Positions 1 to 64,000 of a stretch of DNA of 64,000 nt are shown piece by piece. How positions within the stretch are numbered: position 1 is the stretch's first letter; the number at the start of each line of letters is the position of its first letter. Location of the stretch: positions 186,001 through 250,000 of IMG/VR virus record IMGVR_UViG_3300049793_000366, one strand, 5' to 3'. Made by a program: the position numbers and the translations under genes. Below the pieces are notes generated by a model. That model ran no database searches. It was not told where the DNA came from and saw nothing but the letters and a program-made list of their open reading frames with translations.

Positions 1-495
1 TTGTGTGCTTTCATCAGTGCTTTCATTATTGTAGATGATTTCACCTAATGATGCTGGTGAATAGTTTATAGACTTTAATACTTTGTTGTCTTTGGTTCTG
101 AATACAATGAATCTACCTTCTGATTCTTCTATGTGTGCTTCAGTGTTATCCTTCTGTTTATAAAACTCAACTGTTTTTTGTGCTTCTTCTCGTGTCTCAC
201 AAGATTTGCTCATGTTGCTTCTGTGTACTTCATCGGATAATGCTGGGAATTTATTACCTAATCCAAATTCTAATACAGCACCGCTTAAAACATATTGTAA
301 GTCAGCTAAGGCATCTGCAATTTCGATGATGTTGTAGTTATTAATTGCTTCTTTTAACTCATCTAATTCTTCTTGTAAAAGACTAACACGTAAGTCACAT
401 CTGTCCTGTGGTGGTATTTGTGGTGTATCTAAGATTGGAGCCTTGTTCGTCTTATGAAACTCAGCTACCTGATTGAGTGTGTCTAATTTATCCAT
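1..495 (-). CDS. MazG-like / PRA-PH-family NTP pyrophosphohydrolase (3' end runs off the window; absent from the ORF track)
   Basis: Manual translation from ATG at 495: MDKLDTLNQVAEFHK...LRVSLLQEELDELKEA...EIADALADLQYVLSG...EVHRSNMSK. Contains the EExxE...ExxD metal-binding pattern; no stop before base 1. Confidence 0.85.
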   Translation of the reverse strand, partial: MDKLDTLNQVAEFHKTNKAPILDTPQIPPQDRCDLRVSLLQEELDELKEAINNYNIIEIADALADLQYVLSGAVLEFGLGNKFPALSDEVHRSNMSKSCETREEAQKTVEFYKQKDNTEAHIEESEGRFIVFRTKDNKVLKSINYSPASLGEIIYNNESTDESTQ

Positions 496-511
496 TTCTA
501 TTTATTGATTT

Positions 512-520
512 TAATATATA
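512..520 (+). promoter_or_regulatory. Putative late promoter TAATATATA
   Basis: Exact motif 29 nt upstream of ATG 550; recurs upstream of many structural genes. Confidence 0.6.
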
Positions 521-549
521 ATATCACAAAAATTCAATAAAGTTTACTT

Positions 550-1638
550 ATGTCTAAATATATCAGAAGCTTCGAAAACCACAGACTTTCTTCAATAGAA
601 GATAGAGCTATTGATAAATTTATCAATGAAGGTTGGTTAGATGACCAAATGAAAACAGCATCAGCAGCTATAAAAGGATATTTGGGACAAATTACTGCTC
701 CTTTCAAGAGTGTTATTAAAGATATTAGAAAGGGTATGGATAATGAGAAGATAAAAACTTCATTATCAAACTCACTTGACAACGCATTTAAGAATGCTAA
801 TAAGTCAGTGGATGCTATTAAAGACGAAGCAGATTTAGCTAAGATTGTACCAGACTTTCAGGGTGTTGTTTCTCAATTAGCACAACAATTGGAGAAAGAG
901 ATAGCAACAGTAAAAGAATCTAAATTATTTGAAGCAAATGCTCAGGATTCATTAATTGGCGCGAAGGTTATACTTAATATGGTTACTGATAAAATGACCA
1001 AGTTGAAGCAAAATTTTGACCAGCAAGTTGCAAAGGCTAAAGATTTAGCTACTAAGAAAGCGGCTGTTAAGAAAGAGCTTAATAATATGTACACTCAATT
1101 ACAAAATGATATTAAGTCGATTGATATTGATGCACTGGTTAAGGAATATAAAGAGAAGAATAAGATAGAAGGAAATAAGAATGGTATAATTTTGGACTGG
1201 GGTGATGTTGAGATTACATTACAAAGTATGGAAGGTGAAACTAATCCATCTGGTCAGAAATTTGAAATTGGTTATTATAAAGTAGTTAAAACGGGGTCTA
1301 AGAAAATATTAGAAAATGACGTTGTTAAGATAACTGGTATTGTTAAGAAGGGTGATAAAGCTAAGTTTACCGAAGTACTAAGAGGTAACAAGCCATTTAA
1401 GATTGATAATAAAGACTTCTATGAAACTGGTAATATTGAAAGACTTGTAGTTGATGATAAAGAAGTTACGGAACATAACTTTGGTGGTGAGAATCAAGAT
1501 CCAAACTCTGACTTGAAATCTAAATTAGCGAAGATTAAAGGTGATGCTGATAAAATGGATGTAGTTAATAATTTAGTTGATAATCTTGACAATCCTGATA
1601 AGATGAAACAAGTCGCAGAAATTTTAGATAAAGGATAA
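550..1638 (+). CDS. Hypothetical helical protein with capsid-targeting-like N-terminus (probable virion/internal protein)
   Basis: 362 aa ORF starting MSKYIRSFENH; late motif upstream. Confidence 0.6.
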   Translation: MSKYIRSFENHRLSSIEDRAIDKFINEGWLDDQMKTASAAIKGYLGQITAPFKSVIKDIRKGMDNEKIKTSLSNSLDNAFKNANKSVDAIKDEADLAKIVPDFQGVVSQLAQQLEKEIATVKESKLFEANAQDSLIGAKVILNMVTDKMTKLKQNFDQQVAKAKDLATKKAAVKKELNNMYTQLQNDIKSIDIDALVKEYKEKNKIEGNKNGIILDWGDVEITLQSMEGETNPSGQKFEIGYYKVVKTGSKKILENDVVKITGIVKKGDKAKFTEVLRGNKPFKIDNKDFYETGNIERLVVDDKEVTEHNFGGENQDPNSDLKSKLAKIKGDADKMDVVNNLVDNLDNPDKMKQVAEILDKG

Positions 1639-1898
1639 TGATTAAGCAAATTAAAAAAGTAATTAGTGAGCTTGAATTGAAATCAAATGAAAGCTTTAGT
1701 GCCTTTTCTGACTACATTGAGAATATGAGAGAGAAGGGTAATTTTGAATTACTTAACAACGCTGTTTCGCGTAAGTTTGGATTTGACTATTATAGTTATA
1801 AAGGTATAACTATTGCTGACTATAAGAAAATTGTTTATAATGGATTTAAGAATAATGGTAGACTTGGTATAGAATCCGTTATTAGAAAAGCTATTTAA
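1638..1898 (+). CDS. Hypothetical protein
   Basis: 86 aa ORF coupled to the upstream gene (TAATG). Confidence 0.6.
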   Translation: MIKQIKKVISELELKSNESFSAFSDYIENMREKGNFELLNNAVSRKFGFDYYSYKGITIADYKKIVYNGFKNNGRLGIESVIRKAI

Positions 1899-2659
1899 TA
1901 CCAAGAGTGTTCCGGATTCTCTTCGAATATAGAATCTAAATAATTCTCAATAACACTACTCATATCTTTTGTTTTATACATTTCAGCAGGACCTTCTGGT
2001 CCTATGTGTACTAAGTAACATGAATCTACATTAATACCGTATTGCTTAAGAATAACTTTATATAAATGTAATTGTATTGAGTATTCGGTTTGATGGTTTT
2101 TGTAGAAGTTATCAAATGGTGTTAGTAAATTTTCAGATTTACCCCAATCTGAATCATCTGTTGTGAATTTCTTATTTGTCTTCCAATCTAAAATAAATAT
2201 CTTATCGTTGTAGATGAATATAGAATCTATCATACCAGCTATTCTCCATTTTCTTGAGAATATTCTTTGTTCAAATATAACTGGTGTTAGTTTGTGTAAC
2301 TTCTGTGCATATAGAATATTGAATTTATTTATTCTCGATGTCACATCTAAATTACTTGGAAGTGGTTGCCAAATTTGGTTGAAATAATTCTCAATCCAGT
2401 TGTGTGTAGCAGTACCTAATTCATTCGCATAATCATTCAGCTTTCTCCATTGTTCTAAGATAAATTCTTGAGGAACACCTTGCTCGTCTGCTTTTACTTT
2501 TGACCAATGGTCTGTTTCGAATGGTTTGTGAAATTTAGAAATAAGCTGAGTTACTGAAATAAATCGCTTACCCTTGTATGTATATTTGTGATATACAGGG
2601 TCGAATTTGAAATCAGGATCGTCAAAAACCTCAAGCTTTTTTATAATGTCATTCTTCAC
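1895..2659 (-). CDS. PD-(D/E)XK (RecB-like) exonuclease
   Basis: GTATHNWIE...EQRIF...AGMIDSI...ILDWKT...QLHLY motifs; no Fe-S cysteine cluster. Confidence 0.85.
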   Translation of the reverse strand: MKNDIIKKLEVFDDPDFKFDPVYHKYTYKGKRFISVTQLISKFHKPFETDHWSKVKADEQGVPQEFILEQWRKLNDYANELGTATHNWIENYFNQIWQPLPSNLDVTSRINKFNILYAQKLHKLTPVIFEQRIFSRKWRIAGMIDSIFIYNDKIFILDWKTNKKFTTDDSDWGKSENLLTPFDNFYKNHQTEYSIQLHLYKVILKQYGINVDSCYLVHIGPEGPAEMYKTKDMSSVIENYLDSIFEENPEHSWY

Positions 2660-2716
2660 TAAAATGATATTATAAAAAAGTCAAAAAGTTTATTTAATCC
2701 GTTGATTTTTAGGTGA

Positions 2717-3049
2717 TTATTTACCTAAAGTGTCAATTTTGGCTGAATCTTTAACGAGTAATGAATCTTTAGGTAGAAAAATAGCTTTGAAGGGCTTTTT
2801 CTCTGGTTGTGGAGGTGGTAAGTAGAGTGTGTCGTGTTTCACCACCTCTTTGGGTGGTAAGTTTGTCATAACAGCTACTATTGAATCCAGTTGCTTTATT
2901 CTTATATCCTTTGCCGCTGATTCATTTGTTTTTCGAAACAAGAAGAAACTAAGTAGTGATATTGTTATTATAATTGCGATGCATACGAATAAAAAAATAC
3001 CTACTGTCCCTTCGTGTCTTCTGTGATAATTCTGGTGGTTGCTTCTCAT
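2717..3049 (-). CDS. Hypothetical membrane-anchored protein
   Basis: N-terminal hydrophobic segment GIFLFVCIAIIITISLLSFFLF followed by a Pro-rich tail. Confidence 0.65.
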   Translation of the reverse strand: MRSNHQNYHRRHEGTVGIFLFVCIAIIITISLLSFFLFRKTNESAAKDIRIKQLDSIVAVMTNLPPKEVVKHDTLYLPPPQPEKKPFKAIFLPKDSLLVKDSAKIDTLGK

Positions 3050-3357
3050 TTTTTGCGTTTATAGTACTTGTTATAGTGAGGGTTCGGGAATAGCTTAAGA
3101 TGTAACCAAATTCTGAATTTAGAAATTTTAGCCATTAACTTAGCCCATGTCCATTTTTCAATCTTATTTGGTGTAGGCTTTTCTTTCTCACCTAAGATGA
3201 AGTCGATTTTACCAACGATTTCTTCGTCTACTGGTATTTCGTCTCCATCTTTTAGAAGATTTCTAAGCCTATCAAATGGTGCAAGTCTTTGGTCGTCTGG
3301 GTTATGCTCATAGTCGTGATATAAACCCTTATACATTTTTTCTGTTTCCTTGTCCAT
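3046..3357 (-). CDS. Hypothetical protein
   Basis: 103 aa ORF directly downstream of a host-type promoter; ATGA overlap with the next gene. Confidence 0.6.
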   Translation of the reverse strand: MDKETEKMYKGLYHDYEHNPDDQRLAPFDRLRNLLKDGDEIPVDEEIVGKIDFILGEKEKPTPNKIEKWTWAKLMAKISKFRIWLHLKLFPNPHYNKYYKRKK

Positions 3358-3374
3358 AATTGCTATATTTTAAA

Positions 3375-3406
3375 CAAATGTACAAAAAAATATGGACATA
3401 TCCAAA
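3375..3406 (-). promoter_or_regulatory. Bacteroidota sigmaA-type promoter (TTTG-N20-TACATTTG)
   Basis: Minus strand TTTG gatatGTCCatatttttttg TACATTTG matches the -33/-7 consensus with 20-nt spacing. Confidence 0.75.
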
Positions 3407-4066
3407 TTACTTTCTCTTAATAAGAATTTCGTCAATTATACCGTATGCTTTAGCTTCTTTAGCTGTCATCCAGTAATCTCTGTCTGAATCTATGCTTACT
3501 TTGTCGAATGGTTGACCAGTGTTGTCGGATAATATTTCAGAAAGCTCTCTTTTTAGAGAATGTATGTGTTTTGATTCAATCTCGATATCAGATGCTTGTG
3601 CGTAGCCTAAATAGCCAAGTGGTTGGTGTATCATAGTTCTGGCTCTTCTAAGTGATTTTCTCTTACCTTTTGTACCGCAAGATAGAATCACAGCAGCCAT
3701 AGAAGCCGCGATACCAGTATTTATAGTAACTATATCATTTTTAATAAATTCCATTGTATCAACAATACCCAAACCATCGTAAATTGAGCCACCGCCTGAG
3801 TTTATGTATATTTTGATATCCTTTTCGCTGTCTAATTGCTCTAAATATAGAAGCTGTGCCTTAATGACATCAGACATTTCATCATAAATTTCGCCATTTA
3901 AGAAAATTATTCTGTCTTGTAGGAGTTTGGTAAATACATCTAAAACCATACCATCAAACTTTTGATCCACTATTGATGTTGTTAGATTGTTTTTATATCT
4001 GTGTTGTTTAGCTGATGATATACCGGATGATAGCATCCATTTCTTATAGTCTCGTTGGTCGTTCAT
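3407..4066 (-). CDS. clpP: ATP-dependent Clp protease proteolytic subunit
   Basis: LLQDRIIFL...YINSGGG...AASMAAVIL (catalytic Ser)...MIHQP (catalytic His)...DRDYWM. Confidence 0.95.
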   Translation of the reverse strand: MNDQRDYKKWMLSSGISSAKQHRYKNNLTTSIVDQKFDGMVLDVFTKLLQDRIIFLNGEIYDEMSDVIKAQLLYLEQLDSEKDIKIYINSGGGSIYDGLGIVDTMEFIKNDIVTINTGIAASMAAVILSCGTKGKRKSLRRARTMIHQPLGYLGYAQASDIEIESKHIHSLKRELSEILSDNTGQPFDKVSIDSDRDYWMTAKEAKAYGIIDEILIKRK

Positions 4067-4143
4067 GTTACCCTAATTTTCTTTTTCATTTTACTGTATT
4101 TTTTGAAAAAGTTTAGCCTCGATAATTTATGATATTTGAATTA

Positions 4144-4152
4144 TAATATATA
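4144..4152 (+). promoter_or_regulatory. Putative late promoter TAATATATA
   Basis: Exact motif upstream of ATG 4172. Confidence 0.6.
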
Positions 4153-4171
4153 ATAAAAATTAAAACTCGCT

Positions 4172-4528
4172 ATGAAAACTAAAATAGAAGTAAACGGTTT
4201 CGAAATCGAAATACAAGAAAATGAAGAAAATGGTGTAGTATCCATCAATGTTACCAGAGAAGGTGAATCAGTTGATGAGATGACACTTGACCCATCTGAA
4301 TTTACAGATGAAGAAGGTTCTAAAGAAGATGGTGAAGGATCATCTGATGATACAGTTAAGTCATTTGGTGACTTTGGTGGTGAAGAATCAGACCTAGCTG
4401 GTGAAGAATCAGAAGAAGAAACAGAGGAAGAAGAACAAGAAGAACAAGAAGAAGTTGAAGAATCAGTTAAATCTACTGAGACTAACGAAAGCTTCCACTC
4501 ATTCCAAGACTTTATTAGCAAGAAGTAA
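4172..4528 (+). CDS. Highly acidic small protein (prohead core/scaffold-like) with a C-terminal capsid-targeting-like motif
   Basis: Glu/Asp-rich tract; ends TNESFHSFQDFISKK. Confidence 0.6.
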   Translation: MKTKIEVNGFEIEIQENEENGVVSINVTREGESVDEMTLDPSEFTDEEGSKEDGEGSSDDTVKSFGDFGGEESDLAGEESEEETEEEEQEEQEEVEESVKSTETNESFHSFQDFISKK

Positions 4529-4565
4529 TTAATTAGTTTACTAAACATAATCAATGAAGAATCAT

Positions 4566-4593
4566 AAAAGAGCCTGTAATTCAGGCTCTTTTT
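4566..4593. terminator. Rho-independent terminator
   Basis: aaaagagcctg-taatt-caggctcttttt hairpin with T-tract. Confidence 0.8.
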
Positions 4594-4605
4594 AGTTGCA
4601 ATAAT

Positions 4606-4614
4606 TAATATATA
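4606..4614 (+). promoter_or_regulatory. Putative late promoter TAATATATA
   Basis: Exact motif 5 nt upstream of ATG 4620. Confidence 0.6.
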
Positions 4615-4619
4615 CGAAT

Positions 4620-5909
4620 ATGATTAAAAAATTTGAAGATTATAGCTCATTTCCAAGTGAACCAAGAAAGGAACTTGTTTATTATAGTTTCGACTGGGAT
4701 GATAATATTCTACATATGAATACAGTCATACATATGGAAAAGCTTGTTGGTAGTGAATGGACGCCAGTTGATATATCGACTGAAGAGTTCGCTAAGATAA
4801 GAGGTGATAGAGATAATTATAAATTATATAACGAGAATGCTGAAAGTGCTTTCTGTGAATTTTGTGATAGAGGACCTCGTGGTTCGAGTGCTTTCTTAGA
4901 AGATGTTAAAGATTCTGTTAAGAATGGTGGCTTTGCGCCATCGTGGTCTAAGTTTATAGATTGTATAGTTTCTGGCTCTTTATTTGCAATCATCACGGCT
5001 CGTGGACACGAACCAAATTCTATAAAAGAAGCAGTTAGATGGATTATTGAAACACAACTAACAACTGAACAACAGAGTAAATTGGTTAGTAATTTATTAG
5101 CTTTTCATAAAGAATTTAATAACGAACCAAAGGAACAAATAATTGAAGATTATTTAGATTTGAATTTTTATTTTGGTGTATCATCGAATACATTTATAAA
5201 TCGTTTTGAATCTGAGTTAAATGTAGCTGATACAGCTATGAATCCAGAAAAGGCTAAAGAAGTAGCTTTGAAGTTTTTCATTGAGAAAACACACGCTTAT
5301 GGTAAAATGATTAATGCTAAAGTTAAGATAGGATTCTCTGATGATGATATTAAAAATGTTGAACATATTGAAGAATTAATGAAAGGCGAACTTTCGTTGA
5401 AATACCCATTATCTACACTAAGAATATATGATACTTCTGAGCGTGGTTATAGAAAAATAAAAATAGAAGAGTCTATGGACGAAAGTATTAATCCTAATTA
5501 TGAATTCTTTGTTGTATATAGCAATGAACGAATTGTATCTGGTTGGGAATCCGAAGAAAGTGCTTGGGATGACTATAATAAGCGAGTTGAGAAAAATATG
5601 GATATGGAAAATTCCCTATCGGTGTATAGTGTAGAAGAGTGTGATGAGAATGGACTTGATCCATTTGATTGTGATAATTGGATAAGTGAGGGTGATAATT
5701 TCTTTGAATTTAGTGAAGAAGGAAATGATGAAGAAATCATGGAAAAAAAGAAGTTTAAAAAAGCAACAAAAGCTACTGAGTCTCAGACTGGTGCGGCTAT
5801 TGATTTGAAAGATGCTTTACCTAAAGAAGATATGGGTTGTGATAAGGATGATGCTGTTACTGAGTCTAAATCTCGCTTAAAAACATTTAAAACATTTTCT
5901 AAAAAATAA
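4620..5909 (+). CDS. HAD-superfamily hydrolase-like protein with acidic C-terminal extension and capsid-targeting-like termini
   Basis: FDWDDNI (motif I DxD), ITARGH (motif II), GFSDDD (motif IV); begins MIKKFEDY, ends SRLKTFKTFSKK. Confidence 0.65.
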   Translation: MIKKFEDYSSFPSEPRKELVYYSFDWDDNILHMNTVIHMEKLVGSEWTPVDISTEEFAKIRGDRDNYKLYNENAESAFCEFCDRGPRGSSAFLEDVKDSVKNGGFAPSWSKFIDCIVSGSLFAIITARGHEPNSIKEAVRWIIETQLTTEQQSKLVSNLLAFHKEFNNEPKEQIIEDYLDLNFYFGVSSNTFINRFESELNVADTAMNPEKAKEVALKFFIEKTHAYGKMINAKVKIGFSDDDIKNVEHIEELMKGELSLKYPLSTLRIYDTSERGYRKIKIEESMDESINPNYEFFVVYSNERIVSGWESEESAWDDYNKRVEKNMDMENSLSVYSVEECDENGLDPFDCDNWISEGDNFFEFSEEGNDEEIMEKKKFKKATKATESQTGAAIDLKDALPKEDMGCDKDDAVTESKSRLKTFKTFSKK

Positions 5910-5932
5910 GCGATTGCTTATAGTTAGAAATT

Positions 5933-5941
5933 TAATATATA
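5933..5941 (+). promoter_or_regulatory. Putative late promoter TAATATATA
   Basis: Exact motif upstream of ATG 5963. Confidence 0.55.
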
Positions 5942-5962
5942 ATAAAAAATAGCAATATTCCA

Positions 5963-6556
5963 ATGAGTTTAAAAGAATTAGTGGATAAGATTAAAGCCGC
6001 GAAAGTATCAAAAGATAGTTACATGATTATTAAAGAAAGACAATCTAATGTTTATCAGAGAGTAGCTAAGGATGCTTTTAGTTTTCTAAATATAACTGGT
6101 GCATACCGATATACCTATCCGAATGGTGATATACTTTCTGATAAGTATTCGACACATGGTGATGTAGTAGCTTTGAGAACACATGGTGTTGGTAAGATAA
6201 AATCTGAGAAGACTGATAAAAATATTTGGGATGTTCACGGATTAACCTATAACTCATACATAGAAGAGTTTGGATTTGTTTCTGATTTATTCGATTTTTA
6301 TGACAAAGTAGATTCTGGTAAATTTGGAAATAGCGGTGGTGATTTTTCAAATAAAGTGGGTCAAATGGTAGTTGAGTGGGAACAACCTACTATTATAACA
6401 GATGTTGAAATCATTACGAGTATGCCAACTTTGGAATTTAATGACTCATACGGTCATAAGCACGTTGGTTCTTATAAATTCCCATTAATTGCTTTTATAA
6501 AAGACGAGAAACTTAAAAAAGAATTCTACCTTAAAAAGGTTGATGAAATGAAATAA
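5963..6556 (+). CDS. Hypothetical protein
   Basis: 197 aa ORF with genome-typical composition. Confidence 0.6.
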   Translation: MSLKELVDKIKAAKVSKDSYMIIKERQSNVYQRVAKDAFSFLNITGAYRYTYPNGDILSDKYSTHGDVVALRTHGVGKIKSEKTDKNIWDVHGLTYNSYIEEFGFVSDLFDFYDKVDSGKFGNSGGDFSNKVGQMVVEWEQPTIITDVEIITSMPTLEFNDSYGHKHVGSYKFPLIAFIKDEKLKKEFYLKKVDEMK

Positions 6557-6562
6557 TATATT

Positions 6563-6844
6563 ATGGATTTAATAGATTTTATATCAGATAAGGATAAGAA
6601 GGCAATCTCTGAATTAGAGGTTGGATATCTTATGAGAAGTGTATTTAATATTGATGCCGCTACTGACGGTACAATTACGCTTGGTATGAGTTACGACCTA
6701 TTAAATGGTAAGAGAATAGTTATCGATATTGATAACTCTAAGACTGATAAAACATCAGATGATGGTGGTAGAACAGTTTTAAATAAAGAACAAACAGAAG
6801 AATTAATAAAGGCTCTAATCGCTATGCGTAAAGCCTTTGATTAA
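6563..6844 (+). CDS. Hypothetical protein
   Basis: 93 aa ORF in operon. Confidence 0.6.
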   Translation: MDLIDFISDKDKKAISELEVGYLMRSVFNIDAATDGTITLGMSYDLLNGKRIVIDIDNSKTDKTSDDGGRTVLNKEQTEELIKALIAMRKAFD

Positions 6845-7906
6845 TTAATTTGATAAGTCCATCTTAACTGCTTTGGAACATTTATAGTCGATGAGTTTTA
6901 TATCATCATATTTAATATCGAATAAGTTTTTATTCGATATTTCTATTTTGGGTAAATCGAATGTTTCGTTTCTTAATTGTTCCTTAATTGGTTGTATATG
7001 GTTTAAGTAGATATGACAATCACCACCAGAGAAAATTAAATCTTCTGGTAACATATTTACTTCATTCGCTAATAATTGTAGTAATAGACCATATGATGCA
7101 ATATTGAATGGTAATCCCAAACCCACATCAACGCTTCTTTGTGTCCACTTTAGACTAATTGTTCTTCTTGGTATTCTTAAGGTATCTAACTTTTCATGTG
7201 TCATATCATCGCCATAGTGAATGCTTTTACCAAGTGATGATGTCCACGTTTTAACTCTTTCTTCTAATGTAAGTAGTCTTGTATAACATTGAAATCCATA
7301 ATGACAAGGTGGTAATGTCATATTAGGTAAATCGGCTACGTTCCAAGCTGTAACCATCAACCTTCTGCTATCTGGATTGTTTTTTAAATCATTTATAAGC
7401 ATTTTTATTTGGTCGAATGGTTCTTCAAACCAACCTTCTATATCACAAACTACTGGGTTTTCCCAACGTCTCCACTGTGCGCCATAAACAGGTCCTAATT
7501 CTCCGCAAATTCTACAAAATTTTTCGTCTTCTAATATGAGTTCAGCGAATCTTTCAACAGTAATCTCGCCATATTTCTGATACATCATTTGTAGTTCACA
7601 AATACTACCCTTGTAGTCTTTGTAGCTCATGTATTTCTTGTGAGCATCACCATTCCATATATTTACATTGTTTTCAACTAAGTATTTAATATTTGTACTA
7701 CCAGCTAAAAACCATAATAATTCATGTGCAACACCTTTAAAATATACCCTTTTGCTTGTAAGTAGAGGAAAGCCATCGCGCATATTGAATCTCATTGTGT
7801 AGTCAAATATTGACTTAGTGCCTGTTCCTGTTCTGTCTGACTTCTCTATTCCGTTATGTAGGATATGTTCAACTAATTCTAAATATTGTTTGTCTACTTG
7901 ATTCAT
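6845..7906 (-). CDS. thyA: Thymidylate synthase
   Basis: DRTGTGT, FPLLT, LLWFL, SRR, LPPCH (catalytic Cys), QRSVD..LGLPFNIASY, HIYLNH. Confidence 0.97.
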   Translation of the reverse strand: MNQVDKQYLELVEHILHNGIEKSDRTGTGTKSIFDYTMRFNMRDGFPLLTSKRVYFKGVAHELLWFLAGSTNIKYLVENNVNIWNGDAHKKYMSYKDYKGSICELQMMYQKYGEITVERFAELILEDEKFCRICGELGPVYGAQWRRWENPVVCDIEGWFEEPFDQIKMLINDLKNNPDSRRLMVTAWNVADLPNMTLPPCHYGFQCYTRLLTLEERVKTWTSSLGKSIHYGDDMTHEKLDTLRIPRRTISLKWTQRSVDVGLGLPFNIASYGLLLQLLANEVNMLPEDLIFSGGDCHIYLNHIQPIKEQLRNETFDLPKIEISNKNLFDIKYDDIKLIDYKCSKAVKMDLSN

Positions 7907-7924
7907 GATGCTGCTCTTGATTTT

Positions 7925-7933
7925 TAATATATA
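7925..7933 (+). promoter_or_regulatory. Putative late promoter TAATATATA
   Basis: Exact motif upstream of ATG 7958. Confidence 0.6.
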
Positions 7934-7957
7934 CTTAAAATTGAAAGTAAAGTTTAT

Positions 7958-8383
7958 ATGCCAATAAAAATGTTTCAGGAGTTTTCTAACGAATCGGTGA
8001 ATAATATAATAAGCTTCAAATTGCTTGATATTGAACCAATTGAAAAAAGATTATCGGATCTTAAAACTTCTAATATTGACTATACAATAACGCCTGCTAT
8101 CTATAACTATTATCAAGGAAAACTGATATCTGTTAAGAGGATTAATCCTAAATTTAGCATGGTTGATAATCTAAGAGCGATACGAAAGAATGCTGTTGGT
8201 GAGATTTCACCAGGATTCAGAATTGATATTAAGATACCAGATTCTACAAAGGATAATACGTGGTTGTTTGATAAATTAGCATCAATTGAACAAGATTTAT
8301 CACCAGTATTTAGGTTTGATTCTAAGCAAGACCATGAGGGATATCATGTGGATTTTATATATAAAACAAAAGAAAAACTTTGA
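7958..8383 (+). CDS. Hypothetical protein with capsid-targeting-like N-terminus
   Basis: Starts MPIKMFQEFSNES. Confidence 0.6.
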   Translation: MPIKMFQEFSNESVNNIISFKLLDIEPIEKRLSDLKTSNIDYTITPAIYNYYQGKLISVKRINPKFSMVDNLRAIRKNAVGEISPGFRIDIKIPDSTKDNTWLFDKLASIEQDLSPVFRFDSKQDHEGYHVDFIYKTKEKL

Positions 8384-8808
8384 TGTATCTAATTATAGCG
8401 AATATTATTTTTATACTATATGCTCTAATCGAAGGATTTAGAGAGGGATTTTATTGGTTTTTTAAGGCTAACTCGCGTAGACAATCAGAGTTTGAAATCC
8501 ACCCCGTATTTGCTGTTCAAAGAGGTTTGGTGTTGGTATTGATAGCTCTTAATGTATTTATGTTCACTGATATATTGAGTGCTTCATTGAACTTTTTAAG
8601 TAATGCCCTTCTATTTAGTTTCTTTCATAATGGTTGTTACTACTTAACAAGAAACAAATTAGATTCTAAGGTTTACCCACTTAAGTGGAAGGATGATTCG
8701 AAAACATCAACTGCATTAACTACTAAAATATTTACATATAGAAATAGAACTATATGTGCTGTGATTGGTCTTGTTATAACAGTACTTAGTATTCTTTTAA
8801 TAAAATAA
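8380..8808 (+). CDS. Hypothetical multi-pass membrane protein
   Basis: 3-4 hydrophobic segments. Confidence 0.65.
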   Translation: MMYLIIANIIFILYALIEGFREGFYWFFKANSRRQSEFEIHPVFAVQRGLVLVLIALNVFMFTDILSASLNFLSNALLFSFFHNGCYYLTRNKLDSKVYPLKWKDDSKTSTALTTKIFTYRNRTICAVIGLVITVLSILLIK

Positions 8809-8818
8809 ATAAAAAACT

Positions 8819-9013
8819 ATGTCACATTTAGAAAAAAGAGGAATTGATAAATCAAGTGGTTTATCTGACCAAGAATTAACAATGCTTAGAGAGAAATTCA
8901 TCAGTGAATATTCTCAGAAAAAAGGATGGGTTAGAGAAACACTAACTACTGAACAATTACTTGAGATTAAAGAACAGAAGGGTTATAAGACACCTGGAAT
9001 GATTCTTGGATAA
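8819..9013 (+). CDS. Hypothetical small protein
   Basis: 64 aa ORF with A-rich leader, filling the gap between genes. Confidence 0.55.
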   Translation: MSHLEKRGIDKSSGLSDQELTMLREKFISEYSQKKGWVRETLTTEQLLEIKEQKGYKTPGMILG

Positions 9014-9835
9014 TTACAATACTTTATTTAGTGATACTTCTCTGTGTGTTGATTTTATCACACCGGAGTTGTAATTACTATCATCATCTTCACTATAATG
9101 CTCGTCTATGAAATCTTGCCAGTCAGATAGGTCATTGTTATCGAAGATGAAGCCACGAGAGATTAGATTTTTAAATAGTGAAATATTTCCATCGGTGTCT
9201 TCTGCGTAACTATTATATGTCCACCCAATTTTCTCGTAGTCTATTTTTGCTGATTGGTATTCATATTGAATATCTGAGTTGGTTAGCTTTTTTCTTAACT
9301 TATTTAAAGAAGATTTACCTCTATTGTATATTTTATCTATTGCTGTACCAGTGAATTCTTTTACTTCTATATTAACATACTCTCTTGTGTTGTCTTTGTA
9401 GAAAATCTCATTTATGAATGTAAGAAACCCAGCGTTGAATAGCTCCCAAGCAGCATAGAATTCATTGTATTCGGTTTTTAATACTTCTTTTGCTAATTCC
9501 ATATCAACCCTACCATTATCGTCTATAACCCTATCCTTAGTGATTAATAGCCCTGATATGTCATATCCATCAAATCCGCAATAGCCATTTAAAGAACCTA
9601 TCCATTTATCTTTTAGATCCAAGATAACAATACCATATTGCGATGGTGATAGTGATTCTACATTCGATTTGTAGGAACTGTTGTTATAACCATTTAAATA
9701 CTGGTTGATATAGTTTTTATCACCAGTGTAGAATTTAAGAGTTTTTACGAAGCCAGGTAATGCATTTGTCCATCGCGATTGCTTATGAATCTTACCATCT
9801 TCTTCTCTTATTATAACTCGAATTTGTCCACCCAT
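9014..9835 (-). CDS. Hypothetical protein with C-terminal R[DE]xxLNxxL tag
   Basis: 273 aa; ends HREVSLNKVL. Confidence 0.6.
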   Translation of the reverse strand: MGGQIRVIIREEDGKIHKQSRWTNALPGFVKTLKFYTGDKNYINQYLNGYNNSSYKSNVESLSPSQYGIVILDLKDKWIGSLNGYCGFDGYDISGLLITKDRVIDDNGRVDMELAKEVLKTEYNEFYAAWELFNAGFLTFINEIFYKDNTREYVNIEVKEFTGTAIDKIYNRGKSSLNKLRKKLTNSDIQYEYQSAKIDYEKIGWTYNSYAEDTDGNISLFKNLISRGFIFDNNDLSDWQDFIDEHYSEDDDSNYNSGVIKSTHREVSLNKVL

Positions 9836-10293
9836 TAGTTCAGTAGGTCATTAAGTTTTTCATCGCGTACTAACTCTGGTGCTTCATCTAACCATTCAAC
9901 ATCCTTAGAATCTATCCAAGAGTTTTCGTATAAATTCTTCATCATTTCTTTATACGAATCTGTTGAGTATTCGCTTTGGTTGACTTGTATTTCTAATATA
10001 CCTATTTTGGATTTATCTTTAGACCTTTCAATCTCATATACCTCATAGACAACATCTATATTTGTTTTTCGTTTCGAGTCTCTATCAGTTGATGAAAGAC
10101 TTCTCTCCATCAAACCTTTTCTACCAGTACCTCTTAGTTGTACTGGTACGGGTTTACTCGGTAAGGTTGGTTGTTGTACGGGTTGTGGTTTTTGACCTTC
10201 AACCAATAGTTTCAAGTTTTTATTAATGCTTGAGAAACCTTGCATATTGGAGACGATGAAGCCTCCTATAAATCCTATTAACAAATATATCAT
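9835..10293 (-). CDS. Hypothetical membrane-anchored protein with C-terminal RD tag
   Basis: N-terminal hydrophobic segment; ends VRDEKLNDLLN. Confidence 0.65.
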   Translation of the reverse strand: MIYLLIGFIGGFIVSNMQGFSSINKNLKLLVEGQKPQPVQQPTLPSKPVPVQLRGTGRKGLMERSLSSTDRDSKRKTNIDVVYEVYEIERSKDKSKIGILEIQVNQSEYSTDSYKEMMKNLYENSWIDSKDVEWLDEAPELVRDEKLNDLLN

Positions 10294-10294
10294 A

Positions 10295-11446
10295 TTATAA
10301 AGAAAGAGTGCGTTTAAATACTGAACCTGGTACGACCTTAGTTGGTAATTCCTCGCGAATATGTTCTACCGGAATTTCTTCTAATTCTGGTATGTAATTA
10401 ATCAACTCTGCTCTCGTTCCGATAAATTCGAGAGAACCTTCTTTTGTATTACCCCAGCAAGTATTTCCGTTCCAATCAATGCTGTTATAGTCATTGATGT
10501 TTAACATCTTTTTGATTAGGTCAACTTCCTTAGCAATCCACGTTTTGGAGATATATGCTTTTACATTATCACCATCTTTGTTGATTACTTTTGTGTAATG
10601 CGTTGCTGACCACTCGTTGTAAACGTGTTTGTCTTTATCATAATAACCATAGGTTAAGTATGTATCGAATAGTAAATCATCGTCCTCTTCTTCCTCTATG
10701 AAATTAGGGTCGCGTTTTACAGGTAATGATTCCCAGTCTACTTTTACTGATGCTCTACATAAGTTTTGAAGATGTGTGATATCTTGTGATTCATCATATG
10801 TGTGTTCATCGTAGTAACCAACAGAGATATTGGTACACTCTGGTATCAATTCCATAAACTGTGCTGAGTCAGTAACAACACCAGTATCATCTGGTGAGTA
10901 TTTAAATGTTGACTCCGCATCATTTAATTGTTTACTTAAAGCTTCTGCGAATTCCTCAGAACAACAGCGACTATACATCTGATGTGTGATGATTGATTTT
11001 GTTCCGCGTCTATCGAATGATATTACTCGGTCAAATGGATATGTTTCCCATTTCTTACTTTCCTTTTGATTGAAAAAGTATTTAGCGAGTTTTTTAGATC
11101 CTTGACAACCGACTTCTTCTGCTAAGAAAAAGAAATAACAACCAGGTACTTCTTTCTCTATCATATAGAGCATTACGACCATACCAGCTTTATCGTCAGC
11201 ACCGAGAATAGAATTACCATCCGTGATTACGTGGCCTTCTTCAAATTCGTGGTTTACGTTCTTTTGTGTACAATCGGCTGTGTCGAGGTGACAAGTAAAT
11301 AGTGTTCTTGATTTTCCTACTTGAATATAGTAATTTCCGAAAGCATCAACTTTATAACCTTTTGGTAAATATGATTCGAGTTCTTTCTCGTGACCGCTTG
11401 GGTATGTCTTTCGAGTAAGTTGTAAAAACTTTCTTAATGGGCGCAT
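10295..11446 (-). CDS. M28/M20-clan zinc peptidase with C-terminal extension (start revised to ATG 11446)
   Basis: HLDT, LGADDKAG, AEEVG, SFDR, ECTNISVGYYDEHT zinc-ligand motifs; the listed TTG start lies upstream of a promoter at 11471-11502. Confidence 0.8.
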   Translation of the reverse strand: MRPLRKFLQLTRKTYPSGHEKELESYLPKGYKVDAFGNYYIQVGKSRTLFTCHLDTADCTQKNVNHEFEEGHVITDGNSILGADDKAGMVVMLYMIEKEVPGCYFFFLAEEVGCQGSKKLAKYFFNQKESKKWETYPFDRVISFDRRGTKSIITHQMYSRCCSEEFAEALSKQLNDAESTFKYSPDDTGVVTDSAQFMELIPECTNISVGYYDEHTYDESQDITHLQNLCRASVKVDWESLPVKRDPNFIEEEEDDDLLFDTYLTYGYYDKDKHVYNEWSATHYTKVINKDGDNVKAYISKTWIAKEVDLIKKMLNINDYNSIDWNGNTCWGNTKEGSLEFIGTRAELINYIPELEEIPVEHIREELPTKVVPGSVFKRTLSL

Positions 11447-11470
11447 GGGTGTCAAATTATTTATTTTACC

Positions 11471-11502
11471 CAAATATACGGACATTTTTTCTAATTTGCA
11501 AA
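11471..11502 (-). promoter_or_regulatory. Bacteroidota sigmaA-type promoter (TTTG-N20-TATATTTG)
   Basis: Minus strand TTTG caaattagaaaaaatGTCCg TATATTTG. Confidence 0.75.
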
Positions 11503-12006
11503 TCAATCTTCATCATCGAAGATTTGAGTAATCTTCGTGTCTCTTAGAAATTTACGTTGCCATTCATCCAGAGTTAGTTTTTCCTTGCTTTGCTTGTCTT
11601 CTATGAGCTTTTTCTCGCGTGTCTGACAATGATATACAAATTGATTAAAGTTGCTGTAATCAAGTCCCTGTGCGTTATCACCGACATTTAAAATTATTGG
11701 AATGGGTAATCTTTTCAAAAGATTTAAGTCCTTGTTTGTCAAGGTCTTAGACCTACCCCATATATCATCGATTATGATTAGGTCTACTCTAAAGGTGTGA
11801 TTATCAAGAATATCATCCAAATTATTTTTAATTTGAATCATTTTAATTTTAGCTGGTGATAGCGGGATTGATTTTATGCTATTGTTTGAATAAGTTAGAT
11901 ATAGTATGTTAGCCGCAGAGGCATAAAATGTACACAGGTCAAAAGTTATCGAATTGTCCTTTGGTGTCTTAGAAAAGAAAACATTTATGTGTCCAAGATT
12001 AATCAA
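11503..12006 (-). CDS. Hypothetical protein with C-terminal RD tag
   Basis: 167 aa; ends LRDTKITQIFDDED. Confidence 0.6.
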   Translation of the reverse strand: MINLGHINVFFSKTPKDNSITFDLCTFYASAANILYLTYSNNSIKSIPLSPAKIKMIQIKNNLDDILDNHTFRVDLIIIDDIWGRSKTLTNKDLNLLKRLPIPIILNVGDNAQGLDYSNFNQFVYHCQTREKKLIEDKQSKEKLTLDEWQRKFLRDTKITQIFDDED

Positions 12007-12340
12007 TTATATAGTCTATTTTTAAATCACGTTGATATACTTTTAGTGGTATCTCAATGAATATGTTATTTTCTTTCGTAGCATTTAACTTTAGAAAATC
12101 AATACTAAGATAAGACGAGTAATTATATTCGGTTATTCCGTTTTGGTTTTCAATACAGTTTAAAATCAATAGTGAAGAATCTTCGGGGTTAGTTGATAGA
12201 AACATTATATCACCCTCCATTGCTGTTACACACTCAGACTCGTGATAAGAGCAATCATCTTCATCGACTGTTACTGATATAGGTATATTAAATTCAAAGT
12301 TTGTCTTGAAGATAAATTCTATTTTACTTAAGTTTATCAT
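11999..12340 (-). CDS. Hypothetical protein with C-terminal RD tag
   Basis: 113 aa; ends QRDLKIDYIID. Confidence 0.6.
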   Translation of the reverse strand: MINLSKIEFIFKTNFEFNIPISVTVDEDDCSYHESECVTAMEGDIMFLSTNPEDSSLLILNCIENQNGITEYNYSSYLSIDFLKLNATKENNIFIEIPLKVYQRDLKIDYIID

Positions 12341-12881
12341 TCTTTTTTTGTTTAAAAAGTAAATATCTTGATGTTACATCAACCACGAATTTATTATCAG
12401 CGAGAAACTTTCTACCAATTAGTATAGGACATTTCATATTGCTTCTATTTGATAATGTAGCTTCTATAATGTAACGCTTACTACCCATATCTAAATTGGT
12501 CTTAATGAGATATCGAGTTTCAGATTCACCATTGGATGACTTAACTGTGGTTGTTGCAAAGTCTTTAGTTCTAAATTCTTTATCATTGAGTACATTGAAT
12601 ACTAGTTCATCACCATCTATTCTTATACTATGTGCGTTTATTGATGCTGAGTAAGCACCAGTGTCTATTTTAGCTTTAAGACCTATTATATCAAAGTCGG
12701 GTAACCCAACTTTCTCAGCGCGACCAATAAATTGGTAGTTTATATTCTCTGTTTCTTTCACGATAGATGAAGTATTTTGGTGGTTCAAGTTTCCCAGTTC
12801 GTAAGTTAATTCTAACTCCGAATCCAGTCCATGGTTGCTTCCATCGATAGGGTTGTTGAATAGTGAATTGTTGTTGTTCAT
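12324..12881 (-). CDS. Retropepsin-like aspartic protease of the RimK-associated ('ATP-dependent Zn protease') family; start revised to ATG 12881
   Basis: AKIDTGAYSASI...SSNGESETRY...TLSNRSNMKCPILIGRKFL; the listed start overlaps the -7 promoter element. Confidence 0.8.
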   Translation of the reverse strand: MNNNNSLFNNPIDGSNHGLDSELELTYELGNLNHQNTSSIVKETENINYQFIGRAEKVGLPDFDIIGLKAKIDTGAYSASINAHSIRIDGDELVFNVLNDKEFRTKDFATTTVKSSNGESETRYLIKTNLDMGSKRYIIEATLSNRSNMKCPILIGRKFLADNKFVVDVTSRYLLFKQKKNDKLK

Positions 12882-12923
12882 TCTTTCGTAAAAGTATAGA
12901 CTGCTGTGAGTATGATACTTTAG

Positions 12924-12954
12924 CAAATATAAGAAAAAATAAAATTAAAGTCAA
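12924..12954 (-). promoter_or_regulatory. Bacteroidota sigmaA-type promoter (TTG-N20-TATATTTG)
   Basis: Minus strand gTTG actttaattttattttttct TATATTTG. Confidence 0.7.
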
Positions 12955-13066
12955 CTTTTTCATAAGGCATGGACATTTTATTATTATATATCTAAAACAC
13001 AGTCAAAGTTTAACTTATAGAAAACAATCTTAAAAGTTAGAATATAAATTAAAAATAATAAACTAT

Positions 13067-13834
13067 ATGAATAATATTAATCCATACAAATTTACCTACA
13101 TAATTGCTTATAAAAATAGAGCAGATAGGCTGATGAATCTACGCAGAGTACTGGATTGGGTTTCAGGGTTCGTAGGGATTGAAATTATTATTGTTGAACA
13201 AGATAAAAAACCTCAAATTGAGAATTTGGTTTTTAATAGACCAGTTAAATATCATTTTCTAGAAACAGATTTACCTTTTAATAAAGCATGGGCTTTCAAT
13301 GTTGGTACAAAGTACGCAACTACTGATATAATTGTTTTTGGTGATTCTGATATCATAATGGATCCTAACGATTTCATAAACGCATTGAAAACACTTGAGA
13401 CTCACGATTGTGTTTCTCCTTATAATAGAGTTATTGATTTACAACCAGAAGAATTATCTTTTGATTTAAATGCTATGAATGCTATTACTAGACCAGGTAG
13501 AGGCGAGACTGATATTCAGAAGATTTGTTTATGTGGTGGTATCATCATGTATAAGAGAGATGCATTGAATAAAATCGGTGGTTGGTGTGAAGACTTCATT
13601 GGATGGGGTGGTGAAGATGATGCTCAAAGTTATAAAACTAAAAAGTTACTTAATTGGTCAGAAGCAACCGCTAAATGTTATCACCTATGGCATAGACCAG
13701 AAACACCTATAATGAACTTATATCAGAGAAATTTACAAATTCTGAATCAAATCCAAGCAATGGATGAAAATACTTTGAATAAGTATATTCAGAATTCTAT
13801 CCCAAGAGCGGGACTAAAAAGTAGGTTTGCTTAA
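13067..13834 (+). CDS. GT-A fold glycosyltransferase (GT2/GT7 galactosyltransferase-like)
   Basis: FNKAWAFNVG, DSD (DxD), GWGGEDD, HLWH. Confidence 0.85.
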   Translation: MNNINPYKFTYIIAYKNRADRLMNLRRVLDWVSGFVGIEIIIVEQDKKPQIENLVFNRPVKYHFLETDLPFNKAWAFNVGTKYATTDIIVFGDSDIIMDPNDFINALKTLETHDCVSPYNRVIDLQPEELSFDLNAMNAITRPGRGETDIQKICLCGGIIMYKRDALNKIGGWCEDFIGWGGEDDAQSYKTKKLLNWSEATAKCYHLWHRPETPIMNLYQRNLQILNQIQAMDENTLNKYIQNSIPRAGLKSRFA

Positions 13835-14626
13835 ATGCTTAAATATACACACAGGATAAAAACACCTCTACCGAGTTGTCAGATATCCTATATAGCACAT
13901 CAAACTCATGATAGTGAGGCTAATAGGAATCAAAGAACTCAACTTAAAAGAGGATTGAAGATTGATTGCATTGTTGAGGATAAGGAATACGATGAGTCAG
14001 AATTACCTCCATATTTCGAGAGAGATAATTCATTTAGTTCGATGGGTACTATGAGTATTCAAATGATGCAAAAGAATGTAAGTTTGAATAACTATTCAGC
14101 TACTAATCCTGAAACACATAAATTCGTAACTTGGGTTCAAGAGTTAGAAAGAATAGCACTTGTTAATTCAGCTTATCTTAGTCAGAGTAGACGTAATATG
14201 GATTTGTCGATATCAAGTATAATTAGTGATGATAATAGCACAATTGAAAATATTGATATTCTTTATAAGAAAATTGTAACTAGACTTATGCAGTGTTGTA
14301 ATTACATAGCATCAGAGGGTAGAATAGGTCCGGGTAATGTCGTATTCGTTGGTACAAAAGTAGCTACACACTTATTGAACTCTAATACTTTTTTGAATAG
14401 TATGTCTATGAATACTCTTGGTAAATCAAGAAGGGAACTGGGTAACTGTATGGGTCTTGATTTTGTGGTAACACCTGAGATAGATTCAGATACCTTTTTA
14501 GTTTTTAGGAAAGTTAGTTCTAATATAGAGCCTACGTTGTGTCTTGTTGAACATGAAACAAATGATAATAGATGGGCAATTGTAGATTGTGGACAACATT
14601 ATTGCGTTAGTTTTAAAGTAACCTAA
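13835..14626 (+). CDS. Hypothetical protein; short gp23/gp24 major-capsid-like paralogue
   Basis: IASEGRIGPGNVVFVGTKVATHL resembles gp23 IARQTGRGEGNFIIASRNVVNVL; downstream G-L-D-F-V-V...DTFLVFRK parallels the gp23 P-domain. Confidence 0.5.
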   Translation: MLKYTHRIKTPLPSCQISYIAHQTHDSEANRNQRTQLKRGLKIDCIVEDKEYDESELPPYFERDNSFSSMGTMSIQMMQKNVSLNNYSATNPETHKFVTWVQELERIALVNSAYLSQSRRNMDLSISSIISDDNSTIENIDILYKKIVTRLMQCCNYIASEGRIGPGNVVFVGTKVATHLLNSNTFLNSMSMNTLGKSRRELGNCMGLDFVVTPEIDSDTFLVFRKVSSNIEPTLCLVEHETNDNRWAIVDCGQHYCVSFKVT

Positions 14627-15192
14627 AATGACAATCTTATCTTATTGTGTTTAGCAAATAACTGATAAACGTTTAACCACTCTTTTTCTGGATCTTCAAC
14701 TTGTTTTTCTATCCACTTGTTGTTATTACAAATCTCTACTATCATACCAGGTTTAAGTTCTGACTTATCCGTTATGTTCTTATATTGTCTTTGCTCTTTA
14801 AATGAGAAAGATAACCCTTGAAAGATGTATGATTTATTCTGTAAATCAGAGTCGTACATATTTAAGGATAGTGGTTTTTCGTTACCATCCTTGTATATTC
14901 TTCTTATTATTGGTTCGTCTCTGTATTTGATAATTATATCATCTTGGTCGAACTGTGATAAAAGGTATAAAGCATCTTTCTTAAGCTCTTCGTTACCTAT
15001 CTCTGAATTGTGAGCTAAATATGTGTCTTCCCAATGTCCATTCGCATATCCTCTAAGATGCTGTATTGTGTATTCTTTAGAATATAATATCGATTCAAGC
15101 TTTGAGCTTCTATTTTCATTCTCAATAGTATTCCTGTCTGCTCTGAAAGCAGAAACAATCATATAAGAGCTTCGTATATCCGTAAGATTCAT
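14623..15192 (-). CDS. T3-type SAM lyase (SAMase)-like protein with C-terminal extension
   Basis: YMIVSAFR...ENENR...GY...WE...FDQDDII parallels T3 SAMase YVLVSAFR...NMSR...GCY...EE...WEQDCVL (reference recalled from memory). Confidence 0.65.
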   Translation of the reverse strand: MNLTDIRSSYMIVSAFRADRNTIENENRSSKLESILYSKEYTIQHLRGYANGHWEDTYLAHNSEIGNEELKKDALYLLSQFDQDDIIIKYRDEPIIRRIYKDGNEKPLSLNMYDSDLQNKSYIFQGLSFSFKEQRQYKNITDKSELKPGMIVEICNNNKWIEKQVEDPEKEWLNVYQLFAKHNKIRLSF

Positions 15193-15197
15193 TCTCC

Positions 15198-15206
15198 TAT
15201 ATATTA
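15198..15206 (-). promoter_or_regulatory. Putative late promoter TAATATATA
   Basis: Minus strand TAATATATA-GGAGA-ATG at 15192. Confidence 0.55.
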
Positions 15207-15247
15207 AATAAGTCAGAACAAAAACAAACTTAATAAATATAACACTT

Positions 15248-15748
15248 ATGGCAATAATGGCACCTCAACAACTTAATAACTTTGGTACGTACCATCATAC
15301 ATTATTTGACGTGGATAAGAATATCCCAGTACCTTGCTTGGTTGAAATGGAAATCAATAGTCAAGCTCAATACGGTGCTGTTGGTGTAAATAACCATCGT
15401 CCGGCTATACGCAGAGATGAATTGACTTTAACGGTGACTATCAATGCTGACATTGTACCAGATGCTACTTGGGCTATGGAATGGATAACAGATACATTTA
15501 ATGGTGCTGGATCTATGTTTAGTAATAAATATAAACGTTCACTGTTTGTAGCAAACGATAATTCTTATAACTCTGGTTTGTCTATATATGGTGCTTATGT
15601 CAAAACATATAGCAATGTCTGTGACTTCAATAACACAATTAAGCTTGAAATAGGATGCGACCATTTCACTGATAGTTTACCAATGGATGGATATTTCAAG
15701 TCAATTAGACGGGATGCTCAATTAAATCAATTATTTGATAATTTATAG
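15248..15748 (+). CDS. Hypothetical protein; tail-tube (gp19)-like fold with C-terminal RD tag
   Basis: W..W...G...KYKR.L.V...IYGAY...I.L.I.CDHF pattern typical of T4-like tube proteins; ends RRDAQLNQLFDNL. Confidence 0.45.
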   Translation: MAIMAPQQLNNFGTYHHTLFDVDKNIPVPCLVEMEINSQAQYGAVGVNNHRPAIRRDELTLTVTINADIVPDATWAMEWITDTFNGAGSMFSNKYKRSLFVANDNSYNSGLSIYGAYVKTYSNVCDFNNTIKLEIGCDHFTDSLPMDGYFKSIRRDAQLNQLFDNL

Positions 15749-15762
15749 GAATATATACTCTT

Positions 15763-15954
15763 ATGAGATATATTAAACTATTCGAGGATTTTGAATCTGA
15801 TAATGCTAGAAAGCTAGATGATTCTATTGATGATAAAGAAAATCTTTACCCTTATGAAGATAGAAGTGATGAGTGTGAAGGATGTGAGGGAGAGGGATGT
15901 CCAGTAGAAGAGGAAGACGAATCTTCTGATGAAGAAACAGAAGACGAAGCGTAA
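15763..15954 (+). CDS. Small acidic protein with capsid-targeting-like N-terminus
   Basis: MRYIKLFEDFES; acidic tail; AATATATA at 15750-15757. Confidence 0.6.
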   Translation: MRYIKLFEDFESDNARKLDDSIDDKENLYPYEDRSDECEGCEGEGCPVEEEDESSDEETEDEA

Positions 15955-16328
15955 TGTGGGGAATTATACTATTTTTAGTTGCTCGTTTAGTGCAGTGGTT
16001 ACTTAGTCCGTTGTTTTTTATCTATGCTATCTTAACACTTGGTGACCTCAAAAAGATATCAGCTTATTTCGGTACAACCGCTCTGAGTATTGACCAATTG
16101 GGAAATACAATGGGTGCGCCTTTATTTAATTCAATATTCCTAAAAGATAATCCTAAGGTTTTATTTGGTGATCCTGACCAAACTATTAGTTATGTACTTG
16201 GTGCAAATTATTTGGATGGTAAATTAACATCATTTGGTAATTTTGTAGTTAAGCTATTGAATAAGTTGGATGAGAATCATGTACAGAAAGCAGTAGAATC
16301 AGAAAATAAAAAAACCCTCGAATTTTAA
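15954..16328 (+). CDS. Phage membrane-associated hypothetical protein
   Basis: N-terminal TM; SIDQLGN...FGDPDQTISYVLG...LDENHV motif set seen in phage hypothetical proteins. Confidence 0.6.
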   Translation: MWGIILFLVARLVQWLLSPLFFIYAILTLGDLKKISAYFGTTALSIDQLGNTMGAPLFNSIFLKDNPKVLFGDPDQTISYVLGANYLDGKLTSFGNFVVKLLNKLDENHVQKAVESENKKTLEF

Positions 16329-16344
16329 TATCCGAGGGTTTTTT
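16309..16344. terminator. Bidirectional Rho-independent terminator between convergent genes
   Basis: aaaaaaccctcg...cgagggtttttt. Confidence 0.85.
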
Positions 16345-16347
16345 GTT

Positions 16348-18213
16348 TTACTTCACTTCTTCTGAATCTATATCAGTTACTTGCTGACCATCATCAGTTG
16401 GTGGTGTTTGTTCTTGATACATTCGTGTAGAAACATCATTCCAAACAGTGTTTAGACTTGCTAAATGAATATCAATTGCATCGATGTCTTTATTAGAATG
16501 AGCAGTTTTCAATTCAGCTAACGCAGTTTCTAATTTACTCTTATCATCTGCTGATAGTTTTTCACCAAATTCTTTAATTTGTTTTTCTGTTTGAAATATC
16601 ATACCATCTGCTTGATTTACTTTATCAATCTTTTCTTTTTCTAAACGGTCTGATTCAGCATTCGCTTCTGCTTCTTGTTTCATTCTCTCAATCTCTTCTT
16701 TTGAGAGTTGTGAGTTTCCTTCAATTCTTATTTTGTTTTCTTTGTTTGTAGCTTTGTCTTTTGCTGATACAGCGATGATACCATTTGCATCAATGTCAAA
16801 TGTAACTTCTACTTGTGGTACACCTCTTGGTGATGGTGGAATACCATCTAAGTGAAATCTACCAAGTGTTCTGTTATCTTTTGCTAACGGTCTCTCACCT
16901 TGTATAACATGAATCTCAACAGATGGTTGATTATCCGAAGCTGTTGAGAACGTTTCTGATTTCTTAGTTGGGATTGTTGTGTTAGCTTCAATTAATTTAG
17001 TCATAACACCACCCATTGTTTCAATGCCTAATGATAATGGTGTAACGTCTAATAGAAGAACGTCTGTAATGTCACCACTTAGTACTGAACCTTGAATAGC
17101 GGCACCAATGGCAACAACTTCATCTGGATTCACACCTTTGTTTGGTTTCTTGTTGAAGAATTTTTCAACAGCTTCTTGTATAGCAGGTATTCTTGTAGAA
17201 CCACCTACTAATATAATTTCATCAATATCGGATGGTTTTAAACCAGCATTTTTAAGTGCAGATTTACATGGTTCGATTGTTCTCTTTATTAGAGAGTCGG
17301 ATAGTTGTTCAAATTTAGAACGAGTTAATGATAGAACAAGATGTTTTGGTGTACCATCTACTGATGTGATGTATGGTAAATTAATATCAGTTTGTGATGT
17401 TGATGATAATTCGACCTTTGCTTTTTCAGCCGCCTCTTTCAATCTTTGTAATGCCATTGAATCCTGTTTCAAGTCGAAACCATTTTCTTTTTTGAATTCA
17501 TCTGCCATCCAATCAATGATAGCATTATCGAAATCGTCACCACCTAAGTGAGTATCACCATCGGTTGATTTTACTTCAAATACACCATCACCTAATTCTA
17601 AAACAGAAACGTCATGTGTACCACCACCGCAGTCGAACACAACTATTTTCATTTCCTTATCTGTCCTATTTAATCCGAATGCTAAAGCCGCGGCTGTTGG
17701 TTCGTTGATAATTCTTTCTACTTTTAATCCTGCAATTTCTCCGGCTTCGATTGTAGCTTTTCTTTCAGCATCACCGAAGTATGCTGGTACTGTTATAACA
17801 GCTCTTTTTATTTCTTGTCCTAAATAATCTTCTGCTGTCTTCTTCATTTTTTGAAGAATCATTGCTGATATTTCTTGTGATGTATAATTTCTATCACCTA
17901 TTTTTACAACTGGTACTGTTCCTGTTTTTTCTACAACGTAAGGAACACGCTTTATTTCACTCTTAATAGAATCAAAACTTCTACCAATGAATCTTTTGAT
18001 TGAGTATATTGTTTGTTCTGGATTAACAACTGCTTGACGTTTAGCTGTGTCGCCAATTTTTCTTTCGCCGTCTTTAGAGAATCCAACAATAGAAGGTGTT
18101 GTTCTTTTACCTTCTGAATTTGAGATAACAACTGGTTCACCGCCTTCAACAACGGCAACACATGAATTCGTTGTACCTAAGTCAATACCAATAATGTAGT
18201 CTTTTTTGCTCAT
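16348..18213 (-). CDS. dnaK: Molecular chaperone DnaK (Hsp70)
   Basis: [55 protein letters not shown], full substrate-binding domain. Confidence 0.98.
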
Positions 18214-18245
18214 AATGATTTATTTTATTTTTTGGTTTATTATAT

Positions 18246-18261
18246 TTCAATTAGTATGCCA
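18246..18261 (-). promoter_or_regulatory. Candidate sigma54-like -24/-12 promoter for dnaK
   Basis: TGGCA-TA-CTAA-TTGAA versus consensus TGGCA-CG-N4-TTGCW; spacing exact, -12 C replaced by A. Confidence 0.35.
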
Positions 18262-18273
18262 AAGCATATTTAA

Positions 18274-18317
18274 GGACATTTTACTGTCAGAATGACATAA
18301 AGTTGGTAAAATTGTCC
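18274..18317. promoter_or_regulatory. Nested inverted repeat between divergent dnaK and aminotransferase
   Basis: ggacattttac [tgtca-gaa-tgaca] taaagttg gtaaaattgtcc. Confidence 0.5.
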
Positions 18318-18405
18318 ATAATATTTAATATCTTTTAGTTAAAAGGTTTAAAACTATTAAACTAATTATTACTTTTACAGTAGAATTAAAAAATTATTTC
18401 TAAAT

Positions 18406-19509
18406 ATGGTTATTCATAAATCAGGTGCTAAGTTTTCTTCAATCGTCACAATAGGCGAAAAATTAAAAAAATTAAGCACTGAATCAGGGCTAGAATATCT
18501 CTACTTAAATAGAGGTGTCAATGCCGTTTGTAATATCAATCTGAAATCTATAATTTCTAAAATTGATTTTAATTCTGCAAGAATTCAAACTTATCCACCA
18601 AATGCTGGATTCCCAGAACTACGCGAAGCGATAAACAAAGATTATTTCAACGGTGAGAGTAAAGCAGAAAATATCTATGTTGCTCCAGGTGGTATGTCTT
18701 GTTTGGATCTTATTCTAAAGACGTTAGACTTAAATACTTTATTTATTTCTAATTACTATTGGGGTTCTTATAAAGAATTAGCAACCGCACATAAATTAAA
18801 AGTATTAACATACGAAGGATTAACGGAGTTAGCTCCTGACAAGACTGGTAAGTATGAGAAGACTGCAATTGTTATTTGTGAGCCTAATAACCCAACTGGT
18901 GATAAACACAACGATGATTACTTATTTCACAATGTAGAAGCATTGTCTGACATGGGTATGACTGTTATTATCGATTGTCCTTATAGAAAGTTATTCTTTA
19001 GTGATTCTGAGTTCTACACTAAATTAATGGCTAATAAAAATGTTATTATAACTGAGAGTTTCAGTAAGTGTATGGGTTTATCCGGCCAGAGAATTGGATT
19101 TGTTCATTCTACAAATGAAGAGTTCAATAACGAGTTGAATATAAACATATTATATTCTACAAATGGTACGAATGCGTTTGCTCAAGAATTGGTATTAAAT
19201 CTATTAACGACAGAAGAAGGAAAAGCAGAAGTAACTAAGTTCAGAGAAAAAACTGCTGGTGACATTGCTAAGAATATTTCTTGGTTAAAAACTAATAACT
19301 TATTGTATGATAAGTTGTATGAGAATGATCCAATTGGTATCTTTGTCATAGTGAACAAGTCAACAGAGGAATTATTGAAGTGTAGAATTGGTAGTGTACC
19401 ATTAAGCGACTTCTGTAAAATGAGTGAGTGTCCGGATTATGCACGTATTTGTGTATCTGTACCACACGAAAAATTTGTATCATTTTTTAAGAATGTTATT
19501 AATATATAA
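18406..19509 (+). CDS. PLP-dependent aminotransferase class I/II
   Basis: YPPNAGFPELREAI, EPNNPTG, DCPY, SFSK (PLP lysine)...SGQRIG. Confidence 0.9.
   Translation: MVIHKSGAKFSSIVTIGEKLKKLSTESGLEYLYLNRGVNAVCNINLKSIISKIDFNSARIQTYPPNAGFPELREAINKDYFNGESKAENIYVAPGGMSCLDLILKTLDLNTLFISNYYWGSYKELATAHKLKVLTYEGLTELAPDKTGKYEKTAIVICEPNNPTGDKHNDDYLFHNVEALSDMGMTVIIDCPYRKLFFSDSEFYTKLMANKNVIITESFSKCMGLSGQRIGFVHSTNEEFNNELNINILYSTNGTNAFAQELVLNLLTTEEGKAEVTKFREKTAGDIAKNISWLKTNNLLYDKLYENDPIGIFVIVNKSTEELLKCRIGSVPLSDFCKMSECPDYARICVSVPHEKFVSFFKNVINI
19500..19508 (+). promoter_or_regulatory. Putative late promoter TAATATATA upstream of rpsU
   Basis: Exact motif 4 nt before ATG 19513. Confidence 0.55.
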
Positions 19510-19512
19510 CAC

Positions 19513-19710
19513 ATGATAATAATTAAAATTGAAGAAAGTGGTTCTCTTGAGAAAGCTTTAAAGAAGTATAAAAGAAAAGTTGATAAAGTCAAACAAGTAA
19601 GAGAATTACGCGATAGACAAACTTTTGAAAAACCTTCTGTTAAGAAAAGAGAGAAGAAGAAAAAAGCGATTTACATCACTGAAAAGGAAAGACAGGAAAA
19701 TTTAGATTAA
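19513..19710 (+). CDS. rpsU: 30S ribosomal protein bS21
   Basis: IKIEE..SLEKALKKYKRKV......ELRDRQTFEKPSVKKR pattern, 65 aa, basic. Confidence 0.92.
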   Translation: MIIIKIEESGSLEKALKKYKRKVDKVKQVRELRDRQTFEKPSVKKREKKKKAIYITEKERQENLD

Positions 19711-19791
19711 ATTTTCCTGTTAAACCTGTTTTAGAATGTTTTTTCACGATCCGATTTTCCATCGGGTATTTTATATTTATATATAAATTAT

Positions 19792-20046
19792 ATGAAAAAA
19801 CAGGTCGCAGCATTGATTAAACTATTAGGCATTACCGTCAATGAACTTGTGATGGATGTTGATTTAGAAGCATTTACATTCAATTCAATTGAATGGGTGC
19901 CGGAAGATAATAAAATCATATTACATATATGGTTTGATGTAGAAGATAACGATGGTGAGTTTGAATTAGATGTTGACTTTGATACTCTTTCAAATGAAGA
20001 CCAGAAACTAATATACAATACACTTGCAAAACTTTGTTTAAATTAA
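19792..20046 (+). CDS. Hypothetical acidic protein
   Basis: 84 aa ORF. Confidence 0.6.
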   Translation: MKKQVAALIKLLGITVNELVMDVDLEAFTFNSIEWVPEDNKIILHIWFDVEDNDGEFELDVDFDTLSNEDQKLIYNTLAKLCLN

Positions 20047-20052
20047 AAATAT

Positions 20053-20559
20053 ATGAAAAGGTTTACAGATAAATTAAATGAAAATACTAATGGCATGGGT
20101 GCTATTAGTTCTGCTAAATTCAAATTAGGATTAGACTTACACGGTGTAATCGATTCTATCCCTGAAACGTTCTCATTCTTAACCAATGCTATTGTAAACA
20201 ATGGTGGTGAAGTTCACATCATTACTGGTGGTTCTCTAACAGATAGTACTTATAATGAGAATATAACTGAGCAGTTAAAGAAATTAAACATTGCTTACAC
20301 TCACGTTTTCTCAATAAGAGATTATCACGATGAAGTTGGTACTGCTAAATTGGGTACTCACCCTAAGTATGGTTTTCCAACAATTGATGATGATACGTGG
20401 GATAGAACAAAAGGTTTGTATTGTAAGCATCACAAGATAAATTTACACATTGATGATACGTTGATGTATAATGAATTTTTCAATACACCATTTGCGAGAC
20501 TTTGGACGCATTCTAATACACCAAAGCCCGCACATAAGGATGTAAGACATCTTAACTAA
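20053..20559 (+). CDS. HAD-like hydrolase with capsid-targeting-like N-terminus
   Basis: LGLDLHGVID (motif I variant), HIITG, HIDD; starts MKRFTDKLNEN. Confidence 0.65.
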   Translation: MKRFTDKLNENTNGMGAISSAKFKLGLDLHGVIDSIPETFSFLTNAIVNNGGEVHIITGGSLTDSTYNENITEQLKKLNIAYTHVFSIRDYHDEVGTAKLGTHPKYGFPTIDDDTWDRTKGLYCKHHKINLHIDDTLMYNEFFNTPFARLWTHSNTPKPAHKDVRHLN

Positions 20560-20890
20560 AAGAGTTACCTCTACCTGATACCTTATCAGTATTCTTAGAC
20601 ATTATCCATCTATTTACTAATGTATATACTATAATCAATATTGATATAGTTAAAAGTAAGTTGAATGATGATACTCCTTCGACTCTGATTGTTTCACATA
20701 GCGTTCCTAAGAAACTTGTTACCCAGTTACCAATAACTGTTGCTATTATATGTGGCTTAACAATGATAGCCAACGCTACCACTGATGCTATAATTACTTT
20801 GCCCCATTTTGAGATAAATCTTCTGAATGAGAAGTCGCCACTTGCTGCATTTGCTATTAATGTTTCTTGATTCTTTCTTAAGTCTTTCAT
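20552..20890 (-). CDS. Hypothetical membrane protein
   Basis: Two hydrophobic segments. Confidence 0.6.
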   Translation of the reverse strand: MKDLRKNQETLIANAASGDFSFRRFISKWGKVIIASVVALAIIVKPHIIATVIGNWVTSFLGTLCETIRVEGVSSFNLLLTISILIIVYTLVNRWIMSKNTDKVSGRGNSFS

Positions 20891-21702
20891 TGTTTATATA
20901 ATCCATTTTGATTGAAGTACCAACCAGTTTTTTCAACTAGTTGTCTCCAATGTTCATCTTTCGTTACCATGTAACGTTCACCAGCTAACATCAATAGTGA
21001 TTTAAATTCATCTACTGATAATGACTTGTCTATTCTGTACTTTTCAAGTTGTTCATCTACTTGTGATAACTTATCTTCGTACTCTTGTATTTTAGATTCT
21101 AACTCAGTTTGGTATGCTTGTTCTGATTTACTTCTTGAACCTAATAGTGATTCTCTTTCAGTGATAATCTTTTCCAGCTTTTGTATTTCTAATTTCTTAG
21201 CATTTAACTCTTTCTCTTTAGTGTCGAGTTGTCTATCACGTTCATCGTTTTGTTGTCTCGCTTGTGTGTAGTATTTTTCCTTCTGTGAAAGTTCTGTCTC
21301 TCTTTGTTCTAATCTGGTAGACATATCATCCAGTAGTTGCTGTCTTTTATTTAACTCTGCTTCTAATGCAGTGTTGTTTGTCACCTTTTCGATAACCTTT
21401 TCAACTACTTTAGTTTCCACTTTAGCTTTTGATAGATAATTCTCTTCGATGTATGGAACTAACTTTCTACTTAAGATAGCTGGTGATGGTAGTTTACTCG
21501 CCTTCATATAGTCAAGTAAATCTTGCTTCCAGTCGATTGGTTGGAAGAACTCAGGATTATTATCAACTACATCAATATCTAACTTGTAGATGTCTCCCTT
21601 GATGTTTACCTTATAATCCTCTATAAGCAACTTTGCTTTTATTTGAACAACTCGCTTATCAGCGGTGATGTGTTGATAATCTTTTAATACTCTATGTTTC
21701 AT
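20887..21702 (-). CDS. Hypothetical coiled-coil protein
   Basis: Long E/K/Q/R-rich heptad region. Confidence 0.65.
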   Translation of the reverse strand: MKHRVLKDYQHITADKRVVQIKAKLLIEDYKVNIKGDIYKLDIDVVDNNPEFFQPIDWKQDLLDYMKASKLPSPAILSRKLVPYIEENYLSKAKVETKVVEKVIEKVTNNTALEAELNKRQQLLDDMSTRLEQRETELSQKEKYYTQARQQNDERDRQLDTKEKELNAKKLEIQKLEKIITERESLLGSRSKSEQAYQTELESKIQEYEDKLSQVDEQLEKYRIDKSLSVDEFKSLLMLAGERYMVTKDEHWRQLVEKTGWYFNQNGLYKQ

Positions 21703-21755
21703 TATTTAAACTTTTAAGTTTGTTTTTATATATTATATAGTTATTTTCCCTCAAA

Positions 21756-21998
21756 ATGTTTAATTGGTTTTGGTCAATATTTAAGAAAAGAGAAACTCCG
21801 GTTGAACAAGCAAGGAGATTGGGGAAGAAATACATCAAATTAACAAGAGCCACAACTGGTGAGCCTGTTATAAAAAACGGGCTAATGTTCGTTATTGACG
21901 TAGCCTCAGATACAATGGTGTATATCCCAGTTGAAGAGTACGAGCGTTATAATAAGACATTCTCAAGAGACCAGAAACTTAACTCTATTTTAGACTAA
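21756..21998 (+). CDS. Hypothetical protein with C-terminal RD tag
   Basis: 80 aa; ends SRDQKLNSILD. Confidence 0.6.
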   Translation: MFNWFWSIFKKRETPVEQARRLGKKYIKLTRATTGEPVIKNGLMFVIDVASDTMVYIPVEEYERYNKTFSRDQKLNSILD

Positions 21999-22070
21999 TC
22001 ATAATTTATTGTTCGGATTTTGAAAACTAATTATAAAATTTCTTTATAATTTAAAAAATAATTTTATATT

Positions 22071-23216
22071 ATGCCGACATTAGGATTAAGTCAAATTGTG
22101 AAGAATGAGGCTCACGTTATAGAAAGGATGTTGAAAACATTAGCTCCAATCTTGGATTATGTAGCTATCGTTGACACAGGTTCGACTGACGGGACACAAG
22201 ATATCATACGTAACTTTTGCAAAGAGAATAAAATAGAGTGTGAAGTTATCGATAGACCATTTGATAATTTTGAAAATTCAAGAAACGCTGCTATGCAACT
22301 TCTTGGACAAAAAACGGATTATGGTATCTGGCTTGATGCTGATGAGCAAATTGTTATAGATCCTAAATTCAATAAAAAATCTTTAGACAAGGATTTGTAT
22401 ATGATTACAACATATATTGGTCCTATGAAATATACTCGTAATGAGTTATGGAGTACTAAGAAGCCATTTCGTTGGTATGGTCCATGTCACGAATTTATCG
22501 TGTGTGACGACCAAAACATTACCTCTGGTATCATTGACGGTCTTACTGTACAAGTTCAGATGGATGGTGGTTCTTGGAAAGGTGATGTATCAGAAAAGTA
22601 TCGTAAACATTCTCAGTTATTTGAAGACTTTATTCAGACTGATAAGAACAGCCGTTGGTTATTCTATACAGCTCAATCTTTTCATGATTCTGCTTGTGTA
22701 CCAAATAACAAAACTGAAAACGATGAGAGATTAAGAAGGTCTATGTATTACTATAAAGAACGAGTTAATCGTGCTGATGGTTATGAAGAAGAAAGATACT
22801 ACTCACAATTTCGAGTTGGTACAATTATGATGACTCTTGAAGAGCCTTGGGCTAAGACACAACAGGAATTGTTGAAAGCTTATACAATGGATCCATTGAG
22901 AGCAGAAGCTATTAAAGTAATCATCGATTACTATCACCGCGTTGGTGAATGGCACATGGCTTATATGTATTCTAAATTTGCAAGAACTACATTTCACGGA
23001 AACAATCCTTATCCAAAAAAGATTTTATTCGTTGATGAACAGTTATACAACTGGAAGTTTTTAGAATCTCATGCCGCATCTTGTTTCTACACTGGTAGAA
23101 AAGAAGAAGCTAAATTAACATACCAAGAATTGGTAAAAGTTATGAGTCATAATCCTGGTTTCTTCGGAGAAGGGGATAAACAAAAGATTACAGCTAACGC
23201 TCAGTTTTTCATGTAA
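22071..23216 (+). CDS. GT2 glycosyltransferase with TPR-like C-terminus
   Basis: IVKNEA...VDTGSTDGT...WLDADE...HE; helical Y/A-rich repeats at the C-terminus. Confidence 0.88.
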   Translation: MPTLGLSQIVKNEAHVIERMLKTLAPILDYVAIVDTGSTDGTQDIIRNFCKENKIECEVIDRPFDNFENSRNAAMQLLGQKTDYGIWLDADEQIVIDPKFNKKSLDKDLYMITTYIGPMKYTRNELWSTKKPFRWYGPCHEFIVCDDQNITSGIIDGLTVQVQMDGGSWKGDVSEKYRKHSQLFEDFIQTDKNSRWLFYTAQSFHDSACVPNNKTENDERLRRSMYYYKERVNRADGYEEERYYSQFRVGTIMMTLEEPWAKTQQELLKAYTMDPLRAEAIKVIIDYYHRVGEWHMAYMYSKFARTTFHGNNPYPKKILFVDEQLYNWKFLESHAASCFYTGRKEEAKLTYQELVKVMSHNPGFFGEGDKQKITANAQFFM

Positions 23217-23578
23217 TGATTTATAAATGTGGAGTAATTAAATCACCGACAAGTGGAATATATTTATTTGTTCAGCAAGAAGGAGGGATATCTGATGGAT
23301 ATCCCCTTTCTGATGCTGAAGACATTTATATAACTTTAACGAATAGTCAAATAAGTGTTGGTGTGGTTGAGTTTCTTGATGGCACTGAGAATGTAGCATT
23401 TGAGGATGCTGTTGAAAATGACTTCAATAATATTTTTGTAAAAATAAATGACTATAAATTCGTTACCATTCAAAATGAGTTCGGTGAAGACGCAAACATA
23501 GTTCAAGTTATCGAAAACGGTGAATTTGAAAGTATGTTACAAGAACTATTTAATGATAATGAAATCTACGAAGGGTAA
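23216..23578 (+). CDS. Hypothetical protein
   Basis: 120 aa ORF coupled to the upstream gene. Confidence 0.6.
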   Translation: MIYKCGVIKSPTSGIYLFVQQEGGISDGYPLSDAEDIYITLTNSQISVGVVEFLDGTENVAFEDAVENDFNNIFVKINDYKFVTIQNEFGEDANIVQVIENGEFESMLQELFNDNEIYEG

Positions 23579-24131
23579 ATTAATCACCTTTATGGGCGCA
23601 CCAGCTAGTGGTAAATCAACACTAGCATCTGCTGTTCATACTGAGTTGAAGAGAAGAGGATTGAATTCTATTTTTGTGGGAGAAGCGGCTACTGATTATA
23701 TAGCTGAATATGGAATCCCTACAACACCAAGTGACCAAATGGTCATATTTTACAAGCAATTAAACAGAGAGCGTATGTATCTCGATTCTAAAGAGTATGT
23801 AGTATGTGATTCGAGTTCACTATTAAACTATTTTTATTTTAGAACATTGTATAATACGAAGTTATCCAATAAAGATATAGCTACTATAAATCATATACAA
23901 AAAGAAATATTAAAATCGACTAATAGTTGGGATAATATTTACTATGTACCACCTATTTCAACCAATACAGTAGATGGGATTAGATTTCACGATACCGAGC
24001 AGATATCCAAAATAGACAGATGGATTAAATCATATCTTGAATTGGAGCAAATACCACACATAGATATATCAAGCGTTAAGCTTAATGATAGAATCGAATG
24101 GGTAGTGGATGATATACTTAAGAAAGCCTAA
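23559..24131 (+). CDS. NadR-like / AAA_28 P-loop nucleoside kinase (start probably ATG 23559)
   Basis: GAPASGKSTLA Walker A; E.A..Y; CDSS; D.IYY.PP; DG.RF. Confidence 0.75.
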   Translation: MKSTKGKLITFMGAPASGKSTLASAVHTELKRRGLNSIFVGEAATDYIAEYGIPTTPSDQMVIFYKQLNRERMYLDSKEYVVCDSSSLLNYFYFRTLYNTKLSNKDIATINHIQKEILKSTNSWDNIYYVPPISTNTVDGIRFHDTEQISKIDRWIKSYLELEQIPHIDISSVKLNDRIEWVVDDILKKA

Positions 24132-24149
24132 TTAATATTAGGCTTTTTT
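24123..24149 (+). terminator. Rho-independent terminator
   Basis: aaagcctaat-taat-attaggctttttt. Confidence 0.8.
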
Positions 24150-24154
24150 GCTTT

Positions 24155-24163
24155 TAATATATA
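24155..24163 (+). promoter_or_regulatory. Putative late promoter TAATATATA
   Basis: Exact motif upstream of ATG 24183. Confidence 0.6.
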
Positions 24164-24182
24164 CTAAAACAATAAATTAATT

Positions 24183-24410
24183 ATGAAGAAATTTACACAA
24201 GTTCGCGAAGAAGTAGAAAGTAAGAAATTCTACCAAGCTAAAGCTGAAATAACATTACAAGTAACTGCTGAAAACGAAGGTGAGGCTGGATATTTGTTCG
24301 ATAGAGCATTGGGTTCTATTCAGGAGCAAGTTAATTTCACTCTTCAAAATATCGAAGAGATTCCTGCTTTAACTGAGAAGAAGACTGAAGAAGAAGGTTC
24401 AGCAGAGTAA
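24183..24410 (+). CDS. Small protein with capsid-targeting-like N-terminus
   Basis: MKKFTQVREEVE. Confidence 0.55.
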   Translation: MKKFTQVREEVESKKFYQAKAEITLQVTAENEGEAGYLFDRALGSIQEQVNFTLQNIEEIPALTEKKTEEEGSAE

Positions 24411-24866
24411 TTATGATTTAACATACCCAGTATCGGGTATGAGATGTTTTGATTTAGCGGCAGTTGTCGCTAATACATCACACCTATTATTCTCTACATT
24501 ACTTGCGTGTCCTTTAACCCAAACAAACTTAACATTATGTTGTTTGTATATGACTAAGAAGCGTTTCCAAAGGTCTGGATTTTTTACACCAGTGAAGTTC
24601 TTTTTTATCCATCCACCAATCCAGTTCTTCTCAACAGAATCAACTACATATTTAGAGTCGGAATAAACTGTTACGTTGTGACCACCTGGCTTTAAACATT
24701 CCAGTGCCGCTATCACTGATAGCAACTCCATTCTATTATTTGTTGTATATGTGAATCCCTGTGATAATTCTTTACGCTTATCACCTGAGATAAGAACTGC
24801 ACCATAGCCGCCTGGACCCGGATTTCCGCGTGATGAACCATCTGTATAAATTGTAACTTCTGCCAT
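24411..24866 (-). CDS. rnhA: Ribonuclease HI
   Basis: YTDGSSRGNPGPGGYG, TTNNRMEL, SDSKY, KNPDLW, WVKGH, NNRCD. Confidence 0.97.
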   Translation of the reverse strand: MAEVTIYTDGSSRGNPGPGGYGAVLISGDKRKELSQGFTYTTNNRMELLSVIAALECLKPGGHNVTVYSDSKYVVDSVEKNWIGGWIKKNFTGVKNPDLWKRFLVIYKQHNVKFVWVKGHASNVENNRCDVLATTAAKSKHLIPDTGYVKS

Positions 24867-24867
24867 T

Positions 24868-25755
24868 TTATTCGTCTATTGAGTTTTTTACTTTCCAGGC
24901 TTCGTATGTATTTAATATCAATCCTGATATAGTCATTGGACCAATACCACCTGGGACTGGTGTTATCCATGAGCATTTTTTAGAAACATTTTCGAAATCA
25001 ACATCACCAACAATTTTATCATCTACTTTGTTTATACCAACATCGATTATAATTGCACCATCTTTAATCATATCTGTTGTTAGAAATTTTGGTTTCCCAA
25101 CTGCTACGATAACAATATCTGCTCTTTTGGTTTCTTCGATTAAAAGCTCTCTGGGTGTGTTTATGTCACATGATGTAACAGTTGAACGTCCAATGTTAAA
25201 GTCGTTACCTAACATTATAGAAACAGGTTTACCGACTATATTAGAACGACCAATAACAACAACGTGTCTACCTTTTGTTTCAATTTGATAGTATTGAAGT
25301 AATTTTAAGATACCATATGCTGTAGCTGGTCTCATAGAACGTTGACCCATAGCCATCTTACCGAAGTTAAGAGGGTGAAATCCATCGATGTCTTTATTTG
25401 GATCTATTTCATTGATAATAGAATCAGCCGTTATGTGAATAGGTAAGGGTAATTGTACAATGAATCCATCAATAGAATGATTACTATTCAGTTTACGAAT
25501 TTCATTTAGTAACTCAATCTTAGTAATAGACTCATCGAATCTAATAAGCTGTGATTTTATATTTGCTTTCTCACACGCTTTTAATTTAGCCTTAACATAT
25601 GATTCACTCGCTGGATTATTACCAATTAACACAACAGCCATGCTAGGTGTTGTAGAAGTTAATCTATCACCTAATTGATTATTGTGAAATTCTATTTTAG
25701 CTTTCACCTCACTTATTAAATGATGCGAAACCGATTTACCATCTAGTAGATTCAT
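24868..25755 (-). CDS. folD: Methylene-THF dehydrogenase/cyclohydrolase
   Basis: SYVKAK, DGFIVQLPLP, KDIDGFHP, PATAYGI, VVIGRSNIVGKP, IIDVGIN, TPVPGGIGPMT. Confidence 0.97.
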   Translation of the reverse strand: MNLLDGKSVSHHLISEVKAKIEFHNNQLGDRLTSTTPSMAVVLIGNNPASESYVKAKLKACEKANIKSQLIRFDESITKIELLNEIRKLNSNHSIDGFIVQLPLPIHITADSIINEIDPNKDIDGFHPLNFGKMAMGQRSMRPATAYGILKLLQYYQIETKGRHVVVIGRSNIVGKPVSIMLGNDFNIGRSTVTSCDINTPRELLIEETKRADIVIVAVGKPKFLTTDMIKDGAIIIDVGINKVDDKIVGDVDFENVSKKCSWITPVPGGIGPMTISGLILNTYEAWKVKNSIDE

Positions 25756-26390
25756 TGGTCTAATTTATCCTTTAATTCTCTTAACTTATTTTCAAATATT
25801 AATTCATCGCGAGAGTTTGTGATACTGGATGCTACTAATAAATAGTCAGCTAATCCATTGTAGGATGCTATGTTATCAATAGATACACCAGAAGCAATTG
25901 CCATTGGATGATTACCTAAGAAAGAACGCAACTGTTGTATCTTAACTACTGTAGCCGCTTTACCTGTACCGGGACCGCTTGTTGTTGAAACATCAGTGGA
26001 TAGAATTGAATCTTTACACGCAGTTTCTAAATCAGTTGGTTGTGGTTGATATTTGAATGCTAATCCACCAAAGAATTGACCTCTGAATTCACGAATTGTA
26101 CTCGCTTCATATGGTGTAATACTTGAATCACACCATAAAGCATCAATTGGTATATCAAGTGCTAAAGCATCCATCGTAGATTTTCCTAATAGATTGACAC
26201 CGACCCAAATTTTATATTCTGATTTGATGTCTATTGCATTCTGAATAAGTCTCTCATGTACATCGGTTAGAGAGCTATTGTGGTCTATTAGAAATACTTT
26301 CTTTATACCACAAGATAAACAGGTCTCGATATTAATCTTAACCTGTTCGTCTGTTAGTTTATGTATTACTGGTATGATTTCAGTTTTCAT
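25752..26390 (-). CDS. BtpA/SgcQ-family TIM-barrel protein
   Basis: GVNLL, ALWCD, TTSGPGTG, IASGVS..N...Y...AD..LVASSI. Confidence 0.7.
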   Translation of the reverse strand: MKTEIIPVIHKLTDEQVKINIETCLSCGIKKVFLIDHNSSLTDVHERLIQNAIDIKSEYKIWVGVNLLGKSTMDALALDIPIDALWCDSSITPYEASTIREFRGQFFGGLAFKYQPQPTDLETACKDSILSTDVSTTSGPGTGKAATVVKIQQLRSFLGNHPMAIASGVSIDNIASYNGLADYLLVASSITNSRDELIFENKLRELKDKLDQ

Positions 26391-26559
26391 TCAATAAGAT
26401 ATTTAATGCGGTTTCTCTATTTTGCTTTGTTATGATTTCGTGTATTTGTTCTGTTGAACCACCTACATTATACCACTCTGATATTTGTTGACCCCAACCA
26501 TGCCTATCGGATTCATCCTTTATATAGACACTAAAGTTGGAAATGGTAGTTCTAATCAC
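26380..26559 (-). CDS. 59-aa hypothetical protein with C-terminal RE tag (below the ORF-track cutoff)
   Basis: GTG 26559 overlaps the upstream TAG; VIRTTISNFSVYIKDESDRHGWGQQISEWYNVGGSTEQIHEIITKQNRETALNILLNEN*; fills the gap in the operon. Confidence 0.6.
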   Translation of the reverse strand: MIRTTISNFSVYIKDESDRHGWGQQISEWYNVGGSTEQIHEIITKQNRETALNILLNEN

Positions 26560-26894
26560 TATCGAATAACTGTTTCGATATTCATGTCACGAATTTCTTC
26601 TTGTGTCATTGCTTTGTAGCGAGTCTCTTTGAACTCAAACGGAGCCGCGAAAGAAACTTTATCGAATTCAGAAGAATCGTGTGATGAATAATAACCTTCC
26701 ATTAAAACAAAAAGGTTTTCTTCCGGGAAAGAAAATGCAATGTTCCATTCATTACCGTCACCGTAGTGTTGGTCATAAACAACCTCGTGTTTGTTTTCCA
26801 TTTCATCATTTGAACCTTCATAATAAAGGTCTCTGAAAAATGATACGTTGTTCTTTTTAATCTTCTCGATTAGTTCTTGTCTTGTAAATTTCAT
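26559..26894 (-). CDS. Hypothetical protein with C-terminal RD tag
   Basis: GYYSSHD motif; ends EIRDMNIETVIR. Confidence 0.6.
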   Translation of the reverse strand: MKFTRQELIEKIKKNNVSFFRDLYYEGSNDEMENKHEVVYDQHYGDGNEWNIAFSFPEENLFVLMEGYYSSHDSSEFDKVSFAAPFEFKETRYKAMTQEEIRDMNIETVIR

Positions 26895-27576
26895 AATAGT
26901 TGTTTTTTGTTATCCAGAATTTCTTATTCCAGTTTGTTATTATATAATCTGCTAACCATATTGGGTGTAGCCGTGTTACTAAATCCATTTGTGCTTTGTG
27001 ATATGCTTGTCGATATGGTAGTTTATCACAATATCTCTCTACTGCTAATACATATGACTCTTCAAAGCACACAGCATCTTTTAATGATTCGCTTAATGCG
27101 TTGAATTTATCTTCACTTGGTACAACCCCATCCACTATATTTAAATATGCTGGTGTTGGATTAAATATTTTATGAAGGTCGTCATGTGGAATTTCCCTCT
27201 TCACATTATCATCAAAGAACTTATTCTCTTCTATTTCAAAATTAGTCCTTTGTTTACTGGTGTGTACAGATTTCCAATACTCTCTTAGTTCATTTAAAAA
27301 ACTTTTCTCAATTTCACATCCTTTTATTTGAAAGAAGCGAATGTCTGACATTGTTTTTGCCCACTGAATGTCGTAGATAGCGTGTGACACCTTGAGTGTA
27401 TAGAGTTCATTAGCAGTCATTTCCCTATTTGGCGCACATGGTATGTAATAGTACTCTTCTTGTCTATTCGATTTCTTTAATTCCGATTGGTCATTAGTTA
27501 CCCAGTCGAAATCTTTTGGATTTCTAAATTCAGGAAAAATCTTCTTAGTTAATTGTGAGCCAAATGGGTATAGCAT
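26857..27576 (-). CDS. Phage nucleotidyltransferase-like protein
   Basis: FGS...PKDFDW (GS/DxD), LYTLKVSH, FFDD.V.R...HDDLH. Confidence 0.55.
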   Translation of the reverse strand: MLYPFGSQLTKKIFPEFRNPKDFDWVTNDQSELKKSNRQEEYYYIPCAPNREMTANELYTLKVSHAIYDIQWAKTMSDIRFFQIKGCEIEKSFLNELREYWKSVHTSKQRTNFEIEENKFFDDNVKREIPHDDLHKIFNPTPAYLNIVDGVVPSEDKFNALSESLKDAVCFEESYVLAVERYCDKLPYRQAYHKAQMDLVTRLHPIWLADYIITNWNKKFWITKNNYYEIYKTRTNRED

Positions 27577-27577
27577 A

Positions 27578-28741
27578 TTAATTCATTATCTTTACAAGGC
27601 CCTCTTCTCTATCATCCGATTTAATATCAGCCTTTATTCCGATAAGAAGTTCATTATCATCATCTTCATACTCCATGATTTTGTCAACAATAACTCCGCG
27701 ATATACCTTAAGTATGTCGTAGTGAAGTTTGTGGTCTTGGTCTTGGCTTCCGTAATTGGATGGGCAATATTTAGCATTTAGCCTTGATACGGTGCAGTTA
27801 AATCTTGCAAAGTCTGCTAATAGTTTACTGTCTAATTCGTCTACAACTTCGCCTAAGTTTCTGCTGTAATCACAAGTTTGTTTACCATCAAGTAATGCTT
27901 TAGATAACCAGCTACCGATTGTATCTTGTCCTTTGTAGGACTCTCTTCCACCACCGAATAGGCTAAGTTTAACTCTGAATGCTTTTTCAGTATCATCACC
28001 AGCTTCTTCTATTTCTTTTTTATGGTCAAGACGTAGTTGTTTACTTAATTGAACAGCTAAATCTAACTGACAAGTCTCTTTGTCTTCCTGTGTTAAGTTT
28101 GATTTATATGTACCCTTAGATACTGTCGTTAATGCTTCTTCCAATTGTGATGGATGATAGACACTTTGGTTTCTATCCTCTTTCCCGTTCTTCATCAGAT
28201 GCGACCATGTACCATCTGAGTGTACTTCATATTCAGTTGGTATTGTTGAGTTTCGCCAAATTTGTTTGAATCTTTCGTCACCACTTTCTTCATCTTGTTT
28301 AACAAAGCCCATCTTCTCTAACCAATATGGTGTGATGTAAGATTCGGTGTACGAATTTATTTTTCTACTGCTCATAAAGTCATAAACTTTTCTATGCTCT
28401 AAGCCGAATGTGAAGTCTTTATATACTGCTTTCAGTTTACCATCACTACCACGACCAACTGCTGAGTCGTCAATTATCTCAATGATACTATCGATTTTAT
28501 CACCAAAGAATTTTTCAATGAATTTTGTTGCTGGGTTATTAACAACATTTTCAATTCTACCATAATCATCATAGTCTCCGAATATTGGTAAAAATGCTGG
28601 CTCAAACCAGTCGGTTGAGTACGTGACTCCACCTAATTTTGAATCGCTGTATTTCGATTTCTTCATGAATACAAGCACAGTTGCGTCACCTGCGTGAATT
28701 GGTAATCCGGATATAAATCCGATTTTGTTAAAACATCCCAT
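27578..28741 (-). CDS. Hypothetical protein with C-terminal RE tag
   Basis: LPIFGDYDDYG motif; ends DDREEGLVKIMN. Confidence 0.6.
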   Translation of the reverse strand: MGCFNKIGFISGLPIHAGDATVLVFMKKSKYSDSKLGGVTYSTDWFEPAFLPIFGDYDDYGRIENVVNNPATKFIEKFFGDKIDSIIEIIDDSAVGRGSDGKLKAVYKDFTFGLEHRKVYDFMSSRKINSYTESYITPYWLEKMGFVKQDEESGDERFKQIWRNSTIPTEYEVHSDGTWSHLMKNGKEDRNQSVYHPSQLEEALTTVSKGTYKSNLTQEDKETCQLDLAVQLSKQLRLDHKKEIEEAGDDTEKAFRVKLSLFGGGRESYKGQDTIGSWLSKALLDGKQTCDYSRNLGEVVDELDSKLLADFARFNCTVSRLNAKYCPSNYGSQDQDHKLHYDILKVYRGVIVDKIMEYEDDDNELLIGIKADIKSDDREEGLVKIMN

Positions 28742-28750
28742 ATATTTATT

Positions 28751-29050
28751 TTAGTTATTGATTTTCTTTTTTAAGTCTACGAGTTCTAAGATTTTTATAC
28801 GATTTAACTTATTTAGCTTTTTCTCTAAAATGTTTACTTCGGTTATATCTAAAATTCTTTCTTGAGCAGCTTCAATCCACATATTCATGTATCTCGCTTT
28901 AGTACCTTCGCGCTCAGATAATCCGGCTATAACGCTTTTATATTTTTCCACACGAGAAGAAAGTTCAGCAATGATTTGTTCATTGGTGAACTTGGTGAAG
29001 TCTACCTTTAATTTGGTGTCCACCATTGATTTTATCCTATCAATTGTCAT
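28751..29050 (-). CDS. Hypothetical protein (start revised to ATG 29050)
   Basis: The listed start 29101 lies inside the promoter; MTIDRIK... is in the same frame. Confidence 0.55.
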   Translation of the reverse strand: MTIDRIKSMVDTKLKVDFTKFTNEQIIAELSSRVEKYKSVIAGLSEREGTKARYMNMWIEAAQERILDITEVNILEKKLNKLNRIKILELVDLKKKINN

Positions 29051-29072
29051 TAAGAGTCCGGTATAATTTGTA

Positions 29073-29103
29073 CAAATATAATAAAAAATGGACAAAAGCA
29101 CAA
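29073..29103 (-). promoter_or_regulatory. Bacteroidota sigmaA-type promoter (TTG-N20-TATATTTG)
   Basis: Minus strand gTTG tgcttttGTCCattttttat TATATTTG; heads the 29050-24411 gene run. Confidence 0.7.
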
Positions 29104-29150
29104 CTAAAGAACATTTATTTTTATAAATATCTTAAATATAATGAATTAAT

Positions 29151-31040
29151 ATGAATGAATTAAAAGAGGGAGATGTTATTGTAGGACAAATTGACTTCAA
29201 TACCAACGGTAACGCTTATCTCAGCGTGGATGGACACGATGATGTGTACATCTATAAAAAGAACACTTTAAATGCTCTACACTTAGATACGGTTGAGGTT
29301 CAACTACTTATGAGAGAGGGTAAACTAGAAGGTGTTGTTAAAGAAGTAGTAGGTAGATTTAAAACTGAATGGGTTGGAACCGTTCAACGAAATAAGAATC
29401 TGGTATTTGTTTTACCAGATAGCAATAAAACCCCCGTAGACTTCTTCATTCCAGAAGATGCATCAATGGGTGCTAAAGATAAACAAAAGGTCGTGGTGAG
29501 ACTTATTAAGTGGAAAAAAGGCACTAAATCACCATTTGCTAAGATTATTAAAATTTTAGGTGAAGTAGGTGATAATAACACCGAAATGAATGCGATTATG
29601 TATGAGTATGGCTTGCCTGTTGAATTTCCGAAAGAAGTTGAATTAGAAGCTGAATTGATATCATTTGAAATTCCACCTACTGAGATTGCTAAACGTAGAG
29701 ACATGAGAAGTGTTACTACATTTACAATAGATCCGGTAGATGCGAGAGATTTTGATGATGCATTATCAGTTGAGGTTAAAGAAGACCATGTTGAAATTGG
29801 TGTTCACATCGCTGATGTAACTCACTATGTTAAACCAGGTACTAAATTAGAAGAAGAAGCAATTAAAAGAGCTACTTCTGTTTACTTGGTTGATAGATGT
29901 GTTCCGATGTTACCTGAGAGATTATCGAATGGTGTTTGTTCACTAAGACCACATGAAGAAAAATTGTGTTACTCTGTTATCTTTAAAATGGATTCAGAAG
30001 GTAATGTGTTAGATACATGGTATGGTCGTACTATAATCTATTCTGATAGAAGATTTAGTTATGAAGAAGCACAAGAAATAATTGAAGGCAAGGCTGGTGA
30101 TTTTTCTGATGAATTAACATTGTTCAATACTCTTGCTAAGAAAATCAGAGGACGTAGAATTAAAAGTGGTTCATTGGAAATGGATTCAGCAGAAGTGCGA
30201 TTTAGATTAGATGAACGCGGTAAACCACTTGATGTGTATTTTAAAATACAAAAGGATGCTAATAAATTAATTGAAGAGTTTATGTTGTTAGCTAATCAAG
30301 CAGTTGCTAAGATATTATCTGATAACTCATATAATTCAGTTTATAGAGTTCACGATAAACCAAGCCAAGAAAAATTAGAGGCACTTACTGGTGTTGCTAC
30401 TAACTTTGGTTATAAAGTTAATTTATATCAACCAGAGAAAATAAAAGAATCATTGAATAGTTTATTGGCCGAAATTAAAGGTAAACCAGAAGAGAATATG
30501 ATTTCTACTTTGGTTACAAGGTCAATGGCTAAAGCAACATATACAATTAAAAATATTGGGCATTATGGATTAGGCTTTACTCACTATTCACATTTCACAT
30601 CACCTATTAGACGATATCCTGATATGATGTCTCATAGATTACTTGATGATTATTTAACAAAGAAACCTAAGGGAAATCCTACTGTTGTTGAACAACAAGC
30701 TAAGTGGTCTTCTGAGAGAGAATTAATTGCGGCTAAAGCACAACGAGATTCTATTAAATATAAACAAGCTGAATATTTACAAGATAAAATTGGTAAAGTT
30801 TTCAAAGGTGTTGTATCTGGTGTTACTGATTGGGGAATGTATGTTGAGATAATTGAAAACAAATGTGAGGGTATGATTCGCTTTAAAGATATTGGTGATG
30901 ATATATTCATACCAGATGTAAACGCATATCAAGTTGTAGGTCATAAGACTGGTCAAATCATAAGATTGGGTGATGAGATAATGGTCAGTGTAGCTGGTGT
31001 TAATCTTGAAAAGAAGTCGATAGATTTAAAAGTATTCTAA
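29151..31040 (+). CDS. rnr: Ribonuclease R
   Basis: CSD domains; TIDPVDARDFDDALS (catalytic Asp); VHIADV; LIEEFMLLAN; HFTSPIRRYPD; C-terminal S1 domain. Confidence 0.95.
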   Translation: MNELKEGDVIVGQIDFNTNGNAYLSVDGHDDVYIYKKNTLNALHLDTVEVQLLMREGKLEGVVKEVVGRFKTEWVGTVQRNKNLVFVLPDSNKTPVDFFIPEDASMGAKDKQKVVVRLIKWKKGTKSPFAKIIKILGEVGDNNTEMNAIMYEYGLPVEFPKEVELEAELISFEIPPTEIAKRRDMRSVTTFTIDPVDARDFDDALSVEVKEDHVEIGVHIADVTHYVKPGTKLEEEAIKRATSVYLVDRCVPMLPERLSNGVCSLRPHEEKLCYSVIFKMDSEGNVLDTWYGRTIIYSDRRFSYEEAQEIIEGKAGDFSDELTLFNTLAKKIRGRRIKSGSLEMDSAEVRFRLDERGKPLDVYFKIQKDANKLIEEFMLLANQAVAKILSDNSYNSVYRVHDKPSQEKLEALTGVATNFGYKVNLYQPEKIKESLNSLLAEIKGKPEENMISTLVTRSMAKATYTIKNIGHYGLGFTHYSHFTSPIRRYPDMMSHRLLDDYLTKKPKGNPTVVEQQAKWSSERELIAAKAQRDSIKYKQAEYLQDKIGKVFKGVVSGVTDWGMYVEIIENKCEGMIRFKDIGDDIFIPDVNAYQVVGHKTGQIIRLGDEIMVSVAGVNLEKKSIDLKVF

Positions 31041-31041
31041 T

Positions 31042-31074
31042 AAAAAAAGTCTCAAATTAATTTGAGACTTTTTT
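31042..31074. terminator. Bidirectional Rho-independent terminator
   Basis: aaaaaaagtctcaaa-ttaa-tttgagactttttt. Confidence 0.85.
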
Positions 31075-31076
31075 GT

Positions 31077-32042
31077 TTATTGTATAATAATTTTCTTGAC
31101 TTCTATTGTTCTATCTGTGTATTCTATATGTTGAATATACATACCTGGTTTTGTGTCAGTAGTTTCAACACCAGTTAAGTCATATGTAGTTATCAATTTA
31201 ACAACTTTTTGTGATTGATTGTCAATAGATATAATACCAGAATATTCGTATTGACCATTGAAGTCAGTTTGTTTAAGTCTATAATAATTTATAGCATCTT
31301 TAATGAACATATAATCTTTGAATGTATAACTCAATAAAGTAGTTGATGTACCAGCACCATCTATGTTTGCTACTTTCTCCCAGTTAATACCATCACTACT
31401 TCTTTCTATTGTATAGAAGTCATTATTCATTTCGGTTGCTGTTTTCCAAGATAGTAAATTATGCGAATTATAATTGAAGCCATCGAATGATAATAACTCA
31501 ATTGGTAGTGGGTTAGAACAATTTATAACGAAGTTATCAAAGTCATAGAAATATACTGCTGTTCCTGGAGGTCCCGGAGGTCCTGTGACATAGCTGTTTA
31601 TTGTAGCATTTGTTATTAAACAAAATCTAAATTGTATAATGTTATTAGGTAAACCAGAGTAAGTATGCGTAACGCTATTGTATAATCCGGTGTATGTATC
31701 TAATGTAGTCCAGGTCGAACCGTTTGTAGTGTATTGAAAGTATAAAAAATCAAATCCATTCTGTATGATACCATTGTGTAGAAAGGTTACGGAAAGACCA
31801 CTGATGCAGTTTGTCATATTTAAAACAGGACTAACCATAGTAACAGTTGCGCTATTTGGGTATGGTGTTGTGCCTATATTTGTTGTAAGCCAAGAGCTAC
31901 CACCATATACTTGAATTCCCGCACCATTTGTAACAGACCAGCCGCCTAATCCTGTAAAATTATATGTTGTTGGATAAGATATTTGGCTAAATCCAACTAA
32001 GCTAATTAAGGATATGAATAAAGTTATTATAAATCTTTTCAT
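31077..32042 (-). CDS. Secreted beta-sandwich protein with Bacteroidota Ig-like module and T9SS-type C-terminal domain
   Basis: Sec signal MKRFIITLFISLISLVGFSQ; PLPIELLSF...W.TATE.NND.Y.IERS.DG..W...GAGTS...Y.F.D...YYRLKQTDFNG; C-terminal YDLTG...PGMYI...KKIII. Confidence 0.8.
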   Translation of the reverse strand: MKRFIITLFISLISLVGFSQISYPTTYNFTGLGGWSVTNGAGIQVYGGSSWLTTNIGTTPYPNSATVTMVSPVLNMTNCISGLSVTFLHNGIIQNGFDFLYFQYTTNGSTWTTLDTYTGLYNSVTHTYSGLPNNIIQFRFCLITNATINSYVTGPPGPPGTAVYFYDFDNFVINCSNPLPIELLSFDGFNYNSHNLLSWKTATEMNNDFYTIERSSDGINWEKVANIDGAGTSTTLLSYTFKDYMFIKDAINYYRLKQTDFNGQYEYSGIISIDNQSQKVVKLITTYDLTGVETTDTKPGMYIQHIEYTDRTIEVKKIIIQ

Positions 32043-32046
32043 ATCC

Positions 32047-32055
32047 TATATATTA
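32047..32055 (-). promoter_or_regulatory. Putative late promoter TAATATATA
   Basis: Exact motif 4 nt upstream of ATG 32042. Confidence 0.55.
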
Positions 32056-32307
32056 GGATAGTAGCTTGTCTATATTCTCTTTTCTTTTTTCCATTTTGAT
32101 TTGTTCTGCTGTCTTTTTCGGTGGTTCTGAATTTAGCGTTACATCACTCATATATTCTCGTATGAAGTCTATGTAATAGTCTCTATCATTATAGCCTTCC
32201 TCTTCATCATCTGTTCTACTGAATGGGTCATAAATCATATCTTTCCACGTATTTTTCTTCTTTCCGTTGAACTTATCAAATAAGTTGTTAAAATGCTTAT
32301 CGTTCAT
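32053..32307 (-). CDS. Hypothetical protein with C-terminal RD-like tag
   Basis: 84 aa; ends KRKENIDKLLS. Confidence 0.6.
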   Translation of the reverse strand: MNDKHFNNLFDKFNGKKKNTWKDMIYDPFSRTDDEEEGYNDRDYYIDFIREYMSDVTLNSEPPKKTAEQIKMEKRKENIDKLLS

Positions 32308-32333
32308 AGCTTTTGTTTTATTAAATTCTATTG

Positions 32334-32341
32334 CAAATATA
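32334..32341 (-). promoter_or_regulatory. Bacteroidota -7 element TATATTTG (no clear -33)
   Basis: Upstream of ATG 32307; GGAC at 32361-32364 sits where the -33 element would be. Confidence 0.5.
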
Positions 32342-32372
32342 TGGATAAGTTTTTAATTCCGGACTTGGGTTT

Positions 32373-32381
32373 TAATATATA
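32373..32381 (+). promoter_or_regulatory. Putative late promoter TAATATATA
   Basis: Exact motif upstream of ATG 32404. Confidence 0.6.
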
Positions 32382-32403
32382 TGTCAATAAATAAAGGATA
32401 ACT

Positions 32404-32994
32404 ATGAGAATTAAGAATTTTAGTGAATTTTCAATCAACGAGGATGCTGAACCGTTTAACGATTCGCCAGAAACATATATTGATATAGCTTTAACTAAGT
32501 TGAAGAAGAAGATTGATGGTATGTTTGAAGCTGAAGCTGAGGGTGAAGAGAGCGAAGGTGATGATGAAAAACCAGTGGTTACTGAAAAGACACCAGAGCA
32601 AGCAAGAGAAGATAAGAAGAAATCTGATGAAACTTCTTTTACTGAGTTGGGTCTTAAACTTGAGTCGTCTGAGATTAGTAAATACTCTAAATTATATGAT
32701 TCATTGACTGTAAAATTCTCTGATGAGAAGTATTTATATCACCTTTATGTTATGATGAAATTAGAAGATGCTATATCTAAAGAGCCTGGTACTGAGATTG
32801 AACAATCTGGTGTAGATGAGGCTTACATAGTATTCAAGAAATATGATATACAATCATTGGAAATTGTTGGTCAGCTTAGTAAAAATATCAAAACAAGCGA
32901 AATCACACAAGATTATATTGTTGACTTAAAACTTGAAGTTGATGAGGCGTTTGGTGATGCTGATGAAGAAGAATTTAAGATAGAGACCGAATAA
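32404..32994 (+). CDS. Acidic hypothetical protein with capsid-targeting-like N-terminus
   Basis: MRIKNFSEFSINED. Confidence 0.6.
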   Translation: MRIKNFSEFSINEDAEPFNDSPETYIDIALTKLKKKIDGMFEAEAEGEESEGDDEKPVVTEKTPEQAREDKKKSDETSFTELGLKLESSEISKYSKLYDSLTVKFSDEKYLYHLYVMMKLEDAISKEPGTEIEQSGVDEAYIVFKKYDIQSLEIVGQLSKNIKTSEITQDYIVDLKLEVDEAFGDADEEEFKIETE

Positions 32995-33407
32995 TGAAAC
33001 ACATCAAGCGTTTTGAAAATATCGACAGTAAAGATTACTCAAGAATAGAATCTAGGAATTACGTCACTTGTGAGGAATGTTCTGGTACAGGTGATGCTCC
33101 TGTTGATGGTTCTTGCGAGAATTGTTATGGTAAAGGTCGATATGCTGTTATGCTTGATGATAAAGAAGTAGTAGATTTTAAAAGAAATGAGAGGCTTTTT
33201 AATGAGCTTAAATTGGAATTAAATCCACCACGATATACTGAATTTTGTGTAATAGATGGTGTCTATACGCAAGAGTTCATGGTTAAGATTATTTCTGCTG
33301 AGAGTCTATCGATGTTACCAAAATACATTAGTATTGGTTTAGATATCTATGTTGTACCAGATATGGGTGGAGTTAAAATTAATGTTTCCCGTGATATGGA
33401 TAAGTAA
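32994..33407 (+). CDS. DnaJ-type zinc-finger protein with capsid-targeting-like N-terminus
   Basis: MKHIKRFEN; CEECSGTG...CENCYGKG. Confidence 0.65.
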   Translation: MKHIKRFENIDSKDYSRIESRNYVTCEECSGTGDAPVDGSCENCYGKGRYAVMLDDKEVVDFKRNERLFNELKLELNPPRYTEFCVIDGVYTQEFMVKIISAESLSMLPKYISIGLDIYVVPDMGGVKINVSRDMDK

Positions 33408-33425
33408 TTTATTACTATATAATCC

Positions 33426-33941
33426 ATGTTTAATTTCGTAGCAAGCCAAAGAACCATTTCAAAGATAAAGCAGGGTTCAAAATACTTTACACCATACTTA
33501 GGTATGGCTTTCACTACTGAGGATAAAGACGGTAGAAAATTCAGAATAAATGATAAAGAAAAATTTGCAAAAGATTACTTTGAAAAGAGTGGTCGAATGG
33601 CGTATTCACAGGGTAAAATTGGTAGCATAAATTTCTTTGTTGACCACTATATTACTGATAGTTTAGTTCTTTGTTATTATAATGATGAAGAAGTAGCTTT
33701 TGAATATTTAGACCACACAGCTAAAGAAAAGGGAGTAGATGCTTATCTTGGATCTATGATAAAGAAAGTAGAATCTATTTACGCAGAAGAAGTTACTTCA
33801 AAGAAAGAGAATATGACCGAGAGAGATATTAATCAAATGCCTGGTGATGCGAGTAAGTTATATACAAATCCTGGTCAAGTTACATATGACGATATTAAGA
33901 AGTATATGCAACAAAAGAAAAATGGTGGAACTAAACCTTAG
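33426..33941 (+). CDS. Hypothetical protein
   Basis: 171 aa ORF. Confidence 0.6.
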   Translation: MFNFVASQRTISKIKQGSKYFTPYLGMAFTTEDKDGRKFRINDKEKFAKDYFEKSGRMAYSQGKIGSINFFVDHYITDSLVLCYYNDEEVAFEYLDHTAKEKGVDAYLGSMIKKVESIYAEEVTSKKENMTERDINQMPGDASKLYTNPGQVTYDDIKKYMQQKKNGGTKP

Positions 33942-35014
33942 TCAAATATTTCGGCACCAGCATATTTGTTCTGAACAAACAAGAATGATACACCAGTTGA
34001 TTTAAAAAGGTCTTCACCTAAATCCATGATATCTTCATCATCATTGTCATAATACCATCTAACTTTTGGTAATGTACATTTTTTGAGAAGTTTTATTATA
34101 TCCAAAACATATTTTTCTGAACCACTACTGATGAAATCTAAAGAGATATCTAATGTTAGGTTCTGTGGGTTTGTATCGCAATACTCTTTGAACCACTCAT
34201 AGATTGGTTTCCAGAATTGGTCAGCGTGAGAAGGATATGTGCGACCCTTAATTAAGAAGGTCTTCGTGCCTACATCAAACTTAATCTCTGGTGTGTAACC
34301 AGTGCTTGGTATAAATAATGACTTAAGTTTTTTATCAGTTGTTCTGTCTTCAATTTCACACGTTATACGCATTGATGAATTAATCAAACCATAATCTCTT
34401 GTTTTGTTCCCTTTAGAATCAAATATCTTAAAGTTTACGTATTGATTGTCTGCTACTAATACATTACCGGAAACAGCTTCTTTCCATCTTTCTAAATCGA
34501 AAGTGTGTACTTTCAAAATATTTAATGATGCGATGATAGTGATGTTTCTTTTAGCACATAGCGAATTGAAGAATTCAATCTGTGCTTGTAATCTATCTTC
34601 GAATCCTTTGAATGTTGGACCCAGTATGGTGAATAAGTTTATGGTATCAATGAATAAAAATTCAACATTACCAAGCAATTCTACATCAAACCCAAGAGTC
34701 ATATCATCTAATCCCTTAGAGTTAAACACTATGTTGATTGGGTCTGGTATATCGTAGATGCCAGTTATAACACCAGCCTTTATATCGTTCAGTGGTTTAT
34801 TTTCCAATACCGCGTAAATACGCTTTCTCATATATTCATCACTCGAATCGAGTCCGTAGTAGATAATATTCTTTTCGTCTTTTACTGCTTTAGCGGCAAT
34901 GTTAGCAAGTACGGTTGTCTTACCCGATTGATAGTGGGAAGCAACTATATTAAATTTACCTTCAACTATATTGAAGTTATGCGTTTCTTCTGTAAGAATT
35001 AAGTCTCTACTCAT
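33938..35014 (-). CDS. Fusion of a DnaB/RecA-type P-loop ATPase domain and a SiaC/DUF1987 domain
   Basis: ASHYQSGKTT (Walker A), FLFID (Walker B); C-terminal TPEIKF...IKGRTYP...FWKPIYEW...LDFISSGSEK...WYYDNDDEDIMDLGED. Confidence 0.75.
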   Translation of the reverse strand: MSRDLILTEETHNFNIVEGKFNIVASHYQSGKTTVLANIAAKAVKDEKNIIYYGLDSSDEYMRKRIYAVLENKPLNDIKAGVITGIYDIPDPINIVFNSKGLDDMTLGFDVELLGNVEFLFIDTINLFTILGPTFKGFEDRLQAQIEFFNSLCAKRNITIIASLNILKVHTFDLERWKEAVSGNVLVADNQYVNFKIFDSKGNKTRDYGLINSSMRITCEIEDRTTDKKLKSLFIPSTGYTPEIKFDVGTKTFLIKGRTYPSHADQFWKPIYEWFKEYCDTNPQNLTLDISLDFISSGSEKYVLDIIKLLKKCTLPKVRWYYDNDDEDIMDLGEDLFKSTGVSFLFVQNKYAGAEIFD

Positions 35015-35463
35015 TAGATAAGATTAAAAAGGTCAAGGTGTAAATGAAAATGGTTCAAAACTAAAATCATCAATATTGCTGATTTTATTGTTAGATAAAT
35101 GTATGAGATATATTTGTTTAGGTCGTTACATTTCTTGTTTAGTATTTTACCGATTATGTTTTGTATTATCTGTACAAAAAATGCAAAAATAAATAGCATA
35201 GCAAATACTTTCCAACTACCTGATATTAAACCCAATATACACCAGATTAATTCTGATAGTGCTATAAATCCAGTGAACATACCAGCGTTGTAATCGTCAC
35301 TTGTTCTATAATCTGCTTTTTTGGGAGAGCGTTTGTTTATTTTCTTAAAGGCTTCTGCCCATTCTGCTACCTTCCAAGTCTTGTGGTGATTGAAAAGATT
35401 GATTAAATCCAATAGGAATATGAATAATCCGATAGCGTAAAATATGTGTCCAAGTGTCTGCAT
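35014..35463 (-). CDS. Hypothetical multi-pass membrane protein
   Basis: Four hydrophobic segments. Confidence 0.65.
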   Translation of the reverse strand: MQTLGHIFYAIGLFIFLLDLINLFNHHKTWKVAEWAEAFKKINKRSPKKADYRTSDDYNAGMFTGFIALSELIWCILGLISGSWKVFAMLFIFAFFVQIIQNIIGKILNKKCNDLNKYISYIYLTIKSAILMILVLNHFHLHLDLFNLI

Positions 35464-35512
35464 TATAATTGTTTTATCTCATTATATAAAATGAGAGTTT
35501 ATAGTTTACATA

Positions 35513-35544
35513 CAAATATATGGACTTTTTTACTAAACGCCAAA
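35513..35544 (-). promoter_or_regulatory. Bacteroidota sigmaA-type promoter (TTTG-N20-TATATTTG)
   Basis: Minus strand TTTG gcgtttagtaaaaaaGTCCa TATATTTG. Confidence 0.75.
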
Positions 35545-35577
35545 TATTTGTCCAAAATCATATAGGAGTTCAGTTTT

Positions 35578-35586
35578 TAATATATA
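35578..35586 (+). promoter_or_regulatory. Putative late promoter TAATATATA
   Basis: Exact motif upstream of ATG 35609. Confidence 0.6.
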
Positions 35587-35608
35587 GAAACAAATCTAAC
35601 TAACAGCT

Positions 35609-38320
35609 ATGGCAGTGACCCCATTATATAAAGCATTAAAGTCAAATGGTACATCATTCTATGCTTTTCCTGGTGCAGCAGAAGATATTTCAGCAGCATA
35701 TCAGAACGAAAATTATAGGATGTATTTCTCAAAATTTGTTCTTCTTAATTTCCCTAAACAGAATTTAAATCCAGGAACGATGTCAAACCCAGTACAATGG
35801 GATTTTGAGAATAGCTTTGTTAAGTCCAACTTATCGGTTGCTTCTGACTACGCTGACCAGTTAGTTGAATCTCTTAGAAACTACGTTGCTAACCATGAGG
35901 TTACAATCAGAGATTCGAAGTTAAATAATACTGAATTTTTCTATGATAATAATCAATTATCAACAACGACTGAGAAGATTTTTTGGAAATGGTGTACTAA
36001 ATTAAATGTACTTGACTTAGAAAGAGCAGTACCAGGTGATGAGTACTTTGATAATTTACAAGAATTTGAAGCTAATAATATTGCGGATGATACATACTTC
36101 CCTGAGATACTATGGCGCGAGAGAGAGGTTATTGATTTTAGACCAGTTTATTTTTATCAAACTGGATATGGTACTTATTCATTAGGTCAGTTTTTAGAGA
36201 TTGAGTTTCAAGGTTCTACTAACTTTAGAGATGGTGATAAAATAGTATTTAGTGATATTTCAAACTCATCTCTTATTGTAGATGGTGTTTATGATGGATT
36301 CCAAGTTGATATTTTAAAAGTACTTCCAGCAGGTGCTACCGCTGGTGATAAAATAATTGTTGATTTAGTTTATACATCATCAACTGAGATTGAAACGATT
36401 GGTACTGCTAAGATAGTTTATAGTAGATTAGTTCAGTATATCGGTGAAGTAAATGGTATAAATAACGTACAAGAAGCTAATCGCTCTTATACAGAGGTTT
36501 ATGCTCACATCCCGGATCACACTGGTAAAACACCGGATATTTTATTTAGAACAAAAGTTGATGTTAACTATAAGCCGAATATGATTTATCCGATATTACC
36601 ATCTCAATTTCAACCTGAGATTATCGGAGCAGAAAACTTCAACTCTCCTATTGTTAATACGCCACAGAATTATCCAGGTGACTTCTACGGTCAGTTTGAT
36701 ACAGATGATTTCACATATGAAACATCTTCTGGTGACTCTCTTAGAAGAAGCGGTGATTACTTTGGTGTACAGGGTGATTTAAATGCGCCTATTTATAGCC
36801 CATCTACTTTAGATGGTTTATGTGTTGACTTTGATAGAACACATTACGTTAAGATGAATGTTATTGACAGAGAACTTAATACGTTCGATGAATTCAATGC
36901 TCTTAGTGTAAATGGTCAACCACCAGAAGATTTCGAATTTAATGCTATTCTTTGGTACTACACTGTTGAAGATGCTGTTAAGGGTGGTATTACTACAAAT
37001 ATGTATGGTATTACATTCTTAAATCATCCTAAACAAAATGTTGCTTATGAAGATGATAAACCATTAGTTAGAATAAAGTTACCTTCTTACAAGAAGTTAG
37101 TTGCTAATGATGGACAAGATGGTACATCATACGCATTCAGTTTGAATTTGAACTTCAATATCATAAATGATAATCCACAAGATACGTATAATCCGACTGC
37201 TATAAATTCGTTATTTAGTATGAATTTATTCAACGAGGCTATGAAGAGATTGGCTGAGTCTAATGATTCATTCATGAAGCTTAATGCTAATTATACTGGT
37301 GTAGTTGAGGATATTGATGGTTTAAGAGGTTTGTTATATACACAAACTGATTTTGCTACAATCAATTCGAGAATGTCTTTCTTAGAATCTCTATTGAATG
37401 CTTATCAATCAATGCAGTTACAAAGCTCTGATACTATTGAGGTTCAAACGAATTTATCAACATCACCGCCTTTGGTTCAGTTGATGTCTAAGGATGCAAC
37501 TTACTATAAAATTGAAAAAGTTAATACAACTGATTTATATAATACATCAGGTATAATACCTTTAAATATCAATGTACCAACTAATAAGAATTTCTTAGTT
37601 AATATTATTAACAATGACCAAACACAATTCACACTTGCGTCAAACACAAGATTAACAGTTGTTTTGGATAGAGATTTAGATTATAGACAATCAGTTGATA
37701 TCGTTATTACTGCTGATGACTTCGCAACACAAAATAAAGAATTGGATATTTATATCAAGTTTTATGATGGTTCACCAAACGGCTTACCTGTTGAGACACC
37801 ATTGATTACTAAAGTTAATTTACCAGTTTTCTATAACCAGTCTACTCAAGATTTATCAATTTCTAAGAAGTGGGACCAGACTATAATTTACCCAGTATTG
37901 GATGATGTAGCAAGACCTATATTAATCAATTCTGATGTAACTATGGATATTCCAGTATCGGTTGCTAACCTATCTAATATGGTTAAAGCTGGTGATACAT
38001 TCTTGGTTAATAATTTAATTATTGATCCGATTTCACCGACTGATTATTCTGGACAATATGTGGTTAAGGCTGTGTCATCAACTATGTCAACATCTACAAT
38101 TAAATTAGATATTTCTGATAAAGTTGAATTGGTTCAGTATGGTATATCAACATCTCAAATTACTGGTTATCCAGTTGAGATACATGGTACATCATCAGCA
38201 TTAGCTTCTATGCCTTCTCTTACTTTCAATAAAGGAGTTAAGTATAGAGTTACGAGAGTTGACCAATTTGATGCGTCTTCTTTATCGGCTCGTTATTTAA
38301 TTGAGAAGATTCTAAACTAA
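35609..38320 (+). CDS. Large putative virion structural protein (baseplate/tail)
   Basis: 903 aa, beta-rich, late motif upstream; no enzymatic motifs recognised. Confidence 0.55.
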   Translation: MAVTPLYKALKSNGTSFYAFPGAAEDISAAYQNENYRMYFSKFVLLNFPKQNLNPGTMSNPVQWDFENSFVKSNLSVASDYADQLVESLRNYVANHEVTIRDSKLNNTEFFYDNNQLSTTTEKIFWKWCTKLNVLDLERAVPGDEYFDNLQEFEANNIADDTYFPEILWREREVIDFRPVYFYQTGYGTYSLGQFLEIEFQGSTNFRDGDKIVFSDISNSSLIVDGVYDGFQVDILKVLPAGATAGDKIIVDLVYTSSTEIETIGTAKIVYSRLVQYIGEVNGINNVQEANRSYTEVYAHIPDHTGKTPDILFRTKVDVNYKPNMIYPILPSQFQPEIIGAENFNSPIVNTPQNYPGDFYGQFDTDDFTYETSSGDSLRRSGDYFGVQGDLNAPIYSPSTLDGLCVDFDRTHYVKMNVIDRELNTFDEFNALSVNGQPPEDFEFNAILWYYTVEDAVKGGITTNMYGITFLNHPKQNVAYEDDKPLVRIKLPSYKKLVANDGQDGTSYAFSLNLNFNIINDNPQDTYNPTAINSLFSMNLFNEAMKRLAESNDSFMKLNANYTGVVEDIDGLRGLLYTQTDFATINSRMSFLESLLNAYQSMQLQSSDTIEVQTNLSTSPPLVQLMSKDATYYKIEKVNTTDLYNTSGIIPLNINVPTNKNFLVNIINNDQTQFTLASNTRLTVVLDRDLDYRQSVDIVITADDFATQNKELDIYIKFYDGSPNGLPVETPLITKVNLPVFYNQSTQDLSISKKWDQTIIYPVLDDVARPILINSDVTMDIPVSVANLSNMVKAGDTFLVNNLIIDPISPTDYSGQYVVKAVSSTMSTSTIKLDISDKVELVQYGISTSQITGYPVEIHGTSSALASMPSLTFNKGVKYRVTRVDQFDASSLSARYLIEKILN

Positions 38321-38368
38321 TACGATTAAAATTAGTATTTATATAATAAATTTATTATATTTGTCCTA

Positions 38369-38764
38369 ATGTTATATATCATATTAGTTATAATTTTTGT
38401 CCGTTCGGCATATGTTCTTTATCAGAATTATCGATTTGATAAATTCACTAAGAACGTCAGCGAATTTTTAATTGGTCAGAATTTACATCTTATGCCAAAT
38501 TTATGGAATTCCAAATCTATGAGAATGGATGAGCTTCCATTGCCAAAATTATCAATAGATAATATAAATCTGTGTGATATCATAGTTAAACCAATAGTAT
38601 CGGAAAAAACCAATACAGTAGAAGCGTATATTTTTACTTGGTCTAAGAAACTTACCAACTTTGATATACTTATGGGCTATAACATGACTCATAAGAAGAT
38701 AGATAGTATAAAACTCGATAAGGGAGAAATTCGAGATAAAAACATTGATAGATTACTGCAATGA
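38369..38764 (+). CDS. Hypothetical membrane-anchored protein with C-terminal RD tag
   Basis: N-terminal TM; ends EIRDKNIDRLLQ. Confidence 0.6.
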   Translation: MLYIILVIIFVRSAYVLYQNYRFDKFTKNVSEFLIGQNLHLMPNLWNSKSMRMDELPLPKLSIDNINLCDIIVKPIVSEKTNTVEAYIFTWSKKLTNFDILMGYNMTHKKIDSIKLDKGEIRDKNIDRLLQ

Positions 38765-39225
38765 TAACATTAATAGCCGCTTGTTCAAAAAATAGAGTTA
38801 TAGGGAAAGATAACAAGCTCATATGGCACATCCCAGACGATTTAAAGAGGTTTAAGAAGCTTACAGGTGGTAATCCTATATTGATGGGTAGAAAGACTTT
38901 TGAGTCTATTGGAAGAGCTTTACCGAACAGAGTTAATATCATATTAACGAGAGACAAAACATTTACGGCACCTGGTTGTCTAATCTATAATAACTTAGAA
39001 GAAGTCATAGCATTATATCGCTCAAATCTTTGGGTTATAGGTGGTTCTGAAATATACAGTCAATTACTATCATATGCTGATTGCGTTGAATTAACCTTAT
39101 TGGATAAAGAGTTTGAGGGTGATTCTTATTTTCCTGAATTACCAAGTGTTTGGAAAATAGATTCTAAAGAAGACTATTCACACGAAGGTCTTGATTACTC
39201 ATACATCACGTATAGAAAGTCTTAA
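38761..39225 (+). CDS. folA: Dihydrofolate reductase
   Basis: IAA..KNRVIG..NKLIWHIPDDLKRFK, ILMGRKTFESIG.ALPNR.N, VIGGSEIY, GDSYFP. Confidence 0.97.
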   Translation: MITLIAACSKNRVIGKDNKLIWHIPDDLKRFKKLTGGNPILMGRKTFESIGRALPNRVNIILTRDKTFTAPGCLIYNNLEEVIALYRSNLWVIGGSEIYSQLLSYADCVELTLLDKEFEGDSYFPELPSVWKIDSKEDYSHEGLDYSYITYRKS

Positions 39226-39821
39226 AGTCTCTGGATGATTGTTGGCACAGTTCCTAATTGAAGTAATTTATTACCAGTTACCATGTATTCAACATCGATA
39301 AAGTCATAGATAAAAGTACACGTAAATTCCTTTGATTGTATTCTTTGATTAGAATAGCTAAAGTTATTCTCAGATATAGCCTTGAATATAATGTCTTTAA
39401 ATTTAACTTGATAAATAGCATCGCGGTGTATATCTAAACAAGTCAGTATAAATGGTGCTACATATTCGTGGTCTGTATCTAAGTAATGTTTTGCAAAGAT
39501 ATCAAGTAACACAACATAGTTTAAATCAGAATCAACACTTCTGAATGTAATAGTTAACTCATTGCTCGATACGATATCGTTTATGTTTGTCGTTGGTTTG
39601 TAATGTATTTTCTTACCACGTTTTACTCTCTGCTCAGGTGTTTCAATAGAAAATCCAGGAAAGTTTATTCCTTTTATAGTTGAGTTTAAATAGTCAATTA
39701 CGTTTTCATATTGTACATAATTCTTCGCCAAAATAGGCGTGAATTCTTTAAGAGACTCACCTGGTAGAAAGTCACTTGGTAGATTATAAACGAACTGTGA
39801 TGATTGCGAACTAATTCTCAT
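39222..39821 (-). CDS. Tail-tube terminator / gp3-like tube-fold protein
   Basis: I.FPG..I...LTITFRSVDS.LNY...L..LD...F.D.....IS...F....F..TF.Y pattern of T4 gp3/gp19-fold proteins. Confidence 0.55.
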   Translation of the reverse strand: MRISSQSSQFVYNLPSDFLPGESLKEFTPILAKNYVQYENVIDYLNSTIKGINFPGFSIETPEQRVKRGKKIHYKPTTNINDIVSSNELTITFRSVDSDLNYVVLLDIFAKHYLDTDHEYVAPFILTCLDIHRDAIYQVKFKDIIFKAISENNFSYSNQRIQSKEFTCTFIYDFIDVEYMVTGNKLLQLGTVPTIIQRL

Positions 39822-39823
39822 GT

Positions 39824-41731
39824 TTATCCTCCGTTATTTCCTGGTTTAACTGGTGTACCCGGTTTCAATGTTACCTTACGAGTGATGATTGCCGTTTCTT
39901 TATTCTTAGATGGATCATCAATAATAGAAGGTACTGTATTAGGAGTAATGGCATCAGTTAATGCTATTGTATTAAGTGCAGATACATTTGAAGCTGAATC
40001 GTATAGTAAGTAAGTTCCGCTATAAATAACAGTCGTTACATTGTTTGCTGTTGCTGTGATATAGAATACGTTAATACCTGATTCGTATATTCTTCTTACA
40101 TCGTTTATCTTACTCTTAGTTAATTTGAATATAACTACACCTCTCTCCAAATCAACTTGATTTGTTTCTAAGTATAATGAAGACTCTACTGCTATTTGTG
40201 TATTCTTGATAACCAATTTAACATCACCGTTGTTGATTAAATTCATCAGTGTTATTTGATTGTTTTCAATTTGAGATGCAAGTTTAAATAATATAACGTT
40301 ATCGAATGGATATACTAATATTTGTAATTTACCATTACCATACCACACATCTTTCTTAACCTTAACTGAATCAGATTTACCAATTACGTTAAATCTATCA
40401 ACCATTACAGGGAATGGTACTTTAATTTGCTCAATGACAACATTTCCACTTCCGTTACCATTGCCGCCATTTCCATTACCACCATTTCCATTACCACCAT
40501 TTCCATTACCGCTACCATCATCACCAAACCCAGATTTACTTCTGTTTTTAGAATCACCTCTTAATCTGTTTTGTAAATCAGCTAAGTCACCTACTGCATT
40601 TTTAAATGAGTAAATCTTAGGCTTATTAGCATCTTCTAAATTAATTTTAGTTAAGTTAAGTGAGTATTTAGCAACTTCATCTTGTAACATACCATAAGAT
40701 GCTCGTCTCAATATTTGAGTACCATCTACTTGGTCAATTAATCTCATTTCAACGTCTATAATAGCTGTCGTTGTTGAGAATTTTATAATAGGTCTGAATT
40801 CAATCTTTTCGTTGAAATTATCGTACTGTATAAAGTGAAAAGTTTTACCTTTGATATTTTGTTCAAACATAGTAACTACGTATTCGGCATAGTATCTGTT
40901 ACCTAAGGTGAAAGAGTTATCAATGAATTGTTTGAACTCACCAGCACTATCATTGTACATACCATATATCTCAAAGAAATCACCTTGTGTTGATTCTTCG
41001 ATTTTTACACCAAGTCTTTCGAATTCTGGTGTTTGTGGTGTTGATACTGATACTTTAGGACCAAGTAAATAAGTTTTAACTTTATTAATGGTCTGTGTAG
41101 TATTGATAAATTGAAAATCTATAAAAATAGGTGCTGATAAGCTTAATCCAAAATTATTAGTTAAGTTAGCATTTACTGAATTTACCTTAGGTTTATTGTT
41201 CTCTCTTTGATTAGAAATAGCATTAGCAGAAGGTACGTTAAATGTTAAGTATTTACCCCATAGTTTCTCTTGAAAGAATAATGGTGGTGCTGAGAAGTCA
41301 AGTAATGTAGTAGTTCCGGCATCAGTGAAATCAAAGAAAAATTTACTTAAATAGAATGGCTTTTTATTGTCAAAGTCATATGTGAATAATTCTACGTGAA
41401 ATCCTATATGTTCTCCAAATGTATAGTTTGTTGGGAAGTGAAGTTTTACTGTGTCGTATTTAATTGGAAATCCGCCAGCAAAGTCTTTTAATTGTAAAAA
41501 GTTATAATTATCTACATCGACTAAGCCAAATTTATTTGTTACAGAGTCTAACTGAAATAACTGATTTATGCGTGTATTTTTAGTACCTGATGTATCACCA
41601 GATAGAAAAGTCCATTCATTTTTCTGGATATCAACCAGTAATTTATATGGCTCTCCGATAAGGTTATTATCATCATAGATATACTCAAGTAATACATCCC
41701 TATCAACTTTAATAAATTTGGAAATTCTCAT
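39824..41731 (-). CDS. Putative virion structural protein with Gly/Asn linker
   Basis: 635 aa; GNGGN repeats; adjacent to the gp3-like gene. Confidence 0.55.
   Translation of the reverse strand: MRISKFIKVDRDVLLEYIYDDNNLIGEPYKLLVDIQKNEWTFLSGDTSGTKNTRINQLFQLDSVTNKFGLVDVDNYNFLQLKDFAGGFPIKYDTVKLHFPTNYTFGEHIGFHVELFTYDFDNKKPFYLSKFFFDFTDAGTTTLLDFSAPPLFFQEKLWGKYLTFNVPSANAISNQRENNKPKVNSVNANLTNNFGLSLSAPIFIDFQFINTTQTINKVKTYLLGPKVSVSTPQTPEFERLGVKIEESTQGDFFEIYGMYNDSAGEFKQFIDNSFTLGNRYYAEYVVTMFEQNIKGKTFHFIQYDNFNEKIEFRPIIKFSTTTAIIDVEMRLIDQVDGTQILRRASYGMLQDEVAKYSLNLTKINLEDANKPKIYSFKNAVGDLADLQNRLRGDSKNRSKSGFGDDGSGNGNGGNGNGGNGNGGNGNGSGNVVIEQIKVPFPVMVDRFNVIGKSDSVKVKKDVWYGNGKLQILVYPFDNVILFKLASQIENNQITLMNLINNGDVKLVIKNTQIAVESSLYLETNQVDLERGVVIFKLTKSKINDVRRIYESGINVFYITATANNVTTVIYSGTYLLYDSASNVSALNTIALTDAITPNTVPSIIDDPSKNKETAIITRKVTLKPGTPVKPGNNGG
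40450..40516 (-). repeat. 15-bp tandem repeat encoding (GNGGN)n
   Basis: ccatttccattacca unit about three times plus degenerate flanking copies. Confidence 0.8.
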
Positions 41732-41761
41732 TTAGAAATACTAACTTTTAAGCATATATAT

Positions 41762-41793
41762 AAAAAAAATGCCTGTTGATATTCAACAGGCAT
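41762..41793 (-). terminator. Rho-independent terminator
   Basis: atgcctgttga-tat-tcaacaggcat hairpin with an A-run on the + strand (T-tract on -). Confidence 0.75.
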
Positions 41794-41814
41794 CCTTAAT
41801 GTTAGTATTATTTA

Positions 41815-42153
41815 CTATTCTGAAAATAATCCAGCTTCTTTTAGTGATAGAAACAGCGAATCTATACTATCGTTTATCTTGGTTGCAACCACATCGGGTA
41901 CCCCAGACGCACTACCAGCCTTGGTTTGTTCTGGTTTATAATAAAGTGAATTGATTCTTTCTGTTATTAAATTGCGTAAATCATCGCGCAAATTTATTTC
42001 ATCCTCGTAATATATTTTATTAGCCATTTCGCAAATATCTTTCAAAGCATCGTCTGGTGTTTTAGATGTATCAGATAGCATACCAATTGCGGCTACTATT
42101 AATTTACCTTCTACACTGGAGGTGTTTATTTTATTAAAATCTATATTAATCAT
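41815..42153 (-). CDS. Hypothetical protein (start revised to ATG 42153)
   Basis: ATGA overlap with the upstream gene stop at 42150-42152. Confidence 0.6.
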   Translation of the reverse strand: MINIDFNKINTSSVEGKLIVAAIGMLSDTSKTPDDALKDICEMANKIYYEDEINLRDDLRNLITERINSLYYKPEQTKAGSASGVPDVVATKINDSIDSLFLSLKEAGLFSE

Positions 42154-42524
42154 GATAAACTGCTTTGTATTTCTTTTATTAACTCTTCTTCTGAAGCATC
42201 GGGGTATCTCATTTTGATTTGCTCCCAAAGAGCTTCCTCTTCTTTCTTCAACCCTTCTATCTTTTTATTGATAGGGTCAACAACTTTAAAGATTTTTTGC
42301 TGTTCTTCTTCAACTGCACTTAACTTATCAAAAAGCTCTTGTTCAGCACTTTCTTTAGTCTTGTTGTGTAAGTTTTTATTAAAGCTCTCTAAATCGCTTA
42401 TAGCGTTGGTAAATACATCAGACATAGCTTTAAGTCTTTCTAAATAGAAGTCTAATGGTTTCATTAGTTCTAAATAATCCTTGCGGATTCTCTTAGCAGA
42501 ATCTATATAAATTTTATCAATCAT
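42150..42524 (-). CDS. Hypothetical coiled-coil protein
   Basis: 124 aa helical ORF. Confidence 0.6.
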   Translation of the reverse strand: MIDKIYIDSAKRIRKDYLELMKPLDFYLERLKAMSDVFTNAISDLESFNKNLHNKTKESAEQELFDKLSAVEEEQQKIFKVVDPINKKIEGLKKEEEALWEQIKMRYPDASEEELIKEIQSSLS

Positions 42525-43549
42525 TATGATTCCTGTATTTTTTTACGACCTTTCTTTTCAGTCTTAACTTCTTCTACTTTCTCTTCCACCTTTATCTCAG
42601 TAGCCTTTGTCATTTTATTTTCAACTTTGGCTTTAACTTTCTTAGCAGGTGCTTTTTTAACAACCTTTTCAACCTTCTTTTCTTCACCATATACAGACTT
42701 TCTTAGTTGTGTGATAATTTGGTCTTTTATGTATTGTGGATTGGATAATAGAGCATTTGTAAATTCATCTGCTAAAAATTCAATAATAGAAGCTTCGTAT
42801 GAATCTTCCCACATTGAGATGAAGTCAGGTCTTGGTATTTTGTTATCGAGTTCAAGTTTTACTTTAAAATCGGTATTTCTTTTGATTCCTTTGAACATCT
42901 GTGTTTGTGGATTTTGAGTTTGTTGAGTTTGCTGAGTTTGAGTTTCTACTCTTGTTGTAGTCGTAGTTGTTACATTTGAATTTGATTGAACTGTATTTTC
43001 AACTTCTTCTTCACCTATAAAAACTCTTGTTACTGGAGCGTCATCTTGTGCAGTGGCTACTGGAGATGGTATTCTAACTTGTGCTTCATCATCTAATAAG
43101 TCTTTCAGCTTTTCAGCTTGTGACATCACGGCAGTTGCGTTTGTATTGCCGCTATATTTTGAAAGTAATTGTCTTTTCTCTTCTTCCGGATCTTCGTGAT
43201 ATACTGGTACTTCTTCTTTGTTACCGTAGAATTGGTCACCATATGGATTCACAGGTGTATTTGTGTACACACCAGTTTCTACTACTGAGGTTTTACTCTC
43301 ATTTGTATCTCTTATGTGAGAGTCTGGTATAGATTTAATTCTATCAATGAAACTATTATAAACCGTAGCATCTCTGTTAAAGAAAGATGATGGGTCAATA
43401 TTTTCGGTATAGTAAGACGCATCATTAAGTCTTTTTAATGATACTCTTTGACCATTGTCTAATGCGACAACTTCAGAATCAATTTGTTCAGTTATTCTAA
43501 CTGTTGATCCGTCAAGATTTGATGTGAATGTTTTGTTAACGTAGCTCAT
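42524..43549 (-). CDS. Hypothetical protein with low-complexity T/Q and K/E tracts
   Basis: 341 aa ORF. Confidence 0.6.
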   Translation of the reverse strand: MSYVNKTFTSNLDGSTVRITEQIDSEVVALDNGQRVSLKRLNDASYYTENIDPSSFFNRDATVYNSFIDRIKSIPDSHIRDTNESKTSVVETGVYTNTPVNPYGDQFYGNKEEVPVYHEDPEEEKRQLLSKYSGNTNATAVMSQAEKLKDLLDDEAQVRIPSPVATAQDDAPVTRVFIGEEEVENTVQSNSNVTTTTTTRVETQTQQTQQTQNPQTQMFKGIKRNTDFKVKLELDNKIPRPDFISMWEDSYEASIIEFLADEFTNALLSNPQYIKDQIITQLRKSVYGEEKKVEKVVKKAPAKKVKAKVENKMTKATEIKVEEKVEEVKTEKKGRKKIQES

Positions 43550-43572
43550 TTTTTAAATTCTTTTTTATATAG

Positions 43573-43605
43573 AAAAGCACCTTATATATTGATAAGGTGC
43601 TTTTT
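43573..43605. terminator. Rho-independent terminator downstream of the SSB gene
   Basis: aaaagcaccttat-atattg-ataaggtgcttttt. Confidence 0.8.
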
Positions 43606-43628
43606 CCATAAAAAACTAAATCACATTA

Positions 43629-44597
43629 TTAAACATCGAAGAAATCGTCCTCATCCGTTACAGATGTAGTAGATGCCTGCTTTGAAGTTGCGTTTTCGTT
43701 AAAATCAAAGTCTTCTGTTGAAGCGACATTTTCAGTTTTAGTAGTTGTGTTTGAAGAAGTAAAGTTAGCTGAACTTTTTCCTGTTAAGAATGCGATAATA
43801 TCATTGATTTTACCATGTTCTTCGTCAGATAATTTCTTAGCTGAAAATTCTTCTAAATCATGCTCTCTCTCAAGAAGTGCTTTCTTAATAACTTCATGAT
43901 ACTTAGGCTCGATTTTCGCATCAGCACCAACTGGTACAGCTTTGAACTGTCCGTCTTTGTAAATTTGTACTGGTGTTGTTTGGCTTGCGAACTGTGACAT
44001 TTTATAGTCAGGGTAAGTTTCACCACCTGTTTCGATTTCTTTTACGTAAAGAATGAAATCTTTACCAGCCGAAAGGTCGAATACGTTGCAAGGAGATCCA
44101 GTGATTTCACCTGATTTCTCAGCAGCGATTTTGTCTTTAATAGTTTTACCGTATTGGTAAATCATAATTTTTCCTACTGTTTCTGGTTGATTTTCATCTT
44201 CCAATACAAGAACGTATGAGTAATACTTCTTAGAGTAGTTAAGACATTTTGCTTTTTCTTGAAGCATCGCGTTCTTAGAGTTCGCCATTGAATAGTACAA
44301 CTCAGTAAGTGGACACTTCTCGTTAAAGTTTTTTGGACTATCAAACCATCCGCTAAGTTCTTTAGGGTTTTTGATATTCACATAATGTGTAATTTTTTCA
44401 AGAGCTAATTGCCCAAGAGTTCCCGATTTTGTAAGGTTAGGTAGAAATCTTACTTTCGCTCTATATCCTTTTTTCTTGTCCTTACACTTGGACATATCGA
44501 TTCTGTAAATGCCGTCTGCACTCACTTGTTTTTTTTCCTCTAAGAAGTTCATCTTGGAGTCCAAATTGCCGAATAAATCATCATTCATTTCTGCCAT
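43629..44597 (-). CDS. T4 gp32-like single-stranded DNA-binding protein
   Basis: VRFLPN...CP....Y...K..YYSYVLV.ED...P...GKI.IY.YGK.I.DKI...VFDL..G.DF....YD.S.F; acidic tail EDDFFDV. Confidence 0.9.
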   Translation of the reverse strand: MAEMNDDLFGNLDSKMNFLEEKKQVSADGIYRIDMSKCKDKKKGYRAKVRFLPNLTKSGTLGQLALEKITHYVNIKNPKELSGWFDSPKNFNEKCPLTELYYSMANSKNAMLQEKAKCLNYSKKYYSYVLVLEDENQPETVGKIMIYQYGKTIKDKIAAEKSGEITGSPCNVFDLSAGKDFILYVKEIETGGETYPDYKMSQFASQTTPVQIYKDGQFKAVPVGADAKIEPKYHEVIKKALLEREHDLEEFSAKKLSDEEHGKINDIIAFLTGKSSANFTSSNTTTKTENVASTEDFDFNENATSKQASTTSVTDEDDFFDV

Positions 44598-44682
44598 AAT
44601 TGCCGTTTATTTTTTGTTTGTCTCTTGTGTTATCAAGAGATTAGTAATTATATTAAAATGTTTAAACTTTGTTTATAACTAT

Positions 44683-44985
44683 TTAAGATTTTTTTTGATT
44701 ATTTCGGACAATAGTATTATATTCCCTTACACGTTTGCATCTAACGGTAAATTCTTTTTCATAATACGCTTCTCCATAATCAATTATTATTTTCATAAAT
44801 ACAGCCATAGCGGTTCTTGAATATCCACCATCAACTGAAACATCATAAATATTTTGCATTTGACCACGAAGCCAAGAAGTCATTTCTCTGCTGTCTTTAA
44901 AAAAGATGGCATAGGGCATTAGGTTAGCTACTGCCGCTCCTGCTTCATCATCGTAATATCCAAAATTAAATACACATAATATCAT
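44683..44985 (-). CDS. Hypothetical protein
   Basis: 100 aa ORF coupled to the upstream gene. Confidence 0.55.
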   Translation of the reverse strand: MILCVFNFGYYDDEAGAAVANLMPYAIFFKDSREMTSWLRGQMQNIYDVSVDGGYSRTAMAVFMKIIIDYGEAYYEKEFTVRCKRVREYNTIVRNNQKKS

Positions 44986-45506
44986 TATATGCTTATAATA
45001 ATCTTCTCACCAGAAGTTTTAGAATAAGTTACATTTGATATACCTTTTATTATTAGAGGCTCTATTGCTTTGCAATATTTAGGACCCATTCCGGGTTTTA
45101 CGTAAGCGATTGTTACGTGTGGTTTGTATGTGTAATTGTTGGTGTGTGGTAGTGTTCTTAATCTTTCGTTGAACGAGTGTATGGTATCAGATGATACGCT
45201 TAATTTAACTACATCAAATTCTTTGTTTTGAAAGCATTCTATATGTGTACAATCTATTAGTATGTCTGAACCAATTATTGTTTTACACAACTCAATGGTT
45301 TCATTATCTAATACATCTTCGTGTATTCCGTAGAGTAAAGTAATGTGTGGTTCGGTTTCAACACCGTATCTCTCTTCTTCGCAATGATATAAATCATCCA
45401 CATCGATTGAGTTAATGAATTTTTCCCAGTATTCGTCTGCTAATTCGAGATAAGTGAGTACACACCCGTAGTTGTAGTCATTACCGCTATGTTTTTTGTG
45501 TTCCAT
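44985..45506 (-). CDS. 2H phosphoesterase (T4 57B/Acb1-like or 2'-5' RNA ligase-like)
   Basis: Two HxT motifs: EPHITLLYG and YKPHVTIAY. Confidence 0.85.
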   Translation of the reverse strand: MEHKKHSGNDYNYGCVLTYLELADEYWEKFINSIDVDDLYHCEEERYGVETEPHITLLYGIHEDVLDNETIELCKTIIGSDILIDCTHIECFQNKEFDVVKLSVSSDTIHSFNERLRTLPHTNNYTYKPHVTIAYVKPGMGPKYCKAIEPLIIKGISNVTYSKTSGEKIIISI

Positions 45507-45555
45507 GTTAGAAAGAAAATTATATTTATATAATTCCTTTTTGAAAAGTTTCTGA

Positions 45556-45999
45556 CTACTTTAATGATTCTTTGAATTGGTACCAATCATAGATAGTTTT
45601 CGTTTCGGTTTCAATATCTGAGTCTAGTAAATGTTTTTGTATTTTTATTCTACCAGCTTTTGTTACTCGTTTAGTAGCATTCGCTACATCTCTAAGTTGT
45701 CTAAGAGATTTCTTTGGTGGTAAAGCACCTTCAAATGTTCCTTCTGTTAATGTGAATTTACCTGGACCATCGACAGTTACAGTATAAACACCATCACCTA
45801 CTTTGAAGGTTTCTCCAACTAATTTGGAAGTAGGTGTTATTGTTTTAGCATTATCCTCAACTATGTAGAAAGCAAGTTCTGTATCTACGTCATTAGCATC
45901 TTCTATTATTCTCTTCATTGTAGCCAATGGTTGACCCATTCTACCCATTTTTTCAAATGATTTATCTTGAATATATCTAACTGCTATTATCTTCTTCAT
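45556..45999 (-). CDS. Hypothetical protein
   Basis: 147 aa ORF. Confidence 0.6.
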   Translation of the reverse strand: MKKIIAVRYIQDKSFEKMGRMGQPLATMKRIIEDANDVDTELAFYIVEDNAKTITPTSKLVGETFKVGDGVYTVTVDGPGKFTLTEGTFEGALPPKKSLRQLRDVANATKRVTKAGRIKIQKHLLDSDIETETKTIYDWYQFKESLK

Positions 46000-46412
46000 T
46001 AGTTAACTATTGGATTTAATGTATTTAAATTATTGATACCATTTTCACCAAGCTCTTTTTTAAGAGTTTGTTCTATATAGGATCCTAATTCTTCTCGTGA
46101 GCTAAACTTTTTATTATATCGGTTAAACTCACCAGTATCAAGTTGTTTAATAGAAACAGTCATCTCGATATCATCCTTTGCTAATAGATAGAATATAATA
46201 GTTGTGTAAGTGTCCTTACCCATAAACGTGTATATCTGTGCTTTGTCTTTAAACACAGGATCAATAAAGAATGGGAATTCAAACATTAACCAATTTGAAA
46301 ACGCTACTGGTTCTGTGTTTTCTAAATCAACATCTTTATAAGATGCGTATGATGTTAGCTTTCTTTTTAATTCTTCGGTATCGAATAATTCGTTGAATTT
46401 CTTTAATCTCAT
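45999..46412 (-). CDS. Hypothetical protein with capsid-targeting-like N-terminus (start revised to ATG 46412)
   Basis: MRLKKFNELFDTEE. Confidence 0.6.
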   Translation of the reverse strand: MRLKKFNELFDTEELKRKLTSYASYKDVDLENTEPVAFSNWLMFEFPFFIDPVFKDKAQIYTFMGKDTYTTIIFYLLAKDDIEMTVSIKQLDTGEFNRYNKKFSSREELGSYIEQTLKKELGENGINNLNTLNPIVN

Positions 46413-46414
46413 AA

Positions 46415-46678
46415 TTATAGTTTTCCTTTTAACCATCTGTCAGCAACTTCAACAAGAAGAATCTGTTCGATAGCATTAATTTTAGGACCCATTGTATAGG
46501 TGTCTTTACCACTTAGTACGTAGCTCTTCGCTGGTTCTGGTAAATTGTCAGTATTCTCCTGAGTGAAAAATAATTTAATATCATCATTTGATAAACCCTT
46601 AAGTTTCTCTATTAAATCCTTTGGAAGCTCTTCAACTTTGCTCTCATTGAATTTTTCAAATTTTTGAATGTTTTTCAT
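46415..46678 (-). CDS. Small protein with capsid-targeting-like N-terminus
   Basis: MKNIQKFEKFNESK. Confidence 0.65.
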   Translation of the reverse strand: MKNIQKFEKFNESKVEELPKDLIEKLKGLSNDDIKLFFTQENTDNLPEPAKSYVLSGKDTYTMGPKINAIEQILLVEVADRWLKGKL

Positions 46679-46682
46679 GTGT

Positions 46683-46691
46683 TATATATTA
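46683..46691 (-). promoter_or_regulatory. Putative late promoter TAATATATA
   Basis: Exact motif upstream of ATG 46678. Confidence 0.6.
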
Positions 46692-46705
46692 AAATATTTT
46701 TCAGT

Positions 46706-47488
46706 TTACTTCTTAACCATCATAAAGAATGATGCGTTAGTCATACCTTTAATGTATTCAACTACTTCTGTTACTTCTTCTTTACCTTGTGAAATCAAAT
46801 CAGCCGCGTTGTATTTAACACCACCTGGTAAAGTGAAATCAAATCTTCCGTATAAATTACCAAGTTGTTGTTTAGCTAAACCAGTTACATATTTAATGAA
46901 CATTGGATCAGCATATAAAGCTTCACATTCTATGTTAGCATAACATTCGATAATCATATTTTCGGTACCATTAATATTTCCAGTATCACCTCTGCTATTA
47001 GCCCCAAGTAAATGAAGTCTATTAGCCATTTGATTATATTGATACTTTATGGTAGTTTTAGAGAACTGATTAAGCATATCAGAGAAGTTTCCTAAGATTG
47101 CTTTATATACACCCAAATCACCAATTGTCGTAACATATGATGAAACGTATGGTTGATTAGTAACACCCATATTAATTGATAAGTTAGGATTGTTAATACC
47201 CAAATTAAATAATGAGATATTACGAATTGGGTAAATCCATGTAATTGTTTGAATTTCACATGGTAATGTGATGTATCTGTATTTAGTATATTCGTCCGAT
47301 GTTAAAGCAGCCGCATCCAAATAATAATACATCTTCTGTACAGCATACATATAATTTTGATAGAACCATGGTTTTGCTTTGTTTTCAACAAGTCTTCGGA
47401 TTTCAACATCTGGTAGAGCCTTAGGTAAAGCGCATGATATTGTTAAGTCGCCTTGAATAACATCTATTAGTTCTTCGATTGTGTACAT
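46706..47488 (-). CDS. T4 gp13-like neck protein (start revised to ATG 47488)
   Basis: KYVTGLAKQQLG.LYGRFDF.LPGGVKYN...I.QG.EEV C-terminal gp13 signature; promoter motif lies inside the listed 5' extension. Confidence 0.8.
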   Translation of the reverse strand: MYTIEELIDVIQGDLTISCALPKALPDVEIRRLVENKAKPWFYQNYMYAVQKMYYYLDAAALTSDEYTKYRYITLPCEIQTITWIYPIRNISLFNLGINNPNLSINMGVTNQPYVSSYVTTIGDLGVYKAILGNFSDMLNQFSKTTIKYQYNQMANRLHLLGANSRGDTGNINGTENMIIECYANIECEALYADPMFIKYVTGLAKQQLGNLYGRFDFTLPGGVKYNAADLISQGKEEVTEVVEYIKGMTNASFFMMVKK

Positions 47489-47507
47489 AAACTGCTTTAT
47501 TTTTATG

Positions 47508-47516
47508 TATATATTA
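47508..47516 (-). promoter_or_regulatory. Putative late promoter TAATATATA
   Basis: Exact motif upstream of the neck gene. Confidence 0.6.
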
Positions 47517-47539
47517 ATTTGGACATAGATTAAATTGTA

Positions 47540-47571
47540 TTTGCACAATTCGGACAAATTGCTTATCTTTG
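47540..47571 (+). promoter_or_regulatory. Bacteroidota sigmaA-type promoter (TTTG-N20-TATCTTTG)
   Basis: TTTG cacaattcGGACaaattgct TATCTTTG, 6 nt before ATG 47578. Confidence 0.75.
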
Positions 47572-47577
47572 TAACCT

Positions 47578-48312
47578 ATGCGTAAATTTGTACTTGGTGA
47601 TATACATGGTGGGTATCGTGCTTTAATGGAGTGTTTAAACTCCGTAAAGTTTGATTATCAACTAGATACCCTCATTTTCTTAGGTGATGTTTGTGATGGT
47701 TGGTCTGAATTTATTGAATGTATCGAAGAATTGATGAAGATTAAAAATCTAATTTTCATTCGTGGGAATCACGATGATTGGGTATTACAATATATTCAAG
47801 GTAAATTAACCAAGGTAACATCTTTTACGCAGAGAGTAGTCTTGACCAGTGAAGGTGAGTCGTGGTCATATCATGGTGGTGCCATCACTAAGAAGAGATT
47901 GGATGAAAATCCGGATAAGGTTCCGATGATTAAAAAATTCATTGAGAGTGGTATTAAATATCACATAGATGATAACAATAACCTGTATGTACACGCTGGT
48001 TTTGATTCTACGAAACCAATGGAGTTACAATCTCACTATGTATTAATGTGGGATAGAAATATGGTTTTAGATGCCATTAATAGAAAGCACGTAAATAAGT
48101 ATAACAAAGTATTCATAGGACATACACCAACTACTTACTTGGGTAATGAGAATCAATTAACACCTTATACACTTGGTGCTAATATCATTATGATGGATAC
48201 TAGTGCCGCATATAAGGGTCCACTTAGTATGATGGATGTTGATACTGGTGAAGTTTACCAATCAAAGCCAGTACATGAGCTATACCCTGACGAGAGTGGA
48301 AGAAATCGATAA
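47578..48312 (+). CDS. Calcineurin-like metallophosphoesterase (PPP Ser/Thr phosphatase-like)
   Basis: GDIHG, GDVCDG, RGNHD, HAG, GHT. Confidence 0.9.
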   Translation: MRKFVLGDIHGGYRALMECLNSVKFDYQLDTLIFLGDVCDGWSEFIECIEELMKIKNLIFIRGNHDDWVLQYIQGKLTKVTSFTQRVVLTSEGESWSYHGGAITKKRLDENPDKVPMIKKFIESGIKYHIDDNNNLYVHAGFDSTKPMELQSHYVLMWDRNMVLDAINRKHVNKYNKVFIGHTPTTYLGNENQLTPYTLGANIIMMDTSAAYKGPLSMMDVDTGEVYQSKPVHELYPDESGRNR

Positions 48313-48341
48313 ATATAAAAACTAAATAAAATTTGAAAAAC

Positions 48342-48755
48342 ATGAACACGGAATCAGAAGTTAATTACTTTTTCGCTCTGAAACTTTCTAAAATTTTTGA
48401 AAGAGAAGACGAGTTTAAAATGCTCAAGTGCTTATATTATAGCTACAAGGACAAAATTATAGAATCTGACTTTTTCAACAAAAAGGTTGATGAAATGAAG
48501 ATTTCTATTATCAAAACAGGAAATCAAGAAGTAGGTACGATTATGCATAGCTTGTTTAAGAATTATAGTAAACAAGACGCTACTAATATACTTATCTTAC
48601 TTTCTGTGATAGAGAACGCAGTTAATCACGAGAACTACGAGGTAGCAAACAAAGCAAAGCAAGAAATTCTTAACGTTAAAGGTTTAACCGAAGCTGAGTA
48701 TTTCAAGATGTTCAAATGTTTTGTTACTGATTGCCCTGTGAAATACGACTTCTAA
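48342..48755 (+). CDS. Hypothetical protein with UVR-like C-terminal hairpin
   Basis: AVNHENYEVANKAKQEI; ATG at 48342. Confidence 0.55.
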   Translation: MNTESEVNYFFALKLSKIFEREDEFKMLKCLYYSYKDKIIESDFFNKKVDEMKISIIKTGNQEVGTIMHSLFKNYSKQDATNILILLSVIENAVNHENYEVANKAKQEILNVKGLTEAEYFKMFKCFVTDCPVKYDF

Positions 48756-49587
48756 AATTCGTATTCTCTAATACAAATTTAGCATGGGTATTAACATCAA
48801 GTCTAACGCCAAAGTCGCGGTAGATTTGGTCTATAATAAACTTCACTGCAAATTCTTCTTCGAAGATTACCTTCCAGCCTGATGGGACTTTCTTTTTGAA
48901 TGTTTCAATAGTTATTGGGAGGTAATTTTCATTCACCTCTCTGCTCCAATTTTCAATATATCTATACTTAAGTAAGTAGTGAATAAGTGTTTTGTTATTA
49001 CTGTCAATCTTACCCCATCTTCTTTCGAATGATTCTAATGTTTCCGGATCTGATTTTCTCTTAACCTTTTCAATCTCGGATTCGAAATTCTGACTTTTAT
49101 ATGAGTTCACACTCGGCATCATATCTCTGACAGCTACATACTTAAAGTTATTACCGAATACTTGTGATTCCCAGAACTTCTTAACTATTTTTGAGTGAGA
49201 GTATGAATATACTTCGTGAATAACTGATGATAATAAAAGTAATGGAGCATTGTATTTTTTAAGCTCAGTTAATACTTCTGTCCAGTTAGTAGTTAATAAT
49301 ACATCACCGCTAACACGCTCCTTTGCTTTATTAAGCATATTTTGGTCTAAATCATAGCCAATTATAGCTATATCTGGGTTAGCCTCTCTAATCTTCTGTA
49401 AAATGAACCCATTCGCACATCCAAAATCAACAATAACATCAGCTTGTGCTTTATCTAAAAAGAACAACTTATCTATGTAGGACATAGCCATACCCTTGTT
49501 ATAAACATCGTAATCAGCAATTGGTTTCTCACCAACAAGCTCTTCGTTAATAAAACTTAGGAAATTATAGATTTTTTTCTTAGACAT
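48724..49587 (-). CDS. Class I SAM-dependent methyltransferase with capsid-targeting-like N-terminus
   Basis: VDFGCANG (motif I), GYDLD..ML, LSSVIHEVYSY; starts MSKKKIYNFLSFINEE. Confidence 0.8.
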   Translation of the reverse strand: MSKKKIYNFLSFINEELVGEKPIADYDVYNKGMAMSYIDKLFFLDKAQADVIVDFGCANGFILQKIREANPDIAIIGYDLDQNMLNKAKERVSGDVLLTTNWTEVLTELKKYNAPLLLLSSVIHEVYSYSHSKIVKKFWESQVFGNNFKYVAVRDMMPSVNSYKSQNFESEIEKVKRKSDPETLESFERRWGKIDSNNKTLIHYLLKYRYIENWSREVNENYLPITIETFKKKVPSGWKVIFEEEFAVKFIIDQIYRDFGVRLDVNTHAKFVLENTNFRSRISQGNQ

Positions 49588-49591
49588 AACA

Positions 49592-49600
49592 TATATATTA
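49592..49600 (-). promoter_or_regulatory. Putative late promoter TAATATATA
   Basis: Exact motif 4 nt upstream of ATG 49587. Confidence 0.6.
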
Positions 49601-49632
49601 AAGTCTAGCGTTTATTTTTTATATATAGACTT

Positions 49633-51012
49633 ATGAGAAAATATTCTGAGAAATTCTTAAACGACCACAACATATTGAAACACGCGATTATCGGGTTCGA
49701 ATTTGAATTCTTCCTACATAACTTATCTTATTACAAAACATTAGAATTGTTGAATCAATATTTATCTCCTGTTAAAGTTTGGGGTTTTAAACAATATCAC
49801 TCTGACTTTAAACCGGATGCTGAAAACTTTAAGATAGAACCTGACCTTTCTGGTGGTTCATCGATGGTTGAGTTAATTACGGGTCCTATGGATTATTATA
49901 CAGCTAAGTATTACTTAACTAAGATTCTTAGATTTATTAATGAGTATGGCTTCACAACAGATAAGGCATCTATTCACTTTAACGTATCTTTCAAAAAGGA
50001 CTCAGATAAGTCATTGAATGATTTAAACGTTTTAAAGCTTATTTTAAATACTGATGAAGATGAGATTTATAAGTTATATCCTACGAGAAAGGATAATATC
50101 TATGCTAAGTCAGTTAAGAAGATTATCCCATATAAAGAATATGACTTCTTCAACGTATCGATTGAGACTATTAAAAACTCAATGAGATTACCAAATGATA
50201 AATATTATGGTATCAATTTCTTACACACTAACGATGATGCTGGTAGCGCACGTTTAGAATATAGATATATTGGTGGTAAAGACTATGATAAAGATCCTGG
50301 TCAATTAATGTATTTCCTTGATAAGTTTATTATCAATGTTTGGGGTGCAATTGATGTACCATTCACTGATGGCGATGTAGAGAAGTTAGAAGAATATTTA
50401 AAAGATAACATTTCGTTATTTAAGAACTTTTCTAAATATGATAATTTCTTAGTTGAATTTCCAAGTATTGAATTACAGATTGACCAATCTGGCCAATATG
50501 ATTTAGTTAATGCTTACTATCCTAAAATTTATAATAAATTATTTTCTCTTATTGACTCTGTTGATAATTTAAAAGACTGTATTATCAACTATACTACAAC
50601 TGAACAAAAAATGGAATTAGTAGATGCTACAATAAAAGCACACTTTAATATAAAAGGATTTGATTTCATTGGTTGTAAAGTAACTGATGGTATTTATGAC
50701 AATTGTAGCTTTATTAATGGTGTTGTTACAAACACACAGTTAACGAAGTGTGATGTACATGATTCGGAAGTTAGTGGTTCTAAATTATTTAAATGCAAGG
50801 TTGAGAATTCTGAATTATCGAATTGTTATTTCGTAGAAGGTTATTTAAATGGTCATATGGAGGGTGGAGTTTTCCGTTCTGGTAAATTGGGGCCTTGGGC
50901 TACTCTTTCATCAACAACTAAGATTGTTAGTGAAACGGATAACTTCTTTGCTACTAAGTATGACTTAGACCAGAAGTCTGATAAAGAAGGAAAAATTGAT
51001 GGTTATAAATAA
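49633..51012 (+). CDS. Putative amidoligase (COOH-NH2 ligase type 2) with C-terminal beta-helix-like repeats
   Basis: IGFEFEF, IEPDLS, VELIT, ASIHFNVS, KYYGIN, RLEYR; C-terminal NC/S-x-[FLV] 5-residue periodicity. Confidence 0.7.
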   Translation: MRKYSEKFLNDHNILKHAIIGFEFEFFLHNLSYYKTLELLNQYLSPVKVWGFKQYHSDFKPDAENFKIEPDLSGGSSMVELITGPMDYYTAKYYLTKILRFINEYGFTTDKASIHFNVSFKKDSDKSLNDLNVLKLILNTDEDEIYKLYPTRKDNIYAKSVKKIIPYKEYDFFNVSIETIKNSMRLPNDKYYGINFLHTNDDAGSARLEYRYIGGKDYDKDPGQLMYFLDKFIINVWGAIDVPFTDGDVEKLEEYLKDNISLFKNFSKYDNFLVEFPSIELQIDQSGQYDLVNAYYPKIYNKLFSLIDSVDNLKDCIINYTTTEQKMELVDATIKAHFNIKGFDFIGCKVTDGIYDNCSFINGVVTNTQLTKCDVHDSEVSGSKLFKCKVENSELSNCYFVEGYLNGHMEGGVFRSGKLGPWATLSSTTKIVSETDNFFATKYDLDQKSDKEGKIDGYK

Positions 51013-51038
51013 AATATATACTAAAAATTAAAATTAAA

Positions 51039-51314
51039 ATGATTAAAAAATATAATGAATTCAATCATCACAGCGATGAAATTTCAAACGAGTCTATAAA
51101 GAATTTTTCAGATTTTGAATCAAATGATTCTATCACTGAAGATGCTGAATATTATATTTCCAAAAATGGTGAAGAGATACAAGTTACTAAACACGACTTC
51201 ATTAAATTGGGTGCTGATAACAATTTTCAACCTAAGTTGAACGGTGAGAAAGGCTTCTCAATAAAGAAGAGTGACAACAAGATTGTAGCAAAGATAGATG
51301 AATCGAAAGATTAA
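51039..51314 (+). CDS. Small protein with duplicated capsid-targeting-like motif
   Basis: MIKKYNEFN...ESIKNFSDFES; AATATATA at 51013-51020. Confidence 0.6.
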   Translation: MIKKYNEFNHHSDEISNESIKNFSDFESNDSITEDAEYYISKNGEEIQVTKHDFIKLGADNNFQPKLNGEKGFSIKKSDNKIVAKIDESKD

Positions 51315-51317
51315 TGT

Positions 51318-51346
51318 AAAGCCCTCTTAGTCTTAGTGAGGGTTTT
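51318..51346 (+). terminator. Probable terminator hairpin
   Basis: aaagccctc...gagggtttt. Confidence 0.6.
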
Positions 51347-51446
51347 GTCATTTATAGAGGGAGTGAAAGCCCTATGATATATAGTTTATGGGTTTTAAAC
51401 AATGAGAAGTGTAATACCTTAGAAATTTCAAAAATAAATAAGTAAT

Positions 51447-51833
51447 ATGAATTTTTTCTGTGTCTACGTTTCTACTAAGAAGAAGCTGGATAAGTTTATT
51501 AAAGTGAATAGGATCCGCAATAAATATGTTATTGATATAAAGAAACTCATAGAAGAGGAAGAGATTGATCCAAGCGATAAGACTTATTTAAAAATTATTA
51601 TCTTCAATAAGGTTCAACAAGCCATCGAGAAGAATAAGGATATCTATTACGTTCCTAATTTTGATGACGACTTCTCAATTGAAAAACTACTCAATCTTAA
51701 AAAGATTCTCGGTGATAACGCCTTTAATGTTTTAATATTCTACAACGACTTCAGAAAAAACCCCAAAGTATTAGATGATGTATTCACTAACCTTTCGAAA
51801 TTCTCCAATAGTCAGATAATAAGAGACTATTAA
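51447..51833 (+). CDS. Hypothetical protein
   Basis: 128 aa ORF. Confidence 0.6.
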   Translation: MNFFCVYVSTKKKLDKFIKVNRIRNKYVIDIKKLIEEEEIDPSDKTYLKIIIFNKVQQAIEKNKDIYYVPNFDDDFSIEKLLNLKKILGDNAFNVLIFYNDFRKNPKVLDDVFTNLSKFSNSQIIRDY

Positions 51834-51854
51834 TAGTATGTAAACAATAACAAT

Positions 51855-51863
51855 TAATATATA
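51855..51863 (+). promoter_or_regulatory. Putative late promoter TAATATATA heading the baseplate operon
   Basis: Exact motif upstream of ATG 51883. Confidence 0.65.
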
Positions 51864-51882
51864 ATCCAAAATATATTCTGTT

Positions 51883-53385
51883 ATGTCATCACCACTGGGT
51901 TTAACTACATTTACGACTGGCTCTGCTAACGCAAACAACACGACTAATACAACTGCGACTGCATCGCAATCACAGCAAGCCCAGGGTCAAAATAACCAAC
52001 AGTCTGGTTATAATTACAATTCGTATGATTTTAAGAAATATTCATCTGCTCCTAATGTTAGAAATAGAGCAAAGAAATCTATATTTTCAAGTAACACTGC
52101 ATTCACGACTAAGTTCGAACACAGCAACGACACATACGATATCAGAACTAATTCAATTATAAAATATTGCAATAACCCAAGAACTCCTGCTATGAAATTA
52201 AAAGCAGAAGATTTCGCGTATTTAAGAAATCTTGGTGTTTACTCAAATAACCGTTTAGTTGTTGTTAGAAGATTTCCAGCTCCGGTTGGTAACGATTTAA
52301 CTATAATAAAGGCTACTCCTATATCTACATTGATTTCATGGGTTCCTGATAATGAGAAAAACTTTCTAAGCGTATCGTTTGGTGAAGAATGGACTAATGC
52401 TAAGGCATCATTAAAAGATTTATTAAACGATGTTGGTAATGATTTATCAAGTCCTGAGAATAGAACTGGTGGCGGTGGTAAGGGCTTAGGTAATATGCTT
52501 GCGGGTGGTTTAAATGCCTTACCATTACCGGGTTTTATGGAAGGTGTTCAATTAAGAATTTTAAATAAATTAGGGTATACCGAGAATGATGCGAATTCAA
52601 TTCCATCTGGTAACCCAAATATTATAAAGAGTGCTAAGGTTAGAAAAACTTTAGATAAAGATGCTGAGGGTTCTGGTCTTAAATGTAAAATATCAATTGA
52701 TTTTGAAACTGAATATGAACAGAAGTTTATAGACGGTGTTGACCCGACTCTTGTATATCTTGATGTATTATCAACTGTATTGAGATTTGGAACATCTGAA
52801 TCTAAATTCATTATTAATACTAAATTACAATCACAGGGAGCAGACATTATAAACAAAATTAAAGCTGGTCAGTGGATAGAAGCAATCGAATTATTTGTTG
52901 GTGCGGCTATCGCGGCTATGAAAGAGATTGCGGCTGATTTAATATCAACCGTTGTAGAAGGTTCTAAAGCTGTTGCTAAGGAAGCAAGTAAAGGAGATTT
53001 AGAAGCAACTGTTAATGCAATATTTGATACGTTTTTGAAATCTGCGGCTAGTACGATAATTTCAAAATATAAAGTAAGACTTGGTGGTATCATGTCAGCA
53101 TTATCTGGTGAGCCATCTGCACCTTGGCACGTTACGATTGGTAACCCTAAGAAACCAGTTTTTAGCTCAGGTGATATGTTAGTAGAAGAAGTTAATGTTG
53201 ACTTGGGTAATATATTATCATTCAATGACCTTCCTTCTAATATTAAAATCAAATTTACACTTACTAATGCCAGACCATTGGGAGCGCAAGAAATATTCGA
53301 GCGATTCAATACTGGTGCTGGAAGAACATATGCGGCGAAGCCTAATAACTTCGAAGAGAGAGATATAAAAATAGAAAAGAAATAA
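51883..53385 (+). CDS. Putative baseplate / tail-tube initiator protein
   Basis: First gene of the operon containing gp53-like, hub and gp5-like genes; tube-fold-like C-terminal segment. Confidence 0.55.
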   Translation: MSSPLGLTTFTTGSANANNTTNTTATASQSQQAQGQNNQQSGYNYNSYDFKKYSSAPNVRNRAKKSIFSSNTAFTTKFEHSNDTYDIRTNSIIKYCNNPRTPAMKLKAEDFAYLRNLGVYSNNRLVVVRRFPAPVGNDLTIIKATPISTLISWVPDNEKNFLSVSFGEEWTNAKASLKDLLNDVGNDLSSPENRTGGGGKGLGNMLAGGLNALPLPGFMEGVQLRILNKLGYTENDANSIPSGNPNIIKSAKVRKTLDKDAEGSGLKCKISIDFETEYEQKFIDGVDPTLVYLDVLSTVLRFGTSESKFIINTKLQSQGADIINKIKAGQWIEAIELFVGAAIAAMKEIAADLISTVVEGSKAVAKEASKGDLEATVNAIFDTFLKSAASTIISKYKVRLGGIMSALSGEPSAPWHVTIGNPKKPVFSSGDMLVEEVNVDLGNILSFNDLPSNIKIKFTLTNARPLGAQEIFERFNTGAGRTYAAKPNNFEERDIKIEKK

Positions 53386-53867
53386 TGAACTTTAAATCAT
53401 TGGATAATCTCAAGAGAGATGACGTTACTAAGTTATACGACTTAACAAAAGCAACATTTATTAATCCAAGTGAAGCTTTGTCTATCCCTATTTTTGAATT
53501 TGTTGTAGAAGAACATTTTGCTGGTAGAATTGATTTAATTTGTAATGAATTATATGAGACTCTTGACTACGTTGAGTTCTTATTGAGGTTTAATGATATA
53601 GACCATCCATTGAATATACCTAAGGATAGGTCAATATTTTATGTTGAGAAGGAATCTGTTTCTTTATTTGATTATACTGATATTGAAGTGGAAGCTAAAG
53701 ATGCAATCAAGCGTTTATCGAATAATAATAAGCGTCAGAGAATTGACAAGAAACGTGAGGCCGCGATTAATAATCCAACCTTACCACCTACTATATCTGA
53801 TGACGTAACGGATCCTGTACAAATAAGAGGTAATCAAATTATCATCGGAGAAAATTTATTTAGATAA
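53385..53867 (+). CDS. gp53-like baseplate wedge (LysM-like) protein
   Basis: GRIDLIC.ELY.....VE.LL.FN.I..P..I. Confidence 0.75.
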   Translation: MNFKSLDNLKRDDVTKLYDLTKATFINPSEALSIPIFEFVVEEHFAGRIDLICNELYETLDYVEFLLRFNDIDHPLNIPKDRSIFYVEKESVSLFDYTDIEVEAKDAIKRLSNNNKRQRIDKKREAAINNPTLPPTISDDVTDPVQIRGNQIIIGENLFR

Positions 53868-56800
53868 TGGCTAACATTAAAGAAACTGTATTTAAGAGTG
53901 TCGCTGATATAGATACGTTCTTTAAAAAGTACGAATCTAACGGGTTTACTGATTGGTTTAATAAAAATCATGGTGGTAAAAATGGCTTCGCTGCTCAGGG
54001 TAATCGTTCTTCAAAGAAGATTACTGCTCCTGATAAATGGACTCAAGTATGGGGTCATATTAAAGATATATTCAATAGGGATTCTGTTAACTTAGTAGAG
54101 TTCTTAGCAATTAATACAATTATAATTAACGAAACTGGTGGGTCATTTAAACCATTATCAGAGGGTGTTAATAAAAACTCTGCGTCATCACATCCAGGTG
54201 TTGCTTATGCCTTTGATGCTATTTCTGGTTTAAAGAAATCTTATAACTCTTTAGGTGGTTTAAATAAAACAGCCTATGAATTATATCGCGATGCTGACTT
54301 TAAAGCCGCGCATGGTCACAAACCGTATGGTAATATTCTAAAAGATACAACTGATGTTAGATGGAAGTCTGATACATTTCCAATTGGTTTTAGTGGTGGT
54401 TCGGTAGAGAAAGAGGTAGATAGAGATTTGCTAAGTAATACATTCGTAGGTGAGGCGGATTTTCAGAAATTCAGAGGTCGTGGTTTTATACAAACTACTG
54501 GACGTGGTAACTACAAAAAGATTATAGAGTATATAACTACATATAGTGGTACTAATAAAACTATTTTAAGTTACAAGAGTAAATGGTCTCAACACGGTAC
54601 TAACTATGATAAGATTGCTACGATAAGTACCAATAAGGATTGGGATGACCTATTCATAAATAGTGATTCTATTATTCCTTGTTATGCTGTTTATGTACAT
54701 GGTAAAGCTGGTGGGTATTTAACAATAAGTGTTTCGAATGACAATCAGGTAAAATCGGGAGTTAGAAAAGTAGCGAGTAAAATTGCTGGTGCTAATGCTA
54801 AAGATTATATTGATTTATTTGAACAAAGAGTTTTGCAACAATTGAATGCTATTGATAGTTCATCACCAGCTCCAACTGCGGCAACTGCTTCTCCTGCGGC
54901 AACTCCGGCACCTGCGAGTACTGCTGATACGTTCAATACGAATGGTGAAGATCCAGAAGAATCGTGGTATAAATTCCTTGAAGATACTGGTAGAGAAGAG
55001 ATATCTGATAATAGCTCTAATAATAACAACAACGGAAATAATAACAATAATTCTGGTGAACAAAAGGATAGTGGTAGTCAAGGTTCAATTGAGAATGTAA
55101 TGAAGCCTACTATCAAGATTGACCCAATTACTCTTGAAGTACAAGGCTCAACTACTACAAAAACTGATGTAGCTGGTAATCTTGGATTCTTCCCGTTTGT
55201 TTGGTATAATGGTATTCAAATCCAATATGCCGACATAACATCTTTCAATTTAACATCGAGTAGTTTACTACCAACTGTTTCTGTTACATTCTTTGACTCA
55301 ACTGGTCTTATGGATGAGGCTGGATTTCCGTTAGATGATACAAAGTTGAAAGTGTTTTTAAATCCGAGAAAGCCAGGATTTAAGCCAATCTTAATTGAAT
55401 TTAAAATATCTAACTTCGCTATAACTAGTAACAAAACATATGTTATTGAAGGTGTAATGAATGTTAATAAATTCTATTTAAAGAAATATGAAGCATATAC
55501 TAATATGTCATCGTATGATGCTTTAGTAGAGTTTTGTAAGAGAGCTGAAATTGGATTTAATTCTAATGTTAGAAGTACTGATGATAGAATGAACTGGATT
55601 TCAGTTGGTGAGTCAGGATTTGATTTTGTAAATAGTATAATTGATTACTCATATGTATCTGATGATGGATTCATGTGGGGATTCGTAGATTTTTATTATT
55701 GCTTTAATTATATTGATATTGAAACTGAATTTAAGAGACAAATTGATTCAATAGAAGGATTGGATGGTTCTGGTGGATTACATCAAGGATTACAATCTAC
55801 TGTACCAAGTGATACACAGAAGTTATTTTTAACTAATGATAAAGCATTATCTGATTCAAGTAACTATTTCTATAATCATACTATTATGAATAACTCAACA
55901 GCTATTTCACTTAGAAAGGGTTATTTAAATACTGTTAAGTTTTACGATAGAAACGCAAAAGATTTCATGGTATTCGATATCGATTCTATTACATCCGAAG
56001 GTGATAAGACTATTATTATGAAAGGTTCTCCACAAGATGAAGAATATTTTAAAGAGCATACTACATCAACTTTGATGGGTAAGTTAGACCAGGATAATAT
56101 GCATAAAAACTATCACTATGCTTGGGTTCAGAATTCTCATAATATTGAGGATTTAACGAAGATTGGTGTTAAGTTACAATTGCCAAATCCTAACTTCAAC
56201 TTATATAGATTTCAAAAAATAAATGTTGTGATATCAAATCACACACAGAAGTTTGCAAAAGAATTAGTGAACTATCGTCTGAGTGGTGCTTGGTTAATAA
56301 CTGATATATCATTCATTTTTACAAATGGACAATTTAAGCAAGAGGTTACTCTTGTTAAGAGAGAATTAGGATTAAGCCCAGAAGAGGTTAAGAATGAGGG
56401 TGCTTCATCAGCAGCTAATAATTCACCAGCTCCTTCTAACGCGAGTCCTGCTGATGGTGGTTCTAATGGATTAGAAGGTGTTAACTTTGATGATCCAGCT
56501 CCGGGTGCTACTCAATCTGATTTAGTATTTACGCCTGAGGGGCCTGCTTATGAATCAGCTACGGCTTCTGCTACGGCTTCTAATCCACCAGCGGCTACCG
56601 CATCTGGCACAGCTTCTACACAAGCGGCTACGGCTTCTGCTACTCCTGCGGCTGTTGAGTTCAATGTTAAGTATGTTGACCAATTTACTGCGGTGCTTAC
56701 TTTAAGTGATGATGCTTATCGTTTAGCTTTTGTTGATTATACATTCAATGATAGTACTGGTAGTGGTGATAGTTCGTTATATACGTATTCAACACCGAAG

Positions 56801-56986
56801 AAGGAGAATAAGTGGACATTTGAATTAGCTGACTTCTATGCGAATGGTGTATTGGATAAAGATGCTAAGGATGGTGTTCTTAAATTAAACTTCATAGCGA
56901 AGAAAGTTGCAACTGATGGTAAAACTTTCTTATCAAGTGGAGATGTTCAGAAGAATAATGTTATTTCTTTTAAATATACTAAGTAA
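53867..56986 (+). CDS. Baseplate hub-like protein with N-terminal GH19 muramidase domain
   Basis: I.NETGG.F and FRGRGFIQTTGRGNY (GH19 signature); central gp27-like region; S/A/T/P linkers; position between gp53-like and gp5-like genes. Confidence 0.7.
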   Translation: MANIKETVFKSVADIDTFFKKYESNGFTDWFNKNHGGKNGFAAQGNRSSKKITAPDKWTQVWGHIKDIFNRDSVNLVEFLAINTIIINETGGSFKPLSEGVNKNSASSHPGVAYAFDAISGLKKSYNSLGGLNKTAYELYRDADFKAAHGHKPYGNILKDTTDVRWKSDTFPIGFSGGSVEKEVDRDLLSNTFVGEADFQKFRGRGFIQTTGRGNYKKIIEYITTYSGTNKTILSYKSKWSQHGTNYDKIATISTNKDWDDLFINSDSIIPCYAVYVHGKAGGYLTISVSNDNQVKSGVRKVASKIAGANAKDYIDLFEQRVLQQLNAIDSSSPAPTAATASPAATPAPASTADTFNTNGEDPEESWYKFLEDTGREEISDNSSNNNNNGNNNNNSGEQKDSGSQGSIENVMKPTIKIDPITLEVQGSTTTKTDVAGNLGFFPFVWYNGIQIQYADITSFNLTSSSLLPTVSVTFFDSTGLMDEAGFPLDDTKLKVFLNPRKPGFKPILIEFKISNFAITSNKTYVIEGVMNVNKFYLKKYEAYTNMSSYDALVEFCKRAEIGFNSNVRSTDDRMNWISVGESGFDFVNSIIDYSYVSDDGFMWGFVDFYYCFNYIDIETEFKRQIDSIEGLDGSGGLHQGLQSTVPSDTQKLFLTNDKALSDSSNYFYNHTIMNNSTAISLRKGYLNTVKFYDRNAKDFMVFDIDSITSEGDKTIIMKGSPQDEEYFKEHTTSTLMGKLDQDNMHKNYHYAWVQNSHNIEDLTKIGVKLQLPNPNFNLYRFQKINVVISNHTQKFAKELVNYRLSGAWLITDISFIFTNGQFKQEVTLVKRELGLSPEEVKNEGASSAANNSPAPSNASPADGGSNGLEGVNFDDPAPGATQSDLVFTPEGPAYESATASATASNPPAATASGTASTQAATASATPAAVEFNVKYVDQFTAVLTLSDDAYRLAFVDYTFNDSTGSGDSSLYTYSTPKKENKWTFELADFYANGVLDKDAKDGVLKLNFIAKKVATDGKTFLSSGDVQKNNVISFKYTK

Positions 56987-56997
56987 CAACACTCAAT

Positions 56998-57006
56998 TAA
57001 TATATA
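56998..57006 (+). promoter_or_regulatory. Putative late promoter TAATATATA
   Basis: Exact motif 4 nt upstream of ATG 57011. Confidence 0.6.
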
Positions 57007-57010
57007 GTTA

Positions 57011-58699
57011 ATGGCATTAGATAACATCATAGGTAACATTCCTTTTTTCAATCAGGACAAGACTGGTCAGCAATCTACTGAGAAGAGAAGCGAGTATTTG
57101 GAAAATAAAACAAATCCAGAACATCGTGGTTTAGCTAATATAGAAGATTTCTATTTTAATCCTGATATACACAAGGAAGACGATAATAGAAGTATCATTG
57201 GTCACATATATGATAGAATTGATAAGAGTGCAACGCCATTATCATCGTCTATAACAGACGCTAAAACTAAAGACCAATCTTATAGAGATACTATTACTCA
57301 AGTCTTTAAAGATAAGAAAACTGAGTATTTCAAATACGGTATTTATATCGATGATAGTACTCACAACGAAGACCCAACTGTTTTGGGTTTTGACTTAGTT
57401 ATAGATGTTAATAATTCTCCGCTATTTACAGAGCTACCAGAGTTCTTTAAAGCATTTGCTAATATAGATGAAGTAAACAATAGGAAAGACGTTTATACGC
57501 AATTTTTAGAAGAATTGGGTAGATATTTTGAAACTGGTATTCCGGGTTCAAATTCTGAGTTCTCATCATTCAAAGCTCACTATATTAAGTCTGTATCTGG
57601 TTTAGATTTACTCGGAGAGAGTATAAGTGGTGGTTCATTTGATGAGGCTGGTAAAAAACAATTTACCGATTATGGTAAAGATTTACTAAAGGTAAACTTA
57701 TATGAAGATGTTACATTGAGTACATCACACTTAGCATTATTGTATAAAACATTAATGTGGTCAAAGATTAGTGGTAGATTAGTTATACCTGAGAATTTAT
57801 TAAGATTTGATATGTATGTTCAGATTTCCGAAATAAGAAATTTCAACGCTGTTAAGAAGTCATTAGATGGTGATAACGGTGGTGAGATGTTAGAAGTTGT
57901 TAGAGCTAATGTATCGAGATATGTTTATAAATTATATGACTGTCAATTATACTTTGATAAGTTACCACATGGTGACCAAATATCAATTGCTGAATCTAAG
58001 GCTATCGATGGTTTTGATTTTCAAATTAAATATAAATTCTCTACTGTTCAATTTGAAAGATTCATGCAACAGAATGATGTAATTAATAGAAGTATTGGTT
58101 CTGGTCCAAACGACCTTACGAGTAGAACAACAGATTGGGAAACATATTTAACGTCTCAACGAAAGTATATTACGAATGAGGATTTATTCCCATTGTCTGT
58201 TAATATATCAGGTTATGATGATTCAAGTGGTACGTCATCAAGTGGTGACCCTAATATGGGTAATAAAGCTGAGTATTTAATTAGAAGAAGACCAGTTGAA
58301 CCACAAGCATACTATCAATATACTGGTCAGGATAAAAAAGTTCCTGAGGCAGAAAAACAAGGTAGTGCGGCAGAAGTTGAGAAGAATACTTTTGGTGATA
58401 AGCTAAAAGATGCAGTTAGTGATTCTGTTGGTAATAGTATTGAGAGTTTGAAAAAATCAGCAATGAATTTAGCAAAACAAAAGGCAAACGAATTGATTGG
58501 TTTAGTTAATTCAACTCTTGGTAAAGTGCTATCAAATGCTGGTCTTGGTAAGGGTATCTACGACCCAAGTAACGTTTATGATAAACAAGGACCTCTTGAG
58601 AAATTAGTTAAATCTGAATTTAGAAAGTTTGGTAACTCTACTCTTAACTCAGTATTGGGTGTGGGTCAAAACGAGTTGAAAAATTTATTTAAGAGATAA
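57011..58699 (+). CDS. Putative baseplate / tube-junction structural protein
   Basis: 562 aa gene within the baseplate operon. Confidence 0.55.
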   Translation: MALDNIIGNIPFFNQDKTGQQSTEKRSEYLENKTNPEHRGLANIEDFYFNPDIHKEDDNRSIIGHIYDRIDKSATPLSSSITDAKTKDQSYRDTITQVFKDKKTEYFKYGIYIDDSTHNEDPTVLGFDLVIDVNNSPLFTELPEFFKAFANIDEVNNRKDVYTQFLEELGRYFETGIPGSNSEFSSFKAHYIKSVSGLDLLGESISGGSFDEAGKKQFTDYGKDLLKVNLYEDVTLSTSHLALLYKTLMWSKISGRLVIPENLLRFDMYVQISEIRNFNAVKKSLDGDNGGEMLEVVRANVSRYVYKLYDCQLYFDKLPHGDQISIAESKAIDGFDFQIKYKFSTVQFERFMQQNDVINRSIGSGPNDLTSRTTDWETYLTSQRKYITNEDLFPLSVNISGYDDSSGTSSSGDPNMGNKAEYLIRRRPVEPQAYYQYTGQDKKVPEAEKQGSAAEVEKNTFGDKLKDAVSDSVGNSIESLKKSAMNLAKQKANELIGLVNSTLGKVLSNAGLGKGIYDPSNVYDKQGPLEKLVKSEFRKFGNSTLNSVLGVGQNELKNLFKR

Positions 58700-60273
58700 T
58701 GACAAATCGCGATGATTTGAAGAATAGAACTTTTATTGCCATTGTTGAAGATAACGAAGATCCTAAAAAGATAGGTCGTATTAGAGCAAGGGTATTGGAT
58801 GTATTTGATGAGATTCCTGCTGACCAAATACCTTGGGCATCGCCTTGGAAGGACTTAAACGGTAACTCATTCAATATTCCAGACAAAGGTAAAGTTGTAA
58901 CTGTTATTTTCGAAGATGGTAATATTTACTCACCTGAGTATATCTATGCTGACCACTATAATATAAATTTAGCGACTAAGTTAAATGAATTGAGTGGTGC
59001 GAATTATACTTCGATGAAGTCTATAATTTTTGACCACAAGACACAATTATATGTTAATGATAAAGAAGGATTGAAGTTTGACTATAAGTTCAATAATATA
59101 AATATTAAAGATACTGAGATTAATATTAACTTAAAAGATAACTTTTCTAAGGTAAATATTGGTACAGCTATCGCTTCACAGAGAGCAATCTTAGGTGACC
59201 ACTTTTTAAATTGGTTTGATGATTTCGTAGATAACTTATTGGGTTCTAATGCGGGTCCATACTTGGGAAACCTTGGTGCGCCAGTAGTTGCTAACCCTAC
59301 ATTCATTAATTGTCTTTTAAAATACAAAGCTCTTAAAGAGCCTAAGTTTCTATCACATCATATTAATTTGGTAGATAATGAAGACGTTGAGAAGCTTGAC
59401 CGTGTTTGTAATTCACAAATTGGTGATAAGTGGAAATCAACCGTTCGTAAGAATGATTTAGTTTCTAAAGAACCAGTTAAGTATAAACCAAAAGCTGGTC
59501 AATCAACAGATCCGGCATCTGGTGAGGTTACACCACCTACTGATGATAATGGTAATCCAGTACAAACACAACCAAATACAGCCGCACAGAGTCAACCAGA
59601 AGTTGAGCCGAGTGTACATGATGATATCAATAAGATATTTGAGGCTATGAAGGCTAAGGGTTATAAGATATTGGATAGACCATATGAAATAAACATAGTT
59701 GGTATTCGTAGACAATATGAAGGTATGGCTTACTCAAACTCATATATGGATTCTCTATATGCTATCTATAAAGATGATTCTGGTAACTGGGCTAAATCTA
59801 CATACCCTATTTCTACAATTCCTGGTTTGAGTATTAAAGATCCACAGACTAAGAAAATGGAATCTCTTAAGAAGTATAAGAAAGATAAGGCTACTAATTC
59901 ATTGGTAGCAAGAAGACCATTCATCGGTACTTTACAAGAAGCACAATATCTTGACGTATTCTATATTGGTGAGCATTTGGATTCACCAGCGATGAAAACT
60001 AAAGGTAAACAAAAAGCATATCGTGATGAGAACTTATCTGAGAATGTAATCACTTATACGAGTAAGAATAATGAAGGTAACTTTGGTATGTTAATTCATA
60101 AGGGTTATGTTAAAGGTACATCAAGTGCGGTTAATAACTGGTCAGAAGGTTGTCAGGTATTCAGAGATGAAGCACATTTAACACATTTCTTCGACCTATG
60201 TAATAAGCACAAAGCTAAGTATGGTAATACTTTCAACTATACATTGATGCTTGCTAAGGATGTTAATCTATAA
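58699..60273 (+). CDS. gp5-like central spike (OB-fold) fused to a YkuD/L,D-transpeptidase-like domain
   Basis: DP...GRIRARV...IPWASP...IP..G..V.V.FEDG...P.Y; C-terminal NIVGIR...ST.PG...IHKG...WSEGCQVF. Confidence 0.8.
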   Translation: MTNRDDLKNRTFIAIVEDNEDPKKIGRIRARVLDVFDEIPADQIPWASPWKDLNGNSFNIPDKGKVVTVIFEDGNIYSPEYIYADHYNINLATKLNELSGANYTSMKSIIFDHKTQLYVNDKEGLKFDYKFNNINIKDTEININLKDNFSKVNIGTAIASQRAILGDHFLNWFDDFVDNLLGSNAGPYLGNLGAPVVANPTFINCLLKYKALKEPKFLSHHINLVDNEDVEKLDRVCNSQIGDKWKSTVRKNDLVSKEPVKYKPKAGQSTDPASGEVTPPTDDNGNPVQTQPNTAAQSQPEVEPSVHDDINKIFEAMKAKGYKILDRPYEINIVGIRRQYEGMAYSNSYMDSLYAIYKDDSGNWAKSTYPISTIPGLSIKDPQTKKMESLKKYKKDKATNSLVARRPFIGTLQEAQYLDVFYIGEHLDSPAMKTKGKQKAYRDENLSENVITYTSKNNEGNFGMLIHKGYVKGTSSAVNNWSEGCQVFRDEAHLTHFFDLCNKHKAKYGNTFNYTLMLAKDVNL

Positions 60274-60798
60274 GTAATCAACGTAGAACGGGTAACCTCT
60301 AATTGGCTTTTCTTTTATTCCCCTGCTTCTTGCGCTTGCTCCTACATAATCCTTCGGATTGTATATTGCTATGTGAAAACTTATTTTATCTTTAATTGAT
60401 TGTGGAAGTGCATTCAAGTAATCAGCCAAATCTTCTATACTTGTTGGTAATTCTTTAGTACTACCACCGCCTTTATTTGTAAGATTTGTTACTCTCGCTT
60501 GTGCTATTAATCCGATATCTCTGTGCATACCATTAAACCTTTTAATGGCTTGATGTGCTAACTTTGATACCTCTTCGAATTTATCAGTATTGGTTACACA
60601 TTCTATATCTACGCTATTTACTTCTTCTGTTGCTTTATCTGTCTTGTATCGATGACCAAGTGATTTAAAGCTGTAATAATCTAACTCTTCTAATAGTGAA
60701 GAGAATACATATTCTAACTCTTTTTTAGTCAATTCCAATGCTGAATAAGCAATCTTTGGTTCTGAGAGATAATCTTTGAACTTCTTAAGTAACTTCAT
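60268..60798 (-). CDS. Hypothetical protein with capsid-targeting-like N-terminus
   Basis: MKLLKKFKDYLSE. Confidence 0.6.
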   Translation of the reverse strand: MKLLKKFKDYLSEPKIAYSALELTKKELEYVFSSLLEELDYYSFKSLGHRYKTDKATEEVNSVDIECVTNTDKFEEVSKLAHQAIKRFNGMHRDIGLIAQARVTNLTNKGGGSTKELPTSIEDLADYLNALPQSIKDKISFHIAIYNPKDYVGASARSRGIKEKPIRGYPFYVDYL

Positions 60799-60803
60799 AT
60801 AAA

Positions 60804-60812
60804 TATATATTA
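60804..60812 (-). promoter_or_regulatory. Putative late promoter TAATATATA
   Basis: Exact motif upstream of ATG 60798. Confidence 0.6.
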
Positions 60813-60861
60813 AAAAGTGTGTTTAAAAATTTTATATATACTATACAAAAATATAAACACT

Positions 60862-61161
60862 ATGAAACACTTAAAAACATTTGAACACTTTACATTTGAA
60901 GGAAGTGTTGAACTAGAAAACTCTATTTCTGAAAAGAAGAAACTTCCAGAAGCTCTTCAAAAGGCTATTGACGCTAAGAAAGACAAAGCTGATAAGAAGG
61001 ATGATGATAAAGAAGAAAAGGACACTGATAAATCTAAGAAGTCTAAAAAAGACGATAAGGATGATAAAGACGAAAAAACTGAGACAAAAGGTTTAACTGC
61101 CGCTCAGAAAAAGTTACCTGCTGGTCTACAAAAGGCAATAGCAGCTAAGAAGAAGAAATAA
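60862..61161 (+). CDS. Lys/Asp-rich small protein with capsid-targeting-like N-terminus and internal repeat (start revised to ATG 60862)
   Basis: MKHLKTFEHF; KKLPEALQKAIDAKK and KKLPAGLQKAIAAKK. Confidence 0.65.
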   Translation: MKHLKTFEHFTFEGSVELENSISEKKKLPEALQKAIDAKKDKADKKDDDKEEKDTDKSKKSKKDDKDDKDEKTETKGLTAAQKKLPAGLQKAIAAKKKK

Positions 61162-61165
61162 AAAC

Positions 61166-61194
61166 AAAACCCAGTTAATTTAACTGGGTTTTTT
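61166..61194. terminator. Bidirectional Rho-independent terminator
   Basis: aaaacccagtta-att-taactgggtttttt. Confidence 0.85.
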
Positions 61195-61195
61195 G

Positions 61196-62812
61196 TTATA
61201 TGTTAATTTGAGTAACATCGATAGGGTATTTCCTTTTGATGTAGAACTTCTCACGCTCATTGTAGTGTTTCAATAGTGTATTCATTGGACCATTAATATC
61301 TAAGATATCAACTAAATCATATATTGTAGCTTCTACTTTACCTTCATATAAACGCAAAGCACGACCAATAGATTGAATGATTACTTGTTCTGATTTGAAT
61401 GAATCCGCGAATATAACATTGAATATCGAGTTAATAGATACACCCGTTGATAAAGTACCAAAAGACGCAACAAGTATCTTCTTCTTATCTGTTCTATTCA
61501 TGTGTTCGATAATAATCTGTCTCTCTTTATTTGACACAGACCCATCGATGTAATACACTTCTATATCATCATCAATTTCTGATATTTTATTAAATAATCT
61601 CTGACCATATTCAATTGTGTGAAATAAAACTAACGTATTATTTTGACATTTCTTATCAACCAATTTTTTAATAAATTCTAATCTCTTCTCATTCTGTTGA
61701 ATCCAATCCTTTTCGAATTGATAGATATCTCTACCATTATTTGGATTTCTTGCTGACTTAAGCTTTTGATTTAATTCAGTTTCGTTGTAATTTAACTTCA
61801 ACGTCTTTATTTTCATTGGAGTTATCTTACCTTGCTTAACTAATAGGTCGGCTTCGATTTGAGTCACTTTAGGACCCAATACAGACTGTATGGTGAGTAT
61901 TTCACACGAATCATCAACTGGGAATGTACCAGATACTCCAAATCGATTATAAGCAGTTCCATACGTTCTTTCTAAGATATCAGTTATGGTTTTAGCTTTT
62001 GATTGATGTGCCTCATCACAAGCTACTGTATGAAACTGTTTAAAGAATTCTTTTGGCCATTTCTCTAATGATTGATAGCATCCAATATAAATATTAGGAT
62101 CACTAACGCCAGAATATTTACGTGGCTTATCAGACATTATCTCTTCTATCCTAAGGTCACATACTGGATATTTACTATCGTTTATTATAGCGTCTATTTT
62201 AGAGTCTCTAACGGCTTGCATATTATTCTCACCATAATTGTATTCCATAATATTATCATAGAATTGTGTAACAAGTGATATAGACGGAACAATAATTAAT
62301 ATTTTAGCATTTGGGTCAATCTTATGAAGTGTGTATAGAATAACAATTGATATTACTAATGATTTACCACCTGATGTAGCAACCTCAGCCATACAGTACC
62401 TATTCTTCATTATCTTATAGGCAGTTTCTATCTGGTAGTCATATGGTGTGAATGACTTCCACTCATTTGTTTTCTTATCTAAAACTTTGTGATTTTTGAA
62501 AAATTCAGTACAAAATTCTTGCACTGATTCGAGTGTGATATCTCTATTAAGCGGGAAGTCTTTTTTATTTTCAATGTCGAATTTAACACCTATTTCCTTA
62601 GCAGCTAATAAGCATTCCTTCCATAATCCGAGATTAACCTTACCGGCATCGAAGTATGTTATATTACCATCCCACACGCCCATCTTAACAGCGGGCATGA
62701 ATTTCCAACCTTTGGGTTTTCTCGTCAACCAAATATCCAACTGGTGGTACTCGATTCTTGTTGCTGACGATAAGATTAATTTTTCTTTTTCTGCATCATA
62801 TCTGAATATCAT
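61196..62812 (-). CDS. uvsW: UvsW-like SF2 DNA helicase
   Basis: PYDYQ, ATSGGKS, IVPSISLVTQ, DEAHQ, GVSGT, STGVSI, QSIGRALR. Confidence 0.92.
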   Translation of the reverse strand: MIFRYDAEKEKLILSSATRIEYHQLDIWLTRKPKGWKFMPAVKMGVWDGNITYFDAGKVNLGLWKECLLAAKEIGVKFDIENKKDFPLNRDITLESVQEFCTEFFKNHKVLDKKTNEWKSFTPYDYQIETAYKIMKNRYCMAEVATSGGKSLVISIVILYTLHKIDPNAKILIIVPSISLVTQFYDNIMEYNYGENNMQAVRDSKIDAIINDSKYPVCDLRIEEIMSDKPRKYSGVSDPNIYIGCYQSLEKWPKEFFKQFHTVACDEAHQSKAKTITDILERTYGTAYNRFGVSGTFPVDDSCEILTIQSVLGPKVTQIEADLLVKQGKITPMKIKTLKLNYNETELNQKLKSARNPNNGRDIYQFEKDWIQQNEKRLEFIKKLVDKKCQNNTLVLFHTIEYGQRLFNKISEIDDDIEVYYIDGSVSNKERQIIIEHMNRTDKKKILVASFGTLSTGVSINSIFNVIFADSFKSEQVIIQSIGRALRLYEGKVEATIYDLVDILDINGPMNTLLKHYNEREKFYIKRKYPIDVTQINI

Positions 62813-62909
62813 TAAGTTACTTATATCATTTTAAGTATATATTGTTTTTGTTCAGTTTTATACGAGGGAGAAGACTATTACGGATATATAAAAGAAAAAT
62901 CTAAAAATC

Positions 62910-63305
62910 ATGGAATTTTTAAAGAAAATAGCGAAATGGTGGAACGAAGACGTTAGAGGAAAAAAATGCACGGATGCTACGAAGTGTACCGAAAGTACAA
63001 CTTGTTGTGCTGAAGTTAAGTTAGAAGCTCCTGTTGCTGAAACTCAAGTTGTTGAAGAAATCAAAACTGGGTTACCTATCGAGAATTATATTCCACAGGT
63101 AGAAGATGAGGCTAAGGAAGTTATCACGATGTCTCCTGTTTCTGTAACTGAAACACCGGCTGCTGAGAATGAATTATCTCCTGCTGAGAAAGTAGAAAAG
63201 AAGAAATCAGCTTCTCCTGCTAAAGCACCAGCTAAAAAGAAGAAGCCTTCTAATAAGAATAAGGCTAAGAAATCCCCTACACCTAAGAAGCCAAAAGCAG
63301 AATAA
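62910..63305 (+). CDS. Hypothetical protein with Lys/Ala/Pro-rich basic tail
   Basis: KKKSASPAKAPAKKKK...KKPKAE; GATATATA upstream. Confidence 0.6.
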   Translation: MEFLKKIAKWWNEDVRGKKCTDATKCTESTTCCAEVKLEAPVAETQVVEEIKTGLPIENYIPQVEDEAKEVITMSPVSVTETPAAENELSPAEKVEKKKSASPAKAPAKKKKPSNKNKAKKSPTPKKPKAE

Positions 63306-64000
63306 TTACTCTGCTTCTGCTTCGGCGGTAGGTTCTGGTACAGGAACTTCCTCAACGGAAGTTTCCATGTCCGGGCTCAATGCTGTTTCTAACGTTGTTA
63401 GTGCGGTATCTAACCAAGTAGATGCTCTACTTCTCCTTCGAGTAGTTCTTGCTGGTCGAGCTTGTTCTTGAGACCTTTCATATTCTATCTCATTAGTTCT
63501 TTGCTCAAGGTAGCTTGTCATTATTGATATGATATCACTACGCTCGTGTATGGTTCTATAATGATTATTTAAGATGTCAATAATCTCACCTTCAGTGATG
63601 ATTTTATTTTCAATCTTTTCCAATTCTTCTTTAACAACCTTATCACGATTTTTGATAGCATCAAGTCTTTGATTTATCAATTCTCGGTCATTGAATTCTT
63701 CGAAGTTTTCATTGAAAATGTAATCATCAAATTCTCTGATGAATTCAGAATCATCACGCAATAAATAACAATCATTTATAGAAGACCAGTATAAATTGCA
63801 CTCTGCTGTATTAAACGGTTCTTCTTTGGATTTATAGTGAAGATTTTTCAGCAAATCTTTATGCTCATAGGCATCTGTTAGACTATCTACACCCAATGAT
63901 CCTGCGTATCGATTAACAGAACCATCACCAGAGATAAGAACTTTAATGTTGTTCTCGTTATCTGGTTTGTAGTTGAATAACTCACCAGTCTCAGTATTTA
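63306..64000 (-). CDS. Hypothetical protein, 5' end outside the window
   Basis: The frame stays open from the listed TTG at 63896 to the window end (NTETGELFNYKPDNENNIKVLISGDGSVNRYAGSL...). Confidence 0.6.
   Translation of the reverse strand, partial: NTETGELFNYKPDNENNIKVLISGDGSVNRYAGSLGVDSLTDAYEHKDLLKNLHYKSKEEPFNTAECNLYWSSINDCYLLRDDSEFIREFDDYIFNENFEEFNDRELINQRLDAIKNRDKVVKEELEKIENKIITEGEIIDILNNHYRTIHERSDIISIMTSYLEQRTNEIEYERSQEQARPARTTRRRSRASTWLDTALTTLETALSPDMETSVEEVPVPEPTAEAEAE

What the first reader, a model, noticed from the sequence alone, without database searches (positions are those of the whole stretch)
512..60812. Tag identity tracks promoter class, suggesting a two-address system for early and late proteins
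Seen: of the 14 N-tagged genes, 8 have an exact TAATATATA directly upstream, 3 have a one-base variant, 2 are second genes of such units, and one (20053) is marginal. Eight of the 11 C-tagged genes lie in units headed by host-type Bacteroidota -33/-7 promoters (11471, 12924, 29073) or a -7 element (32334). The exceptions are 15248, 21756 and 38369, the last with a TTATATATA variant. No protein carries both tags. Inference: the phage sorts its accessory proteome by short terminal addresses, with late N-tagged proteins going into the capsid and early C-tagged proteins going to a second destination or fate.
Basis: inference. Interest (0 to 1): 0.75.

Follow-up and report, generated by a model that had tools for sequence, protein, structure and literature searches.

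The report
Two terminal peptide tags track promoter class
In this 508-kb soil "huge phage", about a quarter of all proteins carry either a 10-residue N-terminal tag or a short C-terminal tag. The tags never occur together and are split almost perfectly between phage-type (late) and host-type (early) promoters, which suggests a virus-encoded protein-sorting system whose destinations are still unproven.

Summary
The window lies in a 507,910-bp Mahaphage-type huge phage with a predicted Bacteroidota host.

- **Tags.** Genome-wide, 78 proteins start with M-K-[HY]-[LI]-K-x-[FY]-[EN]-x-[FY]. Another 127 end with R-[DEN]-x-[KQ]-[IL]-[ND]-x-[IL]-[IL]-x(0-4). Fewer than 1 of each is expected by chance, and no protein has both.
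- **Peptide level.** Both tags use normal codon frequencies. They sit on unrelated, fast-evolving proteins, and orthologues keep them.
- **Promoters.** The nearest upstream promoter is TAATATATA-type (L) for 65 N-tagged genes and host -33/-7 type (E) for none. For C-tagged genes the split is 15 L and 69 E. The pattern repeats in two related 640-kb phages.
- **L is late.** Separate L elements precede the T4-type portal, the fused prohead protease-scaffold and the Gp23 capsid gene.
- **N-tag.** It matches the T4 capsid targeting sequence in length, register and key residues 4 and 7, so capsid targeting is plausible but unproven.
- **C-tag.** Its reader is unknown. A phage ClpC-like/ClpP protease is a candidate. 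A sliding clamp is unlikely.

No expression or proteomic data exist. I found no prior description of these tags in the literature I could search.

The parts
550..1638 (+). N-tagged gene (MSKYIRSFEN...), 362 aa; L element at 512-520
4620..5909 (+). N-tagged gene (MIKKFEDYSSF...), 429 aa; leaderless L element at 4606-4614
7958..8383 (+). N-tagged gene (MPIKMFQEFS...); L element at 7925-7933
15763..15954 (+). N-tagged gene (MRYIKLFEDF...), 63 aa; variant L element GAATATATA at 15749-15757
20053..20559 (+). Marginal N-tag candidate (MKRFTDKLNE...); fails the PSSM; TAATATACA at 20009-20017
24183..24410 (+). Weak N-tag (MKKFTQVREE...); fails the PSSM; exact L element at 24155-24163
32404..33407 (+). 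Two-gene L unit with two N-tagged genes: 32404-32994 (MRIKNFSEFS) and 32994-33407 (MKHIKRFENI). L element at 32373-32381
45999..46678 (-). Two-gene L unit with two N-tagged genes: 46415-46678 (MKNIQKFEKF) and 45999-46412 (MRLKKFNELF, true start at 46412). L element at 46683-46691 (-)
48724..49587 (-). Weak N-tag (MSKKKIYNFLSF); fails the PSSM; exact leaderless L element at 49592-49600 (-)
51039..51314 (+). N-tagged gene (MIKKYNEFNH...); variant L element AAATATATA at 51012-51020
60268..60798 (-). N-tagged gene (MKLLKKFKDY...); leaderless L element at 60804-60812 (-)
60862..61161 (+). N-tagged gene (MKHLKTFEHF..., best PSSM score in the window); variant L element TTATATATA at 60832-60840
9014..10293 (-). 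Two C-tagged genes: 9014-9835 (...HREVSLNKVL) and 9835-10293 (...VRDEKLNDLLN). They lie downstream of the host-type promoter whose -7 element is at 11471-11478 (-)
11503..12340 (-). Two C-tagged genes: 11503-11841 (...LRDTKITQIFDDED) and 11999-12340 (...QRDLKIDYIID). They belong to the unit headed by the -33/-7 promoter at 12924-12931 (-)
15248..15748 (+). C-tagged gene (...RRDAQLNQLFDNL); no recognised promoter upstream
21756..21998 (+). C-tagged gene (...SRDQKLNSILD), 80 aa; no recognised promoter upstream
26559..26894 (-). C-tagged gene (...IRDMNIETVIR). It lies in the long unit headed by the -33/-7 promoter at 29073-29080 (-), which probably also holds FolD and RNase H
27578..28741 (-). 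Weak C-tag (...DDREEGLVKIMN, PSSM 2.7), same unit as 26559
32053..32307 (-). C-tagged gene (...KRKENIDKLLS) behind a -7-only element at 32334-32341 (-)
38369..38764 (+). C-tagged gene (...IRDKNIDRLLQ) with a leaderless host-type -7 element TATATTTG at 38356-38363
51883..60273 (+). Late tail/baseplate operon ending in the gp5-like hub at 58699-60273. L elements at 51855-51863 and 56998-57006
35609..38320 (+). 903-aa protein conserved among huge phages, function unknown. L element at 35578-35586
3407..4066 (-). Phage-encoded ClpP, a candidate component of a C-tag reader
   Evidence: PF00574, E=6e-68
16348..18213 (-). Phage-encoded DnaK/Hsp70; considered as a tag reader and judged unlikely
   Evidence: sequence; reasoning in the report

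Best explanation
Mahaphage-type huge phages label a large part of their fast-evolving accessory proteome with one of two short terminal peptides. The label matches the time of expression.

**Shown**
- The tags are real, peptide-level and strictly terminal.
- They are mutually exclusive.
- They sit on unrelated proteins, and orthologues keep them.
- They are partitioned by promoter class.

**Inferred (N-tag)**
- The N-tag is M1-K2-[HY]3-[LI]4-K5-x6-[FY]7-[EN]8-x9-[FY]10, followed by an E/D/S-rich stretch.
- It probably works like the T4 capsid targeting sequence. A small basic and hydrophobic N-terminal helix on late proteins docks onto the acidic, repeat-rich scaffold part of the fused prohead protease-scaffold.
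- The carrier is then enclosed in the prohead and later delivered with the DNA.

**Inferred, more weakly (C-tag)**
- The C-tag is [K]-x-E-h-R-[DEN]-x-[KQ]-[IL]-[ND]-x-[IL]-[IL], within about 0-11 residues of the C-terminus.
- It is the exposed end of a C-terminal amphipathic helix on small early proteins, read by one common partner.
- My best guess is that it is a handle for timed removal by the phage's own ClpC-like unfoldase with ClpP. Docking to some other hub is nearly as likely.
For: **Tags are real**
- Regex counts are 82 and 78, against 1.7 and 13 expected.
- PSSM counts are 127 and 78, against fewer than 1 expected.
- Without any PSSM, 96 of 128 proteins ending in [IL]xx[hh] have Arg four residues before the first hydrophobic position.
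- The control phage PTm1 has 0 tags in 194 genes.

**Tags are peptide-level and modular**
- Codon usage in the tags follows genome usage.
- Tagged proteins form 118-124 and 70-73 unlinked families.
- 15 of 19 C-tag orthologues keep the tag, while only 6 of 236 untagged proteins have a tagged orthologue.
- Key tag positions are conserved above the protein body, the opposite of untagged termini.
- The N-tag starts at residue 3 in 52 of about 70 cases. The C-tag has 0-4 trailing residues in 127 cases.

**Partition by promoter class:**

**L is late:** L elements lie 22-31 nt upstream of the portal, protease-scaffold and Gp23 capsid genes, and head the tail/baseplate operon.

**Parallel with the T4 CTS**
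- T4's CTS is MKTYQEFIAE. Targeting depends on residues 4 and 7, and it is carried by diverse, poorly conserved internal proteins.
- The scaffold has about 12 repeats, YSEYLAENLDKNI, each with a T4-type L/I-A-E site, followed by an acidic tract.

**C-tag and Clp**
- A genuine ClpP is encoded.
- The ClpC-like ATPase has a GVGF loop.
- C-tags make up 17%, 14.5% and 7.4% of genes in the three genomes with strong ClpP, and 0.6% and 0.1% in the two without.
Against: **General**
- There are no expression, proteomic or binding data.
- The one complex prediction gave no answer.

**N-tag**
- Residue 10 is F/Y, not the Glu that T4 cleaves after, and [LI]xE is not enriched after the tag.
- Carriers are acidic, unlike the basic T4 internal proteins.
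- 78-106 carriers per genome is far more than in any known CTS system.
- The tag is more frequent on leaderless genes, 46% against 24%.

**C-tag**
- The ClpP co-variation rests on five genomes and is confounded by phylogeny.
- 34 other proteins share the phyletic profile, and ClpP itself does not have it exactly.
- The variable tail after the motif does not fit recognition of a free carboxylate.
- The phage's own tmRNA tag is unrelated.
- The ClpC-like protein lacks its N-domain.
- The promoter class of clpP is unresolved.
- 15 C-tagged genes map to L units and 43 are unassigned.
Confidence: 0.4

Rival explanations
1. The C-tag is a docking or localisation motif and not a degradation signal. 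It would bring many small early effectors to one hub, such as a host machine like the ribosome, RNA polymerase or membrane, or a phage-built compartment.
For: - The near-invariant Arg together with Asp, Lys and an h-x-x-h-h face looks like a specific helix-in-groove motif of the LxxLL type.
- The variable 0-11-residue tail fits docking better than recognition of the terminus.
- The region before the tag is poor in Gly and Pro and rich in Glu and Gln, so the tag continues a helix.
- One carrier has a ribosomal L7/L12-like domain.
Against: - No candidate hub was found. The 34 proteins sharing the phyletic profile include SpoVR, tRNA synthetases, kinases and a phosphatase.
- Tagged proteins are not enriched in transmembrane-like segments.
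- It is unclear why effectors with different targets would share one address.
Confidence: 0.25
2. The tags are not addresses. They are the only surviving conserved helices of very old, hyper-divergent paralogous families of small phage proteins. They correlate with promoter class only because each family expanded within one temporal module.
For: - C-tagged genes lie in tandem arrays of 60-100-aa genes, mainly at 460-508 kb.
- Profile iteration links 27 proteins, 18 of them tagged, into one family.
- The pre-tag region shows a loose F/Y periodicity.
Against: - With tags trimmed, 118 of 127 C-tagged and 70 of 78 N-tagged proteins stay unlinked even at phmmer E<0.01.
- Carriers range from 50 to 936 aa and include ankyrin-repeat and L7/L12-like proteins.
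- The motifs are fixed to the very termini.
- They are conserved above the protein body, whereas untagged termini are conserved below it.
Confidence: 0.15
3. The N-tag serves gene expression and not protein sorting. The first ten codons of late, often leaderless, mRNAs would be constrained for translation initiation or mRNA stability.
For: - The tag is strictly registered to Met-1.
- It is enriched on leaderless L genes, 30 of 65 against 13 of 54, p=0.014.
- Lys is the commonest second residue overall.
Against: - Synonymous codons in the tag follow genome usage.
- Substitutions keep residue class: F/Y, L/I, K/R, E/N.
- 35 N-tagged genes are operon-internal and 13 are leadered.
- Untagged leaderless L genes lack the motif.
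- The tag is kept, with sequence drift, across five genomes.
Confidence: 0.1
4. The C-tag is a sliding-clamp-binding (PIP-box or T4 gp43-tail-like) motif that tethers early proteins to the replisome.
For: - The h-x-x-h-h geometry near the C-terminus has the spacing of PIP-type motifs (and my own knowledge of PIP boxes).
- The phage has T4-like replication proteins: a gp32-like SSB and a split family-B polymerase.
Against: - The polymerase's C-terminal piece ends ...LTVIMDIFGGL. That is a T4 gp43-like tail and is unlike the C-tag.
- No DnaN, gp45 or PCNA family match was found in the genome.
- No protein with a recognised replication domain carries a convincing C-tag.
Confidence: 0.05

Closest known systems
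T4 capsid targeting sequence (CTS, MKTYQEFIAE) of internal proteins IPI-III
   Same: - About 10 residues, registered to Met-1, starting 'MK'.
- Conserved hydrophobic or aromatic residues at positions 4 and 7, which are T4's targeting determinants (PMC9026906).
- Carried by diverse, non-homologous, poorly conserved proteins that are made late.
- The phage has a T4-type portal, a Gp23 capsid protein and a prohead serine protease with a scaffold core.
   Different: - Residue 10 is F/Y, not the Glu that T4 cleaves after, and no (L/I)xE site is enriched after the tag.
- Carriers are acidic, not basic.
- There are 78-106 carriers per genome compared with a handful in T4.
- The protease is fused to the scaffold and is closer to the phiKZ S80 type.
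- Packaging is untested.
Propeptide-bearing ejection proteins of giant phages (phiKZ, SPN3US)
   Same: - Giant capsids that hold dozens of different proteins.
- These proteins are processed by an S80/S77-type prohead protease (PMC7411985, PMC10052503).
   Different: - Those propeptides share only a cleavage motif (S/A/G-x-E).
- They have no common 10-residue N-terminal address.
C-terminal degrons read by Clp proteases (ssrA tag, MuA)
   Same: - A short signal close to the C-terminus.
- The phage encodes its own ClpP and a ClpC-like unfoldase with a ClpP-docking loop.
   Different: - The sequence is unrelated to the ssrA tag and to the phage's own tmRNA tag, AKSKTTATQVEELEIA.
- The motif is followed by a variable tail.
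- It is genome-encoded on about 17% of proteins.
- Degradation is untested.
C-terminal tails that bind the T4 gp45 clamp (gp43, gp33, gp55), and PIP boxes
   Same: - A short hydrophobic motif at the extreme C-terminus.
- It is shared by several unrelated proteins.
   Different: - The phage's polymerase carries a different, T4-like tail.
- No clamp gene was recognised.
- The carriers are small ORFans.
Bacteroidota sigma-A -33/-7 promoters, and T4-type late promoters that have only an A/T-rich -10-like element
   Same: - The E class is TTTG-N~20-TAnnTTTG.
- The L class is an A/T-only 9-mer with no conserved upstream element, heading structural genes.
   Different: - The L sequence is TAATATATA, not T4's TATAAATA.
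- Many E sites have an extended tCCGTAtATTT(G/A) form.
- Both classes have a frequent leaderless geometry.
- No gp55-like factor was sought.

Membership tests
T4 capsid targeting sequence (CTS) system | About 10-residue peptide at the extreme N-terminus, registered to Met-1 | tested here: met
   The 8-mer core starts at residue 3 in 52 of about 70 carriers. Consensus.
T4 capsid targeting sequence (CTS) system | Targeting determinants at residues 4 and 7 (hydrophobic or aromatic) | tested here: met
   Residue 4 is L or I in 75 of 78 carriers. Residue 7 is F or Y in 78 of 78, though the PSSM selection favours these residues. T4 data from PMC9026906. This is pattern agreement only, with no mutagenesis.
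T4 capsid targeting sequence (CTS) system | Carried by diverse, non-homologous, poorly conserved proteins | tested here: met
   70-73 unlinked families. Few have orthologues.
T4 capsid targeting sequence (CTS) system | T4-type prohead: gp20 portal, gp23 capsid protein, serine prohead protease and a scaffold core to dock on | tested here: met
   PF07230 E=5e-60 and PF07068 E=4e-27. phrog_207 E=9e-31, with weaker S80 and S77 matches. Repeat-rich acidic scaffold.
T4 capsid targeting sequence (CTS) system | Removal by the prohead protease at an (L/I)-x-E site ending the CTS (Glu at residue 10) | tested here: not met
   Residue 10 is F/Y. [LI]xE in residues 9-25 occurs in 27% of carriers against 20% of controls, not significant. 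Cleavage elsewhere cannot be excluded.
T4 capsid targeting sequence (CTS) system | Carriers are physically present inside virions | not testable with these tools
   No proteome exists. The nearest cultured relative, PTm1, lacks the tag.
Clp-type C-terminal degron | Signal at or near the C-terminus of substrates | tested here: met
   127 carriers have 0-4 trailing residues and 21 more have 5-11.
Clp-type C-terminal degron | A cognate unfoldase and ClpP are available | tested here: met
   ClpP PF00574 E=6e-68. ClpC-like protein with AAA_2 E=3e-57 and a GVGF loop.
Clp-type C-terminal degron | Resemblance to the ssrA/tmRNA tag, or a fixed terminal carboxylate context | tested here: not met
   The phage tmRNA tag is AKSKTTATQVEELEIA. 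The tail after the motif varies in length and sequence.
Clp-type C-terminal degron | Tag abundance co-varies with presence of the protease across genomes | tested here: inconclusive
   Five of five genomes are consistent. The pattern is confounded by phylogeny and is not unique to ClpP.
Clp-type C-terminal degron | Tag-dependent degradation | not testable with these tools
   Needs a biochemical or in vivo assay.
Sliding-clamp-binding C-terminal motif | The replicative polymerase carries the same motif | tested here: not met
   The PolB C-terminal piece ends ...IMDIFGGL.
Sliding-clamp-binding C-terminal motif | A clamp gene is present | tested here: not met
   No match to PF00712, PF02916 or PF00705. 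A divergent clamp could have been missed.
Bacteroidota sigma-A promoter (-33 TTTG / -7 TAnnTTTG) | Two elements with about 19-21 nt spacing upstream of genes | tested here: met
   Aligned consensus ATTTg-N20-TAtATTTGtat from 80 sites. The extended tCCGTAtATTT(G/A) form is.

The most novel reading that the evidence does not exclude
These huge phages run a proteome-wide, two-signal protein-sorting system of their own. A CTS-like N-terminal address loads roughly 80-100 different late proteins into the giant capsid as an injected arsenal. A separate C-terminal address on roughly 130-150 early proteins is read by a dedicated phage-encoded receptor, either a degradation timer or a localisation hub. 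Together, about a quarter of the proteome would be routed by short linear motifs, somewhat like N- and C-terminal targeting signals in eukaryotic cells.
Probability: 0.3. Interest if true: 0.9.

Novelty: new variant of a known kind. Interest (0 to 1): 0.78.

Why it matters
**If the N-tag is a capsid address**
- It gives a sequence-based way to read the injected 'ejection proteome' of uncultured huge phages directly from metagenomes. That amounts to about 10% of their genes, nearly all of unknown function.
- It extends a mechanism known only from a few T4 proteins to a much larger scale.

**The C-tag**
- I found no described counterpart. One short motif on 15-17% of a virus's proteins implies a single reader acting on most early accessory proteins.
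- Either would be a new principle in the organisation of phage infection, and a practical handle for tagging or destabilising proteins.

**Promoters**
- The perfect partition by promoter class provides a free temporal annotation of hundreds of ORFan genes.

Tried and rejected
1. **DNA-level explanation of the tags.** Rejected. Synonymous codon usage in both tags equals genome usage.
2. **Simple paralogy.** Rejected by BLAST, phmmer and profile iteration on the tag-trimmed proteome.
3. **Expression data.** Only one DNA run holds the phage, a soil metagenome that is probably the source. No RNA run holds it. The read-laying run was therefore not used.
4. **Domain content of tagged proteins.** 40 were scanned and nearly all have no family match.
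5. **Phyletic profiling for a C-tag reader.** 34 candidates emerged, none telling. They include SpoVR, tRNA synthetases, kinases and an LMW phosphatase.
6. **Phospho-arginine degron** (McsB/YwlE/ClpC style). Dropped. There is no PF00217 kinase, and the ClpC-like protein lacks the N-domain that reads phospho-Arg.
7. **DnaK as C-tag reader.** Judged unlikely from established DnaK motif rules, because the tag core contains acidic and polar residues. Not tested.
8. **Complex prediction** of an N-tagged protein with the scaffold repeats. The tool returned 'no answer', so it counts neither way.
9. **Atlas look-alikes of the 903-aa late protein.** Scores were about 0.7, which are leads only. I do not call it a capsid protein.
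10. **Cultured relative with a virion proteome.** PTm1 lacks both tags, and its paper is not in the library.
11. **A 'replacement' C-tag in LR756501.** The DPYGEExW motif is real and peptide-level. It is often internal and is not partitioned by promoter class, so it is a different phenomenon.

Full report
**What the window is**

The window is bases 186001-250000 of a single 507,910-bp virus contig. It has 33% G+C and is estimated at 97% complete. The closest public records are the 634-735 kb 'Mahaphage' genomes LR745206 and LR756501-4. Their published predicted hosts are Bacteroidetes (PMC7162821). The contig carries 61 tRNAs and a tmRNA. I called 752 genes with a simple ORF finder of my own (ATG starts, longest ORFs, greedy non-overlap). 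Every count below depends on that calling.

**The tags**

The finding did not define them, so I derived them from the sequence.

- **N-tag.** Many proteins begin M-K-[HY]-[LI]-K-x-[FY]-[EN]-x-[FY].
- **C-tag.** Many proteins end R-[DEN]-x-[KQ]-[IL]-[ND]-x-[IL]-[IL] plus 0-4 residues. There is weaker conservation (K-x-E-h) just upstream.
- **Regex counts.** Plain regular expressions find 82 C-terminal and 78 N-terminal matches. The rate of the same cores at internal positions predicts 1.7 and 13.
- **PSSM counts.** Position-specific matrices give 127 C-tagged and 78 N-tagged proteins, with fewer than 1 expected for each.
- **The matrices did not create the signal.** Of 128 proteins that merely end in [IL]xx[hh], 96 have Arg four residues before the first hydrophobic position. 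An AT-rich Bacteroidota jumbo phage with the same head module, PTm1, has 0 hits in 194 genes.
- **Exclusivity.** No protein has both tags. About 13 would be expected if the tags were independent.

**The tags are peptide signals on unrelated proteins**

- Synonymous codons inside both tags follow genome-wide usage. For example, the near-invariant Arg uses all six codons in the expected proportions. This excludes a DNA or RNA element.
- With tags trimmed, the 127 C-tagged proteins form 124 BLAST families, or 118 phmmer components. The 78 N-tagged proteins form 73, or 70.
- Profile iteration links only one divergent family of 27 proteins, 18 of them C-tagged, in the array at 463-471 kb.
- The motifs are terminal. 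The N-tag core starts at residue 3 in 52 of about 70 cases. The C-tag has 0-4 trailing residues in 127 cases, 5-11 in 21 more, and lies elsewhere in only 24.
- Tagged genes are accessory and evolve fast. Only 19 of 127 C-tagged proteins have an orthologue in the closest relative. Fifteen of those 19 orthologues keep the tag, while only 6 of 236 untagged proteins have a tagged orthologue.
- At the constrained positions the tags are conserved, by residue class, above the protein body. Untagged termini are conserved below it (p=1e-4 and 6e-3).

**The promoters**

- **L class.** Upstream k-mer enrichment recovers ttTTAATATATA with no conserved upstream element. AATATATA lies within 60 nt of 121 starts, against 6.5 expected.
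- **E class.** The second class is the Bacteroidota type, TTTG-N~20-TAnnTTTG. It often takes an extended form, tCCGTAtATTT(G/A).
- **Geometry.** Both classes show a leaderless arrangement, with the element ending 4-5 nt before the ATG, and a leadered one.
- **L heads structural genes.** The T4-type portal (PF07230, E=5e-60), a 757-aa fused prohead protease-scaffold (phrog_207, E=9e-31) and the Gp23 capsid gene (PF07068, E=4e-27) each have their own L element 22-31 nt upstream. So does the tail/baseplate operon in the window.
- **Caveats.** A DnaB-like helicase also has an L-type element. 'Late' is therefore an inference and may include middle genes. E is 'early' only because it looks like a host promoter.

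**The association**

  - Three of the 14 N-tags are weak.
  - Gene 38369 has a leaderless -7 element, so it is probably not an exception.
- Genome-wide counts of the nearest upstream same-strand promoter are below (Fisher N vs C, p=5e-28).

| Gene set | L | E | Unassigned |
|---|---|---|---|
| N-tagged | 65 | 0 | 13 |
| C-tagged | 15 | 69 | 43 |
| Untagged | 184 | 212 | 151 |

- Counting each transcription unit once, 52 of 122 L units contain an N-tag and 11 contain a C-tag. Of 69 E units, none contains an N-tag and 36 contain a C-tag (p=5e-13 and 7.5e-11).
- Only three C-tagged genes have a proximal L element. Two of the 15 'C under L' cases are paralogues of the scaffold protein's C-terminus and are likely false tags.
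- The same pipeline gives p=6e-28 in LR756502 and p=2e-5 in LR756504.

**Distribution among relatives**

| Genome | N-tagged genes | C-tagged genes | ClpP |
|---|---|---|---|
| G000 (this phage) | 10.4% | 16.9% | strong match |
| LR756502 | 11.0% | 14.5% | strong matches |
| LR756504 | 4.9% | 7.4% | strong matches |
| LR756501 | 4.5% | 0.6% | none |
| LR756500 | 3.0% | 0.1% | weak matches only |
| PTm1 (150 kb scanned) | 0 of 194 genes | 0 of 194 genes | not checked |

No protein in any genome has both tags. The nearest cultured relative by capsid protein is PTm1.

**What the N-tag most likely does**

- In T4, a 10-residue N-terminal capsid targeting sequence (MKTYQEFIAE) carries diverse internal proteins into the scaffold core. 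Targeting depends mainly on residues 4 and 7, and processing on residues 8 and 10 (PMC9026906, PMC8442874).
- The N-tag has the same length, register and 'MK' start. Its conserved hydrophobic positions are exactly residues 4 and 7.
- The phage has the machinery such a signal needs. Between portal and capsid gene lies a protease fused to about 12 repeats of YSEYLAENLDKNI. Each repeat holds an L/I-A-E site matching T4's cleavage rule. An acidic tract follows. PTm1's orthologue is annotated 'prohead core scaffolding protein and protease'.
- I therefore read the N-tag as working like a CTS, but membership of that system is not established.
  - The T4-type cleavage site is missing.
  - The carriers are acidic.
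  - There are far more carriers than in T4.
  - Nothing shows that they are in virions.
- The one complex prediction returned 'no answer'.

**What the C-tag might do**

- The tag continues a helix. The region before it is poor in Gly and Pro and rich in Glu and Gln. It exposes R, D and K together with an h-x-x-h-h face.
- The phage encodes a genuine ClpP. It also encodes a ClpC-like double AAA+ unfoldase with a GVGF loop but no Clp_N domain. Strong ClpP is present only in the three C-tag-rich genomes.
- That link is weak. It rests on five genomes and is confounded by relatedness. Another 34 proteins show the clean phyletic profile.
- The tag is unlike the phage's tmRNA tag, and its variable tail argues against recognition of the terminal carboxylate.
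- A clamp-binding role is unlikely. The split family-B polymerase ends in a T4-like ...IMDIFGGL tail, and no clamp family was found.
- A phospho-arginine route was considered and dropped.
- I rank 'handle for timed Clp-dependent removal' slightly above 'docking to another hub'. Both have low absolute confidence.

**Novelty**

- I found no description of either tag, or of a tag-promoter partition, in the searchable literature.
- The N-tag is best seen as a greatly expanded variant of the T4 CTS idea.
- The C-tag has no known counterpart.

**Main limits**

- Gene calling is home-made.
- Promoters are motif calls only.
- 13 N-tagged and 43 C-tagged genes have no assigned promoter.
- There is no transcript, protein or binding evidence.

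Noticed in passing
G000 59956-60348 (- strand; outside the window): The phage encodes a tmRNA with an unusual tag peptide, AKSKTTATQVEELEIA, which aragorn does not recognise as a known tag. It also encodes 61 tRNAs, most of them in clusters at 319-328 kb and 391-421 kb.
   Followed up: partly
G000 442219-444348 (locus L003:226-2355): A 709-aa ClpC-like double AAA+ unfoldase. About 50 unique acidic residues replace the Clp_N domain. A UVR-like middle segment and a GVGF ClpP-docking-type loop are kept. The gene is conserved in LR756502 (66% identity) and more weakly in LR756501, which has no ClpP.
   Followed up: partly
G000 93393-95666 (loci L178 and L175): A 757-aa fused prohead protease-scaffold. 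It has about 12 tandem 13-residue repeats (YSEYLAENLDKNI), each containing an L/I-A-E site, then an E/G/D-rich low-complexity tract. Two 65-aa genes, at G000 271117 and 354264, are paralogues of its C-terminus.
   Followed up: partly
LR756501 (loci L030-L066): This 735-kb relative has its own recurrent peptide motif, (K)R(V/I)(F/I)S-x-L-D-P-Y-G-E-E-x-W. It occurs about 100-110 times. Forty copies lie at the C-termini of 39 unrelated families, and the rest are internal. It is absent from the other four genomes and is encoded with varied codons. It is not partitioned by promoter class, and five carriers also have an N-tag.
   Followed up: partly
LR756500 (loci L134-L157): C-termini are enriched in ...NADDFGF-like endings (10-13 proteins). 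These resemble the acidic/aromatic tails of replisome proteins.
   Followed up: no
G000 102467-103699 and 274856-276301: The family-B DNA polymerase seems to be split into two distant ORFs. Motif A lies in one and motif C in the other. The second ends in a T4 gp43-like tail, ...IMDIFGGL.
   Followed up: partly
window 49592-49633, 60804-60840, 15198-15206, 21727-21735: TAATATATA is nearly its own reverse complement (TATATATTA). Several divergent intergenic regions hold back-to-back L-type elements that serve genes on both strands.
   Followed up: no
genome-wide; e.g. window 4606-4620, 46678-46691, 38356-38369: Both promoter classes have a frequent leaderless geometry, with the -7/-10-like element ending 4-6 nt before the ATG. 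About half of the L-proximal genes have it (65 of 119).
   Followed up: partly
G000 11999-13507 (locus L159): A full-length SpoVR-like protein (PF04293, E=1e-161). It is more conserved between these phages (72% and 56% identity) than the capsid protein. It is absent from LR756501 and LR756500.
   Followed up: no
G000 67641-69392 (L005) and 426700-427353 (L017): Tagged proteins with recognisable domains: an N-tagged 583-aa ankyrin-repeat protein, and a C-tagged 217-aa protein with a ribosomal L7/L12 C-terminal-like domain.
   Followed up: no
G000 391182-391517 (L165): A 111-aa low-molecular-weight phosphatase with an intact C-X5-R loop. It is highly conserved (72% and 64% identity) and found only in the C-tag-rich genomes. 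No McsB-type kinase was found.
   Followed up: partly
window 3407-4066, 16348-18213, 29151-31040, 6845-7906, 38761-39225, 24868-25755: The window encodes a proteostasis and metabolism set that is unusual for a phage: ClpP, DnaK, an RNase R/II-type exoribonuclease, and apparent ThyA, DHFR and FolD genes. The last three were recognised from sequence only and were not scanned.
   Followed up: partly
whole record G000: IMG/VR classes the record as a 'provirus'. The contig nevertheless looks like a near-complete free huge-phage genome. I saw no flanking host genes, but I did not check the ends systematically.
   Followed up: no

What the first reader, a model, noticed from the sequence alone, without database searches (positions are those of the whole stretch)
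550..61161. About 14 unrelated proteins share a T4 capsid-targeting-like N-terminal leader
Seen: MSKYIRSFEN (550), MIKKFEDY (4620), MPIKMFQEFSNES (7958), MRYIKLFEDFES (15763), MKRFTDKLNEN (20053), MKKFTQVREE (24183), MRIKNFSEFSINED (32404), MKHIKRFEN (32994), MRLKKFNELF (46412), MKNIQKFEKFNES (46678), MSKKKIYNFLSFINEE (49587), MIKKYNEFN (51039), MKLLKKFKDYLSE (60798), MKHLKTFEHFTFE (60862). Established: T4 internal proteins IPII/IPIII carry a 10-residue capsid-targeting sequence (MKTYQEFIAE), IPI begins MKTFKEF, and the gp21 prohead protease cuts after (I/L)-x-E. Many leaders here end in INE, LNE, FNE or LSE. Inference: this phage packages a large, dispersed cargo of proteins into the head, including enzymes, for delivery at infection. 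Fourteen in 64 kb far exceeds the handful known in T4.
Basis: partly seen in the sequence, partly recalled or inferred. Interest (0 to 1): 0.85.

Follow-up and report, generated by a model that had tools for sequence, protein, structure and literature searches.

The report
T4-like cargo leaders in a megaphage
About one gene in six of this ~712-kb soil megaphage starts with the same ~12-residue tag, which closely matches the peptide phage T4 uses to load proteins into its head; this suggests, but does not prove, that these giant phages pre-pack a very large and varied protein cargo for delivery into the host.

Summary
All 14 peptides are ORF starts, on proteins otherwise unrelated to each other. 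A model trained only on a related 642-kb megaphage flags 13-14 of 84 window genes (controls 1/283 and 0/142). In T4 the same model ranks IPII, IPIII and IPI among its top six ORFs. In the relative, 161 of 940 genes (17%) carry the leader, as do 20% of genes in 80 IMG/VR loci. It is absent from AT-rich PA5oct and from a Lak-A1 sample, so base composition does not explain it. Conservation is at the amino-acid level.

Relatives have a T4-type portal, a gp23-like capsid protein and a gp21-type protease with aligned His and Ser, fused to a repeat domain dense in [IL]-x-E sites. Leader genes sit almost only behind the promoter-like motif TTAATATATA, which precedes head and tail genes. Shell and tail proteins never carry the leader. 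Orthologues gain or lose it as a module, together with the promoter class.

The T4-type capsid-targeting reading is therefore the best explanation (about 0.55), but no virion proteomics exists. The cleavage register is unresolved, and the window's own head genes lie outside it.

The parts
550..1638 (+). Leader-bearing gene, 362 aa, no known domain. Leader MSKYIRSFEN... (nt 550-600). Late-type motif at 512-520.
4620..5909 (+). Leader-bearing gene, 429 aa. Leader MIKKFEDY... (nt 4620-4661). Late-type motif at 4606-4614, 14 nt before the ATG. The LR756502 orthologue keeps a leader-like start (MDILRFDQFIRE).
7958..8383 (+). Leader-bearing gene, 141 aa, orphan. Leader MPIKMFQEFSNE (nt 7958-7993). 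Late-type motif at 7925-7933. Weaker match (10.5 and 5.0 bits).
15763..15954 (+). Leader-bearing gene, 63 aa, orphan. Leader MRYIKLFEDFE (nt 15763-15795). Late-type motif at 15750-15757, 13 nt before the ATG.
20053..20559 (+). Leader-bearing gene, 168 aa (phrog_13623, function unknown). Short T4-register leader MKRFTDKLNE (nt 20053-20082). The orthologue starts MIKFSNMINE. No late-type motif found upstream.
24183..24410 (+). Leader-bearing gene, 75 aa. Short-register leader MKKFTQVRE (nt 24183-24209). Late-type motif at 24155-24163. The orthologue LR_278038 scores 16.7 bits.
32404..32994 (+). Leader-bearing gene, 196 aa, member of a conserved family of 343 proteins. Leader MRIKNFSEFSINE (nt 32404-32442). 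Late-type motif at 32373-32381. I-x-E is invariant across 120 orthologues. In the AF2 model residues 1-20 are a flexible extension.
32994..33407 (+). Leader-bearing gene, 137 aa, with a weak DnaJ-type Zn-finger match. Leader MKHIKRFEN... It has no motif of its own and starts at the stop codon of the 32404 gene, so it is probably co-transcribed.
45999..46412 (-). Leader-bearing gene, 137 aa, orphan. Leader MRLKKFNELFDTE (nt 46374-46412). It lies directly downstream of the 46415-46678 gene, so it is probably co-transcribed. An alternative upstream ATG at 46436 is unlikely.
46415..46678 (-). Leader-bearing gene, 87 aa, orphan. Leader MKNIQKFEKFNE (nt 46643-46678), the best match in the window (23 bits). 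Late-type motif at 46683-46691.
48724..49587 (-). Leader-bearing SAM-dependent methyltransferase, 287 aa. Leader MSKKKIYNFLSFINE (nt 49543-49587). Late-type motif at 49592-49600. The family of 115 keeps [WYF]-x-L-F-L-E-E, with Glu15 in 115/115.
51039..51314 (+). Leader-bearing gene, 91 aa, orphan, with an acidic low-complexity linker. Leader MIKKYNEFN... (nt 51039-51080). Late-type motif at 51013-51020.
60268..60798 (-). Leader-bearing gene, 176 aa, orphan, next to the gp5-type hub gene. Leader MKLLKKFKDYLSE (nt 60760-60798). Late-type motif at 60804-60812.
60862..61161 (+). Leader-bearing gene, 99 aa, orphan. Leader MKHLKTFEHFTFE (nt 60862-60900). Variant motif TATATATA at 60833-60840.
51883..60273 (+). 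Tail and baseplate-type late genes without a leader: 51883, 53385, 53867, 57011 and the gp5-type OB-fold hub at 58699. These serve as the contrast class. Late-type motifs precede 51883 and 57011.

Best explanation
The shared N-terminus is a T4-type capsid-targeting propeptide that this megaphage lineage has expanded enormously.

Proposed mechanism:
1. Accessory proteins are made together with the virion proteins, from the same late-type promoter (TTAATATATA).
2. Their first ~10-13 residues, M-K-[HY]-[LI]-K-x-[YF]-x-x-F followed by acidic residues, form a flexible amphipathic tag.
3. The tag binds the prohead core. In this clade the core is a gp21-type protease fused to a repeat-rich scaffold domain.
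4. After shell assembly the protease removes the tag by cutting after a nearby Glu, often in hydrophobic-x-Glu.
5. The mature proteins stay in the head and enter the next host with the DNA.

Shown: the motif, its N-terminal specificity, its equivalence to the T4 CTS pattern, amino-acid-level selection, modular gain and loss, a T4-type head module and protease in relatives, and co-occurrence with the promoter-like motif of structural genes.

Inferred: binding to the core, cleavage, packaging and delivery.
For: 1. Same sequence pattern as the T4 CTS. A PSSM built only from LR756502 N-termini ranks T4 IPII first, IPIII third and IPI sixth of 566 T4 ORFs. The iterated model gives 4 hits in 252 T4 genes, and three of them are the IPs. 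T4 N-termini were read from the record. One conserved family has [FY]-x-[DE]-F-I-x-E, against T4 Y-Q-E-F-I-A-E, with Glu in 120/120 and Ile in 107/120.

2. Homologous head machinery in relatives. Portal_T4 scores 1.3e-57. The capsid protein aligns full-length with gp23 (score 106 vs 42+-5.7 for shuffles). The protease domain aligns with gp21 (hhalign E=1.9e-5), with invariant H72 and S128 on gp21 H85 and S140. It matches 733 phage records annotated as head maturation protease. Its C-terminal half has ten 14-residue repeats, each with Y-[IL]-A-E. Site density there is 6.8-7.4 per 100 aa, against 1.8 proteome-wide and 7.8 in T4 gp22.

3. Co-expression with virion genes. The motif precedes portal in 66/67, protease in 75/77 and MCP in 61/61 relatives. 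It is absent before gp32, gp41, gp43, DnaK and ThyA. Leader genes lie in late-type units in 134/161 cases and in host-type units in 5/161; in the window the split is 12/14 versus 0/14.

4. The tag marks cargo-like proteins, not shell proteins. It occurs on 0 of 205 portal, protease and MCP orthologues. Its carriers are soluble (TM helices in 6/161 vs 112/779), unrelated to each other (101 families in 106), and are enzymes or orphans.

5. The tag is a separable module. Eight families have leaderless members that start where the leader ends. In the pre-portal gene the leader co-varies with promoter class: 19/19 late-type with the leader, 8/9 host-type without it.

6. Selection acts on amino acids. 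Synonymous codon usage at conserved positions equals genome usage.

7. The AF2 model shows residues 1-20 as a low-confidence extension ahead of the fold.

8. Composition is not the cause. The leader is absent from PA5oct (33.8% GC), Lak-A1 (24.7% GC) and LR756508.
Against: - No virion proteome, N-terminal sequencing or expression data exist for this uncultured clade, and no RNA run was listed.
- The window's own head genes were not seen.
- Seventeen to twenty per cent of all genes is far more cargo species than in any known phage.
- Only 46% (LR756502) or 27% (IMG/VR loci) of leaders have [ILVM]-x-E with the Glu at residues 9-16, so the cleavage register is not defined.
- The gp23 cleavage tripeptide is not conserved at the aligned position of the megaphage capsid protein.
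- A few carriers have TM helices or are enzymes such as HNH, exonuclease or PPK2, for which packaging has no obvious use.
- The bodies are acidic, whereas from my own knowledge T4 IPs are basic.
- The scaffold repeats rank only in the top 0.2% against the leader model.
- T4 IP genes have sigma70-type promoters upstream, so the late-promoter link is not a T4 trait.
- The Pfam S77 hit on the LR756502 protein itself is below the gathering score (20.2 vs 27 bits).
Confidence: 0.55

Rival explanations
1. The leader is a protein-level tag on late accessory proteins with some other purpose. It might recruit them to an assembly or replication site, hand them to the phage-encoded Hsp70 system, or control their stability. 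They would not be packaged into the head.
For: - The tag is tied to the late-type promoter class.
- The phage encodes DnaK, and one leader protein has a DnaJ-like zinc finger.
- Many carriers are ordinary cytoplasmic enzymes.
- The very large number of carriers is easier to accept for a cytoplasmic tag.
Against: - It does not explain why the pattern equals the T4 CTS, down to F-I-x-E.
- It does not explain why the tag is missing from every shell and tail protein made from the same promoters.
- It does not explain why leaderless orthologues switch to a host-type promoter.
- DnaK carries no late-type motif.
Confidence: 0.2
2. The conserved start is an expression element. On near-leaderless late mRNAs the first ~10 codons, or the nascent peptide, are constrained for transcription start or translation initiation, perhaps with the phage-encoded ribosomal protein bS21.
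For: - In about half of the cases the promoter-like motif begins only 10-14 nt before the ATG. Leader genes favour this spacing (42/55 vs 83/139, p=0.03).
- The phage encodes bS21.
- The H/Y alternation at residue 3 is also a YAY nucleotide pattern.
Against: - Synonymous codon usage at conserved positions matches genome-wide usage, and Leu uses four codons.
- Substitutions are conservative at the protein level (F/Y/W, I/L/V, K/R).
- Many late genes with the same 13-nt spacing lack the leader: window 14623, 19513, 31077 and 57011.
- Leader genes with 26-38-nt spacing are common.
- Structural proteins, which are presumably made in large amounts, do without it.
Confidence: 0.1
3. The leader is a hitch-hiker. 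A mobile cassette of promoter, ATG and first codons spread by recombination in front of newly acquired genes, much like the regulatory cassettes of T4-type phages, and the peptide has little function of its own.
For: - Promoter class and leader are gained and lost together.
- Leader genes form dense arrays of small orphan genes, each with its own motif. For example, 35 of 107 genes in the first 50 kb of LR756502 carry the leader.
Against: - The peptide is conserved within orthologous families whose bodies are only 41-77% identical. Glu is invariant in 120/120 and 115/115 members.
- Nucleotide-level identity is absent, since codons vary freely.
- The motif keeps a fixed register: the aromatic residue is at position 7 in 129/161.
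- A cassette origin would explain how the tag spread but not why it is kept.
Confidence: 0.1
4. It is a chance or compositional artefact of an AT-rich genome with Lys-rich N-termini.
For: The genome has 32.7% GC, and K, F, N, E and I are abundant.
Against: - Control rates are 0-0.4% (internal-Met windows and shadow ORFs), against 17% at true N-termini.
- PA5oct is similarly AT-rich and Lak-A1 more so, and both lack the motif.
Confidence: 0.01

Closest known systems
Capsid-targeting sequence (CTS) of phage T4 internal proteins IPI, IPII and IPIII (Mullaney and Black 1996; reviewed in PMC3012670, PMC9958956, PMC5694885)
   Same: - A tag of about 10-13 residues at the extreme N-terminus of otherwise unrelated, non-essential small proteins.
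- The same residue pattern: basic, then aromatic-x-[E]-F-[I]-x-E. The megaphage model recognises the T4 tags.
- The same kind of head module: T4-type portal, gp23-like capsid protein and gp21-type Glu-directed protease.
- The tag is absent from shell and tail proteins.
   Different: - Scale: 14 in 64 kb and 161 of 940 genes, against 3 (perhaps 4) in all of T4.
- An extra MK[HY] prefix puts the first aromatic at residue 7 rather than 4.
- Carriers include many enzymes and are acidic.
- The genes are tied to a late-type promoter, whereas T4 IP genes have sigma70-type promoters upstream.
- The protease is fused to a repeat scaffold domain, and no separate gp22 homologue was found.
- No experimental evidence exists here.
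Propeptide-bearing ejection and inner-body proteins of phiKZ-like giant phages (SPN3US, 201phi2-1, phiKZ; PMC5694885, PMC7411985)
   Same: - Large virions with about 50 head proteins and a large mass of ejected proteins.
- N-terminal propeptides are thought to target proteins to the prohead and are removed by a gp21-related protease that cuts after Glu.
   Different: - Those propeptides are mostly 80-160 residues long and are not a shared short tag.
- Their motif is A/S/G-x-E.
- There are far fewer species.
- It is a different phage lineage.
Encapsulin cargo-loading peptides (own knowledge)
   Same: A short conserved peptide appended to unrelated enzymes directs them into an HK97-fold protein shell.
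   Different: The peptide is usually C-terminal. It binds the shell protein itself, is not removed by a protease, belongs to a cellular compartment, and is not delivered anywhere.
Mobile promoter cassettes (PeSL) that flank orphan genes in T4-type phages (own knowledge, Arbiol et al. 2010)
   Same: Promoter-containing modules recur in front of many small, fast-evolving accessory genes and appear to move as units.
   Different: Those are non-coding early promoters with stem-loops. Here the recurring unit includes a coding leader under amino-acid-level selection and a late-type motif.

Membership tests
T4-type capsid-targeting propeptide system | A short (10-20 residue) tag at the extreme N-terminus, starting at Met1 | tested here: met
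   The motif is anchored to Met1: the aromatic residue is at position 7 in 129/161 carriers. Internal-Met windows match in 6/2974 cases.
T4-type capsid-targeting propeptide system | Sequence pattern of the T4 CTS (MKT[YF]xEF..E) | tested here: met
   A model trained on the megaphage alone ranks IPII, IPIII and IPI at 1, 3 and 6 of 566 T4 ORFs. The iterated model gives 3 IPs among 4 hits in 252 T4 genes.
T4-type capsid-targeting propeptide system | The tag is shared by otherwise unrelated proteins and absent from shell and tail proteins | tested here: met
   14 families in 14 window carriers and 101 in 106 megaphage carriers. The tag is on 0/67 portal, 0/77 protease and 0/61 MCP orthologues.
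T4-type capsid-targeting propeptide system | A hydrophobic-x-Glu protease site at the end of the tag | tested here: inconclusive
   [ILVM]-x-E with the Glu at residues 9-16 occurs in 46% of leaders vs 16% of other N-termini in LR756502, but only 27% vs 18% in the IMG/VR loci. It is invariant in two families. The cleavage register is not defined.
T4-type capsid-targeting propeptide system | A gp21-family (S77) prohead protease in the genome | tested here: met
   Met in relatives. hhalign to gp21 gives E=1.9e-5 with His and Ser aligned; some homologues carry PF03420; 733 phage records match. The Pfam score on LR756502 itself is sub-threshold. The window's own genome could not be checked because the gene lies outside the window.
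T4-type capsid-targeting propeptide system | A scaffolding core (gp22-like) that receives the tag and is degraded by the protease | tested here: inconclusive
   No gp22 homologue was found. The protease carries a C-terminal repeat domain with gp22-like density of [ILVM]-x-E sites. Its similarity to the leader is only modest.
T4-type capsid-targeting propeptide system | Tagged proteins are physically in the head and the tag is removed | not testable with these tools
   The clade is uncultured and has no proteomic data. The virion proteome of PA5oct could not serve as a proxy because PA5oct lacks the leader.
Sec, Tat or lipoprotein signal peptide | A hydrophobic core of 7 or more residues after a basic N-region | tested here: not met
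   The leader alternates basic and aromatic residues and is followed by acidic residues. Carriers are depleted in hydrophobic segments (6/161 vs 112/779).
Single paralogous gene family | Similarity extends beyond the N-terminus | tested here: not met
   Bodies are unrelated by blastp at 1e-4, and Pfam domains differ from protein to protein.
Nucleotide-level start-region element | Conservation of bases rather than residues | tested here: not met
   Codon choice at conserved positions equals genome-wide synonymous usage.

The most novel reading that the evidence does not exclude
Environmental megaphages of the >630-kb Mahaphage subclade use one universal T4-like address tag to load well over a hundred different accessory proteins into the capsid. 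These make up 17-20% of the proteome and include methyltransferases, RNA ligase, NUDIX, DHH and 2H phosphoesterases, acetyltransferases and many orphans. The phages would then inject this pre-made starter kit with the DNA. For a given protein, packaging (late promoter plus tag) and early transcription (host-type promoter, no tag) would be interchangeable evolutionary solutions. The tag would let the injected proteome be read directly from metagenomic sequence.
Probability: 0.4. Interest if true: 0.9.

Novelty: new variant of a known kind. Interest (0 to 1): 0.8.

Why it matters
If the tag works as in T4, it gives the first sequence-only way to read the set of virion-delivered proteins of uncultured giant phages. 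It would also imply a cargo an order of magnitude more diverse than in any characterised phage. That would change how we think megaphages start an infection and counter host defences. It would turn hundreds of orphan genes into candidates for injected effectors. It would also offer a portable packaging tag for a very large capsid. The co-variation of tag and promoter class suggests a simple evolutionary switch between "make it early" and "bring it along".

Tried and rejected
- Megablast of a 6.4-kb tail region against phage records found nothing; the genome is not in that collection.
- Pfam and PHROGs on the 14 window proteins left most as orphans.
- Direct phmmer of the protease and capsid candidates against the PDB, and a profile of the protease domain against the PDB, gave no hits.
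- Foldseek of the AF2 model of the 32404 family against the PDB gave no meaningful match; all TM-scores were below 0.35.
- I tested whether the scaffold repeats are the best internal matches to the leader model. They rank only in the top 0.2%, so I dropped this as strong evidence.
- RNA runs to map transcript starts: none was listed, and only one soil DNA run holds the sequence. I therefore did not use read laying.
- The homologue search for the methyltransferase returned only within-clade sequences, so it gave no leaderless cellular outgroup.
- PA5oct was tried as an experimental bridge because its record flags MS-detected virion proteins. It has no leader.
- Lak-A1 showed no expansion in 40 kb.
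- T4 IP genes were checked for late promoters and none lies within 90 nt, so I make no claim of a shared late-promoter trait.
- Literature searches for a CTS in megaphages or jumbo phages found no prior description.

Full report
**What the window is.** The window has 32.7% GC. Its Hsp70 gene is most similar to uncultured phage genomes of 635-735 kb: LR745206 and LR756502 at about 75% and LR756501 at 65%. Al-Shayeb et al. place these in the Mahaphage clade with predicted Bacteroidetes hosts (PMC7162821). One window protein is encoded on a JGI metagenome contig of 711,805 bp, Ga0497410_0000003. The only run that holds the sequence is a soil metagenome. The window carries a T4-type gp32, a gp5-type hub, ThyA, DHFR, FolD, RNase H, an RNB exoribonuclease, Hsp70 and ribosomal protein bS21.

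**Checking the observation.** All 14 peptides are at the stated coordinates and are ORF starts.
- A regex drawn from them hits 7 of 84 window genes, against 0.15 expected from the internal rate and 0 of 142 shadow ORFs.
- Because that regex was post hoc, I fetched the whole 642-kb LR756502 and applied it unchanged. It hit 59 of 940 genes against 2.3 expected.
- A position-specific model trained only on those 59, applied to the window, flags 13 of 84 genes, or 14 with the 46412 start. Controls give 1 of 283 internal-Met windows and 0 of 142 shadow ORFs.
- Without any seed, aromatic residues make up 25% and 19.5% of positions 7 and 10 across all 940 N-termini (background 11%). I/L/V/M make up 40% of position 4.
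- After iteration, 161 of 940 genes (17%) carry the leader, with control rates near 0.2%. The consensus is M-K-[HY]-[LI]-K-x-[YF]-x-x-F followed by E/S/N, with the first aromatic at residue 7 in 129 cases.
- The bodies are unrelated: 14 families in 14 window carriers and 101 in 106 megaphage carriers.

**Is it the T4 tag?** I read T4 from its record. IPII and IPIII begin MKTYQEFIAE and IPI begins MKTFKEF. The megaphage-trained model ranks IPII first, IPIII third and IPI sixth among 566 T4 ORFs; the uncharacterised gp61.1 (MKTFKEFIKE) comes second. The iterated model gives four hits in 252 T4 genes, three of them the IPs. In the 120-member family of the window protein at 32404, the start is M-K-[IV]-x-K-[FY]-x-[DE]-F-I-[NK]-E-E, with Glu in 120/120 and Ile in 107/120. 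This is almost T4's Y-Q-E-F-I-A-E. The methyltransferase family shows the same behaviour, with Glu15 in 115/115.

**Not composition and not nucleotides.**
- The leader is absent from 150 kb of PA5oct (33.8% GC, best score 5.2), from 40 kb of Lak-A1 (24.7% GC) and from 50 kb of LR756508.
- It is present in samples of LR745206, LR756501 and LR756504.
- It is also present in 184 of 901 non-seed genes of 80 IMG/VR loci.
- Codon choice at conserved positions equals genome-wide synonymous usage.

**The head machinery.** In LR756502, T4 gp20, gp17, gp18, gp25 and gp4 have homologues, and Portal_T4 scores 1.3e-57.
- The next large gene has a sub-threshold Peptidase_S77 hit. Its N-terminal 250 residues have 1654 close homologues, some with PF03420.
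- A profile of that domain aligns with gp21 at E=1.9e-5. Invariant His72 and Ser128 fall on gp21 His85 and Ser140.
- tblastn finds 733 phage records annotated as head maturation protease.
- The following gene aligns with gp23 over its full length (score 106 against 42+-5.7 for shuffles), but the gp23 cleavage tripeptide is not conserved at the aligned position.
- The protease's C-terminal half holds ten exactly 14-residue repeats, NLDKNIxYSEY[IL]AE. Its [ILVM]-x-E density is 6.8-7.4 per 100 residues, against 1.8 proteome-wide and 7.8 in T4 gp22. The repeats are conserved in 120 homologues. I read this as a protease-scaffold fusion built to be chopped after Glu.
- The repeats resemble the leader only modestly.

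**Expression context.** An upstream word, TTAATATATA, is 11-fold enriched before genes. It lies either 10-14 nt or 25-38 nt before the ATG.
- It precedes portal, protease, capsid, terminase, gp25, hub, baseplate and neck genes. It does not precede gp32, gp41, gp43, DnaK or ThyA.
- In 80 head loci of relatives it precedes portal in 66/67, protease in 75/77 and capsid in 61/61.
- A second word, TAnnTTTG, precedes other genes. From my own knowledge this is the Bacteroidota housekeeping -7 box.
- Leader genes carry the first motif in 78/161 cases against 116/779 (p=9e-19).
- By transcription unit, 134/161 leader genes are late-type and 5 are host-type. In the window 12/14 are late-type and none host-type.
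- No shell or tail protein carries the leader.
- T4's own IP genes have sigma70-type promoters upstream, so I treat late expression as logic in favour of packaging, not as a T4 trait.

**Modularity.** The 2H-phosphoesterase/Acb1-like gene has no leader in the window (44985-45506) but starts MIKKYLEFMKE in LR756502 on the same body. The gene just upstream of the portal starts MKHLRKFEEL[DN]-YSTY in 23 relatives and M[NK]-YSTY in 13. The former sit behind TTAATATATA and the latter behind TAnnTTTG. Eight families show both states. Pooled, leader-bearing members are late-type in 23/29 cases and host-type only in 0/29; leaderless members are 3/17 and 9/17. One family dominates these counts, so few independent events underlie them. 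In the AF2 model of the 32404 family, residues 1-20 are a low-confidence extension and the fold begins at residue 22.

**Who carries it.** Most carriers have no known domain. The rest are single examples of PPK2, T4-type RNA ligase, NUDIX, methyltransferases, SET, GNAT, HNH, RNase T, DHH, LigT/Acb1-like and PQ-loop. Carriers are depleted in TM helices (6/161 against 112/779) and are more acidic than other proteins. One copy of each would total about 3.4 MDa. That is small beside roughly 400 MDa of DNA (my arithmetic), and T4 carries about 1,000 IP molecules (PMC9958956). So capacity is not an obstacle.

**Mechanism and rivals.** The best reading is a T4-type targeting propeptide: made late, bound to the protease-scaffold core, trimmed after Glu, and retained for injection. 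The switch between "late promoter plus tag" and "host-type promoter without tag" in one gene fits a protein needed early that can either be brought along or made at once. That last point is inference. Three rivals remain open:
- a late-protein tag for another purpose;
- an expression element of near-leaderless mRNAs;
- a hitch-hiking cassette.

Each explains less. None accounts for the T4 equivalence together with the exclusion from structural proteins and the amino-acid-level conservation.

**Weak points.**
- There is no proteomic evidence.
- The cleavage register is undefined (46% and 27% canonical sites).
- The number of carriers is unprecedented.
- The window's own head genes were not seen.

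**Novelty.** I found no paper that links a capsid-targeting sequence to megaphages. The mechanism class is known from T4. Three things appear new: the scale, the extended form of the tag, and its coupling to a promoter class and to a protease-scaffold fusion.

Noticed in passing
window 4606-4614, 15750-15757, 46683-46691, 49592-49600, 57011 upstream and others; LR756502 genome-wide: A promoter-like word, TTAATATATA, precedes about 20% of genes and nearly all recognisable head and tail genes. In half of the cases it begins only 10-14 nt before the ATG, which implies leaderless or nearly leaderless late mRNAs.
   Followed up: yes
window upstream of 47578, 38369, 3357(-), 29050(-), 32307(-): TAnnTTTG boxes, which from my own knowledge are the Bacteroidota housekeeping -7 consensus, precede a different set of genes such as the metallophosphatase and the DHFR operon. 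These are probably host-RNA-polymerase early genes, and they support a Bacteroidota host.
   Followed up: partly
L005:25272-27368 (LR756502 225272-227371): The gp21-type prohead protease is fused to a long C-terminal domain. That domain has ten exact 14-residue repeats, NLDKNIxYSEY[IL]AE, conserved in 120 homologues. It looks like a built-in scaffold designed to be cut into 14-mers.
   Followed up: yes
L143-L222, gene just upstream of the portal (LR756502 222007-222480): This gene is polymorphic. 23 relatives have the leader plus the late-type motif. 13 relatives lack exactly the leader and have a host-type TAnnTTTG box instead.
   Followed up: yes
window 19513-19710: A ribosomal protein bS21 gene (Pfam 4.4e-13) sits 13 nt behind a late-type motif, so it would be made late.
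   Followed up: partly
window 16348-18213 and 32994-33407: A full-length Hsp70/DnaK (Pfam 2.5e-254) is encoded by the phage. One leader-bearing protein has a weak DnaJ-type CxxCxGxG zinc-finger match.
   Followed up: partly
window 44985-45506: A 2H-phosphoesterase with a near-threshold Acb1 (anti-CBASS) match. It is leaderless here, but the LR756502 orthologue carries the leader.
   Followed up: partly
L014:18966-19130 (T4 gene 61.1): The uncharacterised 54-aa T4 protein gp61.1 begins MKTFKEFIKE. It scores as high as IPII and IPIII on the leader model, so it may be an unrecognised CTS-bearing protein.
   Followed up: no
window 33938-35014: A SiaC-family domain (9.4e-28) is fused to a weak DnaB-like N-terminal segment, which is an unusual combination.
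   Followed up: no
window 31077-32042: A 321-aa protein with a classic hydrophobic signal peptide (MKRFIITLFISLISLVGFSQ) sits behind a late-type motif. Its start resembles the leader superficially but it is a different kind of N-terminus.
   Followed up: no
window 6845-7906, 24868-25755, 38761-39225, 29151-31040: The phage encodes thymidylate synthase, FolD and DHFR, plus an RNB-family exoribonuclease with S1 and cold-shock domains. None of these has the late-type motif.
   Followed up: partly
window 45999-46436: The start codon is ambiguous. The longest ORF starts at 46436 (MVKRKTIIMRLKKF...) and overlaps the upstream gene. The leader-consistent start is 46412.
   Followed up: partly

What the first reader, a model, noticed from the sequence alone, without database searches (positions are those of the whole stretch)
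9014..38764. Unrecognised C-terminal tag R-[DE]-x-[KN]-[IL]-[ND]-x-[ILV]-[ILF] on 11 unrelated proteins
Seen in sequence: these otherwise dissimilar proteins end, 0-4 residues before the stop, in REVSLNKVL (9014-9835), RDEKLNDLLN (9835-10293), RDTKITQIFDDED (11503-12006), RDLKIDYIID (11999-12340), RDAQLNQLFDNL (15248-15748), RDQKLNSILD (21756-21998), RETALNILLNEN (26380-26559), RDMNIETVIR (26559-26894), REEGLVKIMN (27578-28741), RKENIDKLLS (32053-32307) and RDKNIDRLLQ (38369-38764). The codons differ (cgc/aga/cgt/cga for Arg), so conservation is at the protein level and this is not a DNA repeat. Hydrophobic residues at positions 5, 8 and 9 fit an amphipathic helix. Two carriers are predicted membrane-anchored, most are soluble, and one has a tube-like fold. 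I know no published name for the motif. Inference: a genome-wide docking or degradation tag. It could be a ligand for one phage hub protein (clamp, SSB, RNAP factor or compartment scaffold), or a degron read by the phage ClpP with a host or phage unfoldase to time early-protein turnover.
Basis: partly seen in the sequence, partly recalled or inferred. Interest (0 to 1): 0.9.

Follow-up and report, generated by a model that had tools for sequence, protein, structure and literature searches.

The report
Shared C-terminal tag in huge phages
About one in eight proteins of this roughly 700-kb bacteriophage and its relatives, all small and of unknown function, end in the same short peptide, which looks like an undescribed address or destruction label read by one still unidentified partner.

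Summary
All 11 window proteins end in R-[DE]-x-[KNQ]-[IL]-x-x-[ILV]-[ILFM], 0-4 residues before the stop. Codons differ, and shuffles expect 0.02 such ends. The extended consensus is K-x3-R-[DE]-x-K-[IL]-[NKD]-x-[IL]-[LIF]-x(0-8)-COOH.

In related huge phages, 136 of 1968 proteins near the phage Hsp70 gene carry it (about 1 expected). So do 126 of 968 genes (13%) of the complete 635-kb genome LR745206.1, and 17-30% of genes in two blocks of LR756502.1. T4 and a Lak phage sample have none.

At least 51 unrelated families carry it, and orthologues keep it while their bodies diverge. Carriers are soluble, fast-evolving and never match a Pfam family. They lack the ATATATA-core element found before structural genes. 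No T4-like replication or structural homologue carries the tag.

The window encodes ClpP. LR745206.1 also encodes a second ClpP, a ClpC-like unfoldase and ClpS.

My best reading (confidence 0.35) is a genome-encoded degradation tag for non-late accessory proteins. A non-proteolytic docking or sorting signal is nearly as likely. The receptor is unknown, and I found no published description.

The parts
9017..9043 (-). tag core REVSLNKVL, last 9 residues of the 273-aa ORF 9014-9835
   Evidence: PSSM 17.1
9841..9867 (-). tag core RDEKLNDLL (+N) of the 152-aa ORF 9835-10293
   Evidence: PSSM 21.8; a weak LR745206 homologue is also tagged
11518..11544 (-). tag core RDTKITQIF (+DDED) of the 167-aa ORF 11503-12006
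   Evidence: PSSM 17.1
12005..12031 (-). tag core RDLKIDYII (+D) of the 113-aa ORF 11999-12340
   Evidence: PSSM 18.6
15710..15736 (+). tag core RDAQLNQLF (+DNL) of the 166-aa ORF 15248-15748
   Evidence: PSSM 23.0
21966..21992 (+). tag core RDQKLNSIL (+D) of the 80-aa ORF 21756-21998
   Evidence: PSSM 18.7; the orthologue in L100 (55% identity) keeps RDYKLVSLL; TAAGTTTG lies 33 nt upstream
26392..26418 (-). tag core RETALNILL (+NEN) of the 59-aa ORF 26380-26559
   Evidence: PSSM 11.7, the weakest of the 11
26565..26591 (-). tag core RDMNIETVI (+R) of the 111-aa ORF 26559-26894
   Evidence: all 26 orthologues keep it and R102 is invariant; in the AF2 model the tail has pLDDT 67 against 77-94 for the body
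27584..27610 (-). tag core REEGLVKIM (+N) of the 387-aa ORF 27578-28741
   Evidence: most orthologues down to about 37% identity keep D-D-R-[DE]-[DE]-x-[IL]-x-x-[IL]-[LI], while distant homologues lack it; the AF2 model has a terminal helix at 364-386 with pLDDT about 70
32059..32085 (-). tag core RKENIDKLL (+S) of the 84-aa ORF 32053-32307
   Evidence: PSSM 22.1; TATATTTG lies 26 nt upstream
38732..38758 (+). tag core RDKNIDRLL (+Q) of the 131-aa ORF 38369-38764, the only carrier with a clear TM-like N-terminus
   Evidence: (PSSM 25.2); TATATTTG lies 5 nt upstream
3407..4066 (-). phage ClpP, candidate proteolytic component of the tag reader (inferred, not shown)
   Evidence: Pfam CLP_protease, E = 6e-68; the closest relatives are in the tag-rich genomes LR756502, LR745206 and LR756504
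16348..18213 (-). phage Hsp70/DnaK homologue, rival candidate reader (inferred, not shown)
   Evidence: Pfam HSP70 in the precomputed gene list; conserved at 67-85% identity in 79 related loci

Best explanation
The peptide K-x3-R-[DE]-x-K-[IL]-x-x-[IL]-[LIF], placed 0-8 residues from the C-terminus, is a genome-encoded recognition tag. It is a short, flexible amphipathic helix attached to dozens of unrelated, soluble, fast-evolving accessory proteins. These proteins are expressed outside the structural (late) gene class. All copies are read by one common partner. My preferred mechanism is a degradation signal. The phage's own Clp machine would engage the tag, directly or through an adaptor, and clear this class of proteins once they have done their job. 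That machine is ClpP, encoded in this window, together with the N-domain-less ClpC/ClpA-like unfoldase and ClpS that tag-rich relatives encode. What is shown: the tag exists, is strongly selected, is restricted to C-termini, is proteome-wide and is limited to one gene class, and the lineage encodes Clp parts.
For: C-terminal enrichment is more than 100-fold. The window has 10-11 C-terminal hits against 0.02 expected. Loci near Hsp70 have 136 of 1968 proteins against about 1 expected. LR745206.1 has 126 of 968 against about 1.7 expected. At least 51 BLAST-unrelated families carry the tag. Orthologues keep it: fam1 16 of 17, the 111-aa family 26 of 26, and most members of the 387-aa family down to about 37% identity. 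In that family a conservation island sits after a variable linker. The tail is predicted helical with lower confidence than the body. Carriers are soluble: 1 of 51 families is TM-like, against 215 of 1594 non-carriers. No carrier matches a Pfam family above its cut-off. Few carriers are conserved: 2 of 11 have an LR745206 homologue, against 44 of 75 non-carriers, p = 0.02. Carriers are not in the late class. The ATATATA-core element that precedes the gp23, gp18, gp17, gp20 and gp4 homologues precedes 4 of 54 carriers against 172 of 482 non-carriers, p = 6e-6. A host sigma-A-like TAnnTTTG box is enriched before carriers: 14 of 54 against 49 of 482, p = 0.003. Clp parts are present: ClpP in the window; two ClpP, a double-AAA+ unfoldase with a VGF ClpP-docking-type loop conserved in 75 of 81 homologues, and ClpS in LR745206.1.
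Against: There is no binding, stability or localisation data. Classical ClpXP/ClpAP C-degrons such as ssrA need nonpolar last residues and the free carboxylate. Here the last residues are polar and variable, and the spacing to the end varies from 0 to 8. That pattern looks more like docking on a folded domain. The phage unfoldase lacks the Clp_N domain that usually binds adaptors and peptides. The unfoldase is more widespread than the tag: loci with 57-64% identical unfoldases have 1 carrier in 601 genes. Lak phage has ClpP but no tag in a 50-kb sample. I did not show that the window's own genome encodes the unfoldase or ClpS. All co-occurrence evidence comes from one clade, so any clade-conserved gene, such as Hsp70, fits equally well.
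Confidence: 0.35

Rival explanations
1. The tag is a non-proteolytic docking motif. It tethers many small effector-like proteins to one hub. The hub could be a host machine (RNA polymerase, ribosome, nucleoid) or a phage scaffold, and tethering would concentrate or regulate the proteins there.
For: The invariant Arg plus an acidic residue, on the same helical face as three aliphatic residues, and the variable distance to the terminus, are typical of peptide-in-groove docking. Carriers look like accessory or host-takeover proteins: small, without Pfam matches, fast-evolving and not late. A bactofilin gene lies just right of the window.
Against: More than 120 different ligands for a single site would compete heavily. 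No candidate hub was identified. The clamp or replisome version is disfavoured because the gp43, gp44, gp41, UvsX, gp46/47, gp39 and gp32 homologues, RNase H and the UvsW-like helicase all lack the tag.
Confidence: 0.3
2. The tag is a sorting signal. It loads cargo into a compartment or into the capsid for co-injection, by analogy with encapsulin cargo-loading peptides, the T4 capsid-targeting sequence and microcompartment encapsulation peptides.
For: A tag on 13-30% of genes is the scale of a sorting code. Carriers are orphan proteins, as phage internal or ejected proteins often are. Terminal amphipathic helices are used for shell loading elsewhere (established knowledge).
Against: Carriers almost never have the promoter-like element found before capsid, portal, sheath and terminase genes, so they are unlikely to be made with proheads. 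No structural homologue carries the tag. No upstream protease-site pattern was consistent across families. Replication proteins lack the tag, which argues against a nucleus-like import signal.
Confidence: 0.15
3. The tag is a client tag for the phage-encoded Hsp70. A specialised DnaK homologue would recognise one peptide, as HscA recognises LPPVK in IscU, to fold or hold these proteins.
For: Hsp70 is encoded in the middle of the carrier-rich region and is conserved across the clade. The motif has Leu/Ile flanked by Lys/Arg, the general taste of DnaK (established knowledge).
Against: The acidic residue at position 2 and the helical periodicity do not fit extended-peptide binding by DnaK. Loci whose Hsp70 is 67-72% identical have few carriers. 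All those loci were chosen by the presence of Hsp70, so this is not an independent test.
Confidence: 0.1
4. The tail is a shared structural element with no common partner. It could be a terminal helix that stabilises or oligomerises small proteins, spread by recombination among rapidly evolving genes.
For: Carriers are clustered: LR745206 has 32 adjacent pairs against 16 expected. Long one-strand arrays occur in LR756502, as expected for local duplication or recombination.
Against: The bodies are unrelated and the codons differ. The tail is separated from the fold by a coil or variable linker and has lower model confidence. An invariant Arg across at least 51 families is hard to explain without a common reader.
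Confidence: 0.07

Closest known systems
C-terminal degrons of AAA+ proteases (ssrA tag, MuA C-terminus; ClpXP/ClpAP)
   Same: A short peptide at the C-terminus of unrelated proteins. A Clp protease is encoded by the same lineage. Such a tag can mark a whole class of proteins for removal.
   Different: The ssrA tag is added by tmRNA and ends in nonpolar residues with a required free carboxylate. This tag is gene-encoded, has an invariant Arg and an acidic residue, ends in variable polar residues, and sits 0-8 residues from the end. ARAGORN found no tmRNA in the window or in LR745206.1.
PIP-box and clamp-binding tails (Q-x-x-[LIM]-x-x-[FY]-[FY]; C-terminal gp45-binding tails of T4 gp43, gp33, gp55)
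   Same: C-terminal position. Hydrophobic residues at i, i+3 and i+4. One hub with many ligands.
   Different: There is no Gln, and the hydrophobic residues are aliphatic, not aromatic. No carrier is a recognisable replication or repair protein, and the replication homologues lack the tag.
Encapsulin cargo-loading peptides, the T4 capsid-targeting sequence and microcompartment encapsulation peptides
   Same: Short terminal peptides, often amphipathic helices, that address unrelated cargo to one protein shell. The T4 and encapsulin shells share the HK97 fold.
   Different: The consensus differs. The T4 signal is N-terminal and cleaved. Carriers here are not in the structural-gene promoter class.
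Clp components noted in jumbo phages (Iyer et al. 2021, PMC7824862)
   Same: That survey reports ClpP, ClpS, ClpA and ClpX genes in some jumbo phages.
   Different: It interprets them as acting on host proteins or in virion assembly. It describes no tag on phage proteins.

Membership tests
ssrA-like ClpXP/ClpAP C-degron | Nonpolar last 2-3 residues at the extreme C-terminus, with the free carboxylate required | tested here: not met
   The residues after the motif are mostly N, K, D, G or Q, and the motif ends 0-8 residues from the terminus.
ssrA-like ClpXP/ClpAP C-degron | A cognate AAA+ protease is available | tested here: inconclusive
   ClpP is in the window. Two ClpP, a ClpC-like unfoldase with a VGF loop and ClpS are in LR745206.1. 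The unfoldase was not located in the window's own genome.
ssrA-like ClpXP/ClpAP C-degron | The tag is sufficient to destabilise a reporter | not testable with these tools
   This needs an experiment.
PIP-box / sliding-clamp-binding motif | Consensus Q-x-x-[LIM]-x-x-[FY]-[FY], or QL[SD]LF, or the T4-type hydrophobic tail | tested here: not met
   The position frequencies show R-[DE]-x-K-[IL]-x-x-[IL]-[LIF], with no Gln and aromatic residues only as a minority Phe at position 9.
PIP-box / sliding-clamp-binding motif | Carried by replication and repair enzymes | tested here: not met
   The gp43 (split), gp44, gp41, UvsX, gp46, gp47 and gp39 homologues, and the window's gp32, RNase H and helicase, all lack it.
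Capsid or encapsulin cargo-targeting peptide | Cargo is co-expressed with the shell and present in particles | tested here: inconclusive
   Carriers lack the element found before capsid, portal and sheath genes, which argues against co-expression. Virion content is not testable here.
Any curated protein domain (Pfam, PHROGs) or solved structure | A significant profile match covering the tail | tested here: not met
   No Pfam or PHROG family covers the tail. The tail profile against PDB sequences gave only chance hits at E of 1 or more.

The most novel reading that the evidence does not exclude
A lineage of 600-700-kb phages encodes a proteome-scale address code. One C-terminal peptide on roughly an eighth of its proteins, up to a third in some genome blocks, is read by a phage-encoded machine. 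The most likely reader is the phage's own ClpC-like/ClpP1P2/ClpS protease. This would give the virus programmed, class-wide control over the lifetime or location of its accessory proteins.
Probability: 0.35. Interest if true: 0.9.

Novelty: new variant of a known kind. Interest (0 to 1): 0.8.

Why it matters
Terminal recognition peptides such as degrons, clamp ligands and cargo signals are known. I am not aware of one shared by more than 100 unrelated proteins of a single virus. My literature searches found no description of this motif.

If the tag is a degron, it would be a virus-encoded, class-wide post-translational timing system, alongside the known transcriptional and mRNA-level switches of T4-type phages. 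If it is a docking or sorting code, it points to an unknown hub or compartment in the largest known phages.

Either way, it labels about 13% of the 'dark matter' genes of these genomes as one functional class. It also offers a ready-made 9-14-residue handle for pull-downs and reporter assays.

Tried and rejected
- **Tail profile against 1.84 billion representative proteins.** It gave no hit at E of 0.001 or better.
- **Tail profile against PDB sequences.** Only chance hits.
- **Weak 'Gp23' and 'Portal_T4' matches among small carriers.** The Gp23 match is residues 7-47 of the 66-aa protein L041:5031-5231, scores 19.4 bits against a cut-off of 24.4, and does not cover the tail. I dropped it. The Portal_T4 member was not traced.
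- **T4 late promoter TATAAATA.** Not enriched in the window: 16 found against 15 expected.
- **The ClpP-adjacent 429-aa gene 4620-5909 as a possible Clp adaptor.** Its alignment shows motifs of the HAD hydrolase type, so I rejected it.
- **Fold searches of the 387-aa carrier.** No PDB match. The BFVD matches are uncharacterised proteins of T4-like phages.
- **Host identification through genome contigs.** Only distant relatives in unrelated MAGs.
- **Rosetta-stone idea from the internal tag in L018 and L025.** It is a read-through fusion of a small tagged gene to the neighbouring dCMP deaminase.
- **tmRNA as a source of a related tag.** None found.
- **ClpP relatives in IMG/VR by peptide patterns.** The search was too insensitive to use for co-occurrence.
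- **PF28363, which is precomputed for distant homologues of the 387-aa carrier.** It is not in the Pfam copy available here.


Full report
**What the window is.** The window is positions 186,001-250,000 of IMG/VR contig UViG_3300049793_000366. That contig is part of a 711,805-bp JGI contig. GC content is about 32%. It is a T4-related huge phage. The window encodes gp32, a gp13-like adaptor, a gp5-like baseplate hub and a UvsW-like helicase. It also encodes ClpP, Hsp70, ribosomal protein bS21, ThyA, FolD, DHFR, RNase H and an RNB exoribonuclease. By nucleotide search, its nearest deposited relatives are the 635-kb and 642-kb metagenomic phage genomes LR745206.1 and LR756502.1.

**Check of the observation.** Arg is encoded by five different codons, and the tails share no DNA repeat. 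In a greedy non-overlapping set of 86 ORFs, the pattern R[DE]..[IL]..[ILV][ILFM] occurs 10 times within 4 residues of a C-terminus and once internally. Shuffled proteins give a mean of 0.019 C-terminal hits. Apart from the tail, the proteins are unrelated by BLAST. None matches a Pfam family.

**The motif is wider and longer than reported.** I fetched 79 loci from related phages around the Hsp70 gene. There, 136 of 1968 proteins carry the tag within 8 residues of the end. The internal hit rate (21 hits in 362,439 windows) predicts about one. Two positions that were not used to find the carriers are also conserved: K at +4 and K at -4. D is frequent at -8. The conserved residues at offsets -8, -4, 0, +4 and +8 therefore lie on one face of a helix of about 17 residues. 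The carriers fall into at least 51 families that BLAST does not connect.

**Orthologues keep the tag.**
- Family 1 has the tag in 16 of 17 members. Apparent exceptions in other families carry variants such as R-N-x-N-L-D-K-L-L or R-D-x-K-L-x-x-x-L.
- All 26 orthologues of the window's 111-aa carrier (46-81% identity) keep it, and the Arg is invariant.
- Most orthologues of the 387-aa carrier, down to about 37% identity, keep D-D-R-[DE]-[DE]-x-[IL]-x-x-[IL]-[LI] after a variable acidic linker. More distant homologues end in acidic tails instead.
- In a syntenic 709-kb NCBI contig, two carrier orthologues are 55-61% identical and still tagged, while most neighbouring genes are 70-91% identical.

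**Scale.** I read the complete genome LR745206.1 in 50-kb pieces.
- 126 of 968 called genes (13%) carry the tag, against about 1.7 expected. Carriers are spread over the whole genome, with dense and sparse blocks. Adjacent carrier pairs number 32 against 16 expected.
- Two 50-kb samples of LR756502.1 have 31 of 103 and 19 of 110 tagged genes. Many of these use a variant ending L-G-I-COOH.
- A sample of LR756504.1 has 6 of 73.
- Samples of T4 and of the Prevotella phage Lak-C1 have none.
- Around gp32 in relatives, the frequency is 41 of 1295.
- In the window it is 11 of 86. Three more carriers lie immediately to the left of the window.

**What kind of proteins carry it.**
- They are short, with a median of about 115-130 residues.
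- They are almost never membrane proteins: 1 of 51 families is TM-like, against 13.5% of other proteins.
- None of about 70 family representatives and large members scanned reaches a Pfam threshold, including a 731-residue one. About a third of the window's other genes do. By my hand count the contrast is 0 of 11 against 24 of 75, p = 0.03.
- They turn over quickly. Two of eleven have a homologue in LR745206.1, against 44 of 75 other genes. Both homologues are tagged.
- No T4-like replication homologue (gp43, gp44, gp41, UvsX, gp46, gp47, gp39) carries the tag. Neither does any structural homologue (gp4, gp5, gp17, gp18, gp20, gp23). The window's gp32, RNase H and helicase also lack it.
- AlphaFold2 models of two window carriers are confident (pLDDT about 85). 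In both, the tag lies in a terminal helical segment of lower confidence, after a coil or a second helix. The 387-residue body matches no solved structure. It resembles only uncharacterised proteins of T4-like phages.

**Expression class (indirect evidence).** The window has 15 exact copies of TTAATATATA. Fourteen are intergenic and lie 4-29 nt before a same-strand start. The genes they precede include the operon that ends in the baseplate hub. The remaining copy lies inside my ORF call for the gp13-like gene, just upstream of the start called in the JGI gene list. In LR745206.1, the gp23, gp18, gp17, gp20 and gp4 homologues each have an ATATATA-core element upstream. This element precedes 172 of 482 non-carriers with their own upstream gap, but only 4 of 54 carriers, p = 6e-6. 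Narrower forms of the element give 0 of 54 and 0 of 56. A TAnnTTTG box, the -7 element of Bacteroidota sigma-A promoters (established knowledge), is enriched before carriers: 14 of 54 against 49 of 482. In the window it precedes carriers 21756, 32053 and 38369, and also the 12926-to-9014 operon that holds four carriers. I infer that carriers are not late genes and are probably early ones. Orthologous genes are counted repeatedly in the multi-locus test. The single-genome test does not have that problem.

**Candidate readers.** The window's ClpP is authentic, with Pfam E = 6e-68. Its closest relatives are in the three tag-bearing huge genomes. LR745206.1 encodes several Clp parts:
- two ClpP paralogues;
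- a 701-residue double-AAA+ protein (AAA, AAA_lid_9, a UVR-like motif, AAA_2, ClpB_D2-small) without a Clp_N domain;
- a ClpS homologue.

The unfoldase has a V-G-F tripeptide in its second AAA+ module, conserved in 75 of 81 homologues. This is the type of loop that docks Clp ATPases onto ClpP (established knowledge). So the lineage has a complete protease of its own.

Against a tight link, more than 576 IMG/VR contigs encode this unfoldase. The tag is found beside it only where the unfoldase is at least 65% identical to that of LR745206.1 (26 carriers in 684 genes). At 57-64% identity there is 1 carrier in 601 genes. I could not establish whether the window's own genome has the unfoldase. Hsp70 is an equally clade-wide candidate. 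A survey of jumbo phages notes ClpP, ClpS, ClpA and ClpX genes but no tag on phage proteins (PMC7824862).

**Verdict.** The tag is a selected, C-terminal, proteome-scale recognition peptide of one gene class in a clade of huge phages. Its reader and its effect are unknown. I rank the readings as follows:

| Reading | Confidence |
|---|---|
| Clp-dependent degron | 0.35 |
| Non-proteolytic hub-docking motif | 0.30 |
| Sorting or packaging signal | 0.15 |
| Hsp70 client tag | 0.10 |
| Partner-less structural helix | 0.07 |

It fails the defining features of ssrA-type degrons, PIP or clamp motifs and known cargo peptides. It should therefore not be filed under any of them, although it may work like one.

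Noticed in passing
window 511, 4605, 5932, 7924, 15198(-), 19499, 24154, 32372, 35577, 46683(-), 47508(-), 49592(-), 51854, 56997, 60804(-): There are 15 exact copies of TTAATATATA. Fourteen are intergenic, at two preferred distances (4-5 nt or 19-29 nt) before a same-strand start codon. With one mismatch allowed, 52 sites are found against 34 expected. Related ATATATA-core elements precede the capsid, portal, sheath and terminase homologues in LR745206.1. This is probably the late or middle promoter of this lineage. The 4-5 nt class would imply near-leaderless mRNAs.
   Followed up: partly
window 16348-18213 (-), 19513-19710 (+), 29151-31040 (+), 3407-4066 (-); bactofilin at about window 64834-65178 (L085:17824-18168): The phage encodes Hsp70/DnaK, ribosomal protein bS21, an RNase II/R-type (RNB) exoribonuclease and ClpP. 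Just outside the window it encodes a bactofilin.
   Followed up: partly
window 4620-5909 (+): This 429-aa protein lies divergent from ClpP, and the same pairing occurs in LR745206.1. It has more than 1300 homologues, all unnamed and without a Pfam match. Its alignment shows motifs of the HAD hydrolase type (DWDDN, TARGH, GFSDDD).
   Followed up: partly
L018:2687-3286 and L025:4225-4839: A small tagged protein is fused in frame to the downstream dCMP deaminase. The tag then sits internally, exactly at the junction (…RDKKINQLLN-MDK…).
   Followed up: yes
L175 and L176 (LR756502.1 590-640 kb and 1-50 kb): Long same-strand arrays of small tagged genes. Eleven of 50 carriers, and also 21 of 163 proteins scored as non-carriers, end in [LIVM]-G-[ILVF]-COOH. 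This is the same tripeptide type as the ClpP-docking loop of Clp ATPases. The resemblance is untested.
   Followed up: partly
window 27578-28741 (-) and homologues P0038-P0061: Distant homologues of the 387-aa carrier (precomputed family PF28363) lack the tag, and many end in strongly acidic tails such as …EDEDEQED instead.
   Followed up: no
window 43629-44597 (-): The gp32 homologue ends in an acidic, aromatic tail (…TDEDDFFDV), like the protein-recruiting tails of SSB and T4 gp32.
   Followed up: no
window 61196-62812 (-), residue 202: This is the only internal regex match (RDSKIDAII). It lies inside the UvsW-like DEAD/ResIII helicase and is probably chance.
   Followed up: partly
window about 4556-4618: A perfect hairpin (GAGCCTG-n6-CAGGCTC flanked by A/T runs) lies between a doubtful minus-strand ORF and the HAD-like gene. 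It looks like a terminator.
   Followed up: no
whole contig: The JGI source contig is 711,805 bp, but the IMG/VR entry holds only its last 507,910 bp. A syntenic NCBI contig (GCA_040384045.1, JAWVHH010000009.1) is 709,085 bp, so the true genome is probably about 710 kb. LR745206.1 carries 59 tRNA genes in clusters and no tmRNA. The window has no tRNA gene.
   Followed up: partly
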